Below, in pieces: positions 1 to 64,000 of a DNA stretch of 64,000 bases. The DNA comes from an uncultured delta proteobacterium (lineage in GTDB: Bacteria; Desulfobacterota; Binatia; Binatales; Binataceae). The notes below the pieces were generated by a model. That model was not told where the DNA came from, did no database searches, and saw nothing but the letters and a program-made list of their open reading frames with translations. Location of the stretch: NCBI GenBank assembly GCA_963734845.1, contig CAVTIS010000008.1:236419-300418 (forward strand), read 5' to 3'. The position numbers were made by a program, and so were the translations under genes. Each line of letters starts with the position of its first letter. Positions within the stretch are counted from its first letter, which is position 1.

Positions 1-213
1 CCGGCGGTGGGAACTGCCCGGCGCGCAGCAATCGCCAGATCGTGCTGTGACTCAGCTTCAGTCGGTTGCGCAGATCGGACTCGCGTAATAGTTCAAGGCT
101 GTTCGCGTCCATGCACGAAATTTTCTCGTACTAGAAGAACGCCGTCGAACCTCGCAGAAATCGGCCCGATTATTGGCTGGTATTCGGCAGGGAAACTATA
201 CGCAACTGCTCGT

Positions 214-714
214 TCATAGTTTTGTTGCTCTCAGAGCACGGAAGCACAGGGTTCTGAAGCTGTCTGTGTTTGGGTCTCCTTTGAACGCCAGTGCGTAAAG
301 CGCCGACCCTTCATCGTATAGGGGAGTTCCTGCGCGCTCGATCGCAAGGTGATACCAATCGCGGCAAAAGAGCATTTTGACTGGATTCGCTGGCCGATGC
401 GCCGCGTGAGTAAAAATCGGAAGGTAGCCAGCGAGGCTTTCCGCGAGGAATTTCAGGTCGGTTATCAGATTCGCCGTGGGTTCCGGTGCGAGCGGTGGTA
501 TAGGGCCCAACTCGGGTACGACACTAATCTGTTGGACTTTGGTCAGAGCTTTGGCCGTTCCCTTGCACATAGCCACAGCTTTCATTATCCGCGTACGCGT
601 CAGTGCACCGCTGAGGGTATGCTCGTACGCGCGAAGCCCTAACGGCCCGGAATCTGCGTCAATGAGAGCGGCTGAAGTTCGCCTCACGGCCCCGTGGTTA
701 AGTAAGAAAGCCAT
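214..714 (-). CDS. hypothetical protein (166 aa), no recognisable motifs; overlaps the upstream ORF by 31 nt in another frame, so possibly one gene split by a frameshift
   Basis: Six-frame ORF with non-repetitive, protein-like composition in a lower-GC region; no family recognised by eye. Confidence 0.3.
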   Translation of the reverse strand: MAFLLNHGAVRRTSAALIDADSGPLGLRAYEHTLSGALTRTRIMKAVAMCKGTAKALTKVQQISVVPELGPIPPLAPEPTANLITDLKFLAESLAGYLPIFTHAAHRPANPVKMLFCRDWYHLAIERAGTPLYDEGSALYALAFKGDPNTDSFRTLCFRALRATKL

Positions 715-1061
715 GCCTCTTCTGGCGTGATGCAGTACCGGAGGAGCGAGGCTAACGTTCCGGTCTTTAGGACCACTGATTCCTGATCGGGATCGTCTGA
801 CAATTCCCGAATGGCGTTAGTGACGTCGCCGGATGTCCCCAAAGTGAAAAACTTTATCAGCAGCTCGTCGTTAAATGGCGCCAACATCGGAGGCACTTCC
901 AACTCCCCCCGCCCGCTGACCCTCTGCTCCCCTGTGCGATTGTCGCGAATCGAGTAATCAAAGCGGACCCTGACAGCCTGCGGATCGTCTTCCGGGCGGT
1001 TACGCTGCCACCCTATCCCGATGATGGTGAGAGGTTTGTCAGACTTCCGACGGCTTGCCAT
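684..1061 (-). CDS. hypothetical protein (125 aa)
   Basis: ORF directly upstream of, and co-directional with, 214..714; no recognisable motifs. Confidence 0.3.
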   Translation of the reverse strand: MASRRKSDKPLTIIGIGWQRNRPEDDPQAVRVRFDYSIRDNRTGEQRVSGRGELEVPPMLAPFNDELLIKFFTLGTSGDVTNAIRELSDDPDQESVVLKTGTLASLLRYCITPEEAWLSYLTTGP

Positions 1062-1531
1062 CGCAATCTCGCAATACAGTGCTGAAGTTTTGTAGGATTC
1101 GCGAATCTGCTTTAGCGCGTCTTGGACCTTTCTAACAACGCTCCTTGCACTTCTGGAGGATATTCGTTTCGAGTGCCGCAGATTGCTAATGATGCCCGTA
1201 GGGTTTTGGCGAGTTATCTCACGTCACCTAGCCTAGCAAATTCAAAGGTTTTTTCTGATAAGATGCTACGTCAGATCACCCTCTAGAATCCCGTTGTACG
1301 CTGACACGGCTGAAGTCGAGATGAACACTCGCCGGTGCACCTACAAGGATGCGTTACACGATGGAGTATCCACAATACCATCGAAACACCGACGCCACTC
1401 TTCCCGCCCTTGTCACGTGAAATCGATGTGTCGGTCGGCGGTGGTGTCATCGATATGTGTGGTGGTATCGGGTCGACCTGATATTCCGACGGATAAAGGA
1501 CGTTGTCATTCGTGAGTGAGGTAAAGGTTGA

Positions 1532-2359
1532 GTGAGTTATCAAGATAAGCTCAAGAGGCATCTCGCCGATTATAAGCGGCTGCACCTCGGCATTAGCGAG
1601 CCCGGAATCTTCCGGTACCGGGGCCACGAGGTGCTGCACGAGCATATCCTCCCACTTGCGAAAGAGTACAGAAATCTCTTTGAAGAGGCGGAACCGTTAG
1701 CGCGTGCTTTCCTTGAGAAACACCCTAATAAACGTCACCAGTATTTTCATCACTTGAATTCATCGCAGGCATTCGCCTTCAATCTGTTCTTTCCTTATTT
1801 CACCGGCGGACCGGAAGCCGCTTCTGCGCTACTGCGAGCGCTCGGCCAGCAAGGAATCCTCGACGGCTGGGAACCAGAAGCGGTGCCGGAACCCTGCGAG
1901 GGGAGCAACGTAGACGTGTGTTGGACCACCACGAACGGCGCGCGAACCTTCTGCGAGGTAAAACTCTCTGAGGCTGACTTCGGCAAGGCCGCTGATGACG
2001 CTCGGCACCGGGCCAAGCTTAAAAATATATACAGCCCGGTGCTTGCTGCGCATCTGGAGCCTGGGCAGCTTGAGAGGCAGGCCTTTTTCGGCGCTTACCA
2101 GTTCAATCGCAACGTCTGGCACATGGTGCGCGCAGACCACAACCGTTTGATGTTCCTGGTAGCACGCTCGAACGACATTTTGTGGAAGCAGCTAAAGGAG
2201 CTGTTGTTGGGAGTGGCGCTCCGCGCTCGGAGTCGCATTTCAGTGGTGGCCATCGAAGATGTTCTCGCCAACCTCTCCGAAGACGACCTATGCCCCAAGG
2301 GATTCCGTGAATACGCGAAAAAACTGAAACAGAAATACTTGATTCTAAGCACCCCCTAA
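1532..2359 (+). CDS. PD-(D/E)xK (restriction-endonuclease-fold) nuclease-like protein, 275 aa
   Basis: Contains 'SNVDVCW...TFCEVKLSEADF', a D...E-x-K arrangement typical of the PD-(D/E)xK catalytic core; lower-GC gene beside IS remnants. Confidence 0.5.
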   Translation: MSYQDKLKRHLADYKRLHLGISEPGIFRYRGHEVLHEHILPLAKEYRNLFEEAEPLARAFLEKHPNKRHQYFHHLNSSQAFAFNLFFPYFTGGPEAASALLRALGQQGILDGWEPEAVPEPCEGSNVDVCWTTTNGARTFCEVKLSEADFGKAADDARHRAKLKNIYSPVLAAHLEPGQLERQAFFGAYQFNRNVWHMVRADHNRLMFLVARSNDILWKQLKELLLGVALRARSRISVVAIEDVLANLSEDDLCPKGFREYAKKLKQKYLILSTP

Positions 2360-3047
2360 CAAGCGCCAAGACCGCGCAGCGTGACTGACCCCGGTCCAGG
2401 CGCGACGGTGCAAAAAGCGCCAACTGCGGGTACTAGGCCAAGCAACCCCGCCACGATGGCTCGCAACATAACATTTAGGAGTTTTGTGTATCTTCCCTAA
2501 AACGTCATTCAAAATGATCCTCGCCCTCGGTACGCGCGTAAAAGGGTGGGAACACACCAAATTCACCAAATCCCGGAGAGTCGATTCAGGAAATGTGCTG
2601 TCAAAGTATGATCTCAAACTCCGTAGTGGTCAGTTTGAAATCCGCAGCCGTTGGGTACTAGGACGCTAGGGGGATAAGTAGGAGATCGGCGGAGGTGAGA
2701 TAGATTGATTACGTATTTCATCGAATATGGCCGACAGTCTTCCTCGCGTACAAAACCAGCCGACTGCTGTAAATAAGGCAAGCGCTAAGCACATCGTCCC
2801 AGCTAATAAATTGATACTTGGAATGGACGGTAGATGCAGGTCCCATTTCAGGTGACCACGATCATCTAGATCGGCTCCTGCAGCCGTGACTAGAAAAACG
2901 AGGCCCGTTGGAAAGCTCGCAAAGAACCAATCTTTCCAAGTCTTCTCCCCAGCATGTCTGATGCGCTCTAGGTGGCCCTCATCAACTCCGTACCATCCAG
3001 GCGGAACTCCACGAAAGTCGAAGCGACTTTGCGCGAAATTCCGAAAA

Positions 3048-3380
3048 TCAGTCGTATTTTCTAGTGAGCTGATTTGGCCGCTTTCTCGAAGTAGTCTCGC
3101 GCTTGCGAGAGCCTGTCAGGGGGAAGAGTTGAGCAAGAATCTCTCGCTTACCATCAACGGCTGTGCTTTTCGCGAGCACGTCTATGTCCGCCGGCTTGAG
3201 GCAAGCGACGCGCAGATCCTGTGCTTGCTGGAAGATGATCCATTCATACAAACGCAATGCGTCCTGCACGAGGTTGGTTAGACGGTCGTCTTGCTTTTCG
3301 GCCTTAATTTCGGTGATCTCGGCCAACTCCGAGAGCGCTTGCCACGTCGCATCGTTAAACGTGATCGGTCTAATCGGCAT
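3048..3380 (-). CDS. small hypothetical protein (110 aa), possibly a ribbon-helix-helix-like regulator
   Basis: Protein-like ORF ('PITFNDATWQALSELAEITEI', beta-strand then helices); competes with overlapping plus-strand ORF 2886..3281, which looks less protein-like. Confidence 0.25.
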   Translation of the reverse strand: MPIRPITFNDATWQALSELAEITEIKAEKQDDRLTNLVQDALRLYEWIIFQQAQDLRVACLKPADIDVLAKSTAVDGKREILAQLFPLTGSRKRETTSRKRPNQLTRKYD

Positions 3381-3995
3381 ATCGTTTTATTTCCTCCATT
3401 CTTGAGACGTGGCGCGACCTTACTGCTTGCTTGGCTGCTTACCTGCTTTTTCTATGCGGGTAGGGCTTTTCGGTATCCAAGGCGGATCTGCCGTTCCTGG
3501 GGGTCGGTCTTTTCGAGGGTCCACAGGAACGAACTGAATGGGCATCGCATCGCATACGATAGCTTTGACATCTTTGTCAACAGTATGGCCTATTTAAAAA
3601 TATTCTCATCACATGCCGACCGCAATGCCGATGACGTAGAACCATTCATGATTCGAGCCAAGCACCCAAAGCCAAAAAGCTTTGACATCCCCACGCGTAA
3701 GTATGAAAACCGCCCACTCCCTGAACACCGAAACGCGTATTTCTTACGCTTTTCGCCCAATGCTACGGCACTTTCTTAACGCTTGGTGCCGTCTTTCCGC
3801 CCAAATTACGATCTGCCTGAACGGCCTGTAGCCGGGCCGCAGCGTCGTTTCGGGCGTCGGGCGCGGCAACGGCGGCACGCGTCTGTAGGCTCAAGCGCTC
3901 CGCAATTGACCAAGCGTGATCGCTGACGCCAAAGCGCCATAGCAGAGCGTACAGCGGAGCGTTTCGTGGACGCGACAGAGACTGTAGAAGGCAAT

Positions 3996-4290
3996 TCACA
4001 GGTCCACGGCTGCGCGGTGATTCTCAAGCTTCTTGCTGAATCCGTTTGTTAGGCGTGTAAAGCGGCGCATCTGCTCTGTGACGAAAGGTTGAAGCGCTCC
4101 GCGTATGACGTACTGATCTTTTCGGAATCGCGTGCCTCTTATTACGGTCTTGTCGATGCCCGTCTCTTCACCCGCTCGCCGGTGAGCGATGGCCAGGCTC
4201 TCCCGGCTCCATTCGTCGATTACTGCTAGCGCGCGAAAGCCTCCCCCGTCGAGCAGCCGATCGTGGACGAAATCGAGCGCCCACGCCTGA
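3996..4290 (-). mobile_element. mosaic of transposase remnants: IS3-family OrfB fragment fused to an IS1-family InsB-like C-terminal fragment (non-functional)
   Basis: Within ORF 3996..4619, 'WALDFVHDRLLDGGGFRALAVIDEWSRESLAI' matches the conserved IS3 OrfB 'W..DF..D.L.DGR.FR.L.V.D.FSRE.LA' block. The C-terminus 'RFTRLTNGFSKKLENH' resembles IS1 InsB 'RL.R...SFSKSVELH'. The N-terminal ~110 aa are unrelated. Confidence 0.5.
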
Positions 4291-4623
4291 TTTGGGCCAC
4301 CGGTGCGGCCGGGTAGTGTCCTTAGGGGACACTGCCCGGCAAACCAAGTGCCGGCCGGCGCCGTGCACTGCAGCGATACCGCGGATCCAAAACTCACGCC
4401 GCTTTTCGTCCCGCCCTCAGACGTGAAGGGCGGGCCGGAAAAGCTGTCCCCGGCGCAGCCCGAAACGCCAGCGGGAACGAGCAAGTAGCTAGAGGTTGTC
4501 AATTGAGTCTGTTGAGTGCGATAAATGCCGGAAACACCGGTACCAACCGACCACATCAGGCCGAAATCTCGACCGCCGGTCGGTATACTTTCGCGGGGCG
4601 GGTCATTTCCGGCAGACACTAAC

Positions 4624-4975
4624 CTATCGGTGAGATACTTCGATGGGGTAAGGCCAGTGGGCCTCGAGTTGTTCTCGAACCTCGGTTGGCTGCTTGACTA
4701 TAGCGTAGCTCCAAACGCCGAAGCTCCCGTCGGCATTTACGGCTTCGACCCATCGTAGTGCCGCCTGTTCTTTCACCTCTTTTCGAGGATCAAAACCTTT
4801 TACCTCCAAAATTAGGTAGATCGGTGGAACTGTCTTAAGACGGATGATGAAATCGGGCACGTAGTCGTGGGCCTCGCCATTATAAAAATATGGGATCGCG
4901 AATCCCAGTCCTGCGTTCTTTACAAACGCATCAACCGAATCATGCGTGTCGATCAAATATGCCGCAGACTGCTCC
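4624..4975 (-). pseudogene. 5'-truncated gene encoding a C-terminal PD-(D/E)xK nuclease domain of the type III restriction Res / helicase-associated endonuclease kind, cut by the IS3 insertion
   Basis: 'HDYVPDFIIRLK...IYLILEVKGFDPRKEVKEQAALRWVEAVN' carries the D...E-x-K motif of the Res C-terminal endonuclease domain. ORF 4624..5133 runs into the IS left end at 4976, and its first ~52 codons are IS sequence read in antisense. Confidence 0.5.
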
Positions 4976-5040
4976 TGGCCTGCACCCCGAAAACTCCGCC
5001 GAAATGAGGTAGAGTCCGTCGCCTGAAAAGGAGACGGGCG

Positions 5041-5307
5041 ATGAAAGGGAGCCGCTTCAGCGAGGAGCAGATCATTGGGGTGCTGCGCGAGCACGAGGTC
5101 GGCGCGAAGACCGAAGAGGTCTGCCGGCGGCACGGGATCTCAAGCGCAACGTTCTACAAATGGAAAGCGAAGTACGGTGGCCTGGAGGTGTCGGAGGCAC
5201 GCCGGCTGAAAGCGCTGGAGGACGAGAACCGGCGCCTTAAGCGGCTGCTGGCCGAGTCGATGCTGGACAACGCGGCGCTCAAGGACTTGCTCGGAAAAAA
5301 CGTCTGA
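5041..5307 (+). CDS. IS3-family transposase OrfA (HTH, leucine zipper)
   Basis: '[47 protein letters not shown]...[29 protein letters not shown]' is canonical IS3 OrfA. Confidence 0.9.
5295..5301 (+). promoter_or_regulatory. programmed -1 ribosomal frameshift heptamer A_AAA_AAC joining orfA to orfB
   Basis: Slippery X_XXY_YYZ heptamer in the correct phase 4 nt before the orfA stop. The -1 frame continues '[26 protein letters not shown]...', a typical OrfB N-terminus. Confidence 0.65.
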
Positions 5308-5330
5308 AGCCTGCGGCGCGGCGAGAAGCA

Positions 5331-6170
5331 GTGATTCGGGCGATTGAGCGTCACGGGCTGAGTCAGCGGCACGCGTGCGAGCTGGTGGGATTGGATCGTT
5401 CGACTCTGCGCTACCGGCGCAGACGACCGGACGACTCGGCACTGAGGCAACGTCTTAGGGAGCTGGCCGCGGAGCGGCGGCGCTTCGGGTATCGGCGATT
5501 AGGCTGGATGCTGGCGCGTGAGGGTCATGCGCTGAACCATAAGAAGCTCTACCGACTGTACCGCGAGGAGCGGCTGATGGTACGCCGCCGCCGAGGGCGC
5601 AAGCGGGCACTAGGTACACGGACACCAATGATGCTGCCGAGTGCGATCAATCAGCGGTGGTCGCTCGACTTCGTCTCCGACACCCTCAGCGATGGCCGCC
5701 GCTTCCGCATTCTGTGCATCGTCGACGACTTCAGCCGCGAGTGCCTGGCAGCGGTGGTCGACACTTCACTCGGCGGCGTAAGGGTCGTGCGCGAACTGGA
5801 GAGGCTTACGATGGAGCGAGCCACACCGGACACCGTGGTTAGCGACAATGGAACCGAACTCACTAGTAGTGCGGTGCTGCGCTGGGCGACGAGAAGGGTA
5901 GCCTGGCATTACATCGAGCCGGGCAAGCCGGTGCAGAACGCCTTCATCGAATCGTTCAACAGCAAGTTGCGCGACGAATGCCTCAACGAGTACGTGTTCA
6001 CCAGCCTCTGGGAGGCACGCGCGATCATCGAGGCGTGGCGGCACGACTACAATCACCTGCGGCCGCACTCGAGTCTCGGTGCTCTCACCCCGAGCGAGTT
6101 CGCGGCGCTCAAACGGGAGCAAACAACACCGCCCCAGGAGGGCGAAATAACCGACGGTCTCTACTTATGA
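5331..6170 (+). CDS. IS3-family transposase OrfB (DDE integrase core); the true product is an OrfAB fusion made by frameshifting at 5295-5301
   Basis: '[38 protein letters not shown]...SDNGTELTS...[24 protein letters not shown]' carries the DDE motif blocks. Confidence 0.9.
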
Positions 6171-6274
6171 ATGGTGGGAACTTGGGGGGCAGGCCAGGGC
6201 TCGTCGACGACCGGGCGCGATGACCCTGGGTTCGGGCCGAAGTTTCGGGGGAAGTCGCGCGCGTTGTCACTGCA

Positions 6275-6907
6275 TTGCGGCTGTTTGGTAACGGCGACGT
6301 GGGCATCCCAGCGGTCCTGGGCACAAGTACTGGGCTGTTCGAGAAGTTTGCCTATCAATACGTTTTCGACGGGCGAGCGCGAAACTCAGGCCGCATATAC
6401 GAGTTGCGTGCGGCCGATTGGGACGCCTTCACGAAAGTTTATGACGCCCTTGGAGCCATCGACGGCAAGATGTCGATTCCATCGCGCAGATTTAACCAGG
6501 CTTACGGCAGGCCGTCAGGCGAAGACAACATTATCGATCTGATGATCGCTCTGGAAAGCTGTCTTTTGCCGGCGAAAAATACCGAACTGCAATACCGGCT
6601 GTCGATGCGAGGAGCCGCCCTGCTTACCAGTTTGAGGAACCCGGTGGAAACCCAAGCCCTGCTGAAGACCTTGTATGAAATCCGTAGTGAAATCGTCCAC
6701 AACGGGAAGCTGCTCTCCGACCGTAGGGTCCTAGGAAAATTGAAAGTCTCGGTTCGGTTGTCGCCAAAGATTTTCTGCATGCTTGAGGACGTGGTGCGCG
6801 ATGTTCTGAGGGAATCGATCCTTCGGCTGGCTACGGATGGAACACTTAGGGCTCTAAGTGAAGACCTCGACGCGAAAGTACTGTCGGGACTATTGCCGCT
6901 CGCGTGA
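6275..6907 (+). CDS. hypothetical protein with a HEPN-like R-x4-H motif (210 aa); candidate abortive-infection or toxin-type RNase
   Basis: 'LYEIRSEIVHNG' fits the HEPN R-x4-6-H signature; mostly helical-looking sequence; lower GC; sits in an IS-scarred island next to nuclease-fold genes. Confidence 0.4.
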   Translation: MRLFGNGDVGIPAVLGTSTGLFEKFAYQYVFDGRARNSGRIYELRAADWDAFTKVYDALGAIDGKMSIPSRRFNQAYGRPSGEDNIIDLMIALESCLLPAKNTELQYRLSMRGAALLTSLRNPVETQALLKTLYEIRSEIVHNGKLLSDRRVLGKLKVSVRLSPKIFCMLEDVVRDVLRESILRLATDGTLRALSEDLDAKVLSGLLPLA

Positions 6908-7026
6908 CAAATGACCTCGGTTTCTTTCGAAGGCGCGTGTGAGCACCGGGTGCTCGCAAAGATCAGGACGCTATTGGCGATCGCCGAATTAGCAAATGCT
7001 GATCGCTAATATATTGACGCCAGCTC

Positions 7027-8019
7027 TTAGCAGTTGCGGAAGGGTCCAAGGCCTCTCAACATCCACGCCAGCGCCGCCAATTGGCAATGATCATTCTCAG
7101 TGAATACGTATGACTTTTCGTTTTCGAGGAGCGCTTTGGTTAACAGAGGAAACGCGATGGCCCCGAAAAGCAGATGATGCCACGACTCCCATCGACGCGG
7201 TATTCGCGACTGAATCCGTCCGTGAGCAAAATCGCCTCGGAGCCGGTAAAATTCGCGCATCCAGTCTCGAAGTAATGTGAAGTCGAAGTAGAGTAGTGGA
7301 TTCTTCGGAACGATCGCTTCGATAAATCGCTTGGCTATTGCGTCGCTGTTCCCCGGAGCCCTGAGAATTCGCTCCAGCGCGGATGACATAAGCACCCATT
7401 CGAGCTGCTCACTCATACGCTCGTTGTCAGTATTCGCCTGATTGAAGCAATAGATTGCCTCCTGCCAGGCGGCCCAACGTTCAGAATCGGAACCGGTAAG
7501 TACGATGTCACGAAAGTTTGCAAGCGCGCGAAAGAAGTCTTCGTCCAGCGACACTTGCGGAACCACCGCAGCATGTATGGGCACGTGAACTCGCATCGCG
7601 ATACCAGCGGCAGGCCCAAAAGCTGTGTTGTTCCGTCTCCGGAACATTGGCGCTCTAACGCCGGTCACAGAGTCGAATCGACGCTCGTAATACAAGAAGC
7701 AGTCAGAGTTGCAATATGGCTGGGCGCGACCGAGGAACTCTCGGTCAGAAAGCCCTGAAAGACAAGCAATGTCGATGTAGTCTCGAATCGCCACGACATC
7801 CGCAGGGTCTACAAAGTAGTCGAGCAGGATGTGGTTGTGCAGGCTTACTACGGCGAACTTCTCTACGGGCTGTCCGGTGATGTCTATGAAGTCCGATAGA
7901 ACCGATCGGACGGACCTTATTGTTTCATCGTCCAACCGAGCAGGTGGATGGCTTAGATCAATTGGAAGAAGGGTAACGCCTCCCGCACTGAACGCACGGT
8001 CCAAATGACACCATGGCAA
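7027..8019 (-). CDS. hypothetical protein with a C-terminal HEPN-like motif (330 aa, TTG start as called)
   Basis: 'FYRLRGDFAHGRI' (R-x4-H-x-R) resembles the Abi_2/AbiD-type HEPN motif R[ND]xxAHG; convergent with the 6275..6907 gene. Confidence 0.4.
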   Translation of the reverse strand: MPWCHLDRAFSAGGVTLLPIDLSHPPARLDDETIRSVRSVLSDFIDITGQPVEKFAVVSLHNHILLDYFVDPADVVAIRDYIDIACLSGLSDREFLGRAQPYCNSDCFLYYERRFDSVTGVRAPMFRRRNNTAFGPAAGIAMRVHVPIHAAVVPQVSLDEDFFRALANFRDIVLTGSDSERWAAWQEAIYCFNQANTDNERMSEQLEWVLMSSALERILRAPGNSDAIAKRFIEAIVPKNPLLYFDFTLLRDWMREFYRLRGDFAHGRIQSRIPRRWESWHHLLFGAIAFPLLTKALLENEKSYVFTENDHCQLAALAWMLRGLGPFRNC

Positions 8020-8360
8020 GAAATGTAGCGATCGCAGCAGGGCTCCGCCTCCGCTGATACGTTACTCCCTCGAGCGTTTTAAGGACTGGATCTGCCCCCG
8101 TCCTTCACGTCCCTTATTATGATGATGGCAGCCCCTATACTTGCGCGGCGCGCGGGACAGCTGGCGATAGCTTAGGCGTTTCGGCTTCTGTCGCGAGCCG
8201 CCTGCCAAAGCCTCCCAGCGGATCGCCGCTTATTCACCGGATGTTCAAACCGGTGGTGCCCTAAAACTGTAGCATATAGGCAGGATTTTAGGCCGCACTG
8301 CCCACTCGGTGCCCACGTTTCCTGAAGTACTGGAGCGCCTTCTCGGGCAGCTTGGCTGAA

Positions 8361-8915
8361 TCAAGGCGATAGCTTCTTGTCGTCTGTTATCGCCGGCTGC
8401 GGCGATGCCGGTTCCGGCGTAACGTCCACCGTCTGCGCGTCCAGCCGCTCCAGCACCCGCCGGACGGCCTCCAGCGGAATGCCGCCATCGGGATCCGTGA
8501 TCGCAAGCCTCTGCGGCATATCGAGCCCTAGCAGTCGCGCCTCCCGCGCCTCGAGCTTGATGAGCGCCTCAGCCGCCCTGATGGGATCAGCGCTCGCCTG
8601 GTTCCAGAGCAGCATTCGGACCGCCTGCAGGCGGATGAGCTGAGCTTCGCGCGCTTGATCGGCCTCCTGCTTGGGGATCCGCGCCAGCGCCCGACGCACC
8701 GCGCGCCAAGCACCGCTGGCGCTGGCAACGCCAAAGCCCGCCGCCGCTATCTGCTGGAAAGTGGCGCCCTTGATCCACAGAGACAGAGCCTTCTGCTCGT
8801 TCTCCCGAGCTTGGAGTTGCGCGGGCCGCGACGAGTGGTCGCCGCCGCCGCGTTTTGATTGTCCTATGGTGTTGACCGCTCCAGCCATCCGCCCGCCCTC
8901 AGCGTCCTCGTTCAC
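8361..8915 (-). CDS. HTH-containing hypothetical protein (184 aa), possibly a phage- or terminase-small-subunit-like DNA-binding protein
   Basis: 'QKALSLWIKGATFQQIAAAGFGVASASGAWRAVRRAL' looks like a helix-turn-helix, followed by a helical acidic C-terminus; no firm family assignment. Confidence 0.35.
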   Translation of the reverse strand: MNEDAEGGRMAGAVNTIGQSKRGGGDHSSRPAQLQARENEQKALSLWIKGATFQQIAAAGFGVASASGAWRAVRRALARIPKQEADQAREAQLIRLQAVRMLLWNQASADPIRAAEALIKLEAREARLLGLDMPQRLAITDPDGGIPLEAVRRVLERLDAQTVDVTPEPASPQPAITDDKKLSP

Positions 8916-9322
8916 CGGTCTCAGTATAGCACTCTGCGCATGCCGACCAGGCGCGACCTCACGCTGCTCGCCCTCGGGAACCTAACGTTTCGGACGAGTC
9001 GCAAGGGTCCAGACCTGCGCAGATTCGGGCCACGAAGCCGATTCTCCGCTGGGCCAGCTTCTGTGCCGTTTCTACGAAACCCTCGATCATGAACGTCAAC
9101 AGCCGCCCGGATTGGCAATCCACGCCTCCAGCAGGAGGTCGTTCGGCAGATACTGTCCACTGTATGCAAATGTAAAGCTGGTGCCGGAAGTCAGCGGTTT
9201 GCTGGTCGGCGAGATTGCTCCGGCGGGCGCGCCGAAAATCTCGACCTGGAGCGGATTCCCTGGCTTCGGGTTCAGCGGGTTACCGTGATCGTCGTGAGGC
9301 GTCAGTTTCACCGTGATCGGCC

Positions 9323-9824
9323 TTGGCGCGCATCGGGGCACTGTATGCCATCGAACAAGAGATCCGCGGGCGCCCACCCGACCAGCGGCAGCAAGTGCGC
9401 AACGCACGGGCCCAACCGTTGCTCGCAGCTTTGCGGCAGTGGTTCGCAGAAAGCTTGACCAAGCTGGCGCGAAAATCCGCTACCACCGCGGCGATTCGCT
9501 ACGCGCTCGCGCGCTGGGAAGCCTTGGTACGCTATGGCCGATGATGGCCGCCTCGAGATCGACAACAACGCCGCCGAGCGCGCCTTACGCCCAGTGGCGC
9601 TGGGTCGGAAGAACTATTTGTTTGCGGGATCGGACGCCGGCGGCAAGCGCGCGGCGGCCATCTACAGTCTGATCGGCTCAGCGAAACTTAACGGCCTTGA
9701 TCCTGAAGCGTACCTGCGCGAAGTCCTGACGCGCATCGCCGACCACCCCATCACGCACATCGAGGAGTTGCTGCCTTGGCAGATCGTCGCAAGCCTACCG
9801 CCCGCAATCGAAAGGGCAGCGTAA
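9323..9824 (+). pseudogene. IS66-family transposase TnpC, C-terminal ~170 aa only, with an internal frameshift at ~9536
   Basis: 'LYAIEQEIRGRPPDQRQQVRNARAQPLLAALRQW...AIRYALARWEALVRY' then, in the other frame, 'DDGRLEIDNNAAERALRPVALGRKNYLFAGSDAGGKRAAAIYSLIGSAKLNGLDPEAYLREVLTRIADHPI' is the canonical TnpC C-terminus. The N-terminal ~350 aa and tnpA/tnpB are absent. Confidence 0.85.
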
Positions 9825-10351
9825 ACCAGAAGCCCACCGGGAAGAACGCCGCCGTCACTTCCTTGGCCCTGCCCAATATCGCTAAGCTAATCGCAGACGG
9901 CGAAATCACCGTTGGCGTGCTTCGTCCCATTGGTTGTGTCGCCACCGCCACCGACAGGCATAATTGCCTGGCCATGCTGGTCCGCCGCCGGGGCGAAACC
10001 TTGACCCAGTTGCTGACGCGGCTCGATCTGGCTATAGCCAAAGCGTTCACCGAAGACATCTTCACTGACGAAGTCAACCCGCCATCGACGACCTCCTGAA
10101 GCAAGGCCGTTCCGCTTCCCTCCCGAATCGATGTTCACCTTCTTCGGAATACCACTTCGTATCTATAGACCTTGTCAACACGGCCTACTCCGGACGCTTA
10201 CGGCTAAAATGGGTTCCTTCCAAGTGCAAGGAGCTTTGATTGGTGGTTGCGTATGCCGCCGGGCTCGACGCTGATTGGCGCTCATCCAGACAAATGGTAT
10301 CTCTCTCGGTCGGATACGCTGTCTGTCATTGGAGTACGTGAGGGGTCGATC

Positions 10352-12424
10352 ATGAGCGGTCCTAATCTTTACTTGGCCCGGCGCGCGTTGCTGGCAGTTT
10401 GCGTGTTCGCGATAGTGGGCCTCGCCTCGGTCCAGGCGGCCGATCTTGCCACCGCCGACCTGATGCGCCGGGCGCAGGCGGGAGACGCTGCCGCCCAGAC
10501 GAAGATTGGTGACTTCTATGAATACGGACAGGGCGGGCTGCCCAAGGATGAGAAGCAGGCCCTGTTTTGGTACCAGAAGGGGGCGGACCAGGGCGATGCG
10601 GGGGCGCAGAACTGGGTCGCCTTCTTTTATGAGAACGGCCGCGCTGGCCTCCCCAAGAGCGACGCACAAGCCGTCGTGTGGTATCGCAAAGCCGCGAATC
10701 AGGGCAATGCCTTTGCGATGGCCACCCTCGGCCTGTACTTCGAAGGTGGCTGGGGCGGTTTACCGAAGAGCGATGTGCAAGCGGCGGCGCTGTATCGCAA
10801 GGCGGCCGAGTTGGGCGACGCGGGCGCGCAGAAGTGCCTGGCGAATTTTTATCTCACCGGCAGCGGCGGCTTGCCCAAGGACGATGCACAGGCGCTGGCC
10901 TGGTTTCGCAAGGCCGCCGATCAGGGCAACGCCATAGCGCAAAACTGGGTCGGTGTCTTCTACGCCAATGGCCGCGGCGGACTGCGCAAGGACGAAGTGC
11001 AGGCCGCGGCTTGGTACCGCAAGGCCGCCGACCAGGGCAACGCCTATGCCCAATGCAACCTGGGCGTCCTTTACGAGGAAGGCCTCGGTGGCCTTCCTAA
11101 GGACGCCAAGCAGGCAGCGGCCCTTTACCGGCAGGCCGCCGACCAGGGCAATGCCGCTGCCCAAGAGAACCTTGGTCGTCTGTGCGTGTGGGGCGAGGGC
11201 GGCCTGCCCCGCGATGATGTCCAGGCGCTGTCATGGTTTCGCAAGGCGGCCGACCAGGGCAGTAACGTCTCACAGAATTGGGTTGGTATTTTCTATGTGG
11301 CGGGTCGCGGCGGCTTACCCAAAAATGACCAACAGGCGCTCGCCTGGTATCTCAAGGCTGCGGATCAGGGCAACATAGCCGCGCAAACCAATGTTGCCGC
11401 GTTTTACGAACAAGGCCGTGGTGGCTTGGCGAAGAACGATGTCCAGGCGCTGGCTTGGTATCGCAAGGCGGCAGCGGCCGGCGATGCCGGAGCGATCGAG
11501 GTTGTTGGAAGCTATTATCAAAATGGCCGCGGCGGCCTGCCCAAGGACGATCGCCAGGCGGCGACGTGGTACCGTAAGGCTGCCGATCTGGGCAATGCCG
11601 GCGCGGAAACAGACGTGGGCTTTTTCTACGCCAACGGTCGCGGTGGCCTGCCCAAGGACGATCGCCAGGCGGCGACGTGGTACCGCAAGGCCGCCGACCA
11701 AGGCGATGCCTGGGGCTCAAATGATTTGGCCGATTTCTACGAGGATGGACGAGGCGGCCTGCCGAAGGATGAAAAGCAGGCGGCGGCGCTGTACCGCCAG
11801 GCGGCGGACAAGGGCAATGCCTTGGCCTTAAACAGTTTGGGCATATTCTACGAGTATGGACGCGGCGGACTACCCAAGGATGAACGCCAGGCGGCGGTCT
11901 TGTATCGTCAGGCGGCGGACATGGGCAATGCCTATGCCCAAGCCGAGCTTGCCTTTTTCTACTTGAACGGTCGCGGTGGCCTGGCCAAAGACGAACGCCA
12001 GGCGGCGGTACTCTTTCGCAAGGCTGCCGACCAAGGCAGCGCCTACGCGCAGTCCAACCTCGGTTCTCTTTACTCGGTTGGCGGGGGAGGACTGCCCCGA
12101 GACGCTGTGCAAGCCGCGGCGTTGTTTCGCAAGGCTGCCGACCAGGGCAATGCGCCCGCCCAAAACAATCTTGGCGATTTTTATGCGAAAGGGCTCGGCG
12201 GCCTGCCCCGGGACGATGCAGAGGCGTTGGCCCTGTTTCGCAAAGCAGCCAGCCAGGGCAACGCGGCGGCGGAAAACTGGGTCGGTGTCTTCTACCATGA
12301 CGGTCGCGGCGGCCTCGCGGTAAACTACCCGGAGGCCATGGTCTGGTATCGCAAGGCGGCAGCGCAGGGCGACAGCAATGCCATCCGCAACATTTACCTG
12401 ATGGAGCATTCGGGGAGACGGTGA
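10352..12424 (+). CDS. secreted Sel1-like repeat (SLR/TPR-like) protein, ~690 aa with about 18 Sel1 repeats
   Basis: Repeated ~36-aa units 'A(Q)xxLGxFYxxGRGGLPKDxxQAxxWYRKAADQGNAxAQ'. ATG at 10352 has 'GAGGGG' 8 nt upstream and starts a signal peptide 'MSGPNLYLARRALLAVCVFAIVGLASVQAAD'. The called ORF start at 10247 is probably too far upstream. Confidence 0.9.
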   Translation: MSGPNLYLARRALLAVCVFAIVGLASVQAADLATADLMRRAQAGDAAAQTKIGDFYEYGQGGLPKDEKQALFWYQKGADQGDAGAQNWVAFFYENGRAGLPKSDAQAVVWYRKAANQGNAFAMATLGLYFEGGWGGLPKSDVQAAALYRKAAELGDAGAQKCLANFYLTGSGGLPKDDAQALAWFRKAADQGNAIAQNWVGVFYANGRGGLRKDEVQAAAWYRKAADQGNAYAQCNLGVLYEEGLGGLPKDAKQAAALYRQAADQGNAAAQENLGRLCVWGEGGLPRDDVQALSWFRKAADQGSNVSQNWVGIFYVAGRGGLPKNDQQALAWYLKAADQGNIAAQTNVAAFYEQGRGGLAKNDVQALAWYRKAAAAGDAGAIEVVGSYYQNGRGGLPKDDRQAATWYRKAADLGNAGAETDVGFFYANGRGGLPKDDRQAATWYRKAADQGDAWGSNDLADFYEDGRGGLPKDEKQAAALYRQAADKGNALALNSLGIFYEYGRGGLPKDERQAAVLYRQAADMGNAYAQAELAFFYLNGRGGLAKDERQAAVLFRKAADQGSAYAQSNLGSLYSVGGGGLPRDAVQAAALFRKAADQGNAPAQNNLGDFYAKGLGGLPRDDAEALALFRKAASQGNAAAENWVGVFYHDGRGGLAVNYPEAMVWYRKAAAQGDSNAIRNIYLMEHSGRR
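10480..12400 (+). repeat. array of ~108-bp imperfect tandem repeats encoding the Sel1 units
   Basis: Recurrent DNA blocks such as 'ggcggcctgcccaaggacga...caggcggcg...tggtaccgcaaggc(g/t)gccgaccagggcaatgcc'. Two adjacent units are near-identical around 11520-11700 ('GRGGLPKDDRQAATWYRKAAD' twice). Confidence 0.8.
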
Positions 12425-12666
12425 GCAGTGGCAATCGCGGCAACGCTCAGGCACCCGGCGGCGACATGCAGTTCTGCGACCGGGGCATCTCGAACGGGAT
12501 GAGTGGCTGCACGAATTGCGAAACTGGATCCACCCGGATCCCGCAACCGGCAAGCCCAATCACTGAGACGGCGCTGTGGTTAGCATATCTCCCAAGCCGG
12601 GTAGGTTGATCGATCTTTCTGGAGTTTGTGTTGAGGCTCATCTTGCGGCCAGGGACAGCGGGCATC

Positions 12667-12927
12667 ATGAGAGCTTCAGCGTTTGTTGCGGTTCTGATTT
12701 TCACGGTTGCGGGGTGTGCCGCGCAGCCGGTACCCTCCAGCATCGAGTCGGCCACAATGTCGGCGGACCGCACCATTACGCTCCGGCTGCGGGCACAAGA
12801 CGGCCGCGGTGCAACCGGCGATGGTGTTCTGGTTTATAGAACCGGCAGCCGGGATTTGGAAGAGGTCCTCGGCCACATCGGCGGGCTGAAGCCGGGCGAG
12901 CCAAAGCCCGTTCCGCCGTGGTCCTAG
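12667..12927 (+). CDS. small lipoprotein (86 aa)
   Basis: 'MRASAFVAVLIFTVAGCAAQ' is a signal peptide with lipobox L-x-x-C ('TVAGC'); lies directly downstream of the Sel1 gene. Confidence 0.5.
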   Translation: MRASAFVAVLIFTVAGCAAQPVPSSIESATMSADRTITLRLRAQDGRGATGDGVLVYRTGSRDLEEVLGHIGGLKPGEPKPVPPWS

Positions 12928-13061
12928 TCGGTGTTTGCAACGACGGGGGGAAAGCCGCTTTTGGTCGGAAGAGTAACTTCTCAGCGACAGCGATTCCGGG
13001 TGAAACCACTTGAATCGATCAGACTTGCTCGTCTTGATTGAGATGCAATGCTGGAGGGACC

Positions 13062-13703
13062 ATGGGACGTTGCATTGGACTGAGTTTCCGGCTGCTGCTG
13101 GTCATTGCATGCGTGGCCCAGGTACGGCTGACACCCGCAGTGGCGCAGGACGTCTTCAACGGCGGGAACCAAGGAGGCGGCAATCCCAATTGCCCGCCCC
13201 CGGTCATTAACGGGATCACGCCGAAAAATTGGTCGTGCCGGACCGGTCCCCAGTATTCCGAGGGAAATCCCGATTGCCCGCCCCCGGTCATACTCATCAA
13301 CGGTCAGCCGACGACGCCTAAGAACTGGTCATGCCCGGGCGGAATGTCCTCGGGTCGGAGCGGCCCCATCGGGCCACTTGAAACCCACCATCCCGGCCCG
13401 CCCTACGTTCCAGGCGCTGCCAATCCATGCCAGCCGGGAGGTCCCGGCAGTTATAACTGGCTTAACAATCCGGTGGGTACGCAATTGCCGCCGGGCTGCG
13501 TGCGCCCCCCCACCGGCACGACGACCACCGATGCGAAGAACGATCCGAGTTACCAAACCGCGCCGCCCGGCAGCTACATCGTGCCGCCTGTGGGGCCGCC
13601 CGGCAGCTACATCGTGCCGCCTGTGGGGCCACCCGGCAGCTACGTCGTGCCGTCTGCGGGACCGCCCGGCAGCTATGTCAATTCCACCGCTGGCCGGCGT
13701 TAG
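13062..13703 (+). CDS. secreted Pro/Gly-rich repeat protein
   Basis: ATG at 13062 preceded by 'GGAGGG'; signal peptide 'MGRCIGLSFRLLLVIACVAQVRLTPAVAQD'. Two 'NPNCPPPVINGITPKNWSC' / 'NPDCPPPVILINGQPTTPKNWSC' modules, then four 'PPGSY(I/V)VPPVG' units. Confidence 0.6.
   Translation: MGRCIGLSFRLLLVIACVAQVRLTPAVAQDVFNGGNQGGGNPNCPPPVINGITPKNWSCRTGPQYSEGNPDCPPPVILINGQPTTPKNWSCPGGMSSGRSGPIGPLETHHPGPPYVPGAANPCQPGGPGSYNWLNNPVGTQLPPGCVRPPTGTTTTDAKNDPSYQTAPPGSYIVPPVGPPGSYIVPPVGPPGSYVVPSAGPPGSYVNSTAGRR
13563..13694 (+). repeat. 33-bp direct tandem repeat x4 encoding PPGSY(I/V)VP(P/S)(V/A)G
   Basis: 'ccgcccggcagctacatcgtgccgcctgtgggg' repeated with few substitutions. Confidence 0.8.
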
Positions 13704-14229
13704 CCCGCCCAATCGAAGGCGCCATTGCTGAAGAACTAGCGTCGGCCCGACGTCGGATGCCGCCACCAGCGGCGCCACCACGGCCGCATCAACGCTATGC
13801 TCTCGGATGACTGGCGATAGGAAGCATCGCAATCGTTGATGTATTGCGCTGACCAGACTCCGCTGCCCAGTAGCGGTTCGCCATCCGCACTGTAAGAATT
13901 GTCCCAGCGACAGGACATGAGAATGAACCGACCGGCGGCCCAGGCCACAACCCCCAGTTCCGTAATCTCCAGTCCTTCGACCGGACCTTCAAAGGTATGG
14001 ACAGCCTCCTGCAGTGCCGCCTCCAGCATCTCCGCGCGCTGATATTTCGGCGCTTTCATGGTCCTGTTTACAACGCTCTAAAAGTGATCCATTCCGCGTT
14101 TTAAGAGCGATGCGTCCCGGCTGATAGTAGTTAGACAGTATCCACCGCCTTGAGGCGGCGTATATGTCCACAGCCACCGGGCGATCGACGACGCTTCCGG
14201 CTACCCGCATGTTCTATCGAAAATTCTAT

Positions 14230-14859
14230 CTATCGGCGGACACGGCTCGCCGTTTCCGGTTGTCCTGTCCCGGACGGCTCAGTCTGGCCCGATGCAGCAT
14301 TCGACGAATAGCGGCGCCACGCGGCAGTCCCAAGTTGTCCGGTCCAGGAACAAATATCGGAAGTCTGAAGCGAGTAAGTGCCCCCGTCTGTGTATCCATT
14401 GGTCGCTTTCAGCGACCAATGTCCGTTGCGGGCAGAAAACGCGCCCGCGGTGGGTGGAGCCCCGTCCCCGGCTTCACTATGAAAACTGTAGGTCCCGTCG
14501 CGATGGATTTCCCACACCCAAGGTCCACCATTCAGCGGGAGCTTCCAAGTGCCAACGAGGTTGGGGTCGACCCCGACGGGCTTCGACGGTTGTGACGTAC
14601 AGGGTCGCATTGCGTTCTGTGCCAGGAAGCATGGGTCGATATGGGGAACCGGACGACCACCACCGCCACCGCCACCACCGCCACCGGGACAAAAGGAGGC
14701 ATTCCCGTCCGTGCTGTCGTAGCAATTGGTTATTGGATTGTAGACTTGTGCCGATGCTGTAGGTTCCAGGGCTATAACGCCGAGTACAACCGCTACAGCG
14801 ACGCAGATGCACGTCATTCCTCGATGTACGACCCTGTCGATCACCCCGAACGTGTTCAT
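14230..14859 (-). CDS. secreted hypothetical protein with a Gly10 tract
   Basis: ATG at 14859 with 'AAGAGG' 8 nt upstream; signal peptide '...MTCICVAVAVVLGVIALEPTASAQ'; mature part rich in G/T/S/W with a G10 run. Confidence 0.5.
   Translation of the reverse strand: MNTFGVIDRVVHRGMTCICVAVAVVLGVIALEPTASAQVYNPITNCYDSTDGNASFCPGGGGGGGGGGRPVPHIDPCFLAQNAMRPCTSQPSKPVGVDPNLVGTWKLPLNGGPWVWEIHRDGTYSFHSEAGDGAPPTAGAFSARNGHWSLKATNGYTDGGTYSLQTSDICSWTGQLGTAAWRRYSSNAASGQTEPSGTGQPETASRVRR
14656..14685 (-). repeat. (GGT/GGC)10 simple-sequence tract encoding Gly10 within the secreted protein
   Basis: Plus-strand 'accaccaccgccaccgccaccaccgccacc'; trinucleotide repeats are prone to slippage. Confidence 0.7.
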
Positions 14860-15055
14860 CTTGCCGACCTCTTTTCGGAGCGCGTTTTGCTCGCTTAACC
14901 CGACATTCCCCAAATGGCCAATCTACCCAGCATCCGGACGAAAATAATAGCGCCTCCTGAGGCGGCGGAAAAGCGCACAAACGCCGTATTTCGTCCCTGG
15001 CCCACCTCGGGCCAGTCCTAATCTGCGTTTTGGAGTGAACTCCGAACTCACGCAA

Positions 15056-16093
15056 TTATGCCACGCCGTTCCTTCGCAGAGACGATGGAACGATCCGGTC
15101 GGCGATCGCGGACAAAATGGCTAAGAGCATAAGGTAAGCCTTATCAGCGGCCGTCGGAGACAGCATCAAAGATGGCGCCCCGTAAAGCCTAGTGCGAATA
15201 CCTGCTGGCGTAAAGCCGCTGCACCAGGCGAGCCCGTCCGACCATACTCGATCATTCCCAACTCTCGATCGTCGAATTGCAGCCGCCAGTGCCGCCCGAA
15301 ACCGCTGTTCGCCGAAGTAGGTTCCGACCGCTGCACATTCCGATATGCGAAGATAATCGCGCCCCGGCATGCCAACACGTCGCATCATACGCCGAAGAGC
15401 AGCCTGTTGCTGGGCGAAGGAGAATTTGTAAAGGCCGAGAAAACGCAGTTTTTCCTGCGGAATCGCCGTCTCGAGCCGGAACGCTACCGACCAATCGCGG
15501 CCCGCTTCGATGATGGTGAAATGGTCCATGAGGAAGTCCATTACTACCGGAAGATAGAAGGCGGTTGGGTGATAAAAATCCTGGTGAATTACGATCGATT
15601 TCTCCGGAATGAGATGCGGAAAAAATTCGGTCAGCACTTTGCCGCTCAGTGCAAGTGTTTTAGCGACGTCGACAAACAGTATCTCGATAGGCGTCTCTGA
15701 GGGCCAGCTTTCTTCGAGCAAGTCACCCGTATGAACTTCTATGAGATCGGCAAACTCCGCTGTGACGTGCCGAAAAATCGCGGCGAAAGACTGCCCCATC
15801 TCGACAGCCTCATCGAACTGCGTCCGGATGAAGTCCACCAAGTATGGCTCATTAGCAATGAAGCGATCATAGGAATGCAGGCGGTTCCCCGCGGCTCTTG
15901 GATTGTCCCTGAGACCCGCAGCGAGGCAACAGGTAGATGCTCCGCAAAAAGCACCGAGTTCAACCACCGCGCCCTCACCGGTGTATACATAGCGCGCCAG
16001 TTGATAAAGCAACTTACGCTCTTCCAGGCCGAGCAGGCCTAAGGCGTAACTCCCGGCTTGCGCATCGGGGGCGAGCCACGGCTTAGCGCTCAT
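15056..16093 (-). CDS. class I SAM-dependent methyltransferase (TylF/MycF / Methyltransf_24-like)
   Basis: 'VVELGAFCGASTCCLA' (motif I, G-x-G-like) and 'ILFVDVAKT' (acidic motif) resemble macrocin-O-methyltransferase-like enzymes. Confidence 0.55.
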   Translation of the reverse strand: MSAKPWLAPDAQAGSYALGLLGLEERKLLYQLARYVYTGEGAVVELGAFCGASTCCLAAGLRDNPRAAGNRLHSYDRFIANEPYLVDFIRTQFDEAVEMGQSFAAIFRHVTAEFADLIEVHTGDLLEESWPSETPIEILFVDVAKTLALSGKVLTEFFPHLIPEKSIVIHQDFYHPTAFYLPVVMDFLMDHFTIIEAGRDWSVAFRLETAIPQEKLRFLGLYKFSFAQQQAALRRMMRRVGMPGRDYLRISECAAVGTYFGEQRFRAALAAAIRRSRVGNDRVWSDGLAWCSGFTPAGIRTRLYGAPSLMLSPTAADKAYLMLLAILSAIADRIVPSSLRRNGVA

Positions 16094-16158
16094 CGTGCTG
16101 GACTTCTCTAGTTTCCATCGACAAACTCGATCGTCCTCCTCAAGGTCGGTGAATGGTG

Positions 16159-17034
16159 TTACGCCAAGGTTGGAACGAGCGCGGAGAACTCGGAGTCCTT
16201 CAATCGCCGGACGAGAGCGTCATAGTTCGAGAGCAATTGGGAGTACGGAATATTAATCGCTTTTTGCGGCCGTCCGTCATAGCGGAACTGAAAAGGGGCG
16301 TCGAGCGCCGTCGCGATGTTCCGTAAAGCTCCCGGGCGTTCGGGAATTTCCTGCCGGGAGCCAGCTCTCGCGAGGTCCTCGAGCAGGTTTTCATAGGGGC
16401 AATGGACCACTCGGCAGTCCCGCGTGGCTTTAAGGAAAACGTCGCGATGCCGAACGATTGTCCGCGCATACGCCAAGCATTCTGGAACATCGATCTGATA
16501 ACTCCGACCGATTACGGCACCATCATAGTTGTGCCAGAGGTTTCGCTGTGAGGCGATCAATGCCGAGATCGCGCAGTGAATTACATTTCTCGTGGTATGA
16601 ACCAGTGTAGCTCCACGAGATTGCAAATAAAATAAGAGAAATGGGAAAGAACTAGAATCCCAAGCGACTGGCGCAATGCGCGTCAGTTGATTGTATTTGA
16701 TATCAACGCCAAAGGCGTAGCAGTTGCTCTTCTTATTGCCTTCCCAATGATAGCGAATGCGATACCGTACAAATTCAAAATATTCGTCGAGGAATGACTC
16801 GGCGTCGCCGAAACTCCCCTGAAAAAAGCTGCGAGCCGGAAGGCTGCGGCAGTAGTTGTCCCAGTGGGCGGGCGCTGGGCTCGGTGTCAGCACTTCACCA
16901 AGCATTGCTATCCGTTCGTTAGTATTAAGGATTTCGCGCAATAGATTAGTGCCGGTTCGCTGAGCGCCGATTACCGCAAAAAGATGATTGCCACTGGCTC
17001 GTGAAGAAATATTATGGCCAGCCAAGACCCTCAT
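16159..17034 (-). CDS. sulfotransferase (PAPS-dependent)
   Basis: 'FAVIGAQRTGTNLLREIL' matches the 5'-phosphosulfate-binding loop (G-x-x-R/K-S/T-G-T-x-x-L); GC near 50%. Confidence 0.7.
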   Translation of the reverse strand: MRVLAGHNISSRASGNHLFAVIGAQRTGTNLLREILNTNERIAMLGEVLTPSPAPAHWDNYCRSLPARSFFQGSFGDAESFLDEYFEFVRYRIRYHWEGNKKSNCYAFGVDIKYNQLTRIAPVAWDSSSFPFLLFYLQSRGATLVHTTRNVIHCAISALIASQRNLWHNYDGAVIGRSYQIDVPECLAYARTIVRHRDVFLKATRDCRVVHCPYENLLEDLARAGSRQEIPERPGALRNIATALDAPFQFRYDGRPQKAINIPYSQLLSNYDALVRRLKDSEFSALVPTLA

Positions 17035-17134
17035 CGTTAAGCCACTGTCAGAATCTTACGGGCGCTCTGGTCAAGGCCTTGAGTCGTGAGTACCCCAGTT
17101 GATCGGTCGCGGCTACGGACACATCGAAACCCGG

Positions 17135-17995
17135 TCAAGTGGAACTGGAGTCGACGATCAGTCTCTCAACGGCCCGGCGGCTGCTTTCCCAAGCCGACCA
17201 GAATCGAGGTGAACCAGTTTCGATTCGGTCGGTAGCCAGGCAGCGGAGCCATAAGTACGCTTCCCGAGTGAGCGGACGGAGATTCGGACTCGTGTCAAAG
17301 TCGAATTCGTTGAAGAAGCTGTGACGCAAGTTCGGATTGAGAAACCTGCTGGCGAACTGCTCAATGCCAGCTTCTTCGGTATCACTTAGAGGGATTTTCA
17401 GACCGCGCACGATACGTTCAAGCTGCCGCCGCGGGTCCTCCATCACCAAATCATAGTCGGCAACGATGAATGGCCTGTTGGCGATCTTGCTTAGGTTTGG
17501 GACCATGTAACTTAACCACAGCAAGTGCGCTATTCCTGGATTCATGCCTTGGCGTTGTAATAGCGAAACAGCCACGCTCAACGGATTTCTGATTACCACC
17601 AAGTAGCATTCTTCCACTTCAAGACGATGGAGCACTGAGTGCCAGAAAGGCAATAGCCGAATAGTGCGCGGATCCTTGAAGCCCCAAAGCGGATGACTTG
17701 CGAAGGTGGATCTAAGGTATTTGACGGCGTCGGCGAGCAGAGCCCCGACTTCAGGTTCGCGCCATCGGGAATCGTCAATCAGTGTAACATCTTCCCACTT
17801 AAGTCCGAAGACGGTGAGGAGACGTTCGTTCAGCTCGCAAATGTTCTTATCTTCCCAATAACCAGTCGGGTTATCGGGCTGTGGGCTTAGAAAATTATTC
17901 CCCAGGTAGACGCCCAACATTTGCAGACCGCGGGCGAGGGCGCTGGTGCCGCTCCGATGCATTCCAAGTACCAGTACGGCGCGTGAGGATCGCAT
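17135..17995 (-). CDS. sulfotransferase (PAPS-dependent), paralogous type
   Basis: 'VLVLGMHRSGTSALARGL' 5'-PSB loop; also '...RNPL...' further along; GC near 50%. Confidence 0.7.
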   Translation of the reverse strand: MRSSRAVLVLGMHRSGTSALARGLQMLGVYLGNNFLSPQPDNPTGYWEDKNICELNERLLTVFGLKWEDVTLIDDSRWREPEVGALLADAVKYLRSTFASHPLWGFKDPRTIRLLPFWHSVLHRLEVEECYLVVIRNPLSVAVSLLQRQGMNPGIAHLLWLSYMVPNLSKIANRPFIVADYDLVMEDPRRQLERIVRGLKIPLSDTEEAGIEQFASRFLNPNLRHSFFNEFDFDTSPNLRPLTREAYLWLRCLATDRIETGSPRFWSAWESSRRAVERLIVDSSST

Positions 17996-18056
17996 ATCAA
18001 ATCAATCGGTCGACTCCTAGCGGGAATGAGCCGCTTGCCCCGCTTCGCCGTGGTCC

Positions 18057-20231
18057 TCAGCCGGTCACGGCTGGGCCCTGTTCTCCGCGCGAGAGCGGCG
18101 TGCCAATGTTAGCATCTCGCTCGAACTTCAATCCTTGGCCGAATTGCAGCACCTTTCGCAGCGTCTCCTCGATGGCAGGTGCCAGCTTGCGCCCGGGTAC
18201 TGTGTACGGCCGAGCGCTGCGAACCGCGTTTACCAGCGAGTGCACCATACTCTCCTGGTCTTGATCTTCGCGGTGCCAAATGAATACTTCCGGCATCGTT
18301 TCGATCCGCAGGCCCATTAGAGCCGCTTTGGAAAGAAGCTCCCAGTCGTCAAGGGTTGATACCGCTTCGTTGCTGAATCCCCCGATTGTCTCGAATGCAT
18401 CGCGTCGTACTAGGGCGTTGGTGCTGCCGAAGCAGTTGACGAAAGCCCCGGTAGCAGCATCCCCTCCGAGAAACGGACGGCGTGAGTGCTCGAGGAGGTT
18501 CTGCGACGATCCGTTGGAGGAGCCGAGGAAAAAGCTGATTGCCGAAGTCAAAATGTCGGCATCCACGCGTTGCGCAACCTGAACGAAGACCGAGATCGCA
18601 TTGGGAGCCAACAAAAGTGTGTGATCGTCGACGAAGAACAAGTATTCCCCTTTCGCCTCGCGAACCGCCGCATTTCTGCTTGCCCCAATCTCCTCACCGC
18701 GTCGAAAGATCCGGCGCATTTCGTGGCCATCGGAACCATTGGAATCAATCGACGAATTCGATGGCGAAAATTCCTCGCTTCCACACTCGGCCAAGATGAT
18801 CTCCAGATGCGGATAGTTCTGCTGCTTTAGCGAGGCCAATGTCGCCGCGGCGCCCTTCTCTCTGACATTGTAGGCGAAACATATGCTCACCACCGGGAAA
18901 ATTGATTCTCTGCCGCCCCGCCGAGGCTGACGAACAGGTTGTTTGTGCTTGGCTTGATTCGGGAGGCTGACATGCAGATCCACCCATTTGCGTGCGTTGT
19001 CGGCGAATGAGGCCGATGGGCGCGCCGAAAAGGCACCTTGGTCGAGTGCGGCCCGGAGACGTTCAGCCAGAACGTCGGGCCTCGGCTCGAAGCAGACGTT
19101 TTCTATGTCGGAGGAGTCCATAATTTCTGGAATCCCTCCAACATTGCTAGCCAGCAATGGTACACCCGCGCCCACGCATTCCAGCACCGTGTTGGGATAA
19201 TTATCGGCGAGTGACGAGATCACCGCTAACCGTCCAGCTCCTTTAAGGTACTCGATTGCTGCTTTCTGATACTTATTGGAAACAATGTGCCACGGAACGG
19301 ACCAAGCCTTGGATCGGTCGCTGATGTAGCCGATACTCGAACGACCGTAAAGCTGAGTTTCTTTGCCTAGAAAGGTGACTTCAAACTTGCGATTGGCGCG
19401 GTCGGAGCAAAGTTGATCGACCGCATCGCAAAAGAGTTTGAGCCCTTTTCTGATCTCCAATCGTCCGAAGAATACTAATTCACGAATCTCATTTTTCCGG
19501 GGACCCGGCGCGGGACCTTCTGAGAGCAGCCCTTGGGGAAGAACATATGGCGCAACGTAAGTCCGTTCAGGAAGTTCCCAGCCATTTCCTTGCATCCAGC
19601 GAAGAAGATATTGGCTCGGACTCGTGACGATATCCGCGGCTGAGATGCTCACGCGTTCCATAAAATCAATCTCAAGCTCTCCGAGATTGCGTATGTAATC
19701 CTGGCTGCCCTCTTTCACCCAAAATGTCGGACCGTGGGCACTAATCACGAAGGTCGTGTCACCGAAAGCAAGTCCTTGGCGCTTTGCGAGCAAGCTGTAA
19801 AACCCCAGGCCCTGACATTCCGGAAAGTGAATGATATCGAAATCGTGCTGATGTTCCTTCAGCCAAGCATACGTGTGATAGGACACGCTGGAGGCCCAGG
19901 CAGCATGAATTCTGGGCTCATGAGCCATGGGCAGCGGAATCAACTTCAGGCCTTTCTCTTTCTGGTAATAGTCGACCCAATCAATCATGTTTCCGTCGGT
20001 AGGATGACACCCGAGAAGGAAAAGGATAGTCACGTCGTAGCCGGCCCGCTTCAGGGCGTCGGCGAGACTCGTGTAGGCGGTACCGATACCAGCATTGCGA
20101 GACGGCCCCTCGATTTCCCACGAAGCGATGCAGACGCGTGGAAGGCTGGAACCGTGGGGGACGTCAACCTCGGGCAATGGCGGAAACGTAGCGGACATCG
20201 ATCTTCCTCTCCTTGGTGGATCCGGCGACAA
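18057..20231 (-). CDS. bifunctional glycosyltransferase: N-terminal GT4 (GT-B) domain fused to C-terminal GT2 (GT-A) domain, 724 aa
   Basis: N-half '...RVCIASWEIEGPSRNAGIGTAYTSLADAL...NTVLECVGAGVPLLASNVGGIPEIM' is GT4. C-half 'PVVSICFAYNVREKGAAATLASLKQQNYPHLEIILAECGS...GASRNAAVREAKGEYLFFVDDHTL' is GT2 with a DxD motif. Confidence 0.8.
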   Translation of the reverse strand: MSPDPPRRGRSMSATFPPLPEVDVPHGSSLPRVCIASWEIEGPSRNAGIGTAYTSLADALKRAGYDVTILFLLGCHPTDGNMIDWVDYYQKEKGLKLIPLPMAHEPRIHAAWASSVSYHTYAWLKEHQHDFDIIHFPECQGLGFYSLLAKRQGLAFGDTTFVISAHGPTFWVKEGSQDYIRNLGELEIDFMERVSISAADIVTSPSQYLLRWMQGNGWELPERTYVAPYVLPQGLLSEGPAPGPRKNEIRELVFFGRLEIRKGLKLFCDAVDQLCSDRANRKFEVTFLGKETQLYGRSSIGYISDRSKAWSVPWHIVSNKYQKAAIEYLKGAGRLAVISSLADNYPNTVLECVGAGVPLLASNVGGIPEIMDSSDIENVCFEPRPDVLAERLRAALDQGAFSARPSASFADNARKWVDLHVSLPNQAKHKQPVRQPRRGGRESIFPVVSICFAYNVREKGAAATLASLKQQNYPHLEIILAECGSEEFSPSNSSIDSNGSDGHEMRRIFRRGEEIGASRNAAVREAKGEYLFFVDDHTLLLAPNAISVFVQVAQRVDADILTSAISFFLGSSNGSSQNLLEHSRRPFLGGDAATGAFVNCFGSTNALVRRDAFETIGGFSNEAVSTLDDWELLSKAALMGLRIETMPEVFIWHREDQDQESMVHSLVNAVRSARPYTVPGRKLAPAIEETLRKVLQFGQGLKFERDANIGTPLSRGEQGPAVTG

Positions 20232-20425
20232 TCAAAGGTGGCCTTCATCCGCATAACCAATCAGACGACGTGGGCACAAGTACAAGTTTTCTTCAAGCAA
20301 ATCAAGAGATTTTTTATGAAAATATCGAAAGGCGACTGGAGATGAATACGGTGGCCTTCGTTGGTTGATGCCCGTTTGGACGAAAAGCGTTTGTCCCGGA
20401 TGCGATCCTCGCGTACTGTGTCGCG

Positions 20426-21181
20426 ATGCTCGTCACCGTCGAGCGTTTGACGAAAACCTATGGCAGTTTCAAGGCCGTTGACAACGTATCCTTCGTCGTC
20501 CAAGCGGGAGAAATTGCCGGCCTTGTCGGTCCCAATGGAGCCGGCAAGACGACCATCATTCACATCATGCTGGGTCTGATCTCGCCCAACGCGGGTGCGG
20601 TGCGCCTGTTTGGGAGGAGCCTGGAAACGGATCGCGAGCAAATACTCCAGCGATTGAATTTCACGACGCCATACATGGCATTCCCGGTCCGGTTGACGGT
20701 GCTCGAGAACTTGAGGGTCTTCGCCAAAATATACAACGTTCGTGACCCGGTGGCGAAAATCAGTGAGTTGCTGGAGCGATTCGGCATCGGGCATCTGAAG
20801 AACAAGCCGGTCTCGCGGTTGTCCTCCGGCGAGGCTACGCGGGTGGGGCTATGCAAGGCATTTCTGAATGATCCGGAATTGTTGTTGCTGGATGAGCCGA
20901 CGGCTTACCTTGACCTTCAGGCGGCGCTGCAGGTGAGAGGCGTTCTGCTTGAGTTACAGCGGAGCCGAGGGACAACGATTTTCTATACCTCGCACAACAT
21001 GCTCGAGGTCCAGCGCATGTGCAACCGAATCATTTTTCTCAATCGTGGAACGGTCATCGCAACCGGGACACCGATCGAAGTAACCCGCAAGATCCTGAAG
21101 GAGAACCGCGACGCGCCCGCTCTCGACGAGGTCTTCATCCGCATTGCTGGGCGTCAGTCAGATGAAGCCGTCGCGAATTAG
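20426..21181 (+). CDS. ABC transporter ATP-binding protein (Wzt/KpsT-like, ABC-2 exporter)
   Basis: Walker A 'GPNGAGKTT', signature 'LSSGEATRV', Walker B 'LLLLDEPTAYLD', H-loop 'TSHNM'. Confidence 0.9.
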   Translation: MLVTVERLTKTYGSFKAVDNVSFVVQAGEIAGLVGPNGAGKTTIIHIMLGLISPNAGAVRLFGRSLETDREQILQRLNFTTPYMAFPVRLTVLENLRVFAKIYNVRDPVAKISELLERFGIGHLKNKPVSRLSSGEATRVGLCKAFLNDPELLLLDEPTAYLDLQAALQVRGVLLELQRSRGTTIFYTSHNMLEVQRMCNRIIFLNRGTVIATGTPIEVTRKILKENRDAPALDEVFIRIAGRQSDEAVAN

Positions 21182-21950
21182 CGCCGTCGTCCTGCGGCAT
21201 GCCTACGAAGTGCGCCGCAACGCGAACCACATCACTTACATGGTGTACTGGCCGGTGGTGAATATCGCGGTCTGGGGGTTCTTCACACTCTACCTGCGCC
21301 ACGGCGACCGCCTGCGGCCTGGAGTGATCAGTTGCCTGCTCGGGGCAGTCATCTTGTGGGGACTGTTCAATGCTTTCCAACGCGACATGGCGGTCGGTTT
21401 TCTGGAAGAACTGTGGTCACGGAATCTGGTTAGCCTCTTTGCTTCACCTTTGACTATTTCAGAATACGTGACCGGCTTGATCCTCGTGACGGCCGCCAAG
21501 GCAATGGTTGGCTTGATGGTCGAGTCGCTGATCGCGTGGATTTTCTATCACTACAATATCTTCCCGATGCTGCCGAAATTAATTCCGTTCATCCTGAACC
21601 TGGCTCTGTTTGCGCTCACGATCGGCATCGCGGTAACCGGCTTGATCTTCCGCTACACCACGAAGTTCCAGGCGATGGCGTGGAGCTTCGCCGGCATACT
21701 GATGCCATTGTCGTGCGTTTTCTATCCGTTGAGTTCGTTGCCGAGCTTCCTACGCCCGACGGCCTCCATACTCCCTACTGCCCACGCTTTCGAAGGTATG
21801 CGAGAAGCTATCGAAAGAGGCGCGTTTTCGGCATCGCATTTCAAATCGGGGTTGGAACTTAACGTGATCTACTTTATCCTCGCCATCGGCTTCTTCCGAT
21901 GGATGTTCGAGTCGGCGCGATCGCGAGGATTGTTGGTAAAGATGGAATAG
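21144..21950 (+). CDS. ABC-2 type transporter permease (Wzm/KpsM-like), 6 TM
   Basis: Hydrophobic 268-aa protein overlapping the ATPase gene by 38 nt; typical ABC-2 exporter pairing. Confidence 0.8.
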   Translation: MLGVSQMKPSRISAVVLRHAYEVRRNANHITYMVYWPVVNIAVWGFFTLYLRHGDRLRPGVISCLLGAVILWGLFNAFQRDMAVGFLEELWSRNLVSLFASPLTISEYVTGLILVTAAKAMVGLMVESLIAWIFYHYNIFPMLPKLIPFILNLALFALTIGIAVTGLIFRYTTKFQAMAWSFAGILMPLSCVFYPLSSLPSFLRPTASILPTAHAFEGMREAIERGAFSASHFKSGLELNVIYFILAIGFFRWMFESARSRGLLVKME

Positions 21951-22219
21951 TTCACCCGGCGAATCGATCTTCGCCTGCGCTCGAGCGCAGGAACAGGCGG
22001 TCAATCTCTGCTAGTTCACGCCCCTCGACAGCCTTGTATGTAGCGAATGCAGTAGAATCGACAGACGTAAGGCGGCAGGCCGGTGCAGCCTTGGAGAAGA
22101 CACCCCGTCTAGCAGCGAAGGTCGCCGTGCCATCACGGCGGCGCTCAAGCCCGAACGGTTGCAAGGGAAAGAAATCCCGGATCGCAAGGCGGGGCAAGCC
22201 ACGCTGAGGAGGGTGAAAC

Positions 22220-22774
22220 ATGGAGGAGATGAAACGGTTTGTCGGGATCGACGTCGCCAAGGCGGCATTGGACGTGTTCATCGGATCCGCCGGCGGGGCC
22301 TTTTCAGTGGCTAATGATGAGGTCGGAATCCGGGAGTTACTGAGACAGCTGGAGCCGGCTGACTTTGTGATTCTTGAAGCCACCGGTGGCCTGGAAACTC
22401 CCGTCGCCAGTGCCCTGGCGGCTGCGGGAATCGCAGTGGCGATAGTTAATCCACGCCAGGTGCGAGACTTTGCCCGCGCCACCGGCAAGCTGGCCAAGAC
22501 TGACCGGCTGGATGCCGAGGCGCTGACTCGGTTCGGTGAGGCGGTTCGACCAGAAGCACGGCCGTTAGCCGACGAGCAGGCCCAGGCGCTTGGAGCACTG
22601 GTTACCCGGCGGCGCCGGTTGGTCGAGATGCTGACCGCGGAGAAGAATCGCCGGGCCAGAGCTCCAAAGGTTTTACACCGTAGCATCGATGAGCAGCCCG
22701 TCAGAGGCTTTCGCAGTCATAGTCGTTCTGCTCGTAGCCATCGTTTTAGCTTCAGTTCGACGGAGATGACCTGA
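22220..22774 (+). pseudogene. IS110-family transposase, N-terminal DEDD domain only (C-terminal half missing or degenerate)
   Basis: 'FVGIDVAKAALDV...VILEATGGLETPVASALAAAGIAVAIVNPRQVRDFARATGKLAKTDRLDAEALTRFGE...LVTRRRRLVEMLTAEKNRRAR' matches the IS110 N-terminal domain; the sequence then decays into low-complexity text. Confidence 0.75.
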
Positions 22775-23254
22775 AACTAAGGGCCCCTCTCGATTTCCAA
22801 AACCGGGCCACCTCGCCCCCGGATTAAGGCCAGTACCTATTTCCGGCGATGATGGCAGCCCGGGCTCGCGGAGCATTTGGGGCTGTCGGACCGGGCGGTC
22901 CGCAAGGCGGCAGGCGGCCCATGCATGAAAAAGCAGGTTGCTCCGTCTGAGGTTCCCGGCCCACGTCAGGGCTTAATATGCCTCAGGTGTTCGGCGCAGC
23001 CTGCTTCCTGGATTCTGCTCTAACACAGAAGATGTCGAACGCGCTAATGCCCTGTGAGCGGTGGGCAGCCGCGACGCTGCCAACCCCCGGCGGAGCGCTC
23101 TGGAAGCTCTCAGAATGAGCGCATGATCAACGCGCCCCATTGCGGAGATGAAGGGGAATCAAGTTGTTTTGACGCGAGACGCTGCTTGCTGAGACGCTCC
23201 GACCAGGCACAGAGGTTCTTCAATGAAACTAAAGCGTCTGAAGGCGAAGTGCTA

Positions 23255-23695
23255 TCAGCATCCGCATAAAGATGCTGTCCGCAAAATCCGTACTGTCTGG
23301 CTTTGCCAAGCTTGCGTTCTCGAATTGGAACAACTTAACCGCCCAATTAGGCCGGGCCGCGCGAAGATGATCGCCTTCACCTCGTCAAGGCGTCGCGCCA
23401 TCGCCTCGGCAATTTCGTTGAGATGCTCCAGCGATGCGATAGCGTGATCGAGCAGGGGCTCAGCCGACGTGTGGCCCTCAGAGGCTGCGCAGTGAGCGTC
23501 CCCGAGCTCTCGGTTGGCCTCGTTGGTGATTGCCACCAGCGCCTGCATGCGTCCAGTTAGCTCTCGCAAGATCGACGAATGCAGACTGCCGGTGGTCGCC
23601 TTCCACCGCATGGTGATCGCCGGAAGCGTCTTGCCAAGGTAGTCCCTCGTCTTAGCTACGAGGACCCCTCGCTTGTTCTCGATGGTATCAGCCAT
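23255..23695 (-). CDS. hypothetical protein (146 aa)
   Basis: ORF only; helical-looking; no motif recognised. Confidence 0.25.
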   Translation of the reverse strand: MADTIENKRGVLVAKTRDYLGKTLPAITMRWKATTGSLHSSILRELTGRMQALVAITNEANRELGDAHCAASEGHTSAEPLLDHAIASLEHLNEIAEAMARRLDEVKAIIFARPGLIGRLSCSNSRTQAWQSQTVRILRTASLCGC

Positions 23696-24593
23696 CAGTG
23701 ATGAGGATGCCCTTTCCTAGCATCCGAAGCACGCGCTCGGATGGAATTTCACGCATTTCGTTAGTTATCAAGGTTACCAATCCTTCACATTGGCACGTGA
23801 TCGCGCGTCAAAGACTTTACAGCGGTAAATTAAAGGCGCATAGGTTCGGTAAACTAGACTAAGTTGCGCGAGCAGGGGGCTGCGATGAGGATTTTCGTAC
23901 GCTCTCAATATGCGAATGATTCGCCCGACGAGAGCGTGCGAAGGGCCTTTGAAGTTCTCCATGATTCCAAGGTCTTTTCGGTACGTGCTGGCGGGAGCTT
24001 CGGAGACAGACCCGTGGTCTTGGTCGATGCGAGAGAGGTGACAGAGGCGCTTGCAGCGCTCGAATCTGCCGGACTCCAATGGCCAACTTAGCGCGCCATT
24101 CTAAAAGAGACCGACGGCCCTTCGATTTCTTAGCTGCCTCTGCTCGATGACAGGCATGAAGCTGCAGGACGTTTGTACTTGCGGACATCAACGCGCCGCT
24201 CATTACGAAAATAAACCATCCCGGGTCAGTCCGGCTAAGACGAACTGCGCTCTCTGCTACTGCGCGCAGTTCAAAGTGGCACGGAAACACCCCCTAGAGT
24301 GCAAATGGTGAGTGCAGGCAGCATGGCTTCGTATATACATGGGCCATGGGCCGACGCAGAGAACGCCACGCACAAGAAGCCCACTACCCCTTCGAAAGAG
24401 TCAGGCCTATCGGGCAGTCCGCCGTCGTCTGCCCGAAGTGCGAGAAGCTTGTGTCTACCCCCGAGCGATTGGTTGAGCATTTCCCCCAAGTGTCGGTCTG
24501 ATGAGCGCCGGCCGTTTTGACTAGTGGCAGGCCGAGAGTAAGGGACTGTTATTGGTGCGATGATGTGCGCGGACCAGGCGGAGCGGAGGAAGA

Positions 24594-26006
24594 ATGAGGC
24601 TCGAGGAACTGACGATCGGCGAGGCGGGGGCAGCGCTTCGCCGCGGCGAGATGACGGCGGCCGCCTACGCCGAGGCGCTGCTCGAGCGCTGCGCCAGGGT
24701 GGCGTCGCTCAACGCCTTCATCGCGCAGGATGCGGCCACGGTGAGGTCCGCGGCGCGGCGCGCCGACGAGGCGCGGAAGGCGGGCGGTCCCCTGGGGCCC
24801 CTCCACGGCGTGCCGCTCGCGATCAAAGACAACGTCGATACCGCGGATCTGCCGACGACCGGCGGCACAGCGGGTCTCAAGGCAAACCGGCCGAAGCGGA
24901 ACGCGCCCGTCGCGCAAAAACTCCTTGACGCCGGCGCCATCTTGTTCGGCAAGGCCAACCTGCACGAGCTTGCCTTCGGCGTCACGAACAACAACAAATC
25001 CTTCGGGGCCGCGCGCAACCCATACGATCCGTCGCGCATTCCCGGTGGCTCGAGCGGCGGGACCGCGGCGGCTGTGGCGGCGCGGTTGGTACCCGGCGGG
25101 ATCGGCTCGGACACGGGCGGCTCGGTGCGCATTCCGGCGGCGCTCTGCGGAATTGTCGGCTTCCGCCCGACGACGGGGCGCTGGTCCGCCGCCGGCGTCG
25201 TCCCGATCTCGCCCACGCGCGACACGCCCGGCCCCATGACGCGCAGCGTCGCGGATTGCGTCCTGCTCGACGGCATCGTCACCGGCGGGGCCACCGCCCT
25301 CGCGCCCGCCACGCTCCAGGGAATGAGACTCGGCGTGCCCCGCGGCTATTTCTGGGAGAACCTCGACGGCAATCTGGCGCGCCTTCTGGAGGATGCGCTG
25401 GCGCGGCTGCGCGATGCTGGCGCCGTGCTCGTCGAGGGCGACGTCGTCGATGTGGGGCGGCTCAACAATGCCGCCACCTTCCCCATCGCGCTCTACGAGG
25501 TAGTGCGGTCGCTCAAGGCCTATCTCACCTCGCACGAGGTCGGACTCGATCTCGCCGGCCTCATAGCGGCGGTCAAGAGCCCGGACGTGAAGGACGTGCT
25601 CGAGGCCGCGACTGGCGCCGGCGCTGTGTCGGAGGCGGCATATCGCGAGGCGCTCAAGAATCGCGCGGCGCTACAGGAGAGTTTTCGTCGCTATTTTCGA
25701 GAGCACAGCGTGACCGTCGCGCTCTTGCCCACGACGCCGCTGCCAGCCGCAAAGATCGGCGAGGACGAGACTACGCTCTTGAACGGCGCCGCGGTGCCGA
25801 CCTTCCCGACCTTCATCCGCAATACCGACCCTGGCAGCGTCGCCGGCGTCCCGACGCTGAGCCTGCCGGCAGGGATCACGAAGGCGGGGCTTCCGGTCGG
25901 GCTCGAGCTCGATGGGCCGGAAGGCAACGACTATCAGGTGCTTGCGGTGGGCTGTGCCATCGAGGCCGTGCTGCCAAAGCTGCCGGCACCTCCATTTCCG
26001 AAGTGA
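24594..26006 (+). CDS. amidase (amidase-signature family)
   Basis: 'GGSSGGTAAAVAA' GGSS(G/S)G signature, 'PLAIKDNVDT' catalytic Lys region, typical N-terminus 'LTIGEAGAALRRGEMTAAAYAEALL'. Confidence 0.9.
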   Translation: MRLEELTIGEAGAALRRGEMTAAAYAEALLERCARVASLNAFIAQDAATVRSAARRADEARKAGGPLGPLHGVPLAIKDNVDTADLPTTGGTAGLKANRPKRNAPVAQKLLDAGAILFGKANLHELAFGVTNNNKSFGAARNPYDPSRIPGGSSGGTAAAVAARLVPGGIGSDTGGSVRIPAALCGIVGFRPTTGRWSAAGVVPISPTRDTPGPMTRSVADCVLLDGIVTGGATALAPATLQGMRLGVPRGYFWENLDGNLARLLEDALARLRDAGAVLVEGDVVDVGRLNNAATFPIALYEVVRSLKAYLTSHEVGLDLAGLIAAVKSPDVKDVLEAATGAGAVSEAAYREALKNRAALQESFRRYFREHSVTVALLPTTPLPAAKIGEDETTLLNGAAVPTFPTFIRNTDPGSVAGVPTLSLPAGITKAGLPVGLELDGPEGNDYQVLAVGCAIEAVLPKLPAPPFPK

Positions 26007-26295
26007 TCGCGCGAACCCGCGCCAAGGATCGTGAAGTGAGTCAAGATTCAACCGGCGTACTGAGTCTCGGCGCTTAGCGCTACTGCGGCGAGCCGCCGCA
26101 GCTGAGAACGTCACTGAACAGAAGGGCGGTCGCCGCTTGTCGGGCGGATTGTCAGAACCGCGGGCTTGACAGCGTCGCATCAAACCTCTCCGAACAACGC
26201 GTCAAAAGATCGCTCGCATCATCTGGGCGGCGGTTGCTGAATCGCAACTGCCTCTGCCGTTACAATCCTGCTTTTTTTGTCCACGGAAATCTCTC

Positions 26296-26470
26296 CTAGC
26301 GACCCAGGTCATCCAGCAGGGCCTTGGCGTCCTTCAGATCGGCGGTATCCAAGCCCTCGGTGAACCAGCCGTAGATGTCCGTGAGCATCGCGCGCGCTTC
26401 GTCTCGACGGCCTCGCTTGGCGAGGAGCCGGGCCAAGCTCGTGCGCAGCGCCGCGGCGACTCGTCGCGCC
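26296..26470 (-). pseudogene. orphan 3'-terminal fragment (last ~55 codons) of an adenylate cyclase-AAA-TPR regulator gene
   Basis: Minus-strand translation '...[32 protein letters not shown]' matches the C-terminus '[19 protein letters not shown]' of the gene at 29962..33267; nucleotide-level similarity to 29940-30100. Confidence 0.5.
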
Positions 26471-26487
26471 TTCTTCGATTCCTATCT

Positions 26488-27650
26488 CTATCTCGCTGCT
26501 TGCCTGATCTGCCGAAAGCATGCGCGCACCTCATGCACGAACATTTCCGGCTGTTCGAATGCGGCGAAGTGGCCGCCCTTGTCGAGCTCGTTGAAGTAGA
26601 CCAATTTCGTATAGCGCTGCTCCACCCAGCGCCGCGACCCGCGGAAGATCTCCTTGGGGAAGATCGAACATCCCGCAGGTATCAGGACCGCGTCGGTCGG
26701 AATCGAGCGGAAACTCTCCCAGTAGAGTCGCGCGGATGAGGCGGCGGTTCCAGTCAGCCAATACATCATCACATTGTCGAGCAGTTCGTCGCGGGTCAGG
26801 ACGTTCTCCGGATGGCCTCCACAGTCGGTCCATGCCCAAAACTTCTCGAGGATCCAGGCCATCTGGCCGACGGGCGAGTCGCTAAGGCCGTAGCCAACGG
26901 TCTGCGGCCGCGTACTCTGTTCCTTGGAGTACCCGGAGTCCCAGTCGTTGTAATACCGGAAACCAGCGAACGCCGATTTTTCCGTCACGGTGAGGTCGCT
27001 GCTCGAAGGATCGATTCGCACCAGCAAGTGCAGTACGAGCGGCAGATTCACATGTATTCCGAGGCAGTTGGCGGGGTCCTGAAATCCGATGCAAGTCGTG
27101 ATCGCGGCGCCCCAATCACCGCCTTGTGCGGCATATTGCTTGTAACCGAGCCGCAGCATCAGTTCGGACCACGCGTTCGCGATCCGTTGCACGTTCCATC
27201 CCGTGCGGGTCGGCTTGTCCGAGAAGCCATATCCTGGAAGCGACGGACACACGAGGTGGAACGCGTCGGCAGCCTCGCCGCCGTGCGCGGTCGGGTTGGT
27301 CAACGGTTCGATTACTTTCTGAAACTCGACGATCGACCCGGCCATCCATGCGTGACAAGCAGCGGCGTCGCGTCCGGGTGCGGCGAGCGGACATGGATAA
27401 AGTGGATTCCCAGACCGTCGATTTCTGTCTTGAACTGCGGAAAGCGATTGAGCAACGCCTCGCGCGCACGCCAGTCGTACTTCTCCAACCAATATGAAGC
27501 GACCTCCTGCGCATACGCGAGGGGCAATCCCTGCGTCCAATCGTCGACGCATTCACGCTCCGGCCATCGCGTCGCACGTAGGCGCCGCTTCAGGTCCTCA
27601 AGTTCGTCATCGGTAATAGCAATCCGGAAGGGTGTGATCTCATCGCTCAT
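26488..27650 (-). pseudogene. epoxide hydrolase (EHN N-terminal domain plus alpha/beta-hydrolase core), interrupted by a single frameshift at ~27337-27339
   Basis: ORF 27312..27650 'FRIAITDDELEDLKRRLRATRWPE...GIHFIHVRSPHPDATPLLVTHGWPG' (EHN domain) continues in the +1 frame as 'SIVEFQKVIEPLTNPTAHGG...PSLPGYGFSDKP...QGGDWGA' (ORF 26488..27552). Restoring one C in the plus-strand 'gaCCCgg' run rejoins 'HGWPG|SIVEF'. Confidence 0.8.
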
Positions 27651-27821
27651 TGGCAGGTCTGCTCCACGAAGACATTCACGGCAATCGTTACTCTGACTGG
27701 TATGCTCCGCCCGTCGATTGTAGCCCGCCTTTTCTCTAAATCTTGTTTCGAGTTCACCTGAGCCTTTGATGTTAGCGAACAGGGCGGTGACCGCTTGCGC
27801 TCGCCTTGGAAATTCTCGGAC

Positions 27822-28523
27822 TCAAGTGCCCCGCCACGCGAATCGGCGCGCTAAAAGATTTCCTCGCCCCGGCGGACACTGCGAGCGCGGCTCCACAATC
27901 ATCACAGAAGTCCTCACCGGGCTTGTTTGGGGTGCTGCATCGCGCACACTTTGCAGCAAGCGGAGTCCCACAATTGGCGCAAAACCTTCGCCCCTCGGAT
28001 TGTCGCTCTCACATGTGCAGCGACGTCGAGCGCCGCGCGAAAAACAGTGTTCGGCTTCCGCCGTAGCTCCGCCGTCGCGCATCAGCAACAACTCACCCTT
28101 GAGGCGCAGCATCTCGGCCTGATCGACCCTTTCGCCGCTGTGCTCGATATGCGCCAGGGCTTCGTTCAGCATCTCAAGCGCCTCTTCTTTACGACCCATC
28201 CTGGCGTAACCCCGTGCGAGCAGGGCGATTGTGTACTGTTGCCACGGCACTCCGCTCAACCGGCGGAAGCCCGCGACTCCCGCCTCCATTTCCGCCACCC
28301 CTTGCTCGAGTTGCCCTTGTTCGGCCAGGGCCCAGTCGTGATTGAATCGTCCCCAAGCAAGCCACTCCCGGAAACCGTTTTCCTCAGACAGCGCCATGGC
28401 TTCCTCGGCGTGCACGCGGACGATCTCCGGCTCGCGCCGGTAACGAGCGAGTACCCCCCCTCTGACTGTCAGCGCATGATCCAAGCTAAACAGATGCTTG
28501 TCGCCGAGGAGGGGCTGGAACAC
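27822..28523 (-). pseudogene. C-terminal TPR-region fragment of a second adenylate cyclase-AAA-TPR-type gene (truncated, 3' end degenerate)
   Basis: '...AEMLRLKGELLLMRDGGATAEAEHCFSRG' parallels 'SDALRLRGELRLKQGQTKLAEAGFREAV' in the 29962..30345 copy, then diverges into non-homologous text. Confidence 0.45.
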
Positions 28524-28571
28524 GCGCGCCAGTCCAATGACAAGTCGTTCCGCAGCGCGACCATCTAAGAA

Positions 28572-29526
28572 TTACCGCGCAGAATCATCCGTGGATTGAA
28601 TGAGCCGATAGGCAGCGCGGCAGACCTCCGATTCGCGAGTTAATAGGTTCACGTCACAAAAGGCCGCTACTTCTGGATACGGGACGCGGGCATCTACAGG
28701 TCTTCCACCCTTTAGGATTGCGCTGGCCTCGCACTTCGGCGACGCGGGAGCGTAGACGCCCCGCGCGCAAAGTGGCGCAACCTCAGACCACGATTCCGCT
28801 TGGCCATTCGGCCCTCTACCTGCGTACCCCCCGTAGCGGCGCAATTCCTGAAGAACATCAACCTCTGGAATGCCATAAGTAACCGGATTTAGTAGTCGCT
28901 TGACGACCGTGGAACTCGCGGAGCGGTCACCCCCGCCGTGCGTGACCAGGCAAAGGGCAAGACTCTGCTCCAAGTAATTGGCGTCGCAAAACTTCGCCAC
29001 ATCGTCAAGAGGAATCGGTTTTGTGTCGCCCCAACCATCCACGGCTAGCTGTGCCGCATGGCAGCGCGCGGACGTTGGTTGGTAGTTCCCCAACCGGCAG
29101 CCTTGTTCGACTTGCGGCCATTCTTCCGTTTTTTCTGTGATCTCGCCCTCCATATGTCCCTGTGCCAACGCCTGCCCGACATAGCTTCCGATAATTACGC
29201 TCGTGCGATCTGCCGCGGCTGCCGACGCCGCGGACGAAACGCTCGGCGAACTCTCCCCGGCAGGAGTGTGCAGCTCTGAACTCCCTTCAGGCGCTCGCCT
29301 TACGACGTCGGGAGTTTCCCGCATTCCTTCCCGCGATACGCATCCAGGCATCGAGAGTGTGAATGCTCCAAACCCCGATGAGCACCCCCGCTGCAAGGCT
29401 CGCTATGGCTACGACACACATTGCCCTAAATGCTCGTTGGGCCTTACGCCAGCTCAGCACGAGATAGAGCAAAACCGCTGACACGATCACCGCGGCAGAG
29501 ATAATGAGGAAATGCCAGTAACTCAT
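28572..29526 (-). CDS. membrane-anchored Cys-rich protein; two overlapping ORFs (29287..29526 with 2 TM; 28572..29396 with the Cys-rich domain) that probably form one gene with a frameshift
   Basis: N-terminal ORF 'WHFLIISAAVIVSAVLLYLVLSW...VVAIASLAAGVLIGVWSI' has two TM helices. The downstream ORF has repeated 'VA(K/A)FCD(A/V)N(Y/L)L...C' modules and no signal peptide of its own. Confidence 0.35.
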
Positions 29527-29961
29527 TCGCTGCGCTCTGGCCTGGAATCGCGGGACTGGCGGCAGGCCGCCTCAATCGGATGCAGCTCAATCGTCATCAA
29601 TGCGCCGGTCTTCGGTCTGGTCGGCGCTTTGCGCTCTTTGGAAACTTTCTTCCAGCGGGCGCGTGCCGCCTTGCGCGCGGATCGCGCACGCTGCTCGGGC
29701 GTCATCCTTCCTCCCTCGCCGCCCAGCCGCCCGCAGCACGAAGCGGGAGCGGCACCAGTAAATACCAGACGACTAAAGCGAGCGGGGCAGCGTGGCGTGG
29801 CTTCATAAGCAACGTCTATCGAGGTAACCGCGCGGATCAAAGTCGCAGTGGAATAGACCCAGCACGCTAATTTTCGCGCGTTCGTACCACGTCTTTAGGA
29901 CATCGGCCACTACATTGCAGCGGCTATTCGTTTAGTTCGTCCAGTAGCGCCTTCGCGTCCT

Positions 29962-32900
29962 TCAAATGGCGGTGTCGAAGCCTTCAGTGAACCAGCCATA
30001 GATTTCGGCGAGCATTGTTCGCGCTTCGTCGCGCCGGCCCTGTTTCACGAGCAGCCGCGCGAGGCTCGTAATCGCGCGCAGTTCCCATGCTTTCGCCCCA
30101 GTGCTACGGGCGCGCGTGACGGCCTCGCGAAAGCCCGCTTCGGCCAGTTTTGTCTGCCCTTGTTTGAGCCGGAGTTCTCCGCGTAGCCTCAGAGCATCGG
30201 AGCGGTGGGCGAGTGCGTCGGGATTCACCTGGAGAGCCCGTTCGACCGTTTCAAGCGCTTCGACGATGGCGCCTTTGCGCCCTAACGCCTCGGCTAGGGA
30301 TGCGGTATAAGCGGGGATGGTTAGACGCAACCCGCCTTCGAGCAAACTAGCTGTCCCCTGACGAAGCAGCTCAATACCCTCGGTCGGGCGGCCCAGTTGC
30401 GTTCGCGCCCGACCGAGAGCACATCGGGAAAATGCTGCCTCGGGTGCAATTGATTTTTCTCCGATAGCTCGAGCGCTCGCGCCGCCAGAGCCTCGGCTTG
30501 CTTGTCTTCACTCAGTAAATCGTAAATGTAGCGGCGGCTATCCCTGATATCGCTAGGTCGTGCGGGTTGTTCTCGTTCACGGCTGCCATCATCCGGGCCA
30601 TTCACTTCGCCAAGCAACGTCGGCTCGGCCAAGCATCCATCGTTGTAGCTTGCTACACTGAAGGTCCATAACGCAGCTCCGGGGTCCTGTTTGAAGCCGG
30701 GATCGTCGAAAAACTTGAGCCCAGCCATGTAGTGAGCGTCGGCGGCGAGCGGAATCGCCATGGTGGTGGCGCGTTAAGGTTTGGACCGCATGCGCCATCC
30801 CGATAACGCGGGAACTGCCTTCGCGAAGAGCAAGCTCGAGCGCTTGGTCGGCGAGCATAGATGCGGCCGGTAAATCCCCCGAGTTGAAGGGGCCGAGCCA
30901 TCTCCGCGTCGCCCAACTGACGAATTGCGTGAGGTTACCGCTCCTCTCAGCGAGCGCCACAGCCTCATCGATAGCGTCGGTAGTTTCGCACGCGGCATAC
31001 CCTGTGGTGACGTAGAGCATCTGCAGCCCCTTCTTGCCTAAGCTCCAGTTCGCGAAGGTCACGCCCGGACGATTCGGGTAACAGGTTCATCAGCGCCACA
31101 GCCTGCTGGTAACTCCTCAGCGCTTTGCTGAACGCGTTGCGCGTCCGTGCGGTCTCGCCCGCCCTTGACCATTCGGTGATCGCTGATTCGGTTTCGCCGG
31201 CTTCTGTCCAGTGACGAGCAAGGACTTCGGGCTGCGCTTCTGCTATAGCGGAAAATTTCTCCGTCGATCATCTGCGCGACGCGACGACGCAAACCCGCTC
31301 GCCGGCTCTTTAGCAACGCTTCGTAGGCCGTGTCCCGGACCAGTGGTGCTTAAAGGTGTAGTTCGCTTCGGGCGGAATCCCGCGAACTTAAATTAGTTTC
31401 GGCATCGGCGAGCTTGCGCAGAGCTCCTTCCAAATCCTCTTCGTCGATTGGATGTACCGCGTGCAGCAATTCGTAGGAAAATTCGCTGCCAATTACGGCG
31501 CCGACCTGCGCCACCTCCTTGGCAGTCCCAGTCGATTTAGCTGCGCCATCAACGAGTCATTTAAGGTCACCGGAATTTCGTGCCCTGTAAGTTTCGCATT
31601 GCTAATTTCGAGCATGACTCAGTCAGCTCTTCCAGAAAAGAGGAACCCCGCCGGTCCGCTCGACTATCGTCGCGATGGTCTTTTACAATGCCTTTTGCGC
31701 TGCTACTTCTCCCAATTATCGTGCGGACGTTGCGCAGGTTAGCCGGTTGAGTGATTTGGGTATGATGCGCCCGCGGCGGCCACTGAGCGAGAAAACCGGG
31801 GCACGTGGTGTACAGCAACAGCAGCTGTGCGGTCGCCTGCTCGATGAGAAGTTGGATCAGCTCCCGCTCAAGGGTCAGCCCAGTGCAGTCTTCGATCGCG
31901 ATTATTGTCGGCTGCATTCGGGCCGCGCCAAGCAGCCCACTCGACCAGCGTCGCGAGCAGGCGGCGGCGCTGCTGTTCGGGTGGAGCGGTAGCGGCGGAG
32001 ACTTCGCCGGTAGCGGCAGATTCAAGAGCGGCGCAATCAGCGGTAGCGCTTCGGCAGGCTCCAGTCTGCAAGTAACAGACGGGATTCCAGTTGCCCGAGC
32101 TGCTCCTCCGCCGAGTCGTCGCTCGCCACGCCAGAAATTCGCGAAGCATTTCAGTAACTGCGTAGAAGGGTGTGTTTTGAAAAAGGCCCCGGCCGCCGCC
32201 TCTACCCAGGTGTGTGGAGTACCCGCGATCTGTTCATGGAAGCGCTGCACCAGGCGCGATTTGCCGATCCCGGCCTCGCCGATGATCAGCGTCACCTGGC
32301 CTTCGCCTTCGAGCGCACGCTCCCATCGACTCATGAGCAGGCGCAGTTCGTGTTCGCGCCCGACAAACGGAGTCAGTCCACGCGTTGCCGCGGCCGCTTC
32401 GAACCGCCCGCGTACTCCGCTGGGCTGGACTACCCGGTAAAGCTGAACTGGCCGTTCCGATGCCCTTGAGCGCCTGTGCTCCGCGATCTTCAACCACGAA
32501 CAGCCCGGAGATCAGCCGATGCACGGCGTCGGTGATAACCACCGTGCCTGGCTCTGCAGCCGACTGGACCCGAGCGGCGATATTGGCGTGTACCAAGACA
32601 TCGGTGTCTTTGCCCGCGCCGGTGCCAACCACCACCGTGCCTAATCGATCCCAACCCGCGCGGCGAGTCTTGGGTGCGTTGGATGCTCGTTGAGCTTCGA
32701 GATCGCGTCGAGGATTGCGAGGCCCGCGCGCGCTGCCCGCTCAGCATCGTTGTCGTGCGCTTCGGGCCAGCCGAAGTAGGCCATCACGCCGTCGCCGAGG
32801 TACTGCGCTACGTGCCCGCCGAAGCGCTCGATGGCCTGCGCCGCCGCGTGATGGTACTCGCCGACGATTTCGCGCCACTGCTCGGGATCCAGATGGCTGG

Positions 32901-33267
32901 CTATCTGGGTTGACCCGACCAGATCGCAGAAAAGTACCGTCAGATGGCGGCGCTCGCCCTGTGGCGCTTCATGTGGCTCACCGTGTTCGATGCTGATGGG
33001 CGTGGCTGACAGAGGAGCGGCCGTGGGTTGGGAGAGATCGGCGCCGCAGTCGCCGCAAAATTTCTGGCCGACAGGATTCTCAACACCGCACCTCGCACAG
33101 CGGTTGCCAAGCGGCGCACCGCAGTCACCGCAGAACCGTTTGCTGTTTGGATTTTCAGAGCCGCAGCTGGTGCAACGCATCGGCTTACCTGGGAAAAACA
33201 AGCGACTGGTCCTTCTTGTATCACCCGGCGCCGGGAAAGGGCAGCGGGCGCGGAAAGACGATCGCAT
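29962..33267 (-). pseudogene. zinc-ribbon / class III adenylate-guanylate cyclase / AAA ATPase / TPR signal-transduction regulator (~1100 aa), broken into at least 5 ORFs by frameshifts
   Basis: N-terminus has three CxxC...CxxC zinc ribbons. 'RRHLTVLFCDLVGST...GDGVMAYFG' and 'GTVVVGTGAGKDTDVL...NIAARVQ' are cyclase-domain signatures. 'FVGREHELRLL...GEAGIGKSRL' is the AAA Walker A. The TPR region ends '...[16 protein letters not shown]'. ORFs 32641..33267, 32234..32635, 31567..32493, 30589..31062 and 29962..30345 sit in different frames; the junction at 32641 is restored by one extra A. Confidence 0.75.
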
Positions 33268-33358
33268 CGTCCCATCGCCTCATAGAGCGGTAGAGACCGT
33301 GCTCGTAGGAGGAATTAGGATGAGGAAGAAGTCCGTGGCCAGAGAGACTAGCGCGGGC

Positions 33359-33973
33359 CTACTCCGCCGATTGTAGCGGCGCGAGTTTGTCTACCCGCTT
33401 CTTGAGCCGCTTGAGGCGCAGCGCCAGGAAAATCAGGAGCGCTGCGAGCAGCAGAGCTGCCAGAGCAACGATCCACGAGATGGCGACCACACCGGTTCCT
33501 GGCCAGATCAGCAATATCAGGCCGACTACTGCCACCGCTCCGCCCATAGTGGTCATGAGGCCACGCTCGGTGTCCTCGACGTTCGCCCGGCGAGCGGCCA
33601 GGATGTTACTTACCCCGGTGAAGAGCGCCCAGCCGCCGAAGACCATCAGTAGGGTTCGGACGGAGGTGCTGGGCCAAGACAGGAGTAACCCACCGACCAC
33701 GAGGCTTACGACAGCCTGCAGCAGGTAGGTGCCGCGGTCGGACGCCCGTAGCGCTCCCACTAGTCCAGGCAAACCGTCCGCCAGCAAATAGAGACCGATC
33801 ATACGCGTCAGGATTGTGAAACTGAGAGTTGGCCAGATGATCGCGCAGATGCCTAGCACTGCAGCGAACGCGCCGCGCAGCATAAAGGCCCACCATATGT
33901 CGCCGAGTCTGCCGCTCACGCGACTCTGCACTCCGGCTGCAAGGGACTGGAGGAGCTCCTTTCGTTCGTTCAT
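33359..33973 (-). CDS. HdeD-family (DUF308) acid-resistance membrane protein
   Basis: 204 aa with six hydrophobic segments in the repeated DUF308 pattern ('GIL..I.G...L..P..S...L'). Confidence 0.6.
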   Translation of the reverse strand: MNERKELLQSLAAGVQSRVSGRLGDIWWAFMLRGAFAAVLGICAIIWPTLSFTILTRMIGLYLLADGLPGLVGALRASDRGTYLLQAVVSLVVGGLLLSWPSTSVRTLLMVFGGWALFTGVSNILAARRANVEDTERGLMTTMGGAVAVVGLILLIWPGTGVVAISWIVALAALLLAALLIFLALRLKRLKKRVDKLAPLQSAE

Positions 33974-34255
33974 GGTGTATTTCCTCGTAGCGTTTCCCGA
34001 CGTTCACGCCATGCATGCGCTAAACATGTGGCTCCCCGTCGTGATTGAATTTTCTGAATGAACAACCTACGCCCCTCGAGGGGGTGACCGCGACCAAGCC
34101 TCACTGGGCCAGGAAGCGGTAGCGAGAAACCCGAAAGACCGCCGCGGCGTCCAGTCTGAATCGGTTTCGCGCCCGCGCGCGTTTGCTGCTCCCGATACGA
34201 CTGTGCCAGCCTTCGATGGATAGGCGTCAACGACGATGCTTGATCGGAGGCGAAC

Positions 34256-35701
34256 ATGAAAGGCCAACTCACAGACCTTGATGCCACCGAACAGGCTGAA
34301 CTGGTCCGTAAAAAAGAAGTCTCGCCACTCGAACTGGTCGACGCGGCCATGGCCCGCATAGAAAGAGTGAATCCTCAACTCAACGCCGTCATCACGCCAC
34401 TGTTTGAAAAGGCGCGCGCGCAGGCCCGCGCCGTGATTCCCGATGGCCCGCTGCGCGGAGTACCGTTTCTGCTCAAGGACCTGATGTGCATGTCTGAAGG
34501 GGACCCAATCCACAACGGCATGCGGCTGTTCCGTGAGGCTGGCATCATTGCCCCGTACGACACCTACTTGGCAGCAAAGTTCAAGGCCGCGGGGCTAGTC
34601 TGTATCGGCAAGACCAATACTCCCGAGTTGGGACTCAATGTCACGACCGAGCCCGAAGTATACGGGCCCAGTCGCAACCCTTGGGATTTGTCCCGATCCA
34701 CGGGCGGCTCCAGCGGTGGTTCCGCCGCCGCGGTCGCATCGAGGATGGTGGCAGTCGCTCACGCCAATGACGGCGGCGGTTCGATTCGTATCCCGGCCAG
34801 CGAATGCGGCCTCGTCGGACTAAAGCCTTCGCGTGGCCGTGTGTCCCTTGGCCCCGACATGGGCGACGCATGGCATGGACTCGCGATCGAAGGAGTGGTG
34901 AGCCGATCGGTGCGGGACACCGCTACCGTCCTCGACGCGATCGCCGGCAACATGCCCGGCGATCCGTATTCGGCGCCGCCGCAGCGCCGCCCGTTCATCC
35001 AGGAAGTTGGCGCCAACCCCGGCCGGCTGCGCATCGGCGTAATGAAGCAGACGCCGCAGGGAGGCGCCGCACTACATCCCGACTGCGTGGCTGCGGCTGA
35101 GGACGGCGCCCGCCTGATGCAGTCGCTGGGACACACCGTCGAAGAGTCGCACCCGGCGGCACTGGACGAAAATGAATTCGTCGAGCGCTTCAACGACGTG
35201 GTCTGCGCCCATGCCAGGGCGCTGCTCGATCAGATTGGCACGCTGTTCGGCAGAGAGATCAAAGAGGACGACCTCGAGCTATGGACGTGGACCTTGGCTC
35301 AGCGGGGCGCGCGAACTTCCGCCAGCCAATACCTTGCCTCCATCCTGTGGTTGCAGGTCTGGACTCGCCGGGTCGCCCGATGGTGGTCAGAAGAGAAGTT
35401 CGATCTCCTGCTAACGCCGACGCTCGCCGAGCCACCTCCCCCTCTGGGGACGCTGATTGCATCGAAGGACAATCCCACACGCGTTTGGCAGCGGGTGGCC
35501 GACCTGATCCAGTTCACGCCGCAGTACAACGCCACGGGCCAGCCGGCAATGTCGCTGCCGTTGTATTGGAACGCGGCGGGCTTGCCGATCGGAATTCAGT
35601 TGGTGGCGGCTTTCGGGCGCGAGGACCTGCTCCTCCAGGTTGCGGCACAGGCAGAGCAAGCGCGGCCATGGAAAGACCGCCGTCCGCCGGTCTGCGCGTA
35701 G
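34256..35701 (+). CDS. amidase (amidase-signature family), second paralog
   Basis: '[13 protein letters not shown]', 'PFLLKDLM', 'GKTNTPELG'. Confidence 0.9.
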
Positions 35702-35778
35702 CTCGCGAGCGCTGGCGCAGACGCCGCGAGGGCTTCTTCAAGCTCGGGCCGTAGCAGTGCTTAGAAAGGACTAGCCGA

Positions 35779-36453
35779 ATGTGTGGGCGATTCACCCTGA
35801 CTTGGGACGAATGGCGGCGAGTTGCCGAGGCGCTCAGGATCGACGATGACAGTGATGTGGCGGCGATCTATCGACCACGCTTCAATATCGCGCCGACAAA
35901 TCAGCATTTCATCGTTACCTCCGAGTTCGAGCGTCGAAGGGTACAACGCGCACGCTGGGGTTTGGTCAATCGGCGTGCCACCGACAACCGACGCGCCAGC
36001 CAGTGCATCAACGCCAAGGCCGAGACGCTCGAACAGCGGGCGACCTTTCGTGAGGCCTTCCAGCAGCGCCGTTGCGTCGTTCCCGCTGACGGTTTCTACG
36101 AATGGACCGGCCCCAAGGGCAAGCGCCAACCGCTATGGATTCACCCGCGCGCCGGCGACCTGATGCTCTTCGCCGGCCTGTATGAAAGCTGGTACCCGGA
36201 ACGGAATAAGCCCGAGGTCACGTTCACGATCGTGACGTGCGCCGCGAATGCAGTGATCGGTGAGATTCACGATCGAATGCCGGTCATTCTCGACGAACGC
36301 GCGGCGGAGGACTGGATGAATCCGCGAGACGAAGACCCGCTCTCGCTAAAACAGCTGCTCGTGCCCGCGCCTTCGGAGCTGCTCGTGATGCAGCCCGCCT
36401 CGCCGCTCGCAAACAGCGTGAAAAACGAGGGCCCCGCGCTTCTCGAGCCGTAA
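35779..36453 (+). CDS. SOS response-associated peptidase (SRAP / YedK / HMCES family), abasic-site sensor
   Basis: Starts 'MCGRFTL' (catalytic Cys2), with 'RFNIAPT', 'INARAET', 'RCVVPADGFYEW' and 'DRMPVIL' as conserved SRAP blocks. Confidence 0.9.
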   Translation: MCGRFTLTWDEWRRVAEALRIDDDSDVAAIYRPRFNIAPTNQHFIVTSEFERRRVQRARWGLVNRRATDNRRASQCINAKAETLEQRATFREAFQQRRCVVPADGFYEWTGPKGKRQPLWIHPRAGDLMLFAGLYESWYPERNKPEVTFTIVTCAANAVIGEIHDRMPVILDERAAEDWMNPRDEDPLSLKQLLVPAPSELLVMQPASPLANSVKNEGPALLEP

Positions 36454-36816
36454 CCGGCGAATCGAGCGAGTCGGTCACCGGAAGGCTCCGGGCAAACAAC
36501 GCTGAGGGGATAGCAGGGCTCGAGTTTCCGGTGAACGTGTTGTGCGCTGGCCTTGATCTCAGCCTAGTCTGGCTGCCGACAAGCAGCATCGCCAGGGGGA
36601 CGAATCATGACGGCAGGTCCGGAGGCTGGCTTCTGATCGCGACGGGTCCACGCGGTCACGATCCCACTATCGTATGGGGAATCGAGCTACGCATCCCGTG
36701 CGCATCACCAATGTCCGAGTTCTGTCCAAAACCGGTGATTGCGAACCGGCCCTGCGCCAGGAGATGAAAGCGCGGCGCCCGAGGTCTGATCTTCAGCGTC
36801 GGCCGAACAGCGGCGG

Positions 36817-37359
36817 TTAAGTTACCTTGAGTTTCGCACCGGTCGCGGGGGAAGCCGTCTGCGCCATCTTGGTACCCGCGTCGTAATATCGCTGAGCCCA
36901 GATCCCCGAGTACGGTTCGTTCTCGGTTGGCATTCGCCAGGTCGTCACTTTCACCTTCGCGCGGTCGACGCCAATCAATGCCCGCGGCTGGTCTTTCGTT
37001 TCGGTCAGGTAGTAGTCGGCCGACGCCTCGTCGACGTAGCGGCATGCGATCCGCCGGTAGACGTCGTCCCACTTGCGATCGTCGCCCGGTTCAAAAAGAA
37101 TCTCGGCCTTTCCCTCGAAGAGCACCTTTCGGTAACGTCCCGCTTCCTCGTCAATCGTGATCGCAATGCGCGGCTCCCGCCGGAGGTTCTGAAGAAATGC
37201 CGAATGCTTTCGCGGAGTGATCAGGACCTTGCCGCCCTCGAAAATGAACCAGACCGGAACGACGCTCGGGGATCCATCGGCGCGGACGGTCGCGATGCGG
37301 GCCAGATGGCTCCGCTCAGCCAAAAAATCCTTCATTTCCTGATCGGTAAGCTTCGGCAT
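36817..37359 (-). CDS. pyridoxamine 5'-phosphate oxidase-like (PPOX class, probably F420/FMN-binding split-barrel) protein
   Basis: 'LAERSHLARIATVRADGSPSVVPVWFIFEGGKVLI' is the typical PPOX split-barrel N-terminal pattern. Confidence 0.6.
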   Translation of the reverse strand: MPKLTDQEMKDFLAERSHLARIATVRADGSPSVVPVWFIFEGGKVLITPRKHSAFLQNLRREPRIAITIDEEAGRYRKVLFEGKAEILFEPGDDRKWDDVYRRIACRYVDEASADYYLTETKDQPRALIGVDRAKVKVTTWRMPTENEPYSGIWAQRYYDAGTKMAQTASPATGAKLKVT

Positions 37360-37465
37360 CGTCTGCCCCTCCTGACAACCTGTGCGGCGCGGCTTCCGGC
37401 TTCGCAGGCGAGATCGCCCAGTTGCGGTGACCAGGCCAAGATTGCTGACTGCGGCTTGCCAGCGC

Positions 37466-37865
37466 CTATTTGCCGAACGCGCTCGTCACCAGTTCGGTGT
37501 CGAGGTATTCGGTCACTTCCTGCACCTTCCCGTTAGCGATACGAAATACGTGGCAATAGGTATTGTTATATGAGCGGCCGTTCTTCGACCGAGCCTTGCC
37601 GTGGGCTTGCATCGCTACGTAATCGCCGTCGGCGATCAGGTTGTCCGGTGTCACCGCGATACCGCCTTCGAGCTGCGCGGTCAGCGGGCCCAGCAGCTTG
37701 CCAATCAGTTCCTGCTTGCCGTTGAAGGTACCCGGAGTACTTAGTGGTGCCGATAATGGTATAGCGAACATCGTCAGCGATGCTGCCGAGAAACACTTTC
37801 GTGTTGCCTTTCGACAGCTCGATGAACATGTTGCTGATGAATCGCTTATTCTCGGCTGCTCCCAA
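37466..37865 (-). pseudogene. NTF2-like / SnoaL-like protein, interrupted by a single frameshift at ~37731-37735
   Basis: ORF 37566..37865 'ENKRFISNMFIELSKGNTKVFLGSIADDVRYTIIGTTKYSG' continues in the +1 frame as 'TFNGKQELIGKLLGPL...VAMQAHGKARSKNGRSYNNTYCHVFRIANGKVQEVTEYLD' (ORF 37466..37900). Removing one nt from 'ccgggtacc' restores 'KYSGTFNGK'. Confidence 0.6.
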
Positions 37866-38503
37866 TGGTTTTCACCTGCGACGGCTTTAGCCTCACGCAC
37901 TTTACTCTCGTCGGCAAGTCACCGTCAAAGTAAGCCAGCGCGGCGACCAGGGTCGGCAGCGCACGATTTTGAAGCTTTGCCCAATGACCCCACGGCGGTA
38001 CCGGGACGTCGAGGGCGCTGGCAGATTTTGCGAGACCATGACCGGAGACGCCGAAGTCCTCCCAGCAGGGTCGTCATCGGCCGCCCATCATCCATTCGGC
38101 GATCGGAACCCCAACTCCAAGAGTCCAACTTCGTGAGCGATCGTATCCCGAGTCTTCGGGCGATGGGAATACTCCTCTTGTCGGCATAGCCATCAAGGCA
38201 GGCTATCCACCGAAACCACCAATCAATCTAGCGCGGATCAGGTTTTGCGCAGGGACAGGCGGTCCGTTTAAGCAAGTTTTGGGCTCGCGGACCGCCTCTC
38301 GCTCAACCGCCCCGCCAGGGGAACTACATCAACCGACTCTACCTATAGCTGCGGGTAAATCGGAGAGCACGCCAACGTGCCGCGTCATCCAGGCAGGCTT
38401 GAATCCTCTCAGCCGGCCAGACGAGCGTGACGGCACGCTCAATTTTCTTGTCGTGCGCGCTTCGTCCTAATTCCGCCGGAGGCTTCTTTCGATTGAACCC
38501 TAT

Positions 38504-39718
38504 CTAGAACTCACCCTCCAACAGCACCTGAGCCGCACGAAGTTCTTCGATCTCCTTTGGAGTTCGGCCCAACAAGTCTCGTAATACCTCTTCGTTGTGC
38601 TGTCCCAATGTGGCGGCCTGAAGCGGCAGGTCTTTGGGAAATTCCGAGAACCGAAGCGGCATCCTCGGAATGTCGAACGTGCCTGCTATGCGATCTGTGA
38701 TCGTACGGACCGTGCCGCGAGCGCGCAGGTGCGGATGATGCACGGTTTCCTCGATCGAAAGCACGGGCGCTGCCGGCACATGATGTTCGTGCATCCTGGC
38801 GACCGCACTATCGCGATCGGGAAAGGTGCCGAGCCAGTCCTCGATCAGTTTGATCACCTCGGCGCGGTTGGCGAGGCGGCCAGCGTCAGTGCCGAGACGC
38901 GCGTCGTTGACGAGATCGGGGCGATTCATCGCGGCGCACAGATCTTTCCAATGGTGCAGGAACGCCATCACGACGACCCATCCGTCGTTGGCCTTAAAGA
39001 CGCCCGCCGGGCAGACGTAGTTGAGATGCGGCCCCTGGCGGCTCGGCTTCATTTCACCATTGCTGCCGCTGTACTGATGAATGTTGACTTCGTGGCAGTG
39101 GTAGTAGGCATCCAGAAGTCCGATGTCGAGATGCTGTCCCTTGCCGGTGCGATCGCGATAGCGCAACGCCGCCAGCACCGCCAGCGCCCCATGCACGCCC
39201 GTGCTGACGTCGCCCAACCCGACCAAAGGAATGTACGGAGTGCCGCCGGCCTCGCCGATCATCGAAGTGACACCAGAATAGGCCTGCGCGATGAAATCGT
39301 ACCCAGGCAGAGAGGCGAGCGGACCGCTCTGGCCGAGCGCGGAGATTGAACACAGGATGATATCGGAGCGCATCTGGCGAAGCCGTTCATAACCGAGCCC
39401 CATCTCCGCCATCGTGCCGGGCTTGAAGTTCTCCACCACCACGTCCATCTTGGGCACCAGCGCGGCGACGATCGCCATTCCGCGCGGATCTCGCAGGTCA
39501 AGGCACAGGCTCTTTTTGCCCAGGTTCTGCTGAACATAGTAGAGGCTACGTTCGTTGCGGATCTTCGACATGCGCCGCACCATGTCACCACCTGGCGCCG
39601 ATTCGACCTTGATCACTTCCGCGCCCATCTCGGCCAGCATTCGGGTGCAGGTGGGTCCGGCCAAAGCGCGTGTGAAATCGAGAACGCGCAATCCGCTCAG
39701 AACGTGTTCGTTGGGCAT
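38504..39718 (-). CDS. CoA-transferase family III (CaiB/BaiF-type)
   Basis: 'LSGLRVLDFTRALAGPTCTRMLAEMGAEVIKVE' is a canonical family III N-terminus; matches over the full length. Confidence 0.9.
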   Translation of the reverse strand: MPNEHVLSGLRVLDFTRALAGPTCTRMLAEMGAEVIKVESAPGGDMVRRMSKIRNERSLYYVQQNLGKKSLCLDLRDPRGMAIVAALVPKMDVVVENFKPGTMAEMGLGYERLRQMRSDIILCSISALGQSGPLASLPGYDFIAQAYSGVTSMIGEAGGTPYIPLVGLGDVSTGVHGALAVLAALRYRDRTGKGQHLDIGLLDAYYHCHEVNIHQYSGSNGEMKPSRQGPHLNYVCPAGVFKANDGWVVVMAFLHHWKDLCAAMNRPDLVNDARLGTDAGRLANRAEVIKLIEDWLGTFPDRDSAVARMHEHHVPAAPVLSIEETVHHPHLRARGTVRTITDRIAGTFDIPRMPLRFSEFPKDLPLQAATLGQHNEEVLRDLLGRTPKEIEELRAAQVLLEGEF

Positions 39719-40285
39719 GATGCCCTCCTTTAGCCCCGAGTGTTTTGATCCTATGTATCTACACAGGGGGCCGCAGGCTTTCCGGGTCTGCCGGAATCCT
39801 CAAAGTCTTCAAATCTATGGGCCCCGGAGATCTCTTTTGCAACCTGGAACGGTACCCGCACAGCCGGCGCCACACAACTCTCACCATCCACGGTAGTCCG
39901 GTTGTCGCCGCTCTTCGCGCTAATTCGCCGCGGATCGTCTCGGTGCGCGCGGGGAACGCCTCGATGGCCCACCCTCACAGACGATATGCAGCGCATAGTC
40001 GACCGGGAGGCAGATGTGGCGTTACGTGGCGTTTGAACACCTGTTCAGTGCCCACCCAGTGCCCACTCCCAGCTCCTACGTCGTGACCCGACGTAGCTTC
40101 GATGGCGAAGAAACTCTTGAATTTGCTAACAGCGTAACCCGTCGTAACCTTGGAATACCTGCCGCATAGGTTTTGAAGACCGGTGGGGCCACCGGGCCCC
40201 TTCCTCCTCCGCATGCGCCGGTTATTTTGCGCCGTCCTGCCTCGCCAAGCGAAAGACATCAACTTTGAGTGACCGGCGAAGCGAA

Positions 40286-40552
40286 TCAAAATTGCCGTGA
40301 TATATGGGTTACCAGCGTAGGGTCCCGCTTGAATGCGACACTGACTTCGAGTTGATCTTTCGCCACGATCGGCGTCAAGCGGAACGTCAGCGTCACCTCG
40401 ATCGACTCGGACGCCTCCCTGCGTTCGCTTACCGCTTCCGCAGCCGTCAACAGGATATTCTCCATCAGCCGCATCCCCCAGTTGTCCAGCGAGGTTTCCT
40501 GTGACGGCTCGATATCCATAGTGTGTTCCTCGTCCGTGTGTTCCTTGTCCAT
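40286..40552 (-). CDS. small acidic hypothetical protein (88 aa)
   Basis: ORF only; co-directional and closely spaced with the kinase gene. Confidence 0.3.
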   Translation of the reverse strand: MDKEHTDEEHTMDIEPSQETSLDNWGMRLMENILLTAAEAVSERREASESIEVTLTFRLTPIVAKDQLEVSVAFKRDPTLVTHISRQF

Positions 40553-40632
40553 TCTGTGCTCGCGGGGCGAGATGGGATGTTCAGTGCGCGCTCACAAACC
40601 GTGCGCCGCTTTGTGATCTCCGGATTCTGCCG

Positions 40633-41814
40633 CTAAGCAAAACTGCCGAGGCTCTCAAGGTCCGAGATAGCGGCGGTCATTCGTTTGATCATTTCGAGAG
40701 ACATCTCTTCCGGCTGCATATCGGGCGTCGTACGCGTATGAACCAGCGTCGGCGTCCACATCAAAAGCGCAAGGAAAATTTGCTGTCGGTACAAATCCCA
40801 TGCTTCATCAAAGGTGATGCCAAGGCCGCACTTTTCCCGCATCCGGTCCAGATAGCGCCTGAGCAGGTCGCGTTCCCAGGCGCGCCGATCCTCGATAGCC
40901 AACGTAGTGGATATGGCGTATGAAACATCTCGCGCCCAGTGCCCCTTGCCGAGACACTGCCAGTCACACAGCCCCATTTTGCCTTCTCCCGTGACGTACC
41001 AGTTTCCGAGATGCACATCGGAATGCAGTAACGTGGGCGGCCCTTTCTTGTGCAGCTCCAGCGCTTTAATCGTTGAAGGCCAAATTTCAGCGCGACGGCG
41101 ACTGGCGTCTGGAGGGATGATCGCTTCGGCCTTTATCATGGCTTGCTCATGACACTCCCGAAGGCCGACCCTCTCGCCGGCTCGAAAGAAGTCCTCATAA
41201 GTGAGAAGCCATTTCAGGTCCGAGCTGAAGCGCGGACTGTCATAGAGGAGGCTGTGCACAGTGGCAAGGGTATCTACGATGTCTTCCGCTTGCTGGCGGG
41301 AAATGGGGGTGTGCCACCTGCAGAAGCTGGCCGACTTGGTCGCAATCAGATCCCCGAAAAGGTGTACTGAACGTCCAGAGTTGCGGTCCCATGCGGAGTG
41401 GTAACAGGTGGGTGCCTCGATATTCAGTTCGGGACGGATTTGGCGGTAGAAGCGCCCTTCACCTGCAGCGGAGAGGCCGGTCGCAAGCCTGGTCAGGACC
41501 GTCGGAGTTGTCTTACAGAAAAGATTTTCCGGCAAGCCGGCATTCTTGCCTTCGTCATTGTACGCGGCCTTGAGCTGCCTGCGAACGCTCGAACCCTGAT
41601 CGCCTCCGCAAACTTCCGCCGAGACCACCCGCGCGCCCTCGACACCGCCGCACAGAACAGCGGTGAGCCAGTCAGGCGATATCGCTTCCGCACACCAGGG
41701 GACGTCGTCGATGGTCCTGGCGACCGGGCGAGTGAGGTAGTCCCAAATCGTATGAACGGCCATCCTGCCTCTGGCCCTGAAATGGACGCCCGCCGGACGC
41801 GAATCCCGTGTCAT
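40633..41814 (-). CDS. phosphotransferase-family kinase (APH / maltokinase-like fold)
   Basis: 'LLHSDVHLGNWYV' (Brenner catalytic-loop motif H-x-D-x-x-x-x-N) and 'MGLCDWQCLGKGHWARDVSY' (DFG-equivalent D). Confidence 0.65.
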   Translation of the reverse strand: MTRDSRPAGVHFRARGRMAVHTIWDYLTRPVARTIDDVPWCAEAISPDWLTAVLCGGVEGARVVSAEVCGGDQGSSVRRQLKAAYNDEGKNAGLPENLFCKTTPTVLTRLATGLSAAGEGRFYRQIRPELNIEAPTCYHSAWDRNSGRSVHLFGDLIATKSASFCRWHTPISRQQAEDIVDTLATVHSLLYDSPRFSSDLKWLLTYEDFFRAGERVGLRECHEQAMIKAEAIIPPDASRRRAEIWPSTIKALELHKKGPPTLLHSDVHLGNWYVTGEGKMGLCDWQCLGKGHWARDVSYAISTTLAIEDRRAWERDLLRRYLDRMREKCGLGITFDEAWDLYRQQIFLALLMWTPTLVHTRTTPDMQPEEMSLEMIKRMTAAISDLESLGSFA

Positions 41815-41865
41815 GTACGTATCCCCTGCGTTGCTGACGAAAATCGTCTTTGTAGCAAGCGCCGA

Positions 41866-43176
41866 TTATTTTCCGCCGTGCCACGTGGCCATGTGATTGA
41901 CGTGGGTGTCGAGATAAAAATCGGCGCCGAAGAAGCGATCGTAAAATTCCATCTCGCAGTGCTGCGCCTGCGCATAGGCGCGCATGTAGAAACTCGGAAT
42001 GGTCGCTGGAAAACGGCCGAAGTTGTCGTAGATGTACTGCGTGACTTCGCCCATCAACTCGATGAACTCGGGGCTGTAGCGTTCCACGCGGGTCTTGACG
42101 CGGGAGTTCTCGCGGTATGGCCCGGGGCGCTCGGGGTCAAACGCCCCGTTGGGCCCAAACTTAAGATCGGCAAATTTCTGCACCGCCGCGCGCATGTCGG
42201 CGCAGTAGGGGGGACACAGCCCCTCGAAGTATTTGTCGATTCCAACCGGATTCGGCACGGCCCAGCGCGCGTCGGTGGCAAAGCGGAAGCCGAGTCCGGG
42301 AATTCCTTTGGCCGCGAACGCGCCCATCAGGCTTGGCGGATTGATCCCCGTATACATCCATCCGCCGAGCCCCATCGCCTGCATCGCGAGCACGATGTTG
42401 TGGCATATCAGCGCCAGCTCCATCGCGCCCGTCGCGAGGCAGTATTGATCGAACTCGAAAATCGAAAATCGCTTGGCGCCGTCGATCAGGCCGGAGCGCA
42501 TGAAGCGGTCGAGGTCACCGCAGACCCGGCCGTTTTGCGGATCGAATGGGGTAAAGCCCATTCCGAGATACACCGCCATCAGGTCCATCATCTGCTGCGT
42601 CAGATCGATCACCGGAACGAAGAGCGTGGTGCCCGCCTTGTTCGCGTTCCATAGATTATGCGCGCTCGTGTGCGGCGGCTGGGCGGGGACGGTGACCCGT
42701 CCGGGCGCCAGCTTGACGCAGTGCTGCTTGACGGAATCGAAAAGCGCCGCCATGTCGGCCGGCTGCTTGCCGCCGAGGATTTCCTGCGGATCGAGATCGC
42801 GAAGTTGCGTCAGGTAGGTGCCGTCGTCGTCAGTGAAGATCAGCTCGGACGCGTAAATCGCCGCGCCGCTCGGATAGGTCCGGCCGAGCAGCCGCATCGG
42901 GTAGTTGCATCCGGTGTCCGCCTCGCCGGCCGAAGTATGCTCCATCCCGGTGTTCCATCCGCTTATTCCGGCGCCGCACATCACCAGCAGCATCCGTTCC
43001 GTTTCGCTGAGTGCGACCGGTTCGTGCTGGGATTCGTAGGCCAGCGGTCCGTCGGGAATCTTCATCCCCAGGCCGAAGCGGCGCGCGCGCCGGCCGAACA
43101 TCGCGCCGAGCAATGGAAACGAGGAAAGCGCGCGGACTAGCGCTTCGGGAGTGGGAGCGGATTTTTTTTCCGCCAT
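41866..43176 (-). CDS. nitroreductase-superfamily protein, SagB-type dehydrogenase-like (436 aa)
   Basis: 'RTYPSGAAIYASEL' resembles the SagB-type 'YPSAGALYP.E' motif. 'AMELALICHNIVLAMQAMGLGGWMYTG' resembles the nitroreductase C-terminal 'ENL.LAA.ALGLG' block. Confidence 0.45.
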   Translation of the reverse strand: MAEKKSAPTPEALVRALSSFPLLGAMFGRRARRFGLGMKIPDGPLAYESQHEPVALSETERMLLVMCGAGISGWNTGMEHTSAGEADTGCNYPMRLLGRTYPSGAAIYASELIFTDDDGTYLTQLRDLDPQEILGGKQPADMAALFDSVKQHCVKLAPGRVTVPAQPPHTSAHNLWNANKAGTTLFVPVIDLTQQMMDLMAVYLGMGFTPFDPQNGRVCGDLDRFMRSGLIDGAKRFSIFEFDQYCLATGAMELALICHNIVLAMQAMGLGGWMYTGINPPSLMGAFAAKGIPGLGFRFATDARWAVPNPVGIDKYFEGLCPPYCADMRAAVQKFADLKFGPNGAFDPERPGPYRENSRVKTRVERYSPEFIELMGEVTQYIYDNFGRFPATIPSFYMRAYAQAQHCEMEFYDRFFGADFYLDTHVNHMATWHGGK

Positions 43177-43257
43177 GACGGTCGTCCTCTTTTGTATCGT
43201 TCCGGTTCGGTCTTTCCGGACCCGCTATCGTAGCAAAAACCTGCCGCGGCGCGGCAG

Positions 43258-45072
43258 CTAAGCGGGATGGTTTTCGTTGGGCGAGGCGCGATGCTTGCAC
43301 GGCCCGTGCGCCATCGAAAGGTTGTAGGCGCTGTTAATCAGCGAGATGTGGGAGAACGCCTGCGGAAAATTGCCGAGCTGGCGCTTGAGTCGCGGGTCAT
43401 ATTCCTCGGACAGCAGGCCAACGTCGTTGCGCAGCTCAAGCAGGCGGCTGAATATTTCGTGTGCCTGCTCATGGCGGCCCATCATCTCGAGGCAATCGAC
43501 CAGCCAGAACGTGCAGGGCAGGAAGAAGCCCTCGCCCGGAGGCAGGCCATCGACCGTGGCCTCTGTCAGGTAGCGCTTTACCAGGCCGTCGCTCATCAGC
43601 TCGCTCTGGATTGCCTCGACCGTGCCGACCACGCGCGGATCCTTCGCGGGCAGAAAGCCGACCAGCGGCATCATCAGCAACGAGGCGTCGAGCGCGTCGG
43701 AGCCGTAGTACTGAACGAAAGCGCCGCGCGACGCATTGAATCCCTGGCGGCAGACGTCGGCGTGGATGCGCGTGCGCAGAGCGCGCCACTTTTCCAGCGG
43801 CCCCTTCACTCCCGTGCGCTCGACCGTTTTGATCGCCCGATCGACCGCCACCCAGGCCATCATGCGCGAATGCACGAAGGGGCGGCGCGGTCCGCGCACC
43901 TCCCAGATACCTTCGTCAGGCTTCTCCCAGGCCGACTCCAGAAACTCGAGCAGTACGCTCTGCACCCGCCAGGCATCATCGTCGGTGCGAAGCCCATAGC
44001 GGTTCGCGACGTGGAGTGTGTCGATGACCTCGCCATAAACGTCGAGCTGAAACTGCGCATGAGCCGCGTTGCCGATTCGCACTGGATGGCTGTCCTCGTA
44101 GCCTGGCAGCCACGGCACCTCGTACTCGGTGAGACGGCGTTCGCCGGCGAGCCCATACATGATCTGCAATTCCTGCGGATGGCCTGCGACGGCGCGCAGC
44201 AACCATTGCCGCCACGCCTGCGCCTCCTCCGTATAGCCGGCGATGAGCAGGGCATAGAGCGTGAAGGTCGCGTCGCGCAGCCAGCAGTAGCGATAATCCC
44301 AGTTGCGCACGCCGCCGATTTTCTCCGGCAGCGAGGTTGTCAGCGCGGCGACGATCGCGCCAGTGGGTCTGAAGGTCAGCGCCTTGAGCGTGATGAGCGA
44401 GCGCATCACGACCTCGCGCCAGGGGCCGCCGATCGTGCATCGCTCCGACCATCGCTGCCACCAGGTCTCGGTCTCGCGCAGCATTTCAGCCGAATCGCGG
44501 CCGCGCGGCTCGCCCAGGTGCGAGGCATAGCGCGTCATCACGAAGGCGACGCTTTGTCCTTCGGAAACCTCGAACTCGCCGACGGTGCGAAAATCCTCGC
44601 CGCGCAACTCGATCGGAGAGCGCAGTTGCACTGCGTCGGGGCCCGCGATCGCGCGGAGACCATAAGGACGCCGCCTCACCCAGGGGACGATTCGCCCGTA
44701 GTCGAAACGCAGGATCGCTTCCGTAACCATCGGCACTCGGCCTGCGCGCCCCTCGACCACGCGCACCAGGTCGACTTTGCCCACGCGTTCGGCGATCGGC
44801 ATGAAATCGATCACCGCGGCCGTTCCGCCGGCGCAGCGGAACTCCGTCTCGAGGACCAGCGTGTCGCCGCGGTAGCGGCGGCTGGTCTGATGGGGCTGGG
44901 AGCGGGGTCCGATCAGCCAGCGCCCGTTATCGGGGGTGCCGAGCAGCGCCGCGAAGCAGGCGGAAGAATCGAAGCGCGGCATGCAGAGCCAGTCGATCGA
45001 ACCGTCGAGCCCTACCAGGGCGGCGGTATGCATGTTGCCGATGATCGCGTAGTCCTCGATTCGACGTGCCAC
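43258..45072 (-). CDS. glycoside hydrolase family 15 protein (glucoamylase / trehalase-related)
   Basis: N-terminus 'RIEDYAIIGNMHTAALVGLDGSIDWLCMPRFDSSACFAALLG' is the hallmark GH15 start; alpha/alpha-toroid region with 'WEE' near the C-terminus. Confidence 0.9.
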   Translation of the reverse strand: MARRIEDYAIIGNMHTAALVGLDGSIDWLCMPRFDSSACFAALLGTPDNGRWLIGPRSQPHQTSRRYRGDTLVLETEFRCAGGTAAVIDFMPIAERVGKVDLVRVVEGRAGRVPMVTEAILRFDYGRIVPWVRRRPYGLRAIAGPDAVQLRSPIELRGEDFRTVGEFEVSEGQSVAFVMTRYASHLGEPRGRDSAEMLRETETWWQRWSERCTIGGPWREVVMRSLITLKALTFRPTGAIVAALTTSLPEKIGGVRNWDYRYCWLRDATFTLYALLIAGYTEEAQAWRQWLLRAVAGHPQELQIMYGLAGERRLTEYEVPWLPGYEDSHPVRIGNAAHAQFQLDVYGEVIDTLHVANRYGLRTDDDAWRVQSVLLEFLESAWEKPDEGIWEVRGPRRPFVHSRMMAWVAVDRAIKTVERTGVKGPLEKWRALRTRIHADVCRQGFNASRGAFVQYYGSDALDASLLMMPLVGFLPAKDPRVVGTVEAIQSELMSDGLVKRYLTEATVDGLPPGEGFFLPCTFWLVDCLEMMGRHEQAHEIFSRLLELRNDVGLLSEEYDPRLKRQLGNFPQAFSHISLINSAYNLSMAHGPCKHRASPNENHPA

Positions 45073-45093
45073 AGGTTCGTCCTCGATTCGAAT

Positions 45094-46239
45094 TTACACA
45101 GGCCGGCGCGCGCGCGCACCGCCGGCCACAACTTCGCGATAGAGCTCGAGCGTGCGCTGTGCCATTAGCTCGGCGCCGAATTGCTCGCGCACGCGGCGGC
45201 GCGCCGCCGCACCCATCTCGGCTCGCCGTGCCGGGTCGTCGAGCAACGCGTTCAGCGCCGCCGCCAGTGCTGCCGGGTCGCCCGGCGCCACGGTCAAACC
45301 GGTCAGTCCGTCGAGCGAGACGTGGGGCACGGCGGAGTCGAGCCGCGTGTTGACCACCGGCTTCCCGCTGGCCATCGCTTCTAATTGTACAATGCCGAAT
45401 GCCTCGCTGCGCTCGACCGAGGGCAGTGCGAACACGTCGCAGGTGTGATAACACGCCTTTAAATCGACGTCATTGACGCGGCCCATCAGCGCGACCCGGT
45501 CGGCGACGCCGAGCCGCGCGGCCTCGGCCGCCAGCGTGCCGGCGAGCGGCCCGTCGCCGGCGATCAGCGCGGTTCCCCGCACCTCTTTCATCGCGCGCAC
45601 CAGGGTTTCGAAGCCCTTGTAATAGATGAGGCGGCCAACGCCGAGCACGATCCGTTCGCCGTGGCGGCGGCGCAATTCGTCGACGCGTGCGATGTCGGGA
45701 TGCTCGAAGTCGCCGGCGCGGATGCCGAAGGGAATTATGCGGCACAGATTGCGCCGCGCGCTCAGCACCGCGGAGCTTTCGATATAGGCGGTCGAACCGA
45801 CGATGATCGCGGCGCATCGCGCGAGCAGCAGCGAAAGCAGCGGCGCGAAGGCCGCTGCGGCACGGCGTTGGCGCACCACATCGCTATGCCAGGTGACGAC
45901 TAGCGGCACGCGGAGCCGGCTCATCAGGCAAGCGATCGCGGCCATCGGGTTGGGAAAGTGCAGATGGACCAGGTCAGGTCGCGCCTGGCGCATCGCGCGC
46001 GCCATCAGCGGCACGATCGGAGTCGCTTGGAGCATCAGCGGAGTTGCGAGCCGTACGAGTTCGACTCCGCCCTCGGCCGAGCGTTCGCGGCGCCAGCGAT
46101 CGCTCGCCACCAGCACCTGGACCTCTATCGACTTGCTCTGCTCTTCGCACAGGGTCTGGAGATGCGACTCCATGCCGCCGGGATGTGGCGGGTAAAACTT
46201 TCCCACGTGCAGAACTTTGAGTGGCGCGTCCCGCAGCAT
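45094..46239 (-). CDS. GT4 glycosyltransferase (start refined to the internal ATG)
   Basis: 'MLRDAPLKVLHVGKFYPPHPGGMESHL' is a typical GT4 N-terminus; '...RSEAFGIVQLEAMASGKPVV' is the E-x7-E motif. Confidence 0.8.
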   Translation of the reverse strand: MLRDAPLKVLHVGKFYPPHPGGMESHLQTLCEEQSKSIEVQVLVASDRWRRERSAEGGVELVRLATPLMLQATPIVPLMARAMRQARPDLVHLHFPNPMAAIACLMSRLRVPLVVTWHSDVVRQRRAAAAFAPLLSLLLARCAAIIVGSTAYIESSAVLSARRNLCRIIPFGIRAGDFEHPDIARVDELRRRHGERIVLGVGRLIYYKGFETLVRAMKEVRGTALIAGDGPLAGTLAAEAARLGVADRVALMGRVNDVDLKACYHTCDVFALPSVERSEAFGIVQLEAMASGKPVVNTRLDSAVPHVSLDGLTGLTVAPGDPAALAAALNALLDDPARRAEMGAAARRRVREQFGAELMAQRTLELYREVVAGGARARRPV

Positions 46240-47420
46240 TTCAGACGGCGATCTCGCGATAGACCGCTGCGCAGCGATCGGCGTATGCGGCCCAGGAAAA
46301 GTGCGAAGCCTGGCGAATCGCCGCGGCACGCACGCTCAGCCCATCGTGCAGGCTCAGCGGAACGCTCAAGCAGCATCGCAGCGAGCGCCGCACTCCATGC
46401 CGGGAGGTCGCCCACGGCGCAGTAAACCGCGGCTTCAGCGCCAACTTCGCGCAACGCCGGGATGTCGCTTGCGATCGCCGGCGTCCCGCAGGCCATCGCT
46501 TCGACGAGCGGCAGCCCGAAGCCTTCGGCCTCCGAAGGCATCAGCACCAGCGACGCGCGGCGATAGAGGGCGGCGAGCACCGCGGGCTCCAGAAACGGCA
46601 TCGTGACGATCGACCCCTCCACGCCGAGCGCCCGCGCGAGAGCCTGTTGATCGGCGGTGAACGCACCTCCCACTCTGACCAGGCGCAGGTTCGGAAATTG
46701 CGCGCGCGCGGCCGCCACGATCTGCAGCAGCACGTCGATTCGCTTGCGCGGGATGGTGCTGCCGACGTGGAGAATTTCGATGCCGCCGGGCGCGGCGGCG
46801 CCGAGCAGATGCGCGGCCACCGCGTCGACGGCTTCATTGGGGTGCGGAGAGCAGGCCGCATGCACGCCGTTGGGAATTACCACGAGCCGGCCGGGCGGGA
46901 CCAGCGCGTTGGCGACCAGCGCGTCGCGCGTGGCGAGGCTGTCGCAGCATACGCGCGCCGCCTTGTGCATGCCGGACAACATTCGCCGCGCCATCATGCG
47001 AAACGGCAGGGAGCGACGCTCGAGGCCCGATGCAATCAGGCAACGGAACGCGTCGAGGTCGTGACAGGTTACGACGATGCGCGTGCCCGCAAGTTCATGC
47101 GCGAGATGGGCGTAGCTGTGGTCCACGATGTGGAAGACGTCGAAGCCGCCGCGCAAGCGCCGCAGCGCGCGCGGATAATCGAAGAAACGGTTGAGCGCGC
47201 GATCCGCGTTGAAGCATACGGAGTCAAAGGGCGTGCGCGCGCTGTGCCAGGAGGCGGCGCGGCTCAGGCGCCGGACGAACGCGGGCTGGATGCGCGTGAC
47301 TTCCAGCGTGGCCGAATGGCGCGCCTTGAGTTCCGCGCACAACATCGCGCCGACCAGGTCCATGCTGGGCCAGCCCTCTTCGGCGTAGTCGCAGACCACG
47401 GCTAGGCGCAGACGCTGCAC
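46125..47420 (-). CDS. GT4 glycosyltransferase; its 3' end overlaps the next gene by ~115 nt and carries a suspicious Arg/Cys-rich tail
   Basis: 'MQRLRLAVVCDYAEEGWPSMDLV...' and 'MPSEAEGFGLPLVEAMACGTPAIAS' (EX7E). Confidence 0.7.
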   Translation of the reverse strand: MQRLRLAVVCDYAEEGWPSMDLVGAMLCAELKARHSATLEVTRIQPAFVRRLSRAASWHSARTPFDSVCFNADRALNRFFDYPRALRRLRGGFDVFHIVDHSYAHLAHELAGTRIVVTCHDLDAFRCLIASGLERRSLPFRMMARRMLSGMHKAARVCCDSLATRDALVANALVPPGRLVVIPNGVHAACSPHPNEAVDAVAAHLLGAAAPGGIEILHVGSTIPRKRIDVLLQIVAAARAQFPNLRLVRVGGAFTADQQALARALGVEGSIVTMPFLEPAVLAALYRRASLVLMPSEAEGFGLPLVEAMACGTPAIASDIPALREVGAEAAVYCAVGDLPAWSAALAAMLLERSAEPARWAERACRGDSPGFALFLGRIRRSLRSGLSRDRRLKCCGTRHSKFCTWESFTRHIPAAWSRISRPCAKSRASR

Positions 47421-47441
47421 AGCTTGGAGCAGGGCGGTCCT

Positions 47442-48635
47442 CTACTCACTCTGATCGCGCAAGAGGTCGGTGATGAACGCTGTCGCGCGGGCAACTTGCC
47501 GTTCGCGATCGAAGTCGCCGCCTTCGCGTGGGATTGCCGACCTCTTGGCGGCGATTTCGGCCGGCGAAAGCGTGTCGATTAGCCGCGATAGCGATTCAAT
47601 ATAGGTTCGCGTCCACGGCGACGGGCCGGGAAGCCGCCATAGCCATCCCTCATCCAGGTCGTAGGCCAAAGGAATTTGCCCGGTGACGATGGGCAGGCCG
47701 GCGGCCAGGTATTCGCTGACTTTGGTCGTATATCTGAAGCTCCCGACCCGATCGACGCTCTGAGGCAGACTCGCTATGTCCATCGCGGCTAGATACTCGG
47801 GAACCTCCTGTCGAGCGATCCGGCCGGCGAGAACGAGGCGGGAACCGAGCATCGCGCCGGCAGCGGCCGTCAACTGTGGTCTCCCGTCGCCATCACCAAC
47901 GATAAGCGCCACCGCATCCCGGCGCTTCACCAACTTGAGCGCATTGAACAGTTCGTAACCGTAGCAATAGCCGACTCTCGCATTCCATACCAAGGCGCCT
48001 ACGATTCCGATCACCAAAGCGTCAGGTGGAATGCCGAATTTGTTCCGCACCCGGGCGCGCGCCCGAAGCCGATCGTCAGGAGCAAGCGTGAACGATGACC
48101 AACCTTGAGCAGTCATCGCGCGCGGCGCGCCGAAGCTCAGCGCGCGGCCTACAAGATACGGAGTCCATCCAATGAACCCCGAAGCAAAGCGATAGAGCAT
48201 ATGCTCGTAGGCCAAAAACGCGGGCTTCAGCAGTGGAATCCGGGACGACAGGAAAGGAGCGATGGCGTCGCCGCTGCTTACTACGTAGGGGACGCGAAAT
48301 AGCAGCCGCCCGAGCAGCAGGGCGAATCCTCCCGCGATGCCGCTACCCTCCATGATAACCATTCGCGGGCGATTCTCGCGGATCGCATCGAACACACGCA
48401 GAAAGGTGGAAATTTTGGCGCTGTGATCGAAGTGAATCAGTTGGATTGGCAGATTGCGCGTCAGTTCGCGAAGACGAGCTTCGTCGCCCTCGCCCGAACC
48501 CTGAGTGGCGAAGCCGAGCAGGCTTGGCGTCGCGGCTTGGTCCGACATGGCGCTTGGGCGCGTCACCCTTTCCGTCATCTCTGCTATGCTTTGATGATCC
48601 ACCGTGGGCTGCCGATCTCTCCTGCTGTTTGACAC
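47442..48635 (-). CDS. glycosyltransferase (GT4-like GT-B fold)
   Basis: C-terminal 'LIVGDGDGRPQL...LAGRIARQEVPEYLAAMDIASLPQ...FRYTTKVSEYLAAGLPIVT' matches the GT-B C-terminal domain. Confidence 0.65.
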   Translation of the reverse strand: MSNSRRDRQPTVDHQSIAEMTERVTRPSAMSDQAATPSLLGFATQGSGEGDEARLRELTRNLPIQLIHFDHSAKISTFLRVFDAIRENRPRMVIMEGSGIAGGFALLLGRLLFRVPYVVSSGDAIAPFLSSRIPLLKPAFLAYEHMLYRFASGFIGWTPYLVGRALSFGAPRAMTAQGWSSFTLAPDDRLRARARVRNKFGIPPDALVIGIVGALVWNARVGYCYGYELFNALKLVKRRDAVALIVGDGDGRPQLTAAAGAMLGSRLVLAGRIARQEVPEYLAAMDIASLPQSVDRVGSFRYTTKVSEYLAAGLPIVTGQIPLAYDLDEGWLWRLPGPSPWTRTYIESLSRLIDTLSPAEIAAKRSAIPREGGDFDRERQVARATAFITDLLRDQSE

Positions 48636-48638
48636 GGT

Positions 48639-49967
48639 TCACAATGCCCGTGCGCGGGCGGGCGACGCGATGCCGGCGGCCTGACCAAGAATCGCCACCA
48701 AGGTTTCAAGGTGAGCGTCGAGTTCGAAGCGAAGCGCCATCTCCCGCGCGCCGCGGCTGAGCCGCGCGAGTTCGGCCGGATCGCCGACGCATTGGACGAT
48801 CGCGCGCGCCAGCCCCGCGGCGCTCGGCGGGTCGCCCGGCGCGAGATGGCCATTGATCCCGTCGCGCAGCCACTCCGGAATTCCCCCCACGGCAAACGCC
48901 GCCGCCGGCAGGCCGCGAAGTCCCGCCTCCGGACCCACCAAACCGAACGGCTCCGGCCACGTGCTTGGCACCACCAGCAGATCGGAGTCGAGCATGAGTT
49001 GCTCGACACGGGCGAAATCCAACCAACCGCTGAATTCTATATGGAGGTTCGTGTTCTCCGCCTGTATGCGCCGTGATTTTTGTTCCCATCGCGCGCGCTC
49101 GGGACCGTCGCCAACGAAGGTTACTTTAAGCGGCTGCTTGAGCGAAGCGGCGGCCGGCGCCAACGCGTCGAGCATGATCGATCCGCCCTTGAGCCGGGTC
49201 ATCCGGCCCACGTACAACAGTCGAAGCGCGCGATTTTCGCCCGCCCCCACTTGCGCAGTATTGGTCGCAGAGGATGGGGCAGCCGATAAGGGCGCGAGCG
49301 GAAGCCGCAGCGCATGCACGCGCTCGGGCGGCAAACCATGGCGCATGAATTCGGCGCGCATGTGCGCCGAGGCGGTCAGAATCGCGGCGTAACGGCTAAG
49401 CAGCGCAAGGCGGACGCTCTGTTTCTGATAGTCGCTCCACATTCGCAACGGGTTTAAACCGCCGCATCGACGGGGATAGAACTGGACCAGGCATCGCCAT
49501 CCGAAGCGCCGCGCGCATGGGCGCGGCCGCGGCGCGGAGAACATCTTGTTGTGGCTGATGCAGGTGCCGTAATAGCCGTGAGCAAATAGCACGGCAGGCG
49601 CGGTTTCGACTATTCGCGCCGCCACCGGCAGGTCATTCATCCCGTGCGCGTAAATGACGTCGGGACGCCATGCCGCGAGTGCAGCGAACGCCGCGGACAT
49701 TCCCGCTTCGGAGGTGCACCAGGAAGGCGCAGCCTGAGGTAGGCGGATTGGCTGTGCGCCAGGTGGTGAAGCCAGTTCCGAAAAAAAAGCGATCTGATGA
49801 CCCGCGGCGGCGAGCGCTGGAATTACCGCTTCGAGATAGGTTTCCGCGCCGCCGATGCACGCGTGATGCGAGTTCGCCACCGCTATTCTCATTAAGGCTC
49901 CGCAGAGCACACGAAATTTACCGCCATCGGCGTGCGCGGCGCAGCGCCCGCAGGGTCGCGGCGCCAA
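48639..49967 (-). CDS. GT4 glycosyltransferase
   Basis: 'RIAVANSHHACIGGAETYLEAVIPALAAAGHQIAF' and 'VVPSTWPEPFGLVGPEAGLRGLPAAAFAVGGIPE'. Confidence 0.8.
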   Translation of the reverse strand: MAPRPCGRCAAHADGGKFRVLCGALMRIAVANSHHACIGGAETYLEAVIPALAAAGHQIAFFSELASPPGAQPIRLPQAAPSWCTSEAGMSAAFAALAAWRPDVIYAHGMNDLPVAARIVETAPAVLFAHGYYGTCISHNKMFSAPRPRPCARRFGWRCLVQFYPRRCGGLNPLRMWSDYQKQSVRLALLSRYAAILTASAHMRAEFMRHGLPPERVHALRLPLAPLSAAPSSATNTAQVGAGENRALRLLYVGRMTRLKGGSIMLDALAPAAASLKQPLKVTFVGDGPERARWEQKSRRIQAENTNLHIEFSGWLDFARVEQLMLDSDLLVVPSTWPEPFGLVGPEAGLRGLPAAAFAVGGIPEWLRDGINGHLAPGDPPSAAGLARAIVQCVGDPAELARLSRGAREMALRFELDAHLETLVAILGQAAGIASPARARAL

Positions 49968-50898
49968 GCGTGCCCGGCAGGCTCGCGAGCGCGAACGCGA
50001 GTCCGATTTTCGGCGTCAACCCTTGCGTGGTCATCGCGTCGCGAAGATGTTTTCGAGCGTCGCGCCCGCGTCCCGCTTGCAGCAGGTACAGGGCATACGA
50101 AAGATGCGCCGCACCGCATAGTGCTTCGATCTCGCTGCGCGACCCGGCAAGTTCCGGCATGGCCATCAGCCGCGCATAGATCAGAATCATCCCGAGGCTT
50201 CCGTCCTCGTTGGCGGTCACGGTTACCGATCCACCATGGACGCGATACCGCGTCAGCCGCTCCGGAAGATAATAGCAGGCCTTACCTGTCCGGCAGGCGA
50301 GATATCCGAGCCATGGGTCCCAGGCAGCGCCAACCTCGACTGGAAAGTCCTGCCAATCGATAGCGTCGCGTCTGATTACGCTCGCCTGCGCGACGGGGAT
50401 GCTCATGTCCAGCAGACAGCGCCAGAAGGGCTGATGGACGCCAGCAGATAGAACGTCGCGATGCCAGTGGCGGGTGTTTCTTTCGGTCGCGGCCAGGTCG
50501 ATACGGCCATGCTCGTCGATTATGTAATGGTCGGAAAACGCGAGTACGACCTCGGGGTTGTCCAACAGGATCGGCACCAATCTACTGAGAAACGCCGGTT
50601 CCCATTCGTCGTCGTCGTTCAAGATCGCGATGAACTTCCCTGAAACCAGGCTGCGGAAGGCCTGGATATGGTTGGCTGCGATACGCAGTCGCTTTTCATT
50701 TCGATGATAGACAATGCGCGGATCGGCGAAGCCTCGAGCGATTTCGCGATTCGTATCGCTGCCTAGGTCGTCGGTCACGATGATTTCAACGTTGCGGTAG
50801 TCGCCGTTTACAGCACTGGCGATCGCGCTGCGCAGATAAGCAGGGCGGTTGTAAGTCGCGATCACAACGCTGACCAGCGGGGCGTCGGCGGCCGGCAT
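49918..50898 (-). CDS. GT2 glycosyltransferase (start refined to ATG at 50898; the upstream Arg-rich extension looks spurious)
   Basis: 'PLVSVVIATYNRPAYLRSAIASAVNGDYRNVEIIVTDDLGSD' is the GT-A N-terminus with a DD motif. Confidence 0.8.
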   Translation of the reverse strand: MPAADAPLVSVVIATYNRPAYLRSAIASAVNGDYRNVEIIVTDDLGSDTNREIARGFADPRIVYHRNEKRLRIAANHIQAFRSLVSGKFIAILNDDDEWEPAFLSRLVPILLDNPEVVLAFSDHYIIDEHGRIDLAATERNTRHWHRDVLSAGVHQPFWRCLLDMSIPVAQASVIRRDAIDWQDFPVEVGAAWDPWLGYLACRTGKACYYLPERLTRYRVHGGSVTVTANEDGSLGMILIYARLMAMPELAGSRSEIEALCGAAHLSYALYLLQAGRGRDARKHLRDAMTTQGLTPKIGLAFALASLPGTLGAATLRALRRARRWR

Positions 50899-52043
50899 CA
50901 GCAACCCTCGCGCAGCGCGGCGATTGTGTGCGCGACGTCGAAGCGCTCGGCGTAGAGCGCGCCGGCTGCGGCTCCCATACGTGCGCGTCGCGCGGGATCG
51001 TCCATCAGGTGCGTGAGCGTCGCACGCATCGCCGCGAGGTCGCCACTGTCCACCAGAGCCACCGCGCCGCTTTGTCGCCACAAGGGCTCGGTGAGAACGC
51101 CGTCGGTGGTCACGACCGCGCTGCGATGCGCCAGCGCAGCCATCAGGCTCGTGCGGCGCGTGCTGACGCCATCGGCGTATGGTTGCAGCATCAGATCGCA
51201 TGCGCCGAGATGGCGTGAGACGTCAGCGGGCGCGAGCGGACCTGAGGCGTGCACGCGCGAGTGCAGCTCTGGAGTTTCCTCCAGCAGCCGGCTTCGCAAG
51301 GCCGGGCTGTCGCGGCCCACAAGCATGAGCGCTGCGTCGGGGCGCTCACGCAGCAGCGGAGGTACGACGGCCGCAAGTTTATCCGCGATCCAGGTCTCGC
51401 GTGCGGTGCCGAAATTGCCAAGTATTATGCCGCCCTCGACCATCAGCGCCCTGCGGACAGCGTGAACTCCGGCCGGGTCGTCGACCACCGGCACGTTACT
51501 CGGCACCGGCAGCCATGAGATCGCAGCCCCCGCAGGCGCGAGCGCCCGCAGCCGCGGTTCCCAGGCCGCGGCGCTGACAACGCATCGGCCGGCGGCGCGC
51601 GTGAGCACGAAAGCCATCCCCAGATGGACCGCGCCAAGCGCATTGAGGCGCATCGGCTGTTGCCACCGGAGCGCCACCGAAACCTCATGAAACATGACCG
51701 TGATGCCAGCGCGGCGGCGCGCGAAGAGCCACAGGCATAGCGGGAGATTCATGCCCTTCATGCCGAATGCCTGCGGGACGTATTGCACCATTATCCGTCC
51801 CGGGCCCGTGGCGTCGAGGGCGCGGCCGAGCGCGGCGAGCGTGCGCAGGCTGAAACCGCCAGGCAGACGATGGACCTCGATGCCGGTTTCGGCCGGATCC
51901 CGCGCATCGGCTGCGGCAGGCGCCCAAACGTGAATGCGGTCGCCGTGAGCGGCGAGTCCGTGCGCGACCAGCCGAGTGTAATCGGCGACGCCGCCTTGTT
52001 GGGGCGGATACTCGCCCGTGATGATGTGCCAGGTTATTAGAAT
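50898..52043 (-). CDS. GT4 glycosyltransferase with no canonical start codon. The called ORF is 50898..51791, but the GT4 N-terminal domain continues in frame up to the upstream gene's stop
   Basis: In-frame upstream translation '(stop)TILITWHIITGEYPPQQGGVADYTRLVAHGLAAHGDRIHVWAPA...' is a classic GT4 N-terminus. A 'GAGGAGG' Shine-Dalgarno lies at 52058-52064 inside the upstream gene. Only ATT/ATA codons are available as starts between the upstream stop (52047-52049) and the first ATG (51789-51791). Confidence 0.55.
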   Translation of the reverse strand: MLITWHIITGEYPPQQGGVADYTRLVAHGLAAHGDRIHVWAPAAADARDPAETGIEVHRLPGGFSLRTLAALGRALDATGPGRIMVQYVPQAFGMKGMNLPLCLWLFARRRAGITVMFHEVSVALRWQQPMRLNALGAVHLGMAFVLTRAAGRCVVSAAAWEPRLRALAPAGAAISWLPVPSNVPVVDDPAGVHAVRRALMVEGGIILGNFGTARETWIADKLAAVVPPLLRERPDAALMLVGRDSPALRSRLLEETPELHSRVHASGPLAPADVSRHLGACDLMLQPYADGVSTRRTSLMAALAHRSAVVTTDGVLTEPLWRQSGAVALVDSGDLAAMRATLTHLMDDPARRARMGAAAGALYAERFDVAHTIAALREGC

Positions 52044-52046
52044 CGT

Positions 52047-52811
52047 CTAACTGCGGGCCTCCTCGATCGCGCGTCGTATTCTGCGCCGGACGCGAGTGCC
52101 GAGGAACTTGATTCGCCACCAAGTGTGATCTGCCTGGAGCAGCTTCTCGGGATAGGGACGCACGCGCTGTATGTATTTCTCAAGTTCCTGCGCCTGTTTC
52201 GCCGGCGTGTGGATAGTCGTCTCGGAGAACCTGAAACTGTCTTCCCAGAATAGCCACTGATTCCGCTGCGCCTCAGAAAGTTGCCGCAGGTACCGCTCGG
52301 GAAAGGAAAACCGCCAGTGGCTATGAATCATGTGATACTTCATGAGGAAGCGAATCTCGTCAGGTAGGATGATGTCGATTAGCCAACGATGGTGGGTCAG
52401 TCCCACCTGCCCAGGCTCCGCCCCGCGGCAGGACTCCGCTACGCGCGACGGAACCTCGATGTAGCCGCGCTTGCCTATCCGGATGATCTCAGCGCTTACC
52501 CAGAGCGGGTCGCGCACGTCCTCGAGGGTTTGCGAGCAGGTCACGAAATCGAAGAATTTATCAGGGAATGGATACGGCTGCTTGTCGCAGATATCGCGCT
52601 GGATCCAGGTCTCCTTAGTGAAATACTCTCGCTCGCCTCCCTGTGCTGGCGCAAGCCATCCCCTTGTCTCGTACGGCTCCGCGTCGATGACATAGTTTGC
52701 GCGATTGAAGCACCGCGCCCACCCTCCGATGTCGAGAACCAAGTCATCGGGCCCGATCATCTTCAGAACCGCGTCGACGTTAGGCTCATACATCCGGCGA
52801 TCCTCCCCCAT
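52047..52811 (-). CDS. class I SAM-dependent methyltransferase
   Basis: 'LVLDIGGWARCF' motif I-like, 'DFVTCSQTLEDV' motif II/III-like. Confidence 0.55.
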   Translation of the reverse strand: MGEDRRMYEPNVDAVLKMIGPDDLVLDIGGWARCFNRANYVIDAEPYETRGWLAPAQGGEREYFTKETWIQRDICDKQPYPFPDKFFDFVTCSQTLEDVRDPLWVSAEIIRIGKRGYIEVPSRVAESCRGAEPGQVGLTHHRWLIDIILPDEIRFLMKYHMIHSHWRFSFPERYLRQLSEAQRNQWLFWEDSFRFSETTIHTPAKQAQELEKYIQRVRPYPEKLLQADHTWWRIKFLGTRVRRRIRRAIEEARS

Positions 52812-53979
52812 AGATCGTCAAGCAGCGGCGGACAACCGATGGCCAAGTGAAGCGCTCCAGCACGCGGCGTCGCCCCGCCGCCCCCATCTCGCCAGCCACC
52901 TGCGGATGGGCGCGCAGCCAGCAGAGCCGCTCGCATAGCGCGGCCGGGTTATTGGGCGATACCACGAAGCCGGTGACCCCGTCTTCCACCACCTCGGGTA
53001 GACTGGCGACTGCGGTGCATAGTGCCGGCGCGCCACACGCCATTCCCTCGAGCAGCGTTTGTCCCAATAGCTCGGGCACCGGAGTTTCGACGCCATGGGT
53101 CGAACGATAAACGCTCGGCAGCACGATGCACATCGCGCGCCGGTAGTGTTCGACCAGCGCGGCATCATCACAGTCGGTGTGGAAGGTGACACACTTGCCG
53201 GCAGCAAGCTTGTGCAGATCTTCCAGGTATTGTTCGTCAAGCGCTGGCCCGACCACTTCGAGCCGTAACCCTGGCGGCAGGGCCTCGATTAGGTAGTTGA
53301 TTCCTTTATGAGGCAGCAAACGGCCCACGAAGAGCACGGTCTTGTCGCGCTGAATGGTGCGGTCTGGGGAGAACTTCATTGTGTCGACTCCGCCAAGGAT
53401 AACGTGTGCCCACCGCTTGCCGCGATGGCCAGCGATCGTGCGGCTGTATTCGCTGATATGGAGATGCCCGTTGTACCAGCGGTCAGTCGCGAGATAGGCG
53501 GAGATATCCCAGCCGCCGCCGCCGAGGTCGCTGACGAAGACGCGCCGGCGGCTTAGGCGGCCGAAGAGGGCTGCAAGACTGCTCGCCAGAACGTGCTGCT
53601 GATGGCAATGAATCACGTCGGCCTCGCGCAGCGCGGCGAACATCGACCACTTAAGCGGGTTGAAGCGCTGGCCGCGGACGTACCAAGGTTCGCCCAGCAC
53701 GCGGATTCGAAGCGGCCCCCTCGTTTCGTTCCGGCCATGCCGCCCAAAGCTCAGCAACGTGGTCGGGACGACTTCGGCCATGTGGCGCGCTAACTCAAGC
53801 GCATAGCGCTCGGCGCCACCTACCGTGCCATCGCTGCCGAACAGCGCCGGCACCAGGTGAAGCACCCGCGGCGCCGCCGGGTCGAGCGCGAGGCGCCGCC
53901 GATGGAGTGACACCGACATCGATGAGGCTATTTGACCACTTCGAGTTCGAAGCTCAGGAACCAGGCCGGGAACAGCCAT
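52786..53979 (-). CDS. GT4 glycosyltransferase
   Basis: 'RVLHLVPALFGSDGTVGGAERYALELARHMAE' N-terminus and 'VLPSVYRSTHGVETPVPELLGQTLLEGMACGAPALCTAVASLPEVV' EX7E region. Confidence 0.8.
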   Translation of the reverse strand: MAVPGLVPELRTRSGQIASSMSVSLHRRRLALDPAAPRVLHLVPALFGSDGTVGGAERYALELARHMAEVVPTTLLSFGRHGRNETRGPLRIRVLGEPWYVRGQRFNPLKWSMFAALREADVIHCHQQHVLASSLAALFGRLSRRRVFVSDLGGGGWDISAYLATDRWYNGHLHISEYSRTIAGHRGKRWAHVILGGVDTMKFSPDRTIQRDKTVLFVGRLLPHKGINYLIEALPPGLRLEVVGPALDEQYLEDLHKLAAGKCVTFHTDCDDAALVEHYRRAMCIVLPSVYRSTHGVETPVPELLGQTLLEGMACGAPALCTAVASLPEVVEDGVTGFVVSPNNPAALCERLCWLRAHPQVAGEMGAAGRRRVLERFTWPSVVRRCLTIYGGGSPDV

Positions 53980-54491
53980 GCCCAGCGCCGTTCATAGGCT
54001 TGCGGGTAGCGGTTGGCTATTCGCCAGATCAACTTATTGACGAGCGTAGGATGAAAAATGATTTGCGCCTGACGGCGGCGAAACCGCTTTTCACTGTAAA
54101 GAACGAAGCCATGTTCACCGGTGAAGTAGTCAAAGCTGAAATGGCTGAAGTGATGGAGGTGGGTGGGATCGATAAAGGAATTCGATGATGAAAAATGTGG
54201 CGTCGTGATCCGCACGACGGCGCCGTCCTGACAGACCCGATGAATCTCTTCCATGGTGGCCACGATATCCCTGAGGTGCTCGAGGATGTCGCCTAGCAGT
54301 ACCTCTTCAAAGTGATTGTCTGGCAGCGGCCACGGAGTCAAATTCAGATCGTGAACGAGGTCGGGACTGGTGGAAGCGCGCAGATCAACGTTAAGTGCAT
54401 CGGGCATGAGCTTGGGCCCGCTGCCAAGGTTGAGAACCTTACGATCGGCCGGTTGCACCGAATCCGAGATGCTCGGATGAACCTGCTCCAT
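53928..54491 (-). CDS. class I SAM-dependent methyltransferase (Methyltransf_11/23-like)
   Basis: 'KVLNLGSGPKLMPDALNVDL' motif I and 'FEEVLLGDILEHL' motif II. Confidence 0.65.
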   Translation of the reverse strand: MEQVHPSISDSVQPADRKVLNLGSGPKLMPDALNVDLRASTSPDLVHDLNLTPWPLPDNHFEEVLLGDILEHLRDIVATMEEIHRVCQDGAVVRITTPHFSSSNSFIDPTHLHHFSHFSFDYFTGEHGFVLYSEKRFRRRQAQIIFHPTLVNKLIWRIANRYPQAYERRWAWLFPAWFLSFELEVVK

Positions 54492-54768
54492 GCTCTATGA
54501 TTCCTATTGACCAGTTGTCTCCCCGCGGCTTCCTCGCTGTTCACGCATACGGATTCTTTCTCATTGCACCGCTGGGAGTTGGAGCCTCCCGAATATAGAC
54601 TGGCTGGGCCACCCACTCTAGCCAACGTCCGGGATCGTGCACGGTTTCGTCCGGCCGCGCGAGGCAGCTCGCGCTGGCGCTGTGCGGGATCCGGCCTGGG
54701 AACGCATCTACGATGCCACGTAATCCTGAAATCGATGCGGCGCCAGTCGGGGACGATCCTGACAGCAG

Positions 54769-55197
54769 CTAGAATAGCCGCCCGTATTCGATCGCCGGGC
54801 AGCGGTCCATCACCACCGTCATCCCCGCCTCCCGCGCCCGCCCCGCCGCCTCAAGGTCGACCACTCCAAGCTGGCACCACAACACGCGCGCGCCCTTGGC
54901 GATGGCCGCCGCAGCGACCTCCGCCACGCACTCGGAGCGCCTGAACACGTCCACCATCTGCACCGCGTCGGGAATCGAGGCCAGGTCCGGATAGCATCGC
55001 TCGCCGAGCGCCGCCACCAACGCATCGGGCGCAAGCTGCGGGTTGACCGGGATCACACGGAAGCCCTTGCGCTTGAGCAGCATCGCGATCCGCAGGCTGT
55101 CGCGCGCCTGATTGTCCGAGCATCCGACCACCGCGACGGTCACCGGACGCTGTAGAATCTCGCGAATCTCGGCGTCCGTGGGATTGGCGAATTCCAT
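54769..55197 (-). CDS. CoA-binding domain protein (YccU / CoA_binding_2)
   Basis: 'VTVAVVGCSDNQARDSLRIAMLLKRKGFRVIPVNP'. Confidence 0.75.
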   Translation of the reverse strand: MEFANPTDAEIREILQRPVTVAVVGCSDNQARDSLRIAMLLKRKGFRVIPVNPQLAPDALVAALGERCYPDLASIPDAVQMVDVFRRSECVAEVAAAAIAKGARVLWCQLGVVDLEAAGRAREAGMTVVMDRCPAIEYGRLF

Positions 55198-55220
55198 CGG
55201 AAATATTCCTTCGGTGAGTG

Positions 55221-55751
55221 CTACTCGCCGCCGAGCAGGCGATCGGCGACGCGCGGGATCAGCCGCCCGATTTCGTCGCGGCAGAGGTCGAACACCTCAT
55301 GGCCCTGCTCGAACGGGTCGTCGATATCGCCCGACTCGCCGGCAAACGCGCGCAGGGTGAAGACCGCGCGCGCGGCGGCGGCTGGAAAGCGCTGGTGGAG
55401 GTCGCGCTCCTGCGCCGCGGTCATCGCGATCACCAGGTCGGCCGCCTCCAACATCTCCGGATGCCGCTTGAGGTCGGTTGACGACGCCTCTTCGCCGATA
55501 TCGATCCCGATCGACTTGAGCGTCATCCGGGTATCGAGCGAAACCAGCGCGCCGTCGCGCGCGTAGGGCGCGATCCCGGCCGATCGAATCTCGATGGCAG
55601 CGCCGGCGCCGCGCGCGCCAATTTCGCGCCGCAGCATATGCTCCGCCATAATACTGCGCGCGGTGTTGGCCGCGCAGATGATCAGCACCTGGCGCGGACG
55701 CGCCGCGCGCGGCGCTGCGCCAGCGCGCGATGCGGACTTGCTCTGAGCCAT
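55221..55751 (-). CDS. low-molecular-weight protein-tyrosine phosphatase (LMW-PTP / Wzb-like; an arsenate-reductase-type fold is also possible)
   Basis: P-loop 'VLIICAANTARS' (C-x5-R-S) near the N-terminus and 'IDDPF' general-acid D-P motif near the C-terminus. Confidence 0.75.
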   Translation of the reverse strand: MAQSKSASRAGAAPRAARPRQVLIICAANTARSIMAEHMLRREIGARGAGAAIEIRSAGIAPYARDGALVSLDTRMTLKSIGIDIGEEASSTDLKRHPEMLEAADLVIAMTAAQERDLHQRFPAAAARAVFTLRAFAGESGDIDDPFEQGHEVFDLCRDEIGRLIPRVADRLLGGE

Positions 55752-55779
55752 ATATCTGCTAACGCCCCGCGGACTGCAG

Positions 55780-56718
55780 CTAGCGTCCCGCAGACATGAC
55801 CTCGGCCATGCTTTCCTTCTTGGTGACGCCCTTGGCGAGTTCCTCCTTAAGCCGCGCGCCGAGCGCCGCCGGCTCCCAGAACGTGCCAGGCGCCGCCGCT
55901 ACCTGCGCCACCGAATGCCATCCGCGCATCAGCCACACCCGGCCCATCCCGACCCGAAACACTTCGCCGTGGACGTCCTTGGCGTCGTCGCTGCCGAGCC
56001 AGGCGACCAGCGGCGCGACATGGGCGGGGCTGAAGAGGTCGAAATCGCCCTGCTTGACCGCCGGCATCGTGGCCGCGGTCTGCGGCGTGGCGTCGATGGT
56101 CAGGCGGGTGCGCGCGACCGGCGCGATCGCGTTGGCGGTGCATCCATAGCGCGCCATCTCGCGGTCGACGATTATGGCGAACGCGGCCACCGCGGCCTTG
56201 GCGGTGCCATAGTTTCCCTGGCCGGCGTTGCCGAGCAGGCCCGAATCGGAACTGGTGTTGATCAGCCGGCCGTTCAGCAGGTTGCCGTTCTTCTGCTGTT
56301 CGCGCCAATACGCCGCCGCGTGGCGCGCCATGTTGAAGGTGCCTTTGAGATGGACGTTGACGACGGCATCGAAGTCCTCCTCGCTCATGTTGAAAATCAT
56401 GCGGTCACGCAGGATGCCGGCGTTGTTGACCACGATGTTGAGCTTGCCGAAGTTGTCGAGCGCGCATTCGACGATGCGCTTGGAGGATTTGAAGTCGCTG
56501 ACGCTTTCGAAGTTGGCGACCGCTTCGCCGCCGAAGCCGCGGATTTCCTTGATCACCTCCTCGGCCGGCGAACGCGACTGGCCGGTACCGTCGAAGTGGC
56601 CGCCGAGATCGTTAACCACGACCTTGGCGCCCTGTTTGGCCAGCAGCAGCGCCTCTTCGCGGCCGATACCGCGTCCAGCACCTGTTACGATCGCGACCTT
56701 CCCATCAAGTAATGCCAT
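55780..56718 (-). CDS. SDR-family oxidoreductase (MFE-2 / HSD17B4-type dehydrogenase domain)
   Basis: 'GKVAIVTGAGRGIGREEALLLAKQGAKVVVNDLGG', 'NNAG' and the Y-x3-K region; 'VNDLGGHFDG' is typical of the MFE-2 dehydrogenase subfamily. Confidence 0.85.
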   Translation of the reverse strand: MALLDGKVAIVTGAGRGIGREEALLLAKQGAKVVVNDLGGHFDGTGQSRSPAEEVIKEIRGFGGEAVANFESVSDFKSSKRIVECALDNFGKLNIVVNNAGILRDRMIFNMSEEDFDAVVNVHLKGTFNMARHAAAYWREQQKNGNLLNGRLINTSSDSGLLGNAGQGNYGTAKAAVAAFAIIVDREMARYGCTANAIAPVARTRLTIDATPQTAATMPAVKQGDFDLFSPAHVAPLVAWLGSDDAKDVHGEVFRVGMGRVWLMRGWHSVAQVAAAPGTFWEPAALGARLKEELAKGVTKKESMAEVMSAGR

Positions 56719-56858
56719 TGCTTTCTGAATCCTCTCTTTGTCCGTGATTGTGCGGGGAATCCAGGCGGAACTCTCCCGCCTCTGGCAGATTTATCCCGTA
56801 AACTCCGCCCTGCCGCAAGCGCCGGGAATCCGGAAGCGCGGCCTCGGAGCGACCGTTC

Positions 56859-58031
56859 CTATCTGCAAATTAACGTCGCCGTATGGCCGTATCGCGGCGT
56901 CGTCATCAGGCCTGTGGTGGGAGTAAAGGTTTGTGTCGCGGGATCGTACAGCTCGGCGGTTGCGAATATCTGGTAACCGGTATCCAGACAAATAAGACCC
57001 GGCGCGCAGGCCCAGCCTCCGGCAATCAGCACTTTGCCGTTTGGCAGGCGGGTCGCCGTTTGGTCCACGCGCGGGACCGACATCTCGTGGGACGGCAGCG
57101 AACTGTAACGCTGGCCGAAGCCTTGACCGTAAGGGAAATAAAGGAACGCGCCGTTGGATTCATATCGGAACGCGAATCCGCCGGTGAACAGCACCCTGCC
57201 ATTCAAAAGTCGGGTCGCGGTGGTCGCGCTGGCGGCAAAGGGAAATAAGCCGTGGGTCAGGCGGAAACTATCGCTTACGGGATCGTATAAGTCGGCTGGC
57301 TGCCCGGCGAGGCCGGTGTCGCCGGCGACCAGCACTTTGCCACTGACCAGCCCGGTGGCGGTATCGTGGGCCGCGCTCATATCGCCCGCTGTGCGGGTGA
57401 AGCTCTGGGTAGCGGGATCGAACAGCTCGCCGGCTGTTCCTCCTGTCGGATCGCCGTCCACGACGAGCACTTTGCCGGTAGTCAGCAGGGTCGCATTGTG
57501 GCCCACACGAGGAACGATCATGCTGCCGGTCCTCCGGAAAAAACCTCTGCGCCAATTGTAAATTTCGGCGCTCGACAATGCCGGATTAGTCCCCGGAAGC
57601 GAAATGCCGCCGCTGATCAGAACATTTCCGCTCGGCAGCCTCGTCGCCGCGTGCCCGGCACGATCCTCATGCATGTTGGCGGCGAGCCTGAACGTCTTCG
57701 TCGCCGGGTCGAACAGCTCCGCCGAGGCCAAGGCAGAGCCGCCTGCCAAAGCGAACCCTCCGACCACAAGTACCGAACCATCGAGAAGTCGCGTCGCCGT
57801 ATGTTCGACCCGCGCATCGATCATCTCGCCTACCTGGATGAAGGTATCGGTCTTAGGGTCGTAAAGTTCAGCCGTTTGAGTCGCATCGCCGGGGTCGAAC
57901 GAGGTGACGGGGTCGAACGAGGTGACGCCGCCCGTAATTAGGACCGCCGGGTCGTTGCATTGAGCATGCAGAATAGAAGCGGCGACCGGAGCCGCCAGAA
58001 GTAACACCAGAAGTGACGCTGCGAGCTTCAT
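56859..58031 (-). CDS. secreted Kelch-repeat beta-propeller protein (start refined to the signal-peptide Met)
   Basis: Signal peptide 'MKLAASLLVLLLAAPVAASILHAQ'. Six or more Kelch-like blades: 'LLDGSVLVVGG', 'RLPSGNVLISGG', 'LLTTGKVLVVDG', 'GLVSGKVLVAGD', 'RLLNGRVLFTGG', 'RLPNGKVLIAGG'. Confidence 0.75.
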   Translation of the reverse strand: MKLAASLLVLLLAAPVAASILHAQCNDPAVLITGGVTSFDPVTSFDPGDATQTAELYDPKTDTFIQVGEMIDARVEHTATRLLDGSVLVVGGFALAGGSALASAELFDPATKTFRLAANMHEDRAGHAATRLPSGNVLISGGISLPGTNPALSSAEIYNWRRGFFRRTGSMIVPRVGHNATLLTTGKVLVVDGDPTGGTAGELFDPATQSFTRTAGDMSAAHDTATGLVSGKVLVAGDTGLAGQPADLYDPVSDSFRLTHGLFPFAASATTATRLLNGRVLFTGGFAFRYESNGAFLYFPYGQGFGQRYSSLPSHEMSVPRVDQTATRLPNGKVLIAGGWACAPGLICLDTGYQIFATAELYDPATQTFTPTTGLMTTPRYGHTATLICR

Positions 58032-58361
58032 AACAATCTCCGAATGCTGATGAGAGATTGAAAAGCGCCTATGGACGTTATTTTCAAAACCATGCAGCGA
58101 AGCGAAGCACCGCAAGGAGCATGCCGATGCCGACGCTGCTCCCTCGAAGGCGAGCGGCGGGAACCGGAGGTCAGGGCCGGGAGTTTCCATGCGGGGCGAG
58201 ATGGAGCGACCCCGCGTGATTTTGAGGCCCGTTCGTGGAGGTTTGCGCGCATAGGCCCGGGTAAGTAATTATGGTGGGCTTAGGAGACGAATCGCGGTCG
58301 CGCCGGCGACAGGCAAACCGCAGGCGTCTGGGCAAAATTTTCGGCTGCGGAAGGTTAAGCG

Positions 58362-59003
58362 ATGCAGAACCAGTTCGGCATTATTCAGATGATTCAGCAG
58401 GGCTACTATGCCACGTACCCGCTGATCCTCATCTCGATCGTTTGCCTGGCGGTCATTTTCGAGCGCCTGTGGGCGCTCCGCGGTATCGGCACCCGCGCCA
58501 CCAAAACCGCCGACGCGCTGGTCGGCCCCCTGCGCCAAGGGAAATTCAACGAGGCCCTGCAGCGCACCGAGACCGGTCATACCGCAGCCGACCGCGTCTT
58601 CCATACGGTCATCTCGGGCGCCAAGGACCTCGACCGCGCTCGGCTGGAGGAGCTTGACGAGGAGCGGCGCTTCGCCGAGTTGGTCGAACTCAAGCGCTAC
58701 ATCTGGGTGCTCGCGACCTCGGGCGCCTCGGCCCCGTTCATCGGACTGTTCGGCACCGTGGTCGGTATCCTGGTCGCGTTCCAGTCGATGGCGGTGATGG
58801 GCACCGGAGGTTTCTCGGTGGTCGCGGCCGGTATCTCGGAGGCTCTGATTTCGACCGCGCTCGGACTGGCGGTCGCGATCATCGCGGTCATTTTCTACAA
58901 CTACTTCTCGGTCAAGATCGACAACATCAACGCCGCCATCCACATCAACGCCGCCCGCCTCATCGACGCCGCACTGCAAGGGAGACAGGCCGTTGGCGGT
59001 TAG
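58362..59003 (+). CDS. exbB: MotA/TolQ/ExbB proton-channel family protein
   Basis: Three TM helices, 'LATSGASAPFIGLFGTVVGILVAF' in the conserved TM2/TM3 region. Confidence 0.9.
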   Translation: MQNQFGIIQMIQQGYYATYPLILISIVCLAVIFERLWALRGIGTRATKTADALVGPLRQGKFNEALQRTETGHTAADRVFHTVISGAKDLDRARLEELDEERRFAELVELKRYIWVLATSGASAPFIGLFGTVVGILVAFQSMAVMGTGGFSVVAAGISEALISTALGLAVAIIAVIFYNYFSVKIDNINAAIHINAARLIDAALQGRQAVGG

Positions 59004-59463
59004 CGGACCGAAAAGCAGCGGCGAGATGTTCTGGCAGATCAACATCACGCCGCTAACCGACATCTTCCTCGTCCTGCTCATCATCTTCATGGTCACCACC
59101 TCGGTCACAATCGAGGCCGCCTCCCACGTTGACCTCCCAATGGCCGAAAACACCGCGCCCGAAAACAAGGGCGTCATCGTGACCTACACCGCCCAGCACG
59201 AATTGTTCGTCAACTCCAAGGACGTGACCGAGCGCGACTTGGAATCCGCGCTGACCGACGCGCTCAACCGGGTCGATTCCAAGGTGGTGATTTTCCAGGG
59301 CGACGAGAAGGTGCTACTCGGCGACATGATCCGCATCCTGGAAATCGCCAAGCTGGCCGGCGCCCAGCAGATCGCGATCGCGGCCAAGCACGTCGCGCCG
59401 GGACAATCGCAGCGTCTTCAGACCGGCGCCGGCATCACCGGCGCGAGCACGACCGGCGGTTGA
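58993..59463 (+). CDS. exbD: ExbD/TolR biopolymer transport protein
   Basis: 'QINITPLTDIFLVLLIIFMVTTS' is the canonical ExbD N-terminal TM with conserved Asp; overlaps exbB by 11 nt. Confidence 0.9.
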   Translation: MAVSGPKSSGEMFWQINITPLTDIFLVLLIIFMVTTSVTIEAASHVDLPMAENTAPENKGVIVTYTAQHELFVNSKDVTERDLESALTDALNRVDSKVVIFQGDEKVLLGDMIRILEIAKLAGAQQIAIAAKHVAPGQSQRLQTGAGITGASTTGG

Positions 59464-59503
59464 CGCGGACGGCGCGGTCGGAACCGGAGACTGATACCAA
59501 CCG

Positions 59504-59998
59504 ATGGCGATGAGCCCTAATCAGAGCGGCGGCGTTTTCGCCGACATCAACATCACGCCGCTGACCGATATCTTCCTGGTTCTGCTCATCATTTTCATGG
59601 TGGCGACCGCGATCACGATCGAGTCCGCCGCCCACGTCGATTTACCCAAGGTTCAATCGCAGGCGACCACCGACAAGCCCAAGGGCGTCGCCGTGATGTA
59701 CACCGCCGACCATCGGATCTTCGTCAATCAGGGCGAAGTGACCGAAAAAACGCTGCCCGTGGCGCTCAAGGACGCCATCAGCAAGGATCCCGACAAGCTG
59801 GTGGTGTTCCAGGGCGACCCGGCGGTGATCCTGGCCGACATGGTCCGCATCCTCGACATCGCCAAGACGGCCGGCGCCCAGCAGATCGCGATCGCGGTCG
59901 CAAAGATGCAAGGCGGTGGCGGCGGCGCTGGGACGGATGAGCCGGCACTCCCCAGCGGACCGGTGGTGCCGCCCGAACCGTCCTCCGAAGGACCCTGA
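59504..59998 (+). CDS. exbD: ExbD/TolR biopolymer transport protein, second paralog with a Gly/Pro-rich C-terminal tail
   Basis: 'ADINITPLTDIFLVLLIIFMVATA'; tail 'KMQGGGGGAGTDEPALPSGPVVPPEPSSEGP'. Confidence 0.9.
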   Translation: MAMSPNQSGGVFADINITPLTDIFLVLLIIFMVATAITIESAAHVDLPKVQSQATTDKPKGVAVMYTADHRIFVNQGEVTEKTLPVALKDAISKDPDKLVVFQGDPAVILADMVRILDIAKTAGAQQIAIAVAKMQGGGGGAGTDEPALPSGPVVPPEPSSEGP

Positions 59999-60117
59999 CT
60001 TTAGTTGCACTGTCAGCGGGAGCACAATATTAAACGGCGCCTTGCGGCGCATAGCTGGAGCACGGGCGCCGTCTCGCGGGGGAGCAGGCACGGAGCCATA
60101 ACGATAAAGGACATCGC

Positions 60118-61332
60118 GTGACCGTCGCGGAAGAAATTGGCCTGCTCGCGGTCTCGGTAGTTGTCGTGGCGATGGTCCTGTTCTGGATCGCCACGCGCGC
60201 ACATCTGGACGAGGAAGACCCGGAGAAGGAAAAGCCCGGATTCAAACACGGCCTGCGCCAGGGCCTGCGCTTTCTGCTCGGCCCCTTCCCGCTCTCCATC
60301 GGCCTGCACGTAGTGGTCCTGCTCTTTCTGCTTTTCGCCGTGCACATGGAGACCGCCCAGAACTTCATCCCCATAAGCCTGCAGGCCGGCGGCGGTGGCG
60401 GCCAGACCAAACCTGGCGAAGACACCAACCTGCCCGAGATGCAGATGCCGGAGTTGCAGGCGCTGCCGATGGAAAGGCCCAAACAGGTCGACGCCTACGC
60501 GCGCCAGGCCGTGGTCACCGCGAATAACTACGTGCGTTCGACCAATAGCGGCATCGGAATCGGCCGCGGCGGCGGTATGGGCTCGGGCTACGGCCAGGGC
60601 ATCGGCAACGGCTTCGGCGGCTTCATCAGCGGATTGCGCCGCACCGGCCTCGACGTCGTGCTCGTCATCGATGGCACCGGCTCGATGCGCCTGGTGATCG
60701 ACGACGTCAAGAACAAGATGCGCCAGTTGATGCTGGCGATTCACCGCCTGGTGCCAACCGCACGCATCGGCGTTATCGTCTTCGGCGGGCGCGGCGAGCA
60801 GATGCAGATGCAGCCGCTGACCTCGTCAACCGGCGCGCTGATTCAGTTCCTGGGCAACATCCAGGCCCGTAACGGCGGTGAATGGCAGGAAAACACGCTC
60901 GGCGCGATCCAGATGGCGGTCGGCAGCATGGGATGGCGCTCGTACGCCAAGAAGGTAATCGTACTGGTCGGCGACACCCCGCCGTTCAAGGAGGATTTCG
61001 ACCCGGTCCTCCAGACCATTCGTCAGTTCCACGCCGAAAACGGAACCTTCAATACGGTCGACCTGACCGTCGAGGAGCACGAGCGCTTCGTCAAGCAGTG
61101 GCAGAGTTATAGTGGGCCGGTGCCGGTCAACGCGTCGTCACTGCCAGAGTTCTACCTCGAGACCCAGGCGGCGTACCAGGCGATGGCGCGGGCAGGCGGC
61201 GGCTCCTGGCGCAGTCTGACCAAGGACGAGCATATCAATCAGCAGGTGCTGATCCTGGCTTTCGGCGAAGAGTGGCACTCCGAAGTCGCCGCCTTCGGCC
61301 GCGGCATCAAATCCTCCAACGCCGACCCGTAA
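60118..61332 (+). CDS. membrane protein with a TonB-like N-terminal signal anchor (S-x3-H) fused to a Gly-rich linker and a von Willebrand factor A (VWA) domain; a non-canonical TonB-like energy transducer
   Basis: 'LLGPFPLSIGLHVVVLLFLLF' resembles the TonB anchor 'FPWPTLLSVCIHGAVVAGLLY' (conserved Ser and His four residues apart), preceded by a second hydrophobic helix. 'GLDVVLVIDGTGSM' is a MIDAS-type D-x-(S/T)-x-S VWA start. 'VIVLVGDTPP' is the VWA beta4-D motif. No TonB C-terminal domain. Fourth gene of the exbB-exbD-exbD operon. Confidence 0.65.
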   Translation: MTVAEEIGLLAVSVVVVAMVLFWIATRAHLDEEDPEKEKPGFKHGLRQGLRFLLGPFPLSIGLHVVVLLFLLFAVHMETAQNFIPISLQAGGGGGQTKPGEDTNLPEMQMPELQALPMERPKQVDAYARQAVVTANNYVRSTNSGIGIGRGGGMGSGYGQGIGNGFGGFISGLRRTGLDVVLVIDGTGSMRLVIDDVKNKMRQLMLAIHRLVPTARIGVIVFGGRGEQMQMQPLTSSTGALIQFLGNIQARNGGEWQENTLGAIQMAVGSMGWRSYAKKVIVLVGDTPPFKEDFDPVLQTIRQFHAENGTFNTVDLTVEEHERFVKQWQSYSGPVPVNASSLPEFYLETQAAYQAMARAGGGSWRSLTKDEHINQQVLILAFGEEWHSEVAAFGRGIKSSNADP

Positions 61333-61374
61333 GCTTAACCCGCACGGGAACCGCGCCGCGGCCGAGCGAGCGAC

Positions 61375-62862
61375 CTAATCCGCGGCGACGTTGGCGGATG
61401 CAGTCGCGTCGACGTGGCTATGGAAGCGGCTGTAGGCGAAATAGATCGCAAGCCCAACCGCCATCCACACGAAAAATCTGATCCATGTGACTATCGGCAG
61501 GCTGGCCATCAGGTACAGACACGACAGCGCGCCCATGATCGGCACCAGCGGCACAAACGGTGTGCGAAAAGGCCGATGCTGCTGCGGGTCGATATAGCGT
61601 AGAATCCACACGCCCAGGCATACCAGCACGAACGCGAACAGGGTGCCGATATTGGTCAACTCGGCGATCTCCTGGATTGGCAGCAGCGCCGCCGTGATGC
61701 CGACCGCCGCCCCGGTTAGCATGGTCGGTATGTGAGGTGTATGGAAACGCGGATGAACCCGGCTAAACGCCGCCGGCAGCAACCCATCGCGCGAAATGGC
61801 AAAAAAGATCCGCGACTGACCGAGTAACAGTACCAACAGCACCGAGGTCAACCCCGCCACGGCTCCGAGTGAAACCACGCCGCCGACGAAGTTAAGCCCG
61901 CGGGTCACGAAGGCCGAAGCGAGTGGCGCGCTCTTGTCGATCTCGGAGAACGGCACCATCCCGGTCAGCACCGCGGCGACCGCGATATAGAGAGCCGTGC
62001 AGATGAAGAGCGACCACAGAATGCCGCGCGGCAGATCGCGTCCGGGATTGACCGTCTCTTCGGCCGCGGTCGAGACCGCGTCGAAGCCGATGTAAGCGAA
62101 AAAGATGTAGGCCGCGCCTTTGGAAATTCCCGCGAATCCGAATGGCGCGAATGGGCTCCAGTTGCTCGGGCGGACGAAGAACATGCCGACCAGGATGACC
62201 ATCGCCACAGCGCAGAGCTTGATTCCGACGATTGCCGAGTTGATCCTCGCGCTCTCGCGGATGCCCACGTAGAGCACCGCCGAGACCAGCACCACGATCA
62301 ACGCCGCCGGCAAATTGACGATCGCGCCGGGTTCCGTACCCGGGGCGAAGCTTATCGAACGCGGCAGATGTATCCCGATCCCCTGGAGAATTACGCGGAA
62401 GTATCCCGACCATCCGACCGCGACCGCGGCGGCGGCCACCGCATACTCCAGCACCAGGTCCCATCCGATGATCCATCCGACCAGCTCCCCCATCGTGGCG
62501 TACGAATAGGAATACGCGGAGCCGGCCACCGGGATCATCGCGGCAAACTCGGCATAGCACAGCGCCGCCATCGTGCACGCCACGCCCGCCATCACGAATG
62601 AAAGGATCAGCCCCGGCCCGGCCTGACGCGCGCCGACCCCGGTCATCACGAAGATGCCGGCGCCGATGATCGCGCCGATGCCAAGCGCGGTAAGATCGAG
62701 CGCGCCGAGCGCGCGGCGCAATCCGCCGCGATGCGGCCCGGCGTCGTGCATCAGGGCAGCGATCGGCTTGCGGCGCATCAGTTGTGTTCTGAGAGTATTT
62801 TCCCCGCCCATCACCGCAACCTCCCGGCTATGTGCGACGCCGTCACCAGGCTTGGTAACCAC
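61375..62862 (-). CDS. APC-superfamily amino acid permease
   Basis: 12 TM; 'LGALDLTALGIGAIIGAGIFVMTG' and 'GSAYSYSYATMGELVGW' are typical APC (cationic amino acid transporter-like) blocks. Confidence 0.9.
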   Translation of the reverse strand: MVTKPGDGVAHSREVAVMGGENTLRTQLMRRKPIAALMHDAGPHRGGLRRALGALDLTALGIGAIIGAGIFVMTGVGARQAGPGLILSFVMAGVACTMAALCYAEFAAMIPVAGSAYSYSYATMGELVGWIIGWDLVLEYAVAAAAVAVGWSGYFRVILQGIGIHLPRSISFAPGTEPGAIVNLPAALIVVLVSAVLYVGIRESARINSAIVGIKLCAVAMVILVGMFFVRPSNWSPFAPFGFAGISKGAAYIFFAYIGFDAVSTAAEETVNPGRDLPRGILWSLFICTALYIAVAAVLTGMVPFSEIDKSAPLASAFVTRGLNFVGGVVSLGAVAGLTSVLLVLLLGQSRIFFAISRDGLLPAAFSRVHPRFHTPHIPTMLTGAAVGITAALLPIQEIAELTNIGTLFAFVLVCLGVWILRYIDPQQHRPFRTPFVPLVPIMGALSCLYLMASLPIVTWIRFFVWMAVGLAIYFAYSRFHSHVDATASANVAAD

Positions 62863-63625
62863 CGTCCACGGCCAGCATCGATCCGGTCACGTAGCTTGAA
62901 GCCTCGCTGGCAAGAAAAATTATCGCTCCGCGGATTTCTTCAGGCCGTCCGAGCCGTCCGAGTGGCGTCGATTTTTCCATCCGCTCGCGATTGGCGCCCT
63001 TGGCGATCCCGGCCTCGGTCGCTTCGGTAGGAATCCATCCGGGCGCGATCGCATTGACCAGGATTCCGTAGCCCGCCCATTCCACCGCAAGTTGGCGGGT
63101 CAGATTGAGCAGCCCGGCTTTGGCCGCGGTGTACGCAGAGAGGCGGTAAATCGAACTGGCAACGGTCGCGTAGATCGAGACTACGTTGATGATGCGGCCG
63201 GGGCGTTTGGCCTCGATCAGGCTGCGGGCGACGCGCTGCGCGAGCATCATCGGCGCGGTCAGGTTGGTCGCAATCGTGGCGTCCCAGGTCGCACGCGGCA
63301 AGGTCTCGGCGCGGCCGGTGGGCGAGATGCCGGCGTTGTTGACCAGTATATCGACGAGGCCGAGTTCGCGCTGTGCGCGAGCGATTGCCGCATCGATTTG
63401 CTCGTCCGAGGTCACGTCGAGTTGGATTGCGGCCGTGCGCACGCCGTAATTATCTGCGAGCTCTGCGGCAAGCTTCTCGAGACGATCGCCGCGGCGCGCG
63501 GCCAAGGCGACGTCAGCGCCCGCCATCGCGAGCGCCGTCGCGCAGTCCACGCCAAGGCCCGACGACGCGCCGGTTACGAAGCCTACGTGGCCGCGGAGCG
63601 AGAATAGCGACTGCAGCGAGTCCAT
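62843..63625 (-). CDS. SDR-family oxidoreductase (FabG / gluconate-5-dehydrogenase-like)
   Basis: 'GHVGFVTGASSGLGVDCATALAMAGADVALAARR', 'NNAG', 'YTAAKAGLLNLTRQLAVEWA' (Y-x3-K). Confidence 0.9.
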   Translation of the reverse strand: MDSLQSLFSLRGHVGFVTGASSGLGVDCATALAMAGADVALAARRGDRLEKLAAELADNYGVRTAAIQLDVTSDEQIDAAIARAQRELGLVDILVNNAGISPTGRAETLPRATWDATIATNLTAPMMLAQRVARSLIEAKRPGRIINVVSIYATVASSIYRLSAYTAAKAGLLNLTRQLAVEWAGYGILVNAIAPGWIPTEATEAGIAKGANRERMEKSTPLGRLGRPEEIRGAIIFLASEASSYVTGSMLAVDGGYQAW

Positions 63626-63631
63626 CGTGTG

Positions 63632-64000
63632 CTAACTCCGCATCGCCGTGACGCCGGCGTGCGCAGTTGAGGCGGCGGCCTCAGCCGCTGCCTCAACTGC
63701 GTGCTGGACGTCCGCGCCGCTCACGCCGTAGTGGGTGACGGCGCGAAACTCAACCGGGCTGCGCGCGCCGACCAGCACGTCGCGCTCGGCGAGCGCGGCG
63801 GCGAAGCGGCCCGCCCGCTCGGCGCCACCGGCGATTTCGAAGAACACCATGTTGGTGCGCCGGCGCGCCGGATGCACGCGGAGATGCGCGACGCGGCCGA
63901 GCCCCTCGGCCAGGGCGCGCGCGTTGTCGTGGTCTTCGGCGAGCCGATCGACCATCGAGGTCAACGCGACAATCCCGGCCGCCGCGATTATCCCCGCCTG
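63632..64000 (-). CDS. threonine aldolase / beta-eliminating-lyase-like protein, C-terminal part (gene continues beyond the window end)
   Basis: C-terminal 'RLAEDHDNARALAEGLGRVAHLRVHP..TNMVFFEI' resembles the low-specificity L-threonine aldolase C-terminus; the frame stays open to position 64000. Confidence 0.5.
   Translation of the reverse strand, partial: QAGIIAAAGIVALTSMVDRLAEDHDNARALAEGLGRVAHLRVHPARRRTNMVFFEIAGGAERAGRFAAALAERDVLVGARSPVEFRAVTHYGVSGADVQHAVEAAAEAAASTAHAGVTAMRS

Follow-up and report, generated by a model that had tools for sequence, protein, structure and literature searches.

The window analyzed here spans 64,000 nt; its positions 1 to 40168 are the right-hand part (~40 kb) of an integrated island of mobile DNA, which carries IS remnants, polysaccharide genes, amidases, an epoxide hydrolase, a cyclase, and an NTF2 gene. 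Positions 1 to 40167 match ENA contig_54060 (44,659 bp; loci L001, L008, and L014), which carries this DNA in circularly permuted order together with a 4.4-kb integrase/excisionase/methylase module; this module, with its genes for Phage_int_M, HTH_17, and AlpA, lies outside the window. For 20 loci of the same species, the alignment to the window starts at 40169 and extends rightwards only. The junction between island and chromosome is formed by the 5' 43 nt of the tRNA-Sec gene selC (40169 to 40211, minus strand), which is broken in the anticodon stem. All relatives break at 40169, and four of them (L017, L018, L021, and L024) have an empty site with an intact tRNA-Sec at the matching place. 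Both marks of a tRNA-targeting genomic island, a boundary inside the tRNA gene and an empty site, were found. On the side of the junction visible in the window, ARAGORN detected no rebuilt intact tRNA, and inspection revealed no clear att core at the junction; the left end of the island is outside the window.

The island may also have a circular form, because a 15,096-bp stretch of contig_54060 corresponds in length to window positions 2752 to 17841 (15,089 bp), an argument from coordinate arithmetic. The GTDB species representative of the source is without this island, and a scan of GTDB genomes with an amidase query returned only relatives of at most 76% identity, all in Binataceae MAGs. A known plasmid as the match for the 9- to 33-kb region was rejected, as megablast against plasmids gave just two IS66 matches, at 76%. 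To the right of the junction, ~22 chromosomal genes at 40 to 64 kb are equal in length to those of the relatives. Frameshifts are thus not a general feature of the assembly.

The initial annotation listed four frame breaks, each to be repaired by one base in a short mononucleotide run. All four exist, and those in the IS66, epoxide hydrolase, and NTF2 genes are as described. In the IS66 TnpC remnant (9323 to 9824, plus strand), the surplus G near 9536 was verified by tblastn: residues 435 to 516 of a 521-aa Sinorhizobium IS66 transposase match positions 9540 to 9785 in a single frame, and in the upstream HSP, the IS66-like portion (residues ~362 to 433, positions ~9323 to 9535) is in a different one. 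Four bases at 9536 to 9539 (tatGGCCgat) stand in place of one codon, with the +1 in a two-base run. Relative to S. fredii TnpC, the last ~160 of ~523 residues (~362 to 523) are present, i.e., the C-terminal third, and tblastn found nothing else in the window. The piece is a remnant rather than a complete element, which would comprise tnpA, tnpB, a tnpC of ~520 aa, and terminal inverted repeats. Since only the C-terminal third is left, the transposase would be dead whatever its frame. Among its relatives, P0186 and P0194 are intact 523-aa proteins, and P0195 is the same remnant in frame, reading RYGDDGR; the +1 is private to this assembly.

The epoxide hydrolase gene (EHN plus alpha/beta hydrolase; 26488 to 27650, minus strand) is one base short at 27337 to 27339, with CCC in place of the CCCC that had been predicted to restore the frame. 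In four relatives (L001, L010, L011, and L012), the run is indeed CCCC and the 387-aa protein is intact, and there are zero substitutions relative to L001. Either an error or a very recent mutation could account for this private lesion. Similar private lesions are a 2-bp deletion at 29316 in the length-variable linker of a conserved hypothetical gene, g318 (28572 to 29526, minus strand; 318 aa in the relative), and a 1-base deletion at 711 in the hypothetical gene g282 (214 to 1061, minus strand; 282 aa in the relative). On the chromosome, a GT4 glycosyltransferase gene (46241 to 47363, minus strand) has a window-private +1 at 46331, which replaces the last ~31 residues and extends the ORF to 46125. 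The lesions in the epoxide hydrolase, IS66, g318, and g282 were not reproduced in the other assemblies compared, and the lesion at 26104 is contradicted by the Logan contig L007. Among ~15 billion proteins, the broken products of the cyclase, the epoxide hydrolase (285 and 112 aa), and g318 occur on the source contig only, and these decayed alleles are therefore without independent confirmation.

The NTF2 break has a different distribution. In this SnoaL_2/NTF2-like gene (37466 to 37865, minus strand), the plus strand reads CCC where CC is expected at 37730 to 37732, and removal of the one extra base, as proposed, yields a SnoaL_2 protein of 132 aa that agrees with intact orthologs, P0171 among them. 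The sequence, frameshift included, is 100% identical in contig_54060 from another sample (L001) and in a Logan contig (L009). Relatives are therefore broken at the same site, contrary to the artefact reading. The 101-aa product is present in NCBI, ENA, and Logan, with the rest of the cluster mostly consisting of intact 132-aa proteins. An artefact is unlikely here. The assemblies that share the lesion may all be Nanopore based, in which case a systematic basecalling error is formally possible.

The most heavily damaged gene encodes a class III adenylate cyclase/AAA_16 ATPase/TPR protein of ~1,090 aa when intact (29924 to 33180, minus strand). A break at 32643 is real, but it is not the missing third A of a run: the relative reads cctGaatc, and the absent base is a G at a nonrun position. 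Likewise, the "three or more further breaks" exist, yet the comparison with L001 gives 35 indel events, along with 118 substitutions. The window is shorter in 25 of the indel events and longer in 10, so deletions exceed insertions, and 67 substitutions are GC-to-AT versus 29 AT-to-GC. Multiple lesions with these two biases are what a decaying pseudogene displays. Mismatches are distributed over the codon positions as 29/17/53 (chi-square P = 4e-5), an excess at the third position. Among 34 nonsynonymous differences, the window agrees with the outgroup in 12 and is derived in 19, several of them at invariant residues. One lesion is older: a +1 at 31397 to 31399 (AAA for AA when read on the coding strand, minus; GCCGAAACTA) is common to the window and contig_54060 and divides the relative's gene into 647 and 440 aa, whereas outgroup proteins read straight through this site (LADAELIYV.GI.PEA). 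Substitutions may also have created nonsense codons at 30602 to 30604 and 31683 to 31685, where indels adjoin and the alignment is uncertain. In the TPR part, 1.4% of positions are substituted versus ~0.07% in the flanking sequence, and of the 12 nonsynonymous changes, 11 are window derived. This excess needs either an older coalescence or a local consensus error. Random low-coverage consensus error in the cyclase was rejected, given the bias among codon positions and the sites that agree with the outgroup. With the shared lesions in this gene and NTF2, the 12 of 34 outgroup-matching states, and the third-position excess, the differences bear a phylogenetic signal, and an artefact is unlikely for the cyclase. 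In spirit, the comparison with the relative also goes against the artefact reading.

The initial annotation took the breaks to be typical of homopolymer errors in long-read or pyrosequencing assemblies, the genes themselves being intact. As an account of most of them, this is very unlikely. Runs of at least two nucleotides hold 44% of the window's bases and 31 of 79 (39%) single-base indels relative to relatives, and 10 of the 15 elementary differences in the 20.7 kb nearly identical to contig_54060 are at nonrun positions. By length, the runs that differ in this sequence number 10/11641 (1 nt), 2/3161 (2 nt), 2/630 (3 nt), 1/162 (4 nt), and 0/41 (at least 5 nt). A homopolymer signature, with indels concentrated in runs and a rate rising with run length, was therefore not found in the window comparisons, although three of the four named sites alter the length of a 2- to 4-base run. 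The sequencing background is compatible with such errors. The related contigs are named in the style of Flye, and their ENA assembly accessions run consecutively; they resemble Flye/Nanopore-only metagenome assemblies and may belong to a Nanopore-only Flye and Medaka project (PMC12313526). Indels in a Nanopore consensus can break genes into fragments, chiefly below ~40× coverage (PMC9262707). Some related ENA contigs have suspicious breaks (for example, cysS split in L026), and truncated cyclase homologs make up 43% on ENA long contigs versus 13% in JGI. However, runs of fewer than 11 nt are resolved in an R10.4 consensus, and those at issue here have 1 to 4 nt. Nor are the indels random with respect to genes or along the contig, as errors would be. 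In the chromosomal 24 kb, which is 91.6% coding, four of five window-private 1-nt indels are intergenic and one is at a gene's 3' end (P = 2.4e-4); in the near-identical island segments, three of nine private indels are coding versus 67% expected (P = 0.04). This avoidance of coding sequence points to real variants filtered by selection; random consensus errors would not show it. The recurrence of the NTF2 lesion and the evolutionary signatures of the cyclase differences, which errors cannot make, also argue against this explanation; the privacy of the epoxide hydrolase, IS66, g318, and g282 lesions is in keeping with it. An error mode linked to methylation motifs or CpG was considered too. 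CpG enrichment was confined to the chromosomal multistrain set (18/38 versus 23%, P = 0.001), and was absent from the flanks of the island (2/10) and from the cyclase (10/31). No common motif was found, and this error mode was set aside.

Could the island alone be misassembled? A mixture of strain variants, integrated and circular, might have been merged into a chimeric, indel-rich consensus in the variable tracts (the cyclase here, the GT gene in contig_54060), with sporadic 1- to 2-base errors nearby and a clean chromosome. The indel-to-substitution ratio is ~10-fold higher in the near-identical island segments than in the chromosomal part (~0.5 versus ~0.05), and the window is shorter in 7 of 10 single-base indel events in those segments. 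Indels are concentrated in the tracts of divergence between the two assemblies, and neither assembly is spared: the window has many in the cyclase tract, and contig_54060 has four single-base deletions at window positions 18519 to 18719, where the window retains a 724-aa ORF. The broken alleles lacking a second sighting would fit as well. Against this, a chimera of real alleles cannot yield 19 window-unique changes at conserved positions or a GC-to-AT bias, the 12 outgroup-matching sites make the window a genuine distinct allele, and the +1 common to both lineages means that each already had a broken gene. Moreover, the same island has 0 indels in the 6.9 kb adjoining the cyclase (33.3 to 40.2 kb), as opposed to 35 events in that 3.3-kb gene, and 1 in 5.5 kb (18.7 to 24.3 kb). 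We thus regard an island-specific artefact as improbable. Slightly less credible still is the idea that the lesions are real and mark an active ~44.7-kb selC-targeting element, integrated and circular, that cuts the tRNA-Sec anticodon stem without rebuilding it and carries the cyclase/ATPase/TPR gene as a functional split or translationally recoded signaling gene; in this reading, the +1 is retained across alleles 5 to 9% apart locally and both halves are open and conserved in one lineage.

For most of the breaks, ordinary decay of genes appears a better fit than homopolymer errors in sequencing. The window probably holds part of an integrative element of ~44.7 kb inserted in selC of an uncultured Candidatus Binataceae, and its broken genes would for the most part be genuine pseudogenes of differing ages. 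The IS66 piece would be an old truncated remnant, with its extra base among the youngest lesions, and the NTF2 frameshift may have become fixed in this lineage of the island. The cyclase gene would have acquired its +1 ahead of the split between the two known alleles and then decayed in this lineage under relaxed selection, with deletions exceeding insertions and GC-to-AT changes dominant. Recombination between alleles is suggested by the highly divergent 2.2-kb cyclase tract, which is 5 to 7% from the relative while the flanks are ~99.9% identical. The epoxide hydrolase, g318, and g282 lesions and the extra IS66 base may be either the newest layer of decay or residual long-read consensus errors, which sequence alone cannot separate.

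The claim that the pseudogenes are artefacts is unlikely to hold for NTF2, the cyclase, and IS66 and stays plausible for the epoxide hydrolase and a few isolated private lesions of 1 to 2 bases. The finding is ordinary, with a data-quality caveat, and matters mainly for the quality of annotation: wholesale homopolymer "repair" of the frame breaks in the region is not advisable. Pseudogene calls can stand for the cyclase, NTF2, and IS66, and a "frameshift, unverified" flag is appropriate for the epoxide hydrolase, g318, g282, and the GT4 tail at 46331. Frameshifts in long-read MAGs can be judged without reads by a practical recipe that combines the spectrum of run lengths, the location of private indels in coding or intergenic sequence, and outgroup polarization of substitutions.

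Like Nanopore, 454, and Ion Torrent homopolymer artefacts, the breaks include single-base ones in otherwise conserved genes, the source is likely a long-read metagenome, and some related contigs contain probable errors, as in the L026 cysS. Unlike in such artefacts, the rate does not climb at long runs (0 of 41 of at least 5 nt), the indels are mostly nonrepeat and avoid coding sequence, one lesion recurs across assemblies, and the chromosomal neighbors are intact.

In enterobacteria, selC (tRNA-Sec) is the site of the LEE, PAI-I, and SHI-2 islands. The island described here is likewise strain variable, with an intact tRNA retained at empty sites, an integrase/excisionase module carried by contig_54060, and cargo full of IS remnants and pseudogenes. 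It differs in that the junction in the window lies in the anticodon stem with the tRNA not rebuilt on the visible side, the host phylum is unrelated, and the second end is beyond the window.

When selection is relaxed, bacterial pseudogenes, as in Rickettsia and Mycobacterium leprae, decay with mutational biases toward deletion and from GC to AT. The cyclase gene resembles them in its many independent lesions, its preponderance of deletions, its GC-to-AT excess, its unique changes at conserved residues, and its layering of older shared and younger private lesions. A GH15 gene of related strains has the same pattern, with a single +1 in common and further ones that are private. In contrast to those genomes, the host belongs to a free-living soil lineage, the divergent cyclase tract appears to require recombination, and decay is restricted to the cargo of a mobile island.

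All 10 same-species loci that reach the left edge of the chromosomal block (40169-64000) end exactly at 40169. In total, 20 such loci (ENA contigs named contig_N, NCBI MAGs, and JGI and forest-soil assemblies) align to the block at 94-99.4% identity, 17 of them at 98% or more. The first 43 nt of a minus-strand tRNA-Sec gene (selC) occupy 40169-40211, and the gene is cut in the anticodon stem at the junction of island and chromosome. An intact tRNA-SeC spans the junction point in four related genomes that have no insert there (L017, 12966-13061; L018, 12968-13062; L021, 12969-13064; L024, 7119-7214). Other DNA abuts the identical junction base in the window and in five to six further loci (L016, L019, L020, L022, and L023), and ARAGORN detected no tRNA at the junction in the window or in these loci. 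The island end weakly resembles the tRNA T-arm (AAGGTTACGAC versus AAGGTTCGAC).

To the left of 40169, the match was ENA contig_54060 (44,659 bp; loci L001, L008, and L014). This contig, from another sample, carries the island of the window together with a 4.4-kb integrase/excisionase/methylase module in circularly permuted order: it passes from window position 40167 through the module (integrase, HTH_17, N6_N4-methylase, and AlpA) to window position 1. Both of its ends map to approximately 10,265. Since the remaining part of the contig, 15,096 bp if circular, fits window 2752-17841 (15,089 bp, only lengths being compared), arithmetic on the coordinates suggests that the island, of approximately 44.7 kb, occurs as a circle or in tandem. 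Every gene between 9323 and 37865 in which the initial annotation had reported a frame break is cargo of this island.

The remaining cargo includes insertion sequence debris, namely, an rve integrase-core fragment (3996-4619), an IS3-like transposase ORF with HTH_21, rve, and rve_3 domains (5331-6170), and a 184-aa fragment of an IS110 DEDD transposase (22220-22774). A 725-aa ORF on the plus strand (10247-12424) is built almost wholly from Sel1 repeats, 17 in number (454 bits). Downstream of it lie genes for a methyltransferase, two sulfotransferases, a glycosyltransferase, and an ABC-2 transporter, and the island therefore carries a surface-polysaccharide modification cluster. An ORF of 724 aa with a TTG start, encoding a GT4+GT2 fusion, is intact in the window (18057-20231).

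Four frame breaks in the island had been tentatively attributed to sequencing errors in homopolymers. The association with homopolymers does not exceed chance. Because 44% of the bases in the window belong to runs of at least 2 nt, three hits among four sites are unremarkable. When single-base indels were pooled (n = 79: 10 from near-identical island segments, 31 from the cyclase/TPR gene, and 38 from comparisons with chromosomal relatives), 31 (39%) fell in runs. The window and contig_54060 are ~99.9% identical over 20.7 kb. There, no run of at least 5 nt differed (n = 41) and only 1 of the 162 four-base runs did, at the epoxide hydrolase site; 10 of the 15 elementary differences were at non-run positions. 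In Nanopore R10.4 consensus sequence, runs below 11 nt are resolved, and with earlier chemistries long runs are the first to go wrong (PMC9262707); runs of 1 to 4 bases are not the expected places of such errors. Among the 38 single-base indels between window 40169-64000 and 19 relatives, 32 were of C or G. Either base of a CpG dinucleotide was involved in 18 of the 38 (47%), versus 23% of window bases (p = 0.001). The island flanks lack the CpG pattern, the cyclase shows it weakly, and no common motif was found.

At three of the sites, the break matches its first description. At 9536-9539 (tatGGCCgat), the two pieces of the IS66 transposase TnpC are one base out of register. The extra base is private to the window, since the same truncated remnant on another ENA contig (P0195) reads in frame (...RYGDDGR...). 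Intact TnpC has 521 to 523 aa, of which the window keeps only residues ~362-523, and the gene is dead with or without the insertion. In the epoxide hydrolase gene, the window has CCC at 27337-27339 where L001, L010, L011, and L012 have CCCC and an uninterrupted 387-aa EHN/alpha-beta-hydrolase gene; the remainder of the gene matches L001 without a mismatch in 1,164 nt. The two broken products were found in the source contig only, and their 90% cluster of 149 members is mostly full length. In the NTF2/SnoaL gene, removal of one base from the plus-strand CCC at 37730-37732 yields a 132-aa protein, near-identical to the common intact orthologs P0170 and P0171, and lengthens the SnoaL_2 match, which otherwise covers profile positions 31-101, to 7-101. 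Contig_54060 and Logan contig L009 (run ERR11594406) carry the frameshifted sequence with 100% identity.

The cyclase gene (29924-33180, minus strand) has intact class III cyclase/AAA_16/TPR homologs of ~1,085 to 1,130 aa. The frame break at 32643 stands, although the proposed loss of an A from an AA run does not: the relative has a G there (cctGaatc). Where the initial annotation counted three or more further breaks, the alignment shows 35 indel events (25 deletions versus 10 insertions) from 29968 to 32643, the named break among them. In the 647-aa part, mismatches to the relative number 29, 17, and 53 at codon positions 1, 2, and 3, respectively (p = 4e-5), and the whole gene shows 67 GC-to-AT and 29 AT-to-GC changes in the direction from relative to window. 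We polarized 34 nonsynonymous differences with eight outgroup homologs. At 12 of these, the window agrees with the outgroups (e.g., R484 and L525-T526); at 19, the window is uniquely derived, several times at invariant residues. The TPR part has 12 nonsynonymous differences, 11 of them window derived. Errors cannot yield the outgroup matches or the third-position excess. The window-unique changes and the excess of deletions fit relaxed selection. As the flanks of the gene diverge by only ~0.07%, we infer that the 2.2-kb tract acquired a different ancestry through recombination. We regard the cyclase as a genuine and old pseudogene, with the caveat that its broken products occur on the source contig alone.

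The "intact" relative's cyclase is itself in two ORFs, of 647 and 440 aa, through an extra A (GCCGAAACTA), and the same extra base is present in the window at 31397-31399, within a tract where the alleles differ by 5-9%. In contig_54060 (L001, 5647-8923), both halves are open and conserved, the second ORF beginning 10 nt past the first stop, and homolog P0220 has a frameshift ~8 codons upstream of this site into the same frame. The site could mark a tolerated split gene or be a coincidence. In another strain, the same selC site harbours a related island with two cyclase/AAA_16/TPR genes (L020, 14394-21311), each split into 3 to 5 ORFs; one has 83% identity to the pseudogene of the window, with 50 gap openings over 1.95 kb.

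Along the 24 kb of chromosome, ~22 genes equal the relatives' copies in length. Four window-private one-base indels (40256, 40568, 40612, and 54710) are all intergenic. The fifth, a +1 at 46331 in the minus-strand GT4 gene (46241-47363), lies ~31 codons before the stop and occurs in none of the 11 relatives spanning the site; it gives this conserved chromosomal glycosyltransferase a different C-terminus, in place of its final ~31 residues, and carries the ORF on across the beginning of the following gene. The stretch is 91.6% coding, and at most one coding indel among five is improbable by chance (p = 2.4e-4). Of 9 events in the near-identical segments of the island, 3 were coding versus 67% expected (p = 0.04). 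This avoidance of genes argues that the private indels are variants filtered by selection rather than random consensus errors. A protein-guided frameshift polisher could mimic the pattern; there is no sign of its use.

Several observations nevertheless leave room for errors. In the near-identical island segments, the ratio of indels to substitutions is ~0.5 versus ~0.05 in the chromosomal part, a roughly tenfold difference, and the window is the shorter sequence at 7 of 10 single-base indels. At 26104, Logan contig L007, which has the SNPs of the window, agrees with contig_54060. The names of the related ENA contigs are in the style of Flye, and their assembly accessions (contig_54060 is from ERZ25039548) are spread over ~150 consecutive numbers, which fits the 154-sample, Nanopore-only Flye and Medaka project Microflora Danica (PMC12313526), a link we infer from these features. 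One of these contigs (L026, 1-1083; ERZ25039606 contig_6007) has a split copy of the essential gene cysS, which is intact in an NCBI MAG (L027, 1-1089). Truncated cyclase homologs are more frequent among ENA long contigs (20 of 46) than in JGI assemblies (8 of 62; p = 7e-4). Frameshift errors are probably present in some assemblies of the ENA series. Contig_54060 carries four single-base deletions within 200 bp (L014, 19807-20004; window 18519-18719), where the 724-aa ORF of the window is open; they sit at the margin of a much more divergent tract, with dense mismatches to the left of 18,720, and near-identical and divergent segments alternate in the two island copies, as in a mosaic. Against a general reading as error stands the GH15 glucoamylase-like gene, intact in the window (43258-45070) and carrying 2 to 3 single-base insertions each in L016, L017, L020, and L022. 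This 1.8-kb gene holds 7 of the 15 single-base indel events (three of the 15 being window private) found over a 13-kb stretch in 11 aligned assemblies. The insertion equivalent to window 44229 is common to three strains, and private ones are added to it. Such a pattern is that of real decay rather than of random error, and the decay appears to have recurred within the species.

The artefact explanation, then, does not hold for the cyclase or the NTF2 gene, and for the IS66 remnant it makes no difference. We judge its odds to be roughly even for the epoxide hydrolase and a small number of other isolated lesions private to the window, and the original observation is partly confirmed. Apart from this caveat on data quality, the overall picture is an ordinary one, that of tRNA-Sec island cargo decaying in a soil MAG.

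Follow-up and report, generated by a model that had tools for sequence, protein, structure and literature searches.

A six-gene cassette of the Binataceae that probably makes and exports a sulfated, methylated sugar compound

Results

The window analysed here is a 64-kb stretch of a Ca. Binataceae contig. Positions 15046-21950 hold one copy of a six-gene cassette, which comprises a glycosyltransferase (GT), two sulfotransferases (ST1 and ST2), a methyltransferase (MT), and the ATPase and permease of an ABC-2 exporter. The gene order is permease-ATPase <> GT-ST2-ST1-MT. All six genes are intact and are 70-83% identical to their Ca. Binatus orthologues, and every open reading frame described in an earlier sequence-only reading was found at the coordinates given. 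Genes for a priming phosphoglycosyltransferase, nucleotide-sugar synthesis, PAPS synthesis or outer-membrane export were found neither in the cassette nor among the open reading frames scanned elsewhere in the window.

The first gene (15056..16093, minus strand) encodes a SAM-dependent methyltransferase of 345 aa. A match to Pfam PF13578, Methyltransf_24 (37.6 bits, E 4.4e-9), bears out the earlier assignment, and the protein is 81% identical to the Ca. Binatus orthologue. Among PDB sequences it matches 6g7d alone ('Methyltransferase domain protein', E 3e-4), which we take to be M. hassiacum MeT1, a sugar 1-O-methyltransferase. A hydrophobic or amphipathic helix at the C-terminus (residues 321-339) is conserved among orthologues and may possibly tether the enzyme to the membrane.

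ST1 (16159..17034, minus strand; 291 aa) matches Pfam Sulfotransfer_3 with 39.3 bits against a cut-off of 27. ST2 (17135..17995, minus strand; 286 aa) scores 23.4 bits for the same family, which is below the cut-off of 27, and also matches Sulfotransfer_1 with 20 bits. The G-x-x-R-(S/T)-G-T motif claimed for both proteins is present as the 5'-PSB loop GAQRTGT in ST1 and GMHRSGT in ST2, and the 3'-PB residues are R149-x7-S157 and R136-x7-S144, respectively. The residues of both motifs (5'-PSB and the R-x7-S of the 3'-phosphate site) are invariant in the aligned orthologues, with the leading Gly of the ST2 loop scorable in the full-length alignment A3 alone. The AF2 model of ST1 has a pLDDT of 80.5 and that of ST2 a low-confidence pLDDT of 67.5. 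When compared with the PDB by Foldseek, the best 22 matches of ST1, including TPST, Stf0 and Stf9, and the best 50 matches of ST2 are all sulfotransferases. The nearest folds of both are tyrosylprotein sulfotransferases, and the nearest ones also include the trehalose sulfotransferase Stf0, at TM-scores of just 0.4-0.5. Since the fold matches are exclusively sulfotransferases and 19 of 20 ST2 orthologues match Sulfotransfer_3 (best E 3.8e-9), the possibility that these proteins are P-loop kinases falls away.

The two sulfotransferases had been described as paralogous. A profile-profile comparison of the two families (hhalign) aligns just 16 P-loop columns with a probability of 0.5%, and judged by their sequences they appear to be two PAPS-type sulfotransferases without detectable paralogy. 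A search returned 303 homologues of ST1; the best 120 are 63-78% identical, except that the same gene reappears once as a shorter call with 100% identity, and all taxon-named homologues among these 120 belong to the Binataceae. The 2570 homologues of ST2 are likewise all Binataceae where a taxon is named. The ST2 family is different from, and broader than, the ST1 family. The JGI name for ST1 orthologues is 'LPS sulfotransferase NodH'.

The glycosyltransferase (18057..20198, minus strand) is about 713 aa long if translated from the ATG at 20198, the start judged likely by orthologue alignment; the open frame continues to 20231. Within this 724-aa frame, Pfam assigns residues 48-416 to GT4 domains and residues 453-657 to a GT2 domain, which confirms the GT4-GT2 fusion read earlier. 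The protein is 83% identical to its Ca. Binatus orthologue across the full length. The E-x7-E motif is retained in the GT-B domain. In the GT-A domain the DXD motif (as DDH) and the catalytic LDDWE region are intact, with ECGS in place of the usual DDGS nucleotide-binding motif. Without the canonical DDGS, the donor and even the activity of the GT2 domain are uncertain. No transmembrane segments are predicted in the GT, ST1 or ST2. The didomain is widespread, with 1804 cluster representatives at E<=1e-30, both domains aligned, and ~32-45% identity. These relatives carry the JGI name 'O-antigen biosynthesis protein' and are also found fused to extra GT2, TPR and Methyltransf_24 domains. Some distant relatives are located in flagellar loci, therefore the GT family is not tied to exported polysaccharide.

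The exporter was correctly recognized as a divergently transcribed ABC-2 system. The ATPase (20426..21181, plus strand; 251 aa) matches Pfam ABC_tran with 105 bits. The permease frame opens at 21144, and orthologue alignment makes the ATG at 21162 the likely start, giving a 262-aa protein (21162..21950, plus strand; ABC2_membrane, 44.3 bits) whose gene shares its first 20 nt with the end of the ATPase gene. The Wzm/Wzt label that this pair had received does not hold, since the ATPase resembles DrrA, NodI and ABCA proteins and lacks the Wzt tail. Its best NCBIfam models are DrrA (187.8 bits), RbbA, GldA and NodI (148.5 bits), the DrrA and NodI scores being far below the family cut-offs (521 for NodI), and its best PDB sequence matches are ABCA4, ABCA1, Rv1218c, NosF and LptB. 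Neither Wzt nor TarH is among its best 25 NCBIfam families or best 60 PDB sequences. The protein has no C-terminal extension and so no Wzt carbohydrate-binding domain. The JGI name for it is 'ABC-2 type transport system ATP-binding protein'. The permease has multiple hydrophobic segments, scores 27.7 bits for NCBIfam DrrB and has no PDB sequence match, profile search included. With a mean column identity of 88% across orthologues, it is conserved more strongly than any other protein encoded in the cassette, an argument that the cargo is specific.

An AT-rich intergenic region (20199..20425) separates the biosynthetic operon on the minus strand from the divergent exporter operon on the plus strand. 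It presumably holds two divergent promoters and would thus have a regulatory role. The region matched no Rfam family, and no sigma-70-like site in it exceeds chance expectation.

The gene order of the cassette is shared by 24 Binataceae species genomes, with GT identities of 71-88%. At least 17 of the 24 loci have all six genes at the thresholds used, and the rest are mostly failures at contig ends or at the thresholds. No flanking gene family is common to more than ~5 loci, therefore the cassette is the conserved unit. In these loci the pump is invariably linked to the enzymes and transcribed divergently. In about 10 species the cassette is longer. It then includes a 381-aa protein without assigned function and an O-carbamoyltransferase module resembling SxtI/J/K, made up of Carbam_trans (610 aa), SxtJ (146 aa) and DUF5989 (49 aa) proteins; the window copy has none of these. 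This module suggests that the products of the family are sulfated, methylated and, in some species, carbamoylated. Sulfation seems to be dispensable in some lineages, since both sulfotransferases are missing from the cassette of one Binataceae species (L016) and ST1 is broken in copy B of another relative, L028. No chain-length regulator, ligase, priming enzyme or sugar-nucleotide gene was found in the cassette or in the 24 related loci, and no flagellar gene flanks any of them.

No other 6.9-kb stretch of the window has a GC content as low as that of the cassette (54.8% vs a mean of 61.0%, sd 2.7). In the four enzyme genes, GC3 ranges from 0.57 to 0.61, compared with 0.67-0.85 in the other genes. 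The GC dip noted earlier is therefore real; however, the flanks have 60-63% GC and not 65-70%, so the contrast is ~6 points and not 10-15. An IS110-family transposase remnant lies in the flank, outside the pathway (22220..22774, plus strand; Pfam PF01548, 78 bits), as had been proposed. It consists of the N-terminal DEDD domain only, covering positions 1-148 of 343 in NCBIfam NF033542, and the C-terminal half was not found in any frame. IS3-type integrase fragments and a restriction endonuclease are located 7-13 kb from the block.

The close relative L028 has two copies of the cassette. Identity between the window and L028 is ~90% at the DNA level and is confined to 15046-21950. Homology to the cassette of the closest relative breaks off no further than 10 bases from the outermost stop codons, stopping at 21950 just before the IS110 remnant, and the DNA on either side of the block is littered with IS elements and bears no relation to the flanks of that relative's cassette. 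In the GT, MT and permease trees the window copy groups with L028 copy B, and in the GT tree also with L022. The window copy thus belongs to a short, second lineage of the cassette. No direct or inverted repeats bound the block.

Discussion

The domain content fits the sulfated, methylated and exported glycoconjugate that the sequence-only reading had proposed; its Wzm/Wzt label and foreign origin are not supported. The best overall explanation, held with somewhat better than even confidence, is that the cassette is a self-contained biosynthesis-and-export unit typical of the Binataceae (phylum Binatota). It is fairly likely that this unit assembles a glycoconjugate in the cytoplasm, where the molecule undergoes two sulfations and an O-methylation before being exported. 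The soluble enzyme with a retaining GT4 and an inverting GT2 part would add two kinds of sugar to a putative acceptor on the cytoplasmic side of the inner membrane. The two PAPS-dependent sulfotransferases would then sulfate two different positions, and the Methyltransf_24 enzyme, possibly held at the membrane by its C-terminal helix, would O-methylate the presumed glycan before the ABC-2 pump carries the finished molecule across the inner membrane. Because PAPS and SAM exist in the cytoplasm only, all decoration would have to precede export, which may be why a dedicated ABC exporter is kept beside the enzymes. The product is probably an exported sulfated and methylated sugar compound. It has never been described before, and the Binataceae are uncultured soil bacteria.

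A lipid-linked glycan chain is slightly favoured over a small glycolipid or oligosaccharide as the product. The small-molecule reading is a possible but less probable one; it proposes a secreted or outer-leaflet compound, not a polymer, that leaves through a DrrAB/NodIJ-like ABC-2 pump. Such a compound could be a disaccharide on a lipid or aglycone that is sulfated, methylated and in some species carbamoylated, comparable to the export of Nod factors and mycobacterial sulfoglycolipids. The presence of a single GT with two catalytic domains, in 24 loci with no priming, chain-length, ligase or sugar-nucleotide gene, points in this direction. So does an ATPase without the Wzt domain that is nearest to exporters of lipids, drugs and lipochitooligosaccharides (DrrA, NodI, ABCA and Rv1218c types), and Stf0 is among the nearest folds. 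The combination of sulfate, methyl and carbamoyl groups with an ABC-2 pump also parallels the Nod set, whose roles are established. However, the didomain GT has relatives that are annotated for O-antigen and lie in LPS-like or flagellin-glycan loci, and their fusions with TPR and additional GT domains are typical of chain builders. In addition, the low DrrA and NodI scores of the ATPase and the lack of a linked acyltransferase, lipid-synthesis or NodA/B/C-like gene speak against a small molecule.

Low GC had been taken as a sign of horizontal acquisition, in effect of a recent foreign island carrying a classical Wzm/Wzt O-antigen-type pathway, transferred by IS elements from outside the lineage. 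The low GC, the IS110 remnant at one end with integrase and endonuclease genes nearby, the sharp homology edges between unlike flanks and the second copy in L028 all agree with this idea. However, the cassette has 54-59% GC in every Binataceae locus, where the flanks have 54-66%. As it is alike in every species, the low GC is an ancestral trait of the cassette in the family and is not a sign of recent import. The earlier reading had itself named conservation of the cassette among relatives as evidence against import, and that is largely what is seen: all 24 related loci, all the taxon-named ST1 and ST2 homologues and the host contig itself are Binataceae. Together with the lack of bounding repeats and an ATPase that is not Wzt-like, this makes a foreign island improbable, and import from outside the Binataceae is largely refuted. 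The island idea survives in part, in the second short lineage, the different IS-rich context and the sharp homology edges. These are best explained, with a modest preference for the account as a whole, by relocation of the window copy into an IS-littered region, possibly through transfer or duplication within the family.

It is very unlikely that the glycan is placed on a cytoplasmic protein such as flagellin, with the pump unrelated or exporting the modified protein or peptide: Binatota genomes encode flagella (PMC8262859), a homologous didomain GT adjoins flagellin genes in Lacunisphaera (L031, where it also adjoins an APS-kinase-methyltransferase fusion) and on contig L033, and the nearest sulfotransferase folds act on tyrosylproteins, but the Binataceae pump is the most conserved component and always linked, none of the 24 loci adjoins a flagellar gene, and flagellin glycosylation does not need an ABC exporter.

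For the cytoplasmic unit favoured here, one of the closest characterized systems is the ABC-dependent sulfated capsule of Cobetia marina KMM 1449, which has sulfotransferase genes and chemically proven sulfation (PMC11766843). Like this capsule, the Binataceae product would be assembled by GTs in the cytoplasm, sulfated by PAPS-dependent enzymes encoded in the cluster and exported by an ABC transporter. The Cobetia cluster has ~70 genes, including KpsMTED export, KpsSC priming, sugar-nucleotide and cysNC/cysD/cysQ PAPS genes, whereas the Binataceae cassette, with 6-10 genes, lacks them all. Its ATPase resembles DrrA and NodI and not KpsT, and the cassette has two dissimilar sulfotransferases, a methyltransferase and, in some species, a carbamoyltransferase.

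Rhizobial Nod factors are decorated and exported by NodH, NodS/NoeI, NodU/NolO and NodIJ. The likeness lies in the sulfation, methylation and carbamoylation of a sugar backbone with an ABC-2 exporter, in the NodH name of ST1 orthologues and in NodI being among the best ATPase models. However, the NodI score is 148 bits against a cut-off of 521, and the cassette has a GT4-GT2 didomain GT and no NodC-type processive chitin-oligosaccharide synthase, NodB deacetylase or NodA acyltransferase. Nothing indicates that the host, an uncultured member of the Binatota, is a symbiont.

Wzm/Wzt pathways for O-polysaccharides and S-layer glycans use multidomain GTs or methyltransferase chain terminators, such as WbdA/WbdD of E. 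coli O8/O9a and WsaE of Geobacillus. The cassette is similar in its ABC-2 permease and in its multidomain GT, whose relatives include fusions with Methyltransf_24 and TPR domains. A chain could also be capped by the product of its methyltransferase, whereas sulfation is not known to terminate chains. The cassette differs in lacking the Wzt carbohydrate-binding domain, a coiled-coil terminator-kinase and nearby priming or ligation genes.

There are also parallels with mycobacterial enzymes of sulfoglycolipids and methylated polysaccharides. MeT1 acts in the pathway of the methylmannose polysaccharide (PMC9883506). The nearest ST1 folds include Stf0 (1tex), and 6g7d is the only PDB sequence match of the methyltransferase, but these enzymes are 12-20% identical and therefore not orthologous. 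Mycobacterial sulfolipid is exported by MmpL and not by an ABC-2 pump, and the methylmannose polysaccharide stays in the cytoplasm.

SxtI, SxtJ and SxtK of saxitoxin clusters act jointly in carbamoyl transfer (PMC2679770). The long Binataceae cassettes carry the same triad with the same sizes, linked to GT and sulfotransferase genes instead of alkaloid biosynthesis.

Conservation of the cassette in Binataceae

The cassette (15046-21950) has four enzyme genes on the minus strand, encoding a methyltransferase (MT), two sulfotransferases (ST1 and ST2) and a GT4-GT2 didomain glycosyltransferase (GT), and an ABC ATPase and permease on the plus strand. The ORF listing reproduced all coordinates of the sequence-only reading for these six genes and for the adjacent IS110 ORF. 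A scan with the GT, using one genome per GTDB species, found 24 loci with GT identities of 71-88%. The genomes are labelled Binataceae or are MAGs labelled 'delta proteobacterium', 'Deltaproteobacteria bacterium' or 'proteobacterium', which we take to be Binataceae under an older labelling of the lineage. The order permease-ATPase <> GT-ST2-ST1-MT, mapped by tblastn, is kept in nearly all 24 loci, and the cassette has a GC content of 54-59% at every locus compared with 54-66% in the flanks. No flanking gene family is common to more than about 5 loci, and no conserved flanking partner was found across 26 loci. Since order and low GC recur and the flanks are not shared, the cassette and not its neighbourhood is the conserved unit. 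Conservation in relatives, which the sequence-only reading had named as evidence against its proposed horizontal acquisition, is thus largely what was found. Low GC is common for surface-glycan loci, and that of this cassette is an inherited property.

Some relatives carry a longer version. In Ca. Binatus (loci L001-L003) the MT gene is followed by four further genes, encoding a 362-381-aa protein without a Pfam match, SxtJ (146 aa), DUF5989 (49 aa) and a carbamoyltransferase (610 aa). The first of these proteins occurs in about 17 species and the full carbamoyl module in about 10. The gene sizes match those of SxtI, SxtJ and SxtK, which act together in O-carbamoylation according to the saxitoxin literature (PMC2679770). 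A tblastn search over the whole window found neither the 381-aa protein nor SxtJ, DUF5989 or the carbamoyltransferase, which rules out the region below 15046 as a degraded tail of a long cassette. One Binataceae species (L016, 7457-12640) keeps the usual arrangement of pump, GT and MT with neither sulfotransferase, and is a natural non-sulfating variant.

Origin of the window copy

The cassette block, at 54.8%, has a lower GC content than any other 6.9-kb stretch of the window (mean 61.0%, sd 2.7). It had been described as clearly AT-richer than neighbours of 65-70% GC; the low GC holds, but the neighbours measure 60-63%. GC3 is 0.57-0.61 in the four enzyme genes, 0.72-0.73 in the two pump genes and 0.67-0.85 in ordinary genes. 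The IS110 transposase ORF (22220-22774, plus strand; Pfam DEDD domain, 78 bits) is a remnant, as proposed, covering only model positions 1-148 of 343, and its C-terminal half is absent in every frame.

The closest relative (L028-L030) has an ST2 97% identical to that of the window. L028 contains two cassettes 6 kb apart, at 1-2662 and 6060-12935. One is the end of a long cassette (ST1, MT and the protein without a Pfam match). In the other, a short copy like that of the window, ST1 is split into ORFs of 116 and 83 aa and is an apparent pseudogene, while ST2, GT, MT and the pump are intact. The DNA identity between L028 and the window is 90-96% and is confined to exactly 15046-21950. Beyond the block, L028 has Lcl_C and rve_3 genes; in the window, the DNA of one flank looks non-coding and the other flank holds the IS110 remnant. 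The window groups with copy B of L028 in the GT, MT and permease trees, joined by L022 in the GT tree; the other MT of L028 groups with L024. Repeats bounding the block were limited to short, chance-level matches, a megablast of 14000-23000 against plasmids gave no match, and a scan for promoters and terminators gave no more matches than expected from shuffled sequence.

The family-wide conservation and the low GC in relatives argue against a foreign source for the supposed horizontally acquired island, although its variable context, its sharp boundaries against L028 and the IS fragments near it stand. The window copy is best described as a module that has been relocated or duplicated and lies in rearranged DNA littered with IS fragments. 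Low GC next to an IS remnant is no sign of recent foreign origin here.

ABC exporter

The pump is encoded by an ATPase gene (20426-21181, plus strand; Pfam ABC_tran, 105 bits) and a permease ORF (21144-21950, plus strand; Pfam ABC2_membrane, 44.3 bits). Orthologue alignment places the permease start at 21162, giving a protein of 262 aa and a 20-nt overlap with the ATPase gene. The permease is the most conserved protein of the cassette, with a mean column identity of 88% among orthologues.

The best NCBIfam families for the ATPase are DrrA, RbbA, GldA, a PQQ-system ABC and NodI, every score being below its cut-off (187.8 against 312 for DrrA and 148.5 against 521 for NodI); the permease scores 27.7 against 223 for DrrB. 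By curated thresholds the exporter is not a member of DrrAB or NodIJ, though these are the nearest families. The best PDB sequence matches of the ATPase are ABCA4, ABCA1, Rv1218c, NosF and LptB, and no Wzt, TagH, TarH or KpsT entry occurs in its top 25 NCBIfam families or the top 60 of 196 PDB matches. The ATPase has 251 aa and lacks a C-terminal extension or carbohydrate-binding domain. That domain is not found in every Wzt, and its absence lowers the case for Wzt membership rather than excluding it. The ABC2_membrane feature of the permease is common to Wzm, DrrB, NodJ and many others; beyond generic ABC-2 models the permease has only weak DrrB matches, and it has no meaningful PDB match by sequence or profile. 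Of the proposed Wzm/Wzt exporter, the ABC-2 permease and ATPase remain, but the family label is unsupported because the ATPase is nearest to DrrA, NodI and ABCA proteins without a carbohydrate-binding domain and the permease matches are generic. The similarities support an ABC-2 exporter nearest the DrrAB, NodIJ and ABCA types.

Sulfotransferases

ST1 (16159-17034, minus strand) matches Pfam Sulfotransfer_3 with 39.3 bits against a cut-off of 27. ST2 (17135-17995, minus strand) scores 23.4 bits for Sulfotransfer_3 and 20 bits for Sulfotransfer_1, each just under the cut-off (27 for Sulfotransfer_3), and 19 of 20 ST2 orthologues match Sulfotransfer_3 at E<=0.01 (best E 3.8e-9). ST1 has the 5'-phosphosulfate-binding loop GAQRTGT and a 3'-phosphate-binding motif R149-x7-S157; G23, Q25, R26, T27, G28, T29, R149 and S157 are invariant and A24 nearly so in an alignment of 19 sequences. 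In ST2 the corresponding loop GMHRSGT and motif R136-x7-S144 are invariant among the aligned orthologues, the leading Gly of the loop being scorable in the full-length alignment A3 only.

Since PDB sequence and profile searches with ST1 and ST2 returned nothing meaningful, both proteins were modelled. The AF2 model of ST1 has a pLDDT of 80.5, and its best 22 Foldseek matches in the PDB are all sulfotransferases (probability at least 0.94, and 1.00 for the best 15; TM 0.3-0.5). These include tyrosylprotein sulfotransferases, M. smegmatis Stf0 with trehalose, M. avium Stf9, cytosolic SULTs, NDST and an olefin-synthase sulfotransferase domain; nucleotide kinases rank only below these 22. The ST2 model has a pLDDT of only 67.5, and its best 50 PDB matches are likewise all sulfotransferases. 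Against these folds and the profile matches of the ST2 orthologues, the alternative that the proteins are P-loop kinases fails. Loops, R-x7-S motifs and folds thus agree with two PAPS-type sulfotransferases carrying G-x-x-R-(S/T)-G-T, as first read. The two had also been called paralogous, a relationship that is not recognisable: hhalign of the two family alignments pairs just 16 P-loop columns with a probability of 0.5%, ruling out close paralogy.

ST1 has 303 detectable homologues, the best 120 of which have 63-78% identity apart from one 100%-identical, shorter call of the same gene. For ST2, 2570 homologues were detected. Among the matches listed, all taxon-named homologues of both proteins are from Ca. 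Binatus or Binataceae, and the ST1 family appears to be nearly confined to Binataceae. The cassette supplies two new sulfotransferase families. Their nearest folds are divided between tyrosylprotein sulfotransferases and Stf0/Stf1/Stf9, and we infer a carbohydrate substrate solely from the linkage to the GT.

Glycosyltransferase and methyltransferase

The GT open frame (18057-20231, minus strand) encodes Pfam GT4 N- and C-domains plus Glycos_transf_2. The domains and coordinates of the proposed 724-aa GT-B plus GT-A fusion are confirmed, but orthologue alignment points to an ATG at 20198 as the start, giving 713 aa. In an exhaustive HMMER search, 1804 cluster representatives matched the GT at E<=1e-30. 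Among the best 150 of these, most align unbroken over both domains (identity about 32-45%) and a few are fragments or match the GT4 part only; many lie within proteins of 1000-2700 aa. Named relatives come from Acidithiobacillus, Nitrospirota, Syntrophobacteraceae, Myxococcales, Verrucomicrobiota, Phycisphaerae and Terriglobales, and are often labelled 'O-antigen biosynthesis protein' by JGI. Additional domains in these relatives include further GT2 domains and TPR repeats, and P0266 has an N-terminal Methyltransf_24 domain. The didomain also occurs among flagellin or flagellar genes in Lacunisphaera (L031, 2743-3948 and 9001-11421) and in L033 (4516-11448). In L031 it is near an APS-kinase-methyltransferase fusion, HisH/HisF-like genes and a TPR/GT41 protein, and a sulfated or methylated flagellin glycan is suggested there. 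In the Phycisphaerae locus L032 the didomain gene shares an LPS-like cluster with an MsbA-like ABC transporter. These differing contexts and the extra fused domains indicate that the GT4-GT2 didomain is a general glycan-building module, one that is widespread and so far uncharacterised biochemically.

The GT2 domain matches EpsD, MftF and WcaA types in NCBIfam. At residues ~478-485 the window has ECGS, and P0251 has GCGP, in place of the canonical DDGS motif, while the Binataceae proteins retain DDH (the DXD motif) and the catalytic-region D. The replacement hints that the GT2 domain may use an unusual or altered sugar-nucleotide donor.

MT (15056-16093, minus strand) has Pfam Methyltransf_24 (PF13578, 37.6 bits) as its sole match at E<=0.01. 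It had been called TylF-like, which is correct only at the level of a class I methyltransferase, the Pfam TylF profile being unmatched. A C-terminal hydrophobic helix is conserved. BLASTP found no significant similarity between MT and the Methyltransf_24 domain of P0266; therefore, any argument from that methyltransferase-GT fusion is confined to the Pfam-family level. PDB entry 6g7d, the one PDB sequence match of MT, is probably M. hassiacum MeT1.

Proposed pathway and alternatives

GT, ST1 and ST2 have no hydrophobic segments, and PAPS and SAM are cytoplasmic. Given these properties and the helix of MT, building, decoration and export is the only coherent order. In the cytoplasm the GT would build a glycan, which would then be sulfated twice and methylated; in long cassettes carbamoylation would be added alongside methylation, ahead of export. 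The finished molecule would leave by way of the ABC-2 pump linked to the enzymes. In the cassette and the scanned ORFs of the window there are no genes for a priming enzyme, sugar nucleotides, PAPS synthesis, a ligase or export across the outer membrane, and the flanks of related loci likewise contain no priming phosphoglycosyltransferase or lipid-carrier gene and none for chain termination or ligation. Priming and termination genes could be encoded elsewhere in the genome.

The readings below were judged separately and do not form a strict partition. The cassette product is probably an exported sulfated, methylated glycoconjugate, and we lean slightly towards a lipid-linked chain. A small glycolipid or oligosaccharide as the product is a possibility of clearly lower probability. 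The decoration set mirrors the tailoring of Nod factors, and NodIJ is among the nearest exporter families; however, the NodC chitin-oligosaccharide synthase, NodB deacetylase and NodA acyltransferase of that system are not in the cassette or the scanned ORFs. A more specific version, tentative and rather doubtful, is that Binataceae secrete small glycolipids or oligosaccharides of a new class, with two sulfations, O-methylation and, in some species, carbamoylation. Such a product, decorated in the manner of a Nod factor by enzymes unrelated to the Nod proteins, would be a signal or surfactant released by a NodIJ/DrrAB-like exporter. If so, long and short cassettes duplicated in one genome would give different chemotypes. 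The foreign Wzm/Wzt island of the sequence-only reading, which drew on low GC and the IS110 remnant, is very improbable against the inherited composition and the non-Wzt affinities of the pump. Protein glycosylation of the flagellin type, suggested by the flagellar settings of L031 and L033, is the least probable reading for a cassette with a linked exporter. The favoured reading remains the exported glycoconjugate.

Sulfated glycans and glycolipids are rare in bacteria and are sought as heparin-like bioactives; they also matter for cell-surface charge and as determinants of phage and host interaction. Binataceae are an abundant uncultured lineage, common in soils and peat. ABC-dependent export of a sulfated polysaccharide is known from the Cobetia marina capsule, with KpsMT, a sulfotransferase and PAPS genes (PMC11766843). 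No literature linking Binatota or Binatia with sulfotransferases or polysaccharides was found, and none of the Binatota studies found, PMC8262859 included, mentions the predicted chemotype. What is new here is the minimal cassette itself, which occurs family-wide and combines two novel sulfotransferase families with an uncharacterised GT4-GT2 didomain, a non-Wzt pump and an optional SxtIJK module. Its six genes form a portable 6.9-kb unit that is conserved across a whole uncultured family; this conservation predicts a family-wide surface or secreted chemotype, and the compactness makes it directly testable by heterologous expression.

Other features of the window

A 725-aa protein of 17 Sel1 repeats (10247-12424) lies 2.6 kb from the cassette, and no counterpart adjoining the cassette was found in other loci. 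The intervening DNA (12425-15045) has only ORFs without a family match, among them a Trp/Arg-rich low-complexity ORF, and a 33-bp tandem repeat of 3.5 copies (13562-13675); it has no homology to the cassette tails of relatives. An Rfam search over 12000-25000 gave only a sub-threshold twister-sister match (22067-22157, 22.9 bits against 34, E 0.38), which is probably due to chance. It sits in a 270-nt non-coding stretch immediately upstream of the IS110 remnant; IS110 elements carry a guide (bridge) RNA upstream of the transposase.

Another low-GC patch (1-8019, 52-57%) contains unannotatable ORFs, a REase-ARP restriction endonuclease (1532-2359) and IS3-type integrase fragments (3996-4619 and 5331-6170). 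An IS3-type transposase like that at 5241-6167 abuts the cassette in the related locus L009 (16356-17461).

Between 29400 and 33267 (minus strand) one large signalling protein lies in pieces across successive separate ORFs, with a double zinc ribbon and adenylate cyclase (32641-33267), AAA_16 (31567-32493) and TPR (29965-30507), which suggests a disrupted gene or assembly frameshifts. Intact members of this family, of about 1150 aa, flank cassettes in L008, L012 and L013. They were rejected as a cassette partner, being an expanded signalling family found beside three cassettes.

Amidase-signature genes are present at 24594-26006 and 34256-35701. The former has 70% GC and passes the NCBIfam indoleacetamide-hydrolase cut-off (619.5 bits against 532). 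A second glycan cluster, separate from the cassette (45094-55751, minus strand) and of normal to high GC (~60-69% per kb) has five or six GT4 genes, a GT2 gene, two Methyltransf_11 genes and a low-molecular-weight phosphotyrosine phosphatase. It is adjoined by a GH15/trehalase-like gene (43258-45072), and an SDR protein gene is found at 55780-56718.

Follow-up and report, generated by a model that had tools for sequence, protein, structure and literature searches.

Gene Content of the Locus

The window, i.e., the whole stretch of 64,000 nucleotides analyzed, comes from an uncultured soil bacterium of the Binataceae. At positions 58362–61332 of its plus strand lies an operon of four genes, encoding an ExbB/TolQ-like protein, two ExbD/TolR-like proteins and a 404-residue VWA protein. 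Both the open reading frames and the Pfam matches agreed with this arrangement and with the coordinates given in a preliminary description of the DNA.

56859..58031, minus strand: secreted Kelch β-propeller (390 residues from Met54 of the ORF; Pfam Kelch families), divergent from exbB
58362..59003, plus strand: exbB/tolQ-like stator subunit (213 residues; Pfam MotA_ExbB PF01618, E 1e-28)
58993..59463, plus strand: exbD/tolR-like subunit 1 (156 residues; Pfam ExbD PF02472, E 1.1e-22)
59504..59998, plus strand: exbD/tolR-like subunit 2 (164 residues; Pfam ExbD PF02472, E 1.1e-22; Asp22 conserved)
60036..60051, no strand assigned: GC-rich inverted repeat in the 119-nt spacer between exbD2 and the VWA gene
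60118..61332, plus strand: VWA transducer gene (404 residues; Pfam VWA_2 and PF00092)

The first exbD gene begins with a TTG codon overlapping the exbB stop, and its product carries a transmembrane Asp23 within ITPLTDIFLVLL, as read from the sequence. The two ExbD subunits are 59–61% identical to each other, and the second is, on sequence grounds, a recent tandem duplicate of the first. The inverted repeat that follows was flagged on the minus strand by a terminator-like scan; no T-run was found after it on the plus strand.

The next gene downstream of the VWA gene encodes a convergent amino-acid permease, and no tonB occupies that position, in line with the preliminary description. The flanking DNA encodes a TolC-like OEP together with MlaA, MlaC and MlaD, implying that the lineage is diderm. 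Pfam also bore out the assignment of the Kelch gene upstream on the other strand. Translation of this gene likely starts at Met54 of the ORF (position 58031), which gives a signal peptide.

Architecture of the VWA Protein

The following features were recognized within the fourth gene.

60136..60192, plus strand: extra N-terminal transmembrane helix TM1 (residues ~7–25; N-terminus predicted outside)
60193..60273, plus strand: short Lys/Arg-rich cytoplasmic loop (residues 26–52; from charge count)
60274..60342, plus strand: motor-docking anchor helix TM2 (residues 53–75; G55 P56 ... S60-x3-H64-x6-L71)
60361..60402, plus strand: candidate "motor box" (residues 82–95, NFIPISLQAGGGGG)
60430..60480, plus strand: conserved Pro-containing linker motif (residues 105–121, LPEMQMPELQALPMERP)
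60547..60648, plus strand: Gly-rich block and short helix leading into the VWA domain (residues 144–177, GIGIGRGGGMGSGYGQGIGNGFGGFISGLRRTG; from conservation)
60649..61287, plus strand: periplasmic VWA domain with a MIDAS-like site (residues 178–390; Pfam, AF2 and Foldseek)

A TonB-like anchor with the motif S-x3-H had been proposed from the stretch "FPLSIGLHVVV", which we found as described, with S60 at nt 60295–60297 and H64 at nt 60307–60309. Both residues, along with G55, P56 and V75, are invariant across 61 homologues (down to ~53% identity), while L71, at His+7, shows a conservation of ≥90%; at the fourth SHLS position the protein has Val75 instead of Ser. The pattern [S/A]x3H was retained in 55/59 relatives, against an S-x3-H background of 6 in 637 hydrophobic 20-mers from unrelated ORFs (0.9%). 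When the anchor profile was aligned to the N-termini of TonB and TolA, hhalign returned a score of 28.8 with Ser and His in register, a value that none of 300 shuffled controls attained (maximum 26.2); the score against ExbD anchors was 14.5. This evidence supports the reading that the fourth gene product joins a signal-anchor of the TonB/TolA type to a periplasmic VWA domain.

The additional N-terminal helix that had been noted before is also borne out. The TM1 segment was hydrophobic in 61/61 aligned window-type homologues, AF2 predicted a helix at residues 3–30, and a good Shine-Dalgarno sequence (AAGGA, 6 nt upstream of the GTG codon) supports the assigned start of the gene. TM1 bears no likeness to TonB anchors (hhalign score 9.9) and no equivalent was present in single-ExbD relatives or in Tichowtungia aerotolerans; by this comparison it is specific to the Binataceae two-ExbD subfamily. 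Neither TM1 nor TM2 contains an Asp.

The median number of Lys and Arg residues was 0 in the N-tail, 6 in the loop 26–52 and 1 in the 20 residues past TM2. In addition, some relatives carry an FHA or zf-HC2 domain, read as cytoplasmic, ahead of the same anchor helix. The positive-inside rule and these fusions both indicate that TM2 is oriented N-in/C-out.

The Gly-rich linker is indeed predicted to be unstructured, with pLDDT < 50 at residues 79–166 in the AF2 model, but it is not a free-drifting spacer, as it holds three invariant or nearly invariant blocks: (N/E)LIxVxLQ-GGGGG, LPEMxMPE...P..RP and GIGxGRGGGxGSGYGxGxGxGFGGFIxxLR. The first, a strand-like segment ~20 residues past His64, is the candidate motor box; it has that consensus across homologues, with I84 and G91–G94 nearly or fully invariant, and resembles "QPISVTMV" of E. 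coli TonB and GGGGGSSIDAVMV of TolA. No strand was predicted there in the AF2 monomer. In the second block P106, P111 and P121 are invariant, and in the third G145, G147, G149, R150, G151, G153, G155, Y158, G159 and G163, as well as F166–I170, L173, R174 and G177.

For the C-terminal part, the VWA fold suggested initially was recovered by three methods. Pfam VWA_2 matched residues 180–286 (E 1.6e-10, 42 bits vs a 27-bit cut-off), and PF00092 also matched above threshold; AF2 gave a confident VWA fold at residues ~170–390 (pLDDT 75–90); Foldseek matches included Rpn10, BatB, ITIH1, integrin I-domains and CMG2 (E ~1e-10, target TM ~0.7). The MIDAS-type start "DVVLVIDGTGSM" (nt 60670–60684) is present and invariant in homologues, but it reads DxTxS (D185-x-T187-x-S189) rather than DxSxS. 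The second Asp block, "VLVGDTPP", with D286 at nt 60973–60975, is likewise invariant. Because "GGEW" stands where MIDAS proteins usually have "GGT", no residue stands out clearly as the canonical MIDAS Thr. The MIDAS-like residues of the head may bind metal.

Conservation of the Gene Order

The four-gene architecture is conserved: of 55 window-type loci for which ≥2 kb of sequence upstream was available, 50 had exbB-exbD-exbD directly upstream of the VWA gene. Four of the five loci scored as without an upstream motor (L125, L137, L148 and L160) were true orphans, on which no motor gene was found. More distant relatives (27–45% identity) showed the order exbB-exbD-VWA-TPR or VWA(-TPR)-exbB-exbD, with ExbB adjoining the VWA gene at 51/57 loci and ExbD at 50/57. 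Generic VWA genes from the same scan had no ExbB or ExbD neighbour, with one exception (L080). Some Binataceae loci have tandem pairs of VWA genes (L001 and L002). Next to the window operon there is no TPR gene of the kind that accompanies paralogous systems and the published archetype.

Among the motors compared, those of the three layouts are more closely related to one another than to any other. With its counterparts in other Binatia VWA systems the window ExbB shares 47–53% identity, vs only ~31% with other motors, namely the second motor in the same loci and the Tichowtungia motor; this mutual proximity implies co-inheritance with the VWA gene. Together, the synteny across three gene orders, the invariant Ser/His anchor and the TonB/TolA alignment above all shuffles make a functional coupling of the VWA gene to ExbB-ExbD-ExbD well supported, as far as sequence comparison can tell. 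That an unrelated VWA gene adjoins the motor genes by chance, for which nothing speaks except that a 119-nt gap with a hairpin separates exbD2 from the VWA gene, is effectively refuted by a synteny that holds to 52% identity, in three gene orders and at more than 100 loci.

The Kelch gene proved more relevant than first thought. At 11 of 62 related loci a Kelch gene, usually for a lipoprotein, comes after the VWA gene, and the ~1.9 Mb of sequence searched contained no further Kelch ORF. The divergent arrangement seen here recurs on the contig of a 97%-identical orthologue. A Kelch gene is nevertheless present at a minority of loci only: it was absent at loci whose VWA protein is 88–95% identical to that of the window, and the window Kelch protein is only ~35% identical to the operon-linked ones.

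Relation to Known Envelope Motors

TolA/TonB-like vWA force transducers adjoining tolQ and paired tolR genes were reported by Williams-Jones et al. (2025, Mol Biol Evol 42:msaf138; PMC12204202). The class, first described in that year and by computation only, combines a helix bearing SHLS with a motor-box linker (the motor-box concept we took from the same work) and a C-terminal vWA domain, and an AF3 model docks such a transducer at the TonB/TolA site via the conserved His. The locus had initially been thought to represent an undescribed Ton/Tol-like class; this must be abandoned, as the same architecture is described in PMC12204202.

The Tichowtungia family and the window protein have in common an N-terminal Ser/His helix, a C-terminal VWA domain and, between the two, an unstructured linker that contains a strand-like motor box. 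Gly-rich, FFG and basic segments precede VWA strand β1 in both, colinearly, and in both loci the VWA gene follows one tolQ-like and two tolR-like genes (TPR-262aa-ExbB-ExbD-ExbD-VWA-VWA in Tichowtungia); the paired VWA genes there have a counterpart at the Binataceae loci L001 and L002. Direct similarity to the Tichowtungia seed was not significant (BLASTP E 0.008; hhalign 6% with a single sequence), and profile-profile comparison with the Binatia family revealed homology at the VWA level only (95% probability over 120 columns, in the N-terminal half of the domain). Among the homologues of the seed, all source-named matches were Kiritimatiellales or close relatives, and none had a precomputed Pfam VWA match. 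The seed family consensus, "VFIVDASKxM", keeps DxSxS in part, whereas D-x-T-x-S...D is invariant in the window family. Unlike its Tichowtungia counterpart, the window protein has an extra N-terminal helix and no adjoining TPR gene, and its ExbD pair reflects a recent duplication (61% identity vs 29%).

A second family in PMC12204202, TPH-vWA, occurs with tolQ only; its helix replaces TolR/ExbD, carries a proton-binding Asp and lacks SHLS. The window protein resembles it in linking a VWA head to a TolQ-like motor, but differs in its two ExbD genes, in the Ser/His of TM2 and in having no Asp in either helix.

With the Ton system the locus shares a 5:2-type stator gene set, an Asp in both ExbD helices, a transducer gene placed where an operon of the type exbB-exbD-exbD-tonB has its tonB, and an anchor S-x3-H-x6-L followed by a strand-like motif. 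As the preliminary description held, there is no canonical TonB C-terminal domain (no TonB_C match in Pfam or NCBIfam). Moreover, a Gly-rich linker containing only 6 Pro in ~100 residues takes the place of a Pro-rich rod, and the head would bind via a metal site, whereas TonB adds a β-strand to a TonB box. The window genes tested included no TonB-dependent receptor.

Likeness to Tol-Pal lies in the anchor motif, in an ExbB nearer the NCBIfam TolQ model (113 bits) than the ExbB model (83 bits), both scores being below the equivalog cut-offs (all such cut-offs were missed), and in an operon-adjoining secreted β-propeller, a lipoprotein in sister loci, which recalls the β-propeller TolB and the lipoprotein Pal. 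E. coli TolA also has a GGGGG run near its motor box, like the window protein. However, the latter lacks the TolA C-terminal domain, the propeller is of the Kelch and not the TolB type, and the operon-adjoining genes examined included none of tolB, pal, cpoB and ybgC.

A Probable Dedicated Motor and the Alternatives

We consider it probable (roughly 0.65) that the operon encodes a motor driven by the proton-motive force and dedicated to a force transducer other than TonB. Going by their families, ExbB would form a pentameric proton channel with the two ExbD paralogues as a dimer inside. The 404-residue protein would dock on the exterior of the ExbB ring through TM2, Ser60 and His64 acting like Ser16/His20 of TonB and Ser18/His22 of TolA, and the segment NLIxVxLQ-GGGGG would serve as a motor box that binds the periplasmic domains of ExbD. 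The flexible but conserved linker (~90 residues) would carry the VWA head across the periplasm, where its MIDAS-like site (D185, T187, S189, D286) might grip an acidic residue on a partner located at or close to the outer membrane, so that rotation of the motor would pull on this partner. Catch bonds, which the Mdn1 MIDAS domain is reported to form (PMC8837202), would provide a force-bearing precedent. The Kelch β-propeller, an in-operon lipoprotein in the sister clade and a divergent secreted protein here, is the best candidate for a partner, accessory or target of the transducer, and the most likely partner class.

Signalling across the envelope is a rather unlikely alternative: the VWA domain would sense a periplasmic or outer-membrane ligand, and the docked helix would relay its state, or be gated by the proton-motive force, to the cytoplasm, by analogy with TonB-dependent surface signalling and anti-sigma factors. 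Such a function would suit the SxxxH-VWA paralogues with a cytoplasmic FHA domain (P0228, E 1.4e-14; P0219), a paralogue with a weak zf-HC2 anti-sigma-type domain (P0092, 20.5 vs a 22.2-bit cut-off) and the zf-HC2-type gene of L160, which directly follows a weak ECF sigma-factor match with no motor nearby. The sigma and zf-HC2 matches are, however, below Pfam thresholds, the cytoplasmic loop of the window protein has only 26 residues and no output domain, and there is no regulator gene in the operon or its immediate flanks.

Another function, suggested for the vWA transducer class in PMC12204202, is gliding motility or surface adhesion, in which the motor would move an adhesin-like VWA head coupled to outer-membrane or surface parts. 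In the Agl-Glt system of Myxococcus, the VWA adhesin CglB, a TolQR-like motor and TonB-like Glt proteins cooperate (PMC9946355, PMC11761067), so that motor, transducer and VWA/MIDAS protein belong to one envelope-spanning system. There, however, the VWA domain belongs to a lipoprotein of its own in the outer membrane, with TonB_C-like domains on the transducers, whereas here it is fused to an inner-membrane anchor and, as the linker has only ~100 residues, could not reach the cell surface alone. The genes examined around the operon included neither glt/agl-like genes nor secretins or other gliding genes, and we regard this function as improbable, even though a few relatives lie on contigs labelled Myxococcales.

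Equally improbable, in our view, is a passive role as a BatA/BatB-type VWA protein of the inner membrane or as a static envelope tether, with the motor serving a transducer encoded elsewhere (e.g., a canonical TonB or TolA). BatB (3ibs) and the Bacteroides aerotolerance membrane protein (4jdu) are among the top Foldseek matches and likewise have a membrane-anchored VWA domain toward the periplasm, and orphan window-type copies exist. The TPR proteins encoded beside paralogous Binatia systems also recall the Bat operon, in which BatC is a TPR protein. On the other hand, the NCBIfam BatA and BatB models gave ~15 bits vs cut-offs of 350–380 bits, no MoxR ATPase or DUF58 genes were found in the flanks examined, and we know of no Bat protein with an SxxxH anchor or motor synteny. 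A passive role would also leave unexplained the invariant polar His in mid-membrane and its TonB/TolA-like register, and motor and VWA clades vary together.

As for what a motor with its own VWA transducer would do, capture, tethering or gliding are all conceivable roles; the decoy role once suggested found no support. The idea of a metal-dependent VWA module on a proton-motive-force motor survives in that the anchor–VWA fusion is tied to the motor, but the class itself had already been described. The Binatota are not among the lineages listed in PMC12204202, and the Binataceae operon is a new lineage of this recently recognized, computationally described machine, rather than a new class.

The operon and its motor proteins

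Four open reading frames lie head to tail on the + strand between 58362 and 61332, with an inverted repeat in the last intergenic spacer:

58362-59003, + strand, MotA_ExbB protein of 213 aa (Pfam E 1e-28)
58993-59463, + strand, ExbD protein 1, of 156 aa (Pfam E 1.1e-22)
59504-59998, + strand, ExbD protein 2, of 164 aa (Pfam E 1.1e-22)
60036-60051, GC-rich inverted repeat (GGCGCCTTGCGGCGCC-like) in the 119-nt spacer from exbD2 to the VWA gene
60118-61332, + strand, VWA transducer of 404 aa (Pfam VWA_2 at residues 180-286, E 1.6e-10, 42 bits vs a 27-bit cut-off)

The Pfam matches bear out the exbB-exbD-exbD motor genes that the preliminary description had placed before the fourth gene. The operon is bordered upstream by a divergent Kelch gene and downstream by a convergent amino-acid permease gene, and no tonB follows it.

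Both ExbD paralogues keep the transmembrane Asp (Asp23 and Asp22, within 'TPLTD'), and the features of a 5:2 stator, namely MotA_ExbB and ExbD domains and a transmembrane Asp in ExbD, are present in this motor. With 59-61% identity between them, the two ExbD proteins point to a recent tandem duplication of their genes. The motor was closer to the NCBIfam models of TolQ/TolR than to those of ExbB/ExbD; none of the equivalog cut-offs for TolQ, ExbB, TolR and ExbD was reached by its proteins, and we therefore assigned it to neither Ton nor Tol. None of the four operon proteins matched the PADLOC models of anti-phage defence systems (e.g., Zorya).

The inverted repeat may be a processing or attenuation element; in several relatives, exbD2 and the VWA gene abut or overlap in place of the spacer. 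Several loci of the window type, that is, the Binataceae subfamily with two ExbD genes, carry an ORF of 86-87 aa 5' of exbB (L001:8071-8334, L086:7832-8092) that has no Pfam match, and the window's Kelch-exbB intergenic region holds no equivalent. Homologue names put the window in Candidatus Binataceae (Binatota). In relatives, genes for TolC-like and Mla components of the outer membrane lie in the flanking DNA, implying that the lineage is diderm; all organisms concerned are uncultured.

Anchor helix and topology of the VWA transducer

Conservation was read from an alignment of 61 homologues, down to ~53% identity. In this alignment, a hydrophobic first helix (TM1, residues ~7-25) is separated by a Lys/Arg-rich loop from the anchor helix (TM2), where G55, P56, S60 and H64 are invariant and L71 stands at His+7. 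AlphaFold2 predicted both helices. The extra N-terminal hydrophobic helix and the anchor with Ser and His four residues apart, both already recognized from the sequence, were thus confirmed, the latter as S60-x3-H64-x6-L71. The fourth position of SHLS, the anchor motif of the published vWA transducers, is Val in the window protein vs Ser in the motif. An S-x3-H pattern was found in 0.9% of hydrophobic 20-mers from unrelated ORFs and in 55 of 59 VWA relatives.

Compared with TonB/TolA N-termini, the anchor-region profile of the family scored 28.8, with Ser on Ser and His on His. The comparison set held eleven N-termini, nine of them from the supplement of PMC12204202 and the other two from E. 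coli TonB and TolA. The same score was reached by 0 of 150 column shuffles (maximum 15.4) and 0 of 150 helix-restricted shuffles (maximum 26.2), while ExbD anchors gave 14.5 and TM1 9.9. Since the anchor outscored all shuffles and the ExbD anchors, the possibility raised beforehand that it is no closer to TonB than random transmembrane helices did not hold.

The Lys/Arg counts (0 in the N-tail, 6 in the loop, 1 in the segment after TM2) place the loop in the cytoplasm and the VWA domain in the periplasm. Some relatives have a cytoplasmic FHA domain or a weak zf-HC2 domain in place of TM1, and these bear out an N-in, C-out orientation of the Ser/His helix. We rejected TM1 as a cleavable signal peptide, which would invert the topology set by these relatives and by the charge distribution. 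We also rejected it as a TolR-like trans-pore helix, as in the second family of PMC12204202, because TM1 lacks an Asp and the operon has two ExbD genes.

Linker and VWA domain

A strand-like motif, NLIxVxLQ, alternating and conserved, lies 18-25 residues after His64 and is followed by a GGGGG run; the AlphaFold2 monomer is coil at this candidate motor box (pLDDT <50). An LPEMxMPE...P motif is conserved in the linker, and the Gly-rich block GIGxGRGGGxGSGYGxGxGxGFGGFIxxLR is invariant among the 61 homologues. Residues 79-166 were unstructured in AlphaFold2 (pLDDT <50), and Gly dominates, in agreement with the Gly-rich, probably disordered linker described at the outset. Whereas the TonB family has PF03544 (TonB-box binding) and a Pro-rich spacer, the window transducer has neither, as had been claimed: direct reading gave 6 Pro in ~100 linker residues, and PF03544 was unmatched in Pfam/NCBIfam at E up to 0.1.

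The C-terminal half of the transducer is a VWA domain, as first proposed on the basis of motifs. This identification rests on the VWA_2 match, on a confident AlphaFold2 fold and on Foldseek, which with that fold retrieved VWA structures at E ~1e-10 (Rpn10, BatB, ITIH1, integrin I-domains). The MIDAS-type start and the second Asp block are both present: D185-x-T187-x-S189 and D286 are invariant and sit at the ends of strands β1 and β4. The canonical MIDAS 'GGT' is replaced by 'GGEW' in the window transducer, which makes the Thr of the site hard to place, and the metal site is a predicted one. A PDB sequence search with the family profile gave no match.

Conservation of the motor link among relatives

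A metagenome scan provided 80 window-type loci, in addition to eight loci obtained earlier and the window. Where enough upstream sequence was available, exbB-exbD-exbD directly preceded the VWA gene in 50 of 55 window-type loci, so that the four-gene architecture is conserved. When more distant relatives were used to scan species-representative genomes, two further layouts emerged, exbB-exbD-VWA-TPR and VWA(-TPR)-exbB-exbD, in records mostly labelled Binatia, with a few labelled Myxococcales and other groups. ExbB was found in 51 and ExbD in 50 of these 57 loci; generic VWA genes from the same scan had, with one exception, no motor neighbours. Between the three layouts, the ExbB proteins share 47-53% identity, against only ~31% with the other motors present at these loci. 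Chance adjacency of VWA gene and motor is excluded.

Neighbour-gene clustering showed that 40 of the 57 loci of the paralogous Binatia systems have, beside the VWA/motor genes, a gene for a secreted TPR protein of ~700-1000 aa (L006:9142-11532, L039:4712-6820 and 38 other loci). The window contains no homologue of this TPR protein (800 aa) by tblastn, and none adjoins the VWA gene in the loci L001-L004. The window's Sel1-repeat protein was discarded as a part of the system, being 48 kb away from the operon.

Operons of the exbB-exbD-VWA-TPR layout also feature a second, divergent exbB'-exbD' pair after the TPR gene, ~31% identical to the first motor, giving two motors in or close to a single cluster. 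The pair lies directly after the TPR gene in L033 (L033:6615-12883) and a few kb downstream in L025, L026, L029-L031 and L035; no tonB or tolA comes after it, the genes that follow being spermidine-synthase-like and aminotransferase genes.

Five loci with VWA systems or related VWA genes (L037, L043, L045, L032 and L067) come from MAGs labelled Nitrosopumilus, Acidimicrobiia, Limnocylindria, Methylomirabilota and Woesearchaeota; mis-binned Binatia-like contigs are a more likely explanation than true occurrence in those groups. A secreted protein of 1549 aa (P0164) is built from some seven VWA domains in tandem, of the same subfamily, with the motifs VDVVFVLDxTGSM and GGGDxxES.

Other relatives differ at the N-terminus. 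P0092 and P0105 (L160:4450-5907, L148:5284-7122) have a zf-HC2-like, anti-sigma-type cytoplasmic domain in place of TM1; the SxxxH helix and the VWA head are retained in both, and neither gene lies near motor genes. In L160 the gene's direct 5' neighbour is an ORF that weakly matches ECF sigma factors (Sigma70_r4_2, E 2.9e-5), and this paralogue may be an anti-sigma factor held by an anchor of the TonB type. Five more distant relatives of 550-670 aa (P0228, P0219, P0238, P0256, P0266) have an FHA domain at the N-terminus, ahead of the SxxxH helix, and continue beyond the VWA domain into a C-terminal extension resembling helical repeats.

Relation to known transducers

Among the 25 window genes scanned with Pfam, which for the first 37 kb were the larger ORFs, there was no canonical TonB or TonB-dependent receptor. 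TolA domain III, tolB, pal and cpoB were likewise absent from the operon and the neighbouring genes examined. To our knowledge, TonB and TolA were for long the only known monomeric transducers by which proton-motive energy passes from inner to outer membrane, and we know of no phenotype, target or structure for the VWA-tipped ones.

VWA-tipped transducers were first proposed only in 2025 (PMC12204202). The window operon has the same architecture as the Tichowtungia locus of that study (Williams-Jones et al. 2025), and the preliminary description was therefore wrong in presenting it as an undescribed Ton/Tol-like class. The published architecture comprises an SHLS helix, then a disordered linker that holds a motor box, and a vWA domain at the C-terminus; in AF3 models the helix docks at the TonB/TolA site via the conserved His, a TPR gene co-occurs frequently in the PVC group without being strictly defining, and no phenotype is reported (PMC12204202).

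The window protein is colinear with two Tichowtungia proteins given in the PMC12204202 supplement, in which an 'ISIGIH' anchor is followed by a Gly-rich segment and the beginning of the VWA domain. Pairwise similarity was not significant (BLASTP E 0.008; hhalign 6%, single sequence), and profile-profile comparison with this seed reached a 95% probability that was confined to the VWA domain's generic N-terminal half. Seed homologues with a named source all belonged to Kiritimatiellales or close relatives, and none of them had a precomputed Pfam VWA match.

The seed locus reads TPR-262aa-ExbB-ExbD-ExbD-VWA-VWA, and some Binataceae loci likewise have two tandem VWA genes. Unlike the seed, the Binataceae type has an added TM1, a second ExbD apparently from recent duplication and no adjacent TPR gene. 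It keeps the MIDAS-like residues, whereas DxSxS is only partly kept in the Kiritimatiellales family ('VFIVDASKxM'). In the paralogous Binatia systems the TPR gene is downstream, in contrast to its upstream position in the published PVC-group operons. Binatota are not mentioned in PMC12204202; 'Proteobacteria', which that paper lists, is a label still found on some Binatia MAGs, and through it the published set may overlap with the Binatia systems.

A Kelch propeller as candidate partner

Of the 62 window-type loci with enough downstream sequence, 11 have a Kelch β-propeller gene 3' of the VWA gene and in the same orientation, and most of these Kelch proteins begin with a signal peptide and a lipobox Cys. 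One such operon-linked lipoprotein is encoded at L115:7277-8650. In the ~1.9 Mb examined, the only Kelch ORFs were the operon-linked ones and the window's divergent copy. The latter agrees with the secreted Kelch gene noted earlier on the other strand: it encodes a signal peptide, without a lipobox, and its product is ~35% identical to the operon-linked proteins. Its divergent placement recurs in the contig of a 97%-identical Kelch orthologue; the window's Kelch gene is missing at loci where the VWA protein shares 88-95% identity with that of the window.

These observations are suggestive, though not proof, of a Kelch protein linked to the VWA/motor system as a partner. A propeller or lipoprotein beside the operon recalls TolB (propeller) and Pal (lipoprotein) beside TolQRA. 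A β-propeller-like gene upstream of the locus L087 proved unrelated to the Kelch protein on comparison, and a more distant Kelch relative (52% identity, L171) has no motor beside it.

Possible mechanism and alternative readings

Beyond domain identity, topology and synteny, we infer the following steps. The motor would turn, with TM2 riding on ExbB via Ser60 and His64 and the post-helix strand engaging ExbD; the linker would span the periplasm, and the MIDAS-like site of the VWA head would hold an acidic residue of the partner, so that proton flow would result in pulling on the held partner. The MIDAS domain of Mdn1 is reported to form catch bonds (PMC8837202), which would make a MIDAS head a sensible replacement for the strand-addition domain of TonB.

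A signalling role of the transducer was also considered, given that paralogues linked to FHA, zf-HC2 and ECF-sigma exist. Another alternative is a gliding or adhesion machine, as PMC12204202 suggests. As for a passive Bat-like membrane protein, the BatA/BatB models of NCBIfam scored ~15 bits vs cut-offs of 350-380 bits, and the flanks examined contain no MoxR or DUF58 genes of a Bat operon.

The most far-reaching interpretation, to which we give a probability of roughly one in five, is that Binatia possess a third proton-driven envelope machine beside Ton and Tol-Pal. Its transducer would grip an outer-membrane Kelch (lipo)protein by a force-bearing, metal-dependent MIDAS bond, and the anchor-VWA module would have been rewired to FHA and ECF-sigma/anti-sigma partners in paralogues; the machine would be independent of the 2025 Kiritimatiellales family, or diverged from it beyond recognition. 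If this third-machine reading is true, motor-gated VWA heads would constitute a general module for trans-envelope pulling and signalling.

Other features of the window

The first part of the window (1-24000) has a lower G+C content, 0.53-0.57 vs 0.60-0.67 elsewhere, and may be a horizontally acquired surface-polysaccharide region. Features in this stretch and between it and the operon include:

10247-12424, 725-aa protein with 17 Sel1 repeats, in the low-G+C stretch
18057-20231, fused GT4+GT2 glycosyltransferase of 724 aa, in the low-G+C stretch
24594-26006 and 34256-35701, two amidase (PF01425) paralogues, 8 kb apart
38504-39718, family III CoA-transferase
41866-43176, - strand, 436-aa ORF without a Pfam match (E 0.001 or better), whose high third-position G+C gives a strong coding signal
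43258-45072, GH15 glucoamylase/trehalase-like gene
46125-54491, - strand, cluster of four GT4/GT2 glycosyltransferases and two methyltransferases, upstream of the operon

Significance

The Binatia family is a large and well-conserved set, with hundreds of soil-metagenome homologues and three operon layouts. It offers an intact, mutable predicted metal site and a concrete candidate partner, the Kelch lipoprotein, while its anti-sigma-like and FHA-linked paralogues hint at signalling. Rather than opening a new category, the Binatia set provides testable handles on the role of vWA transducers.
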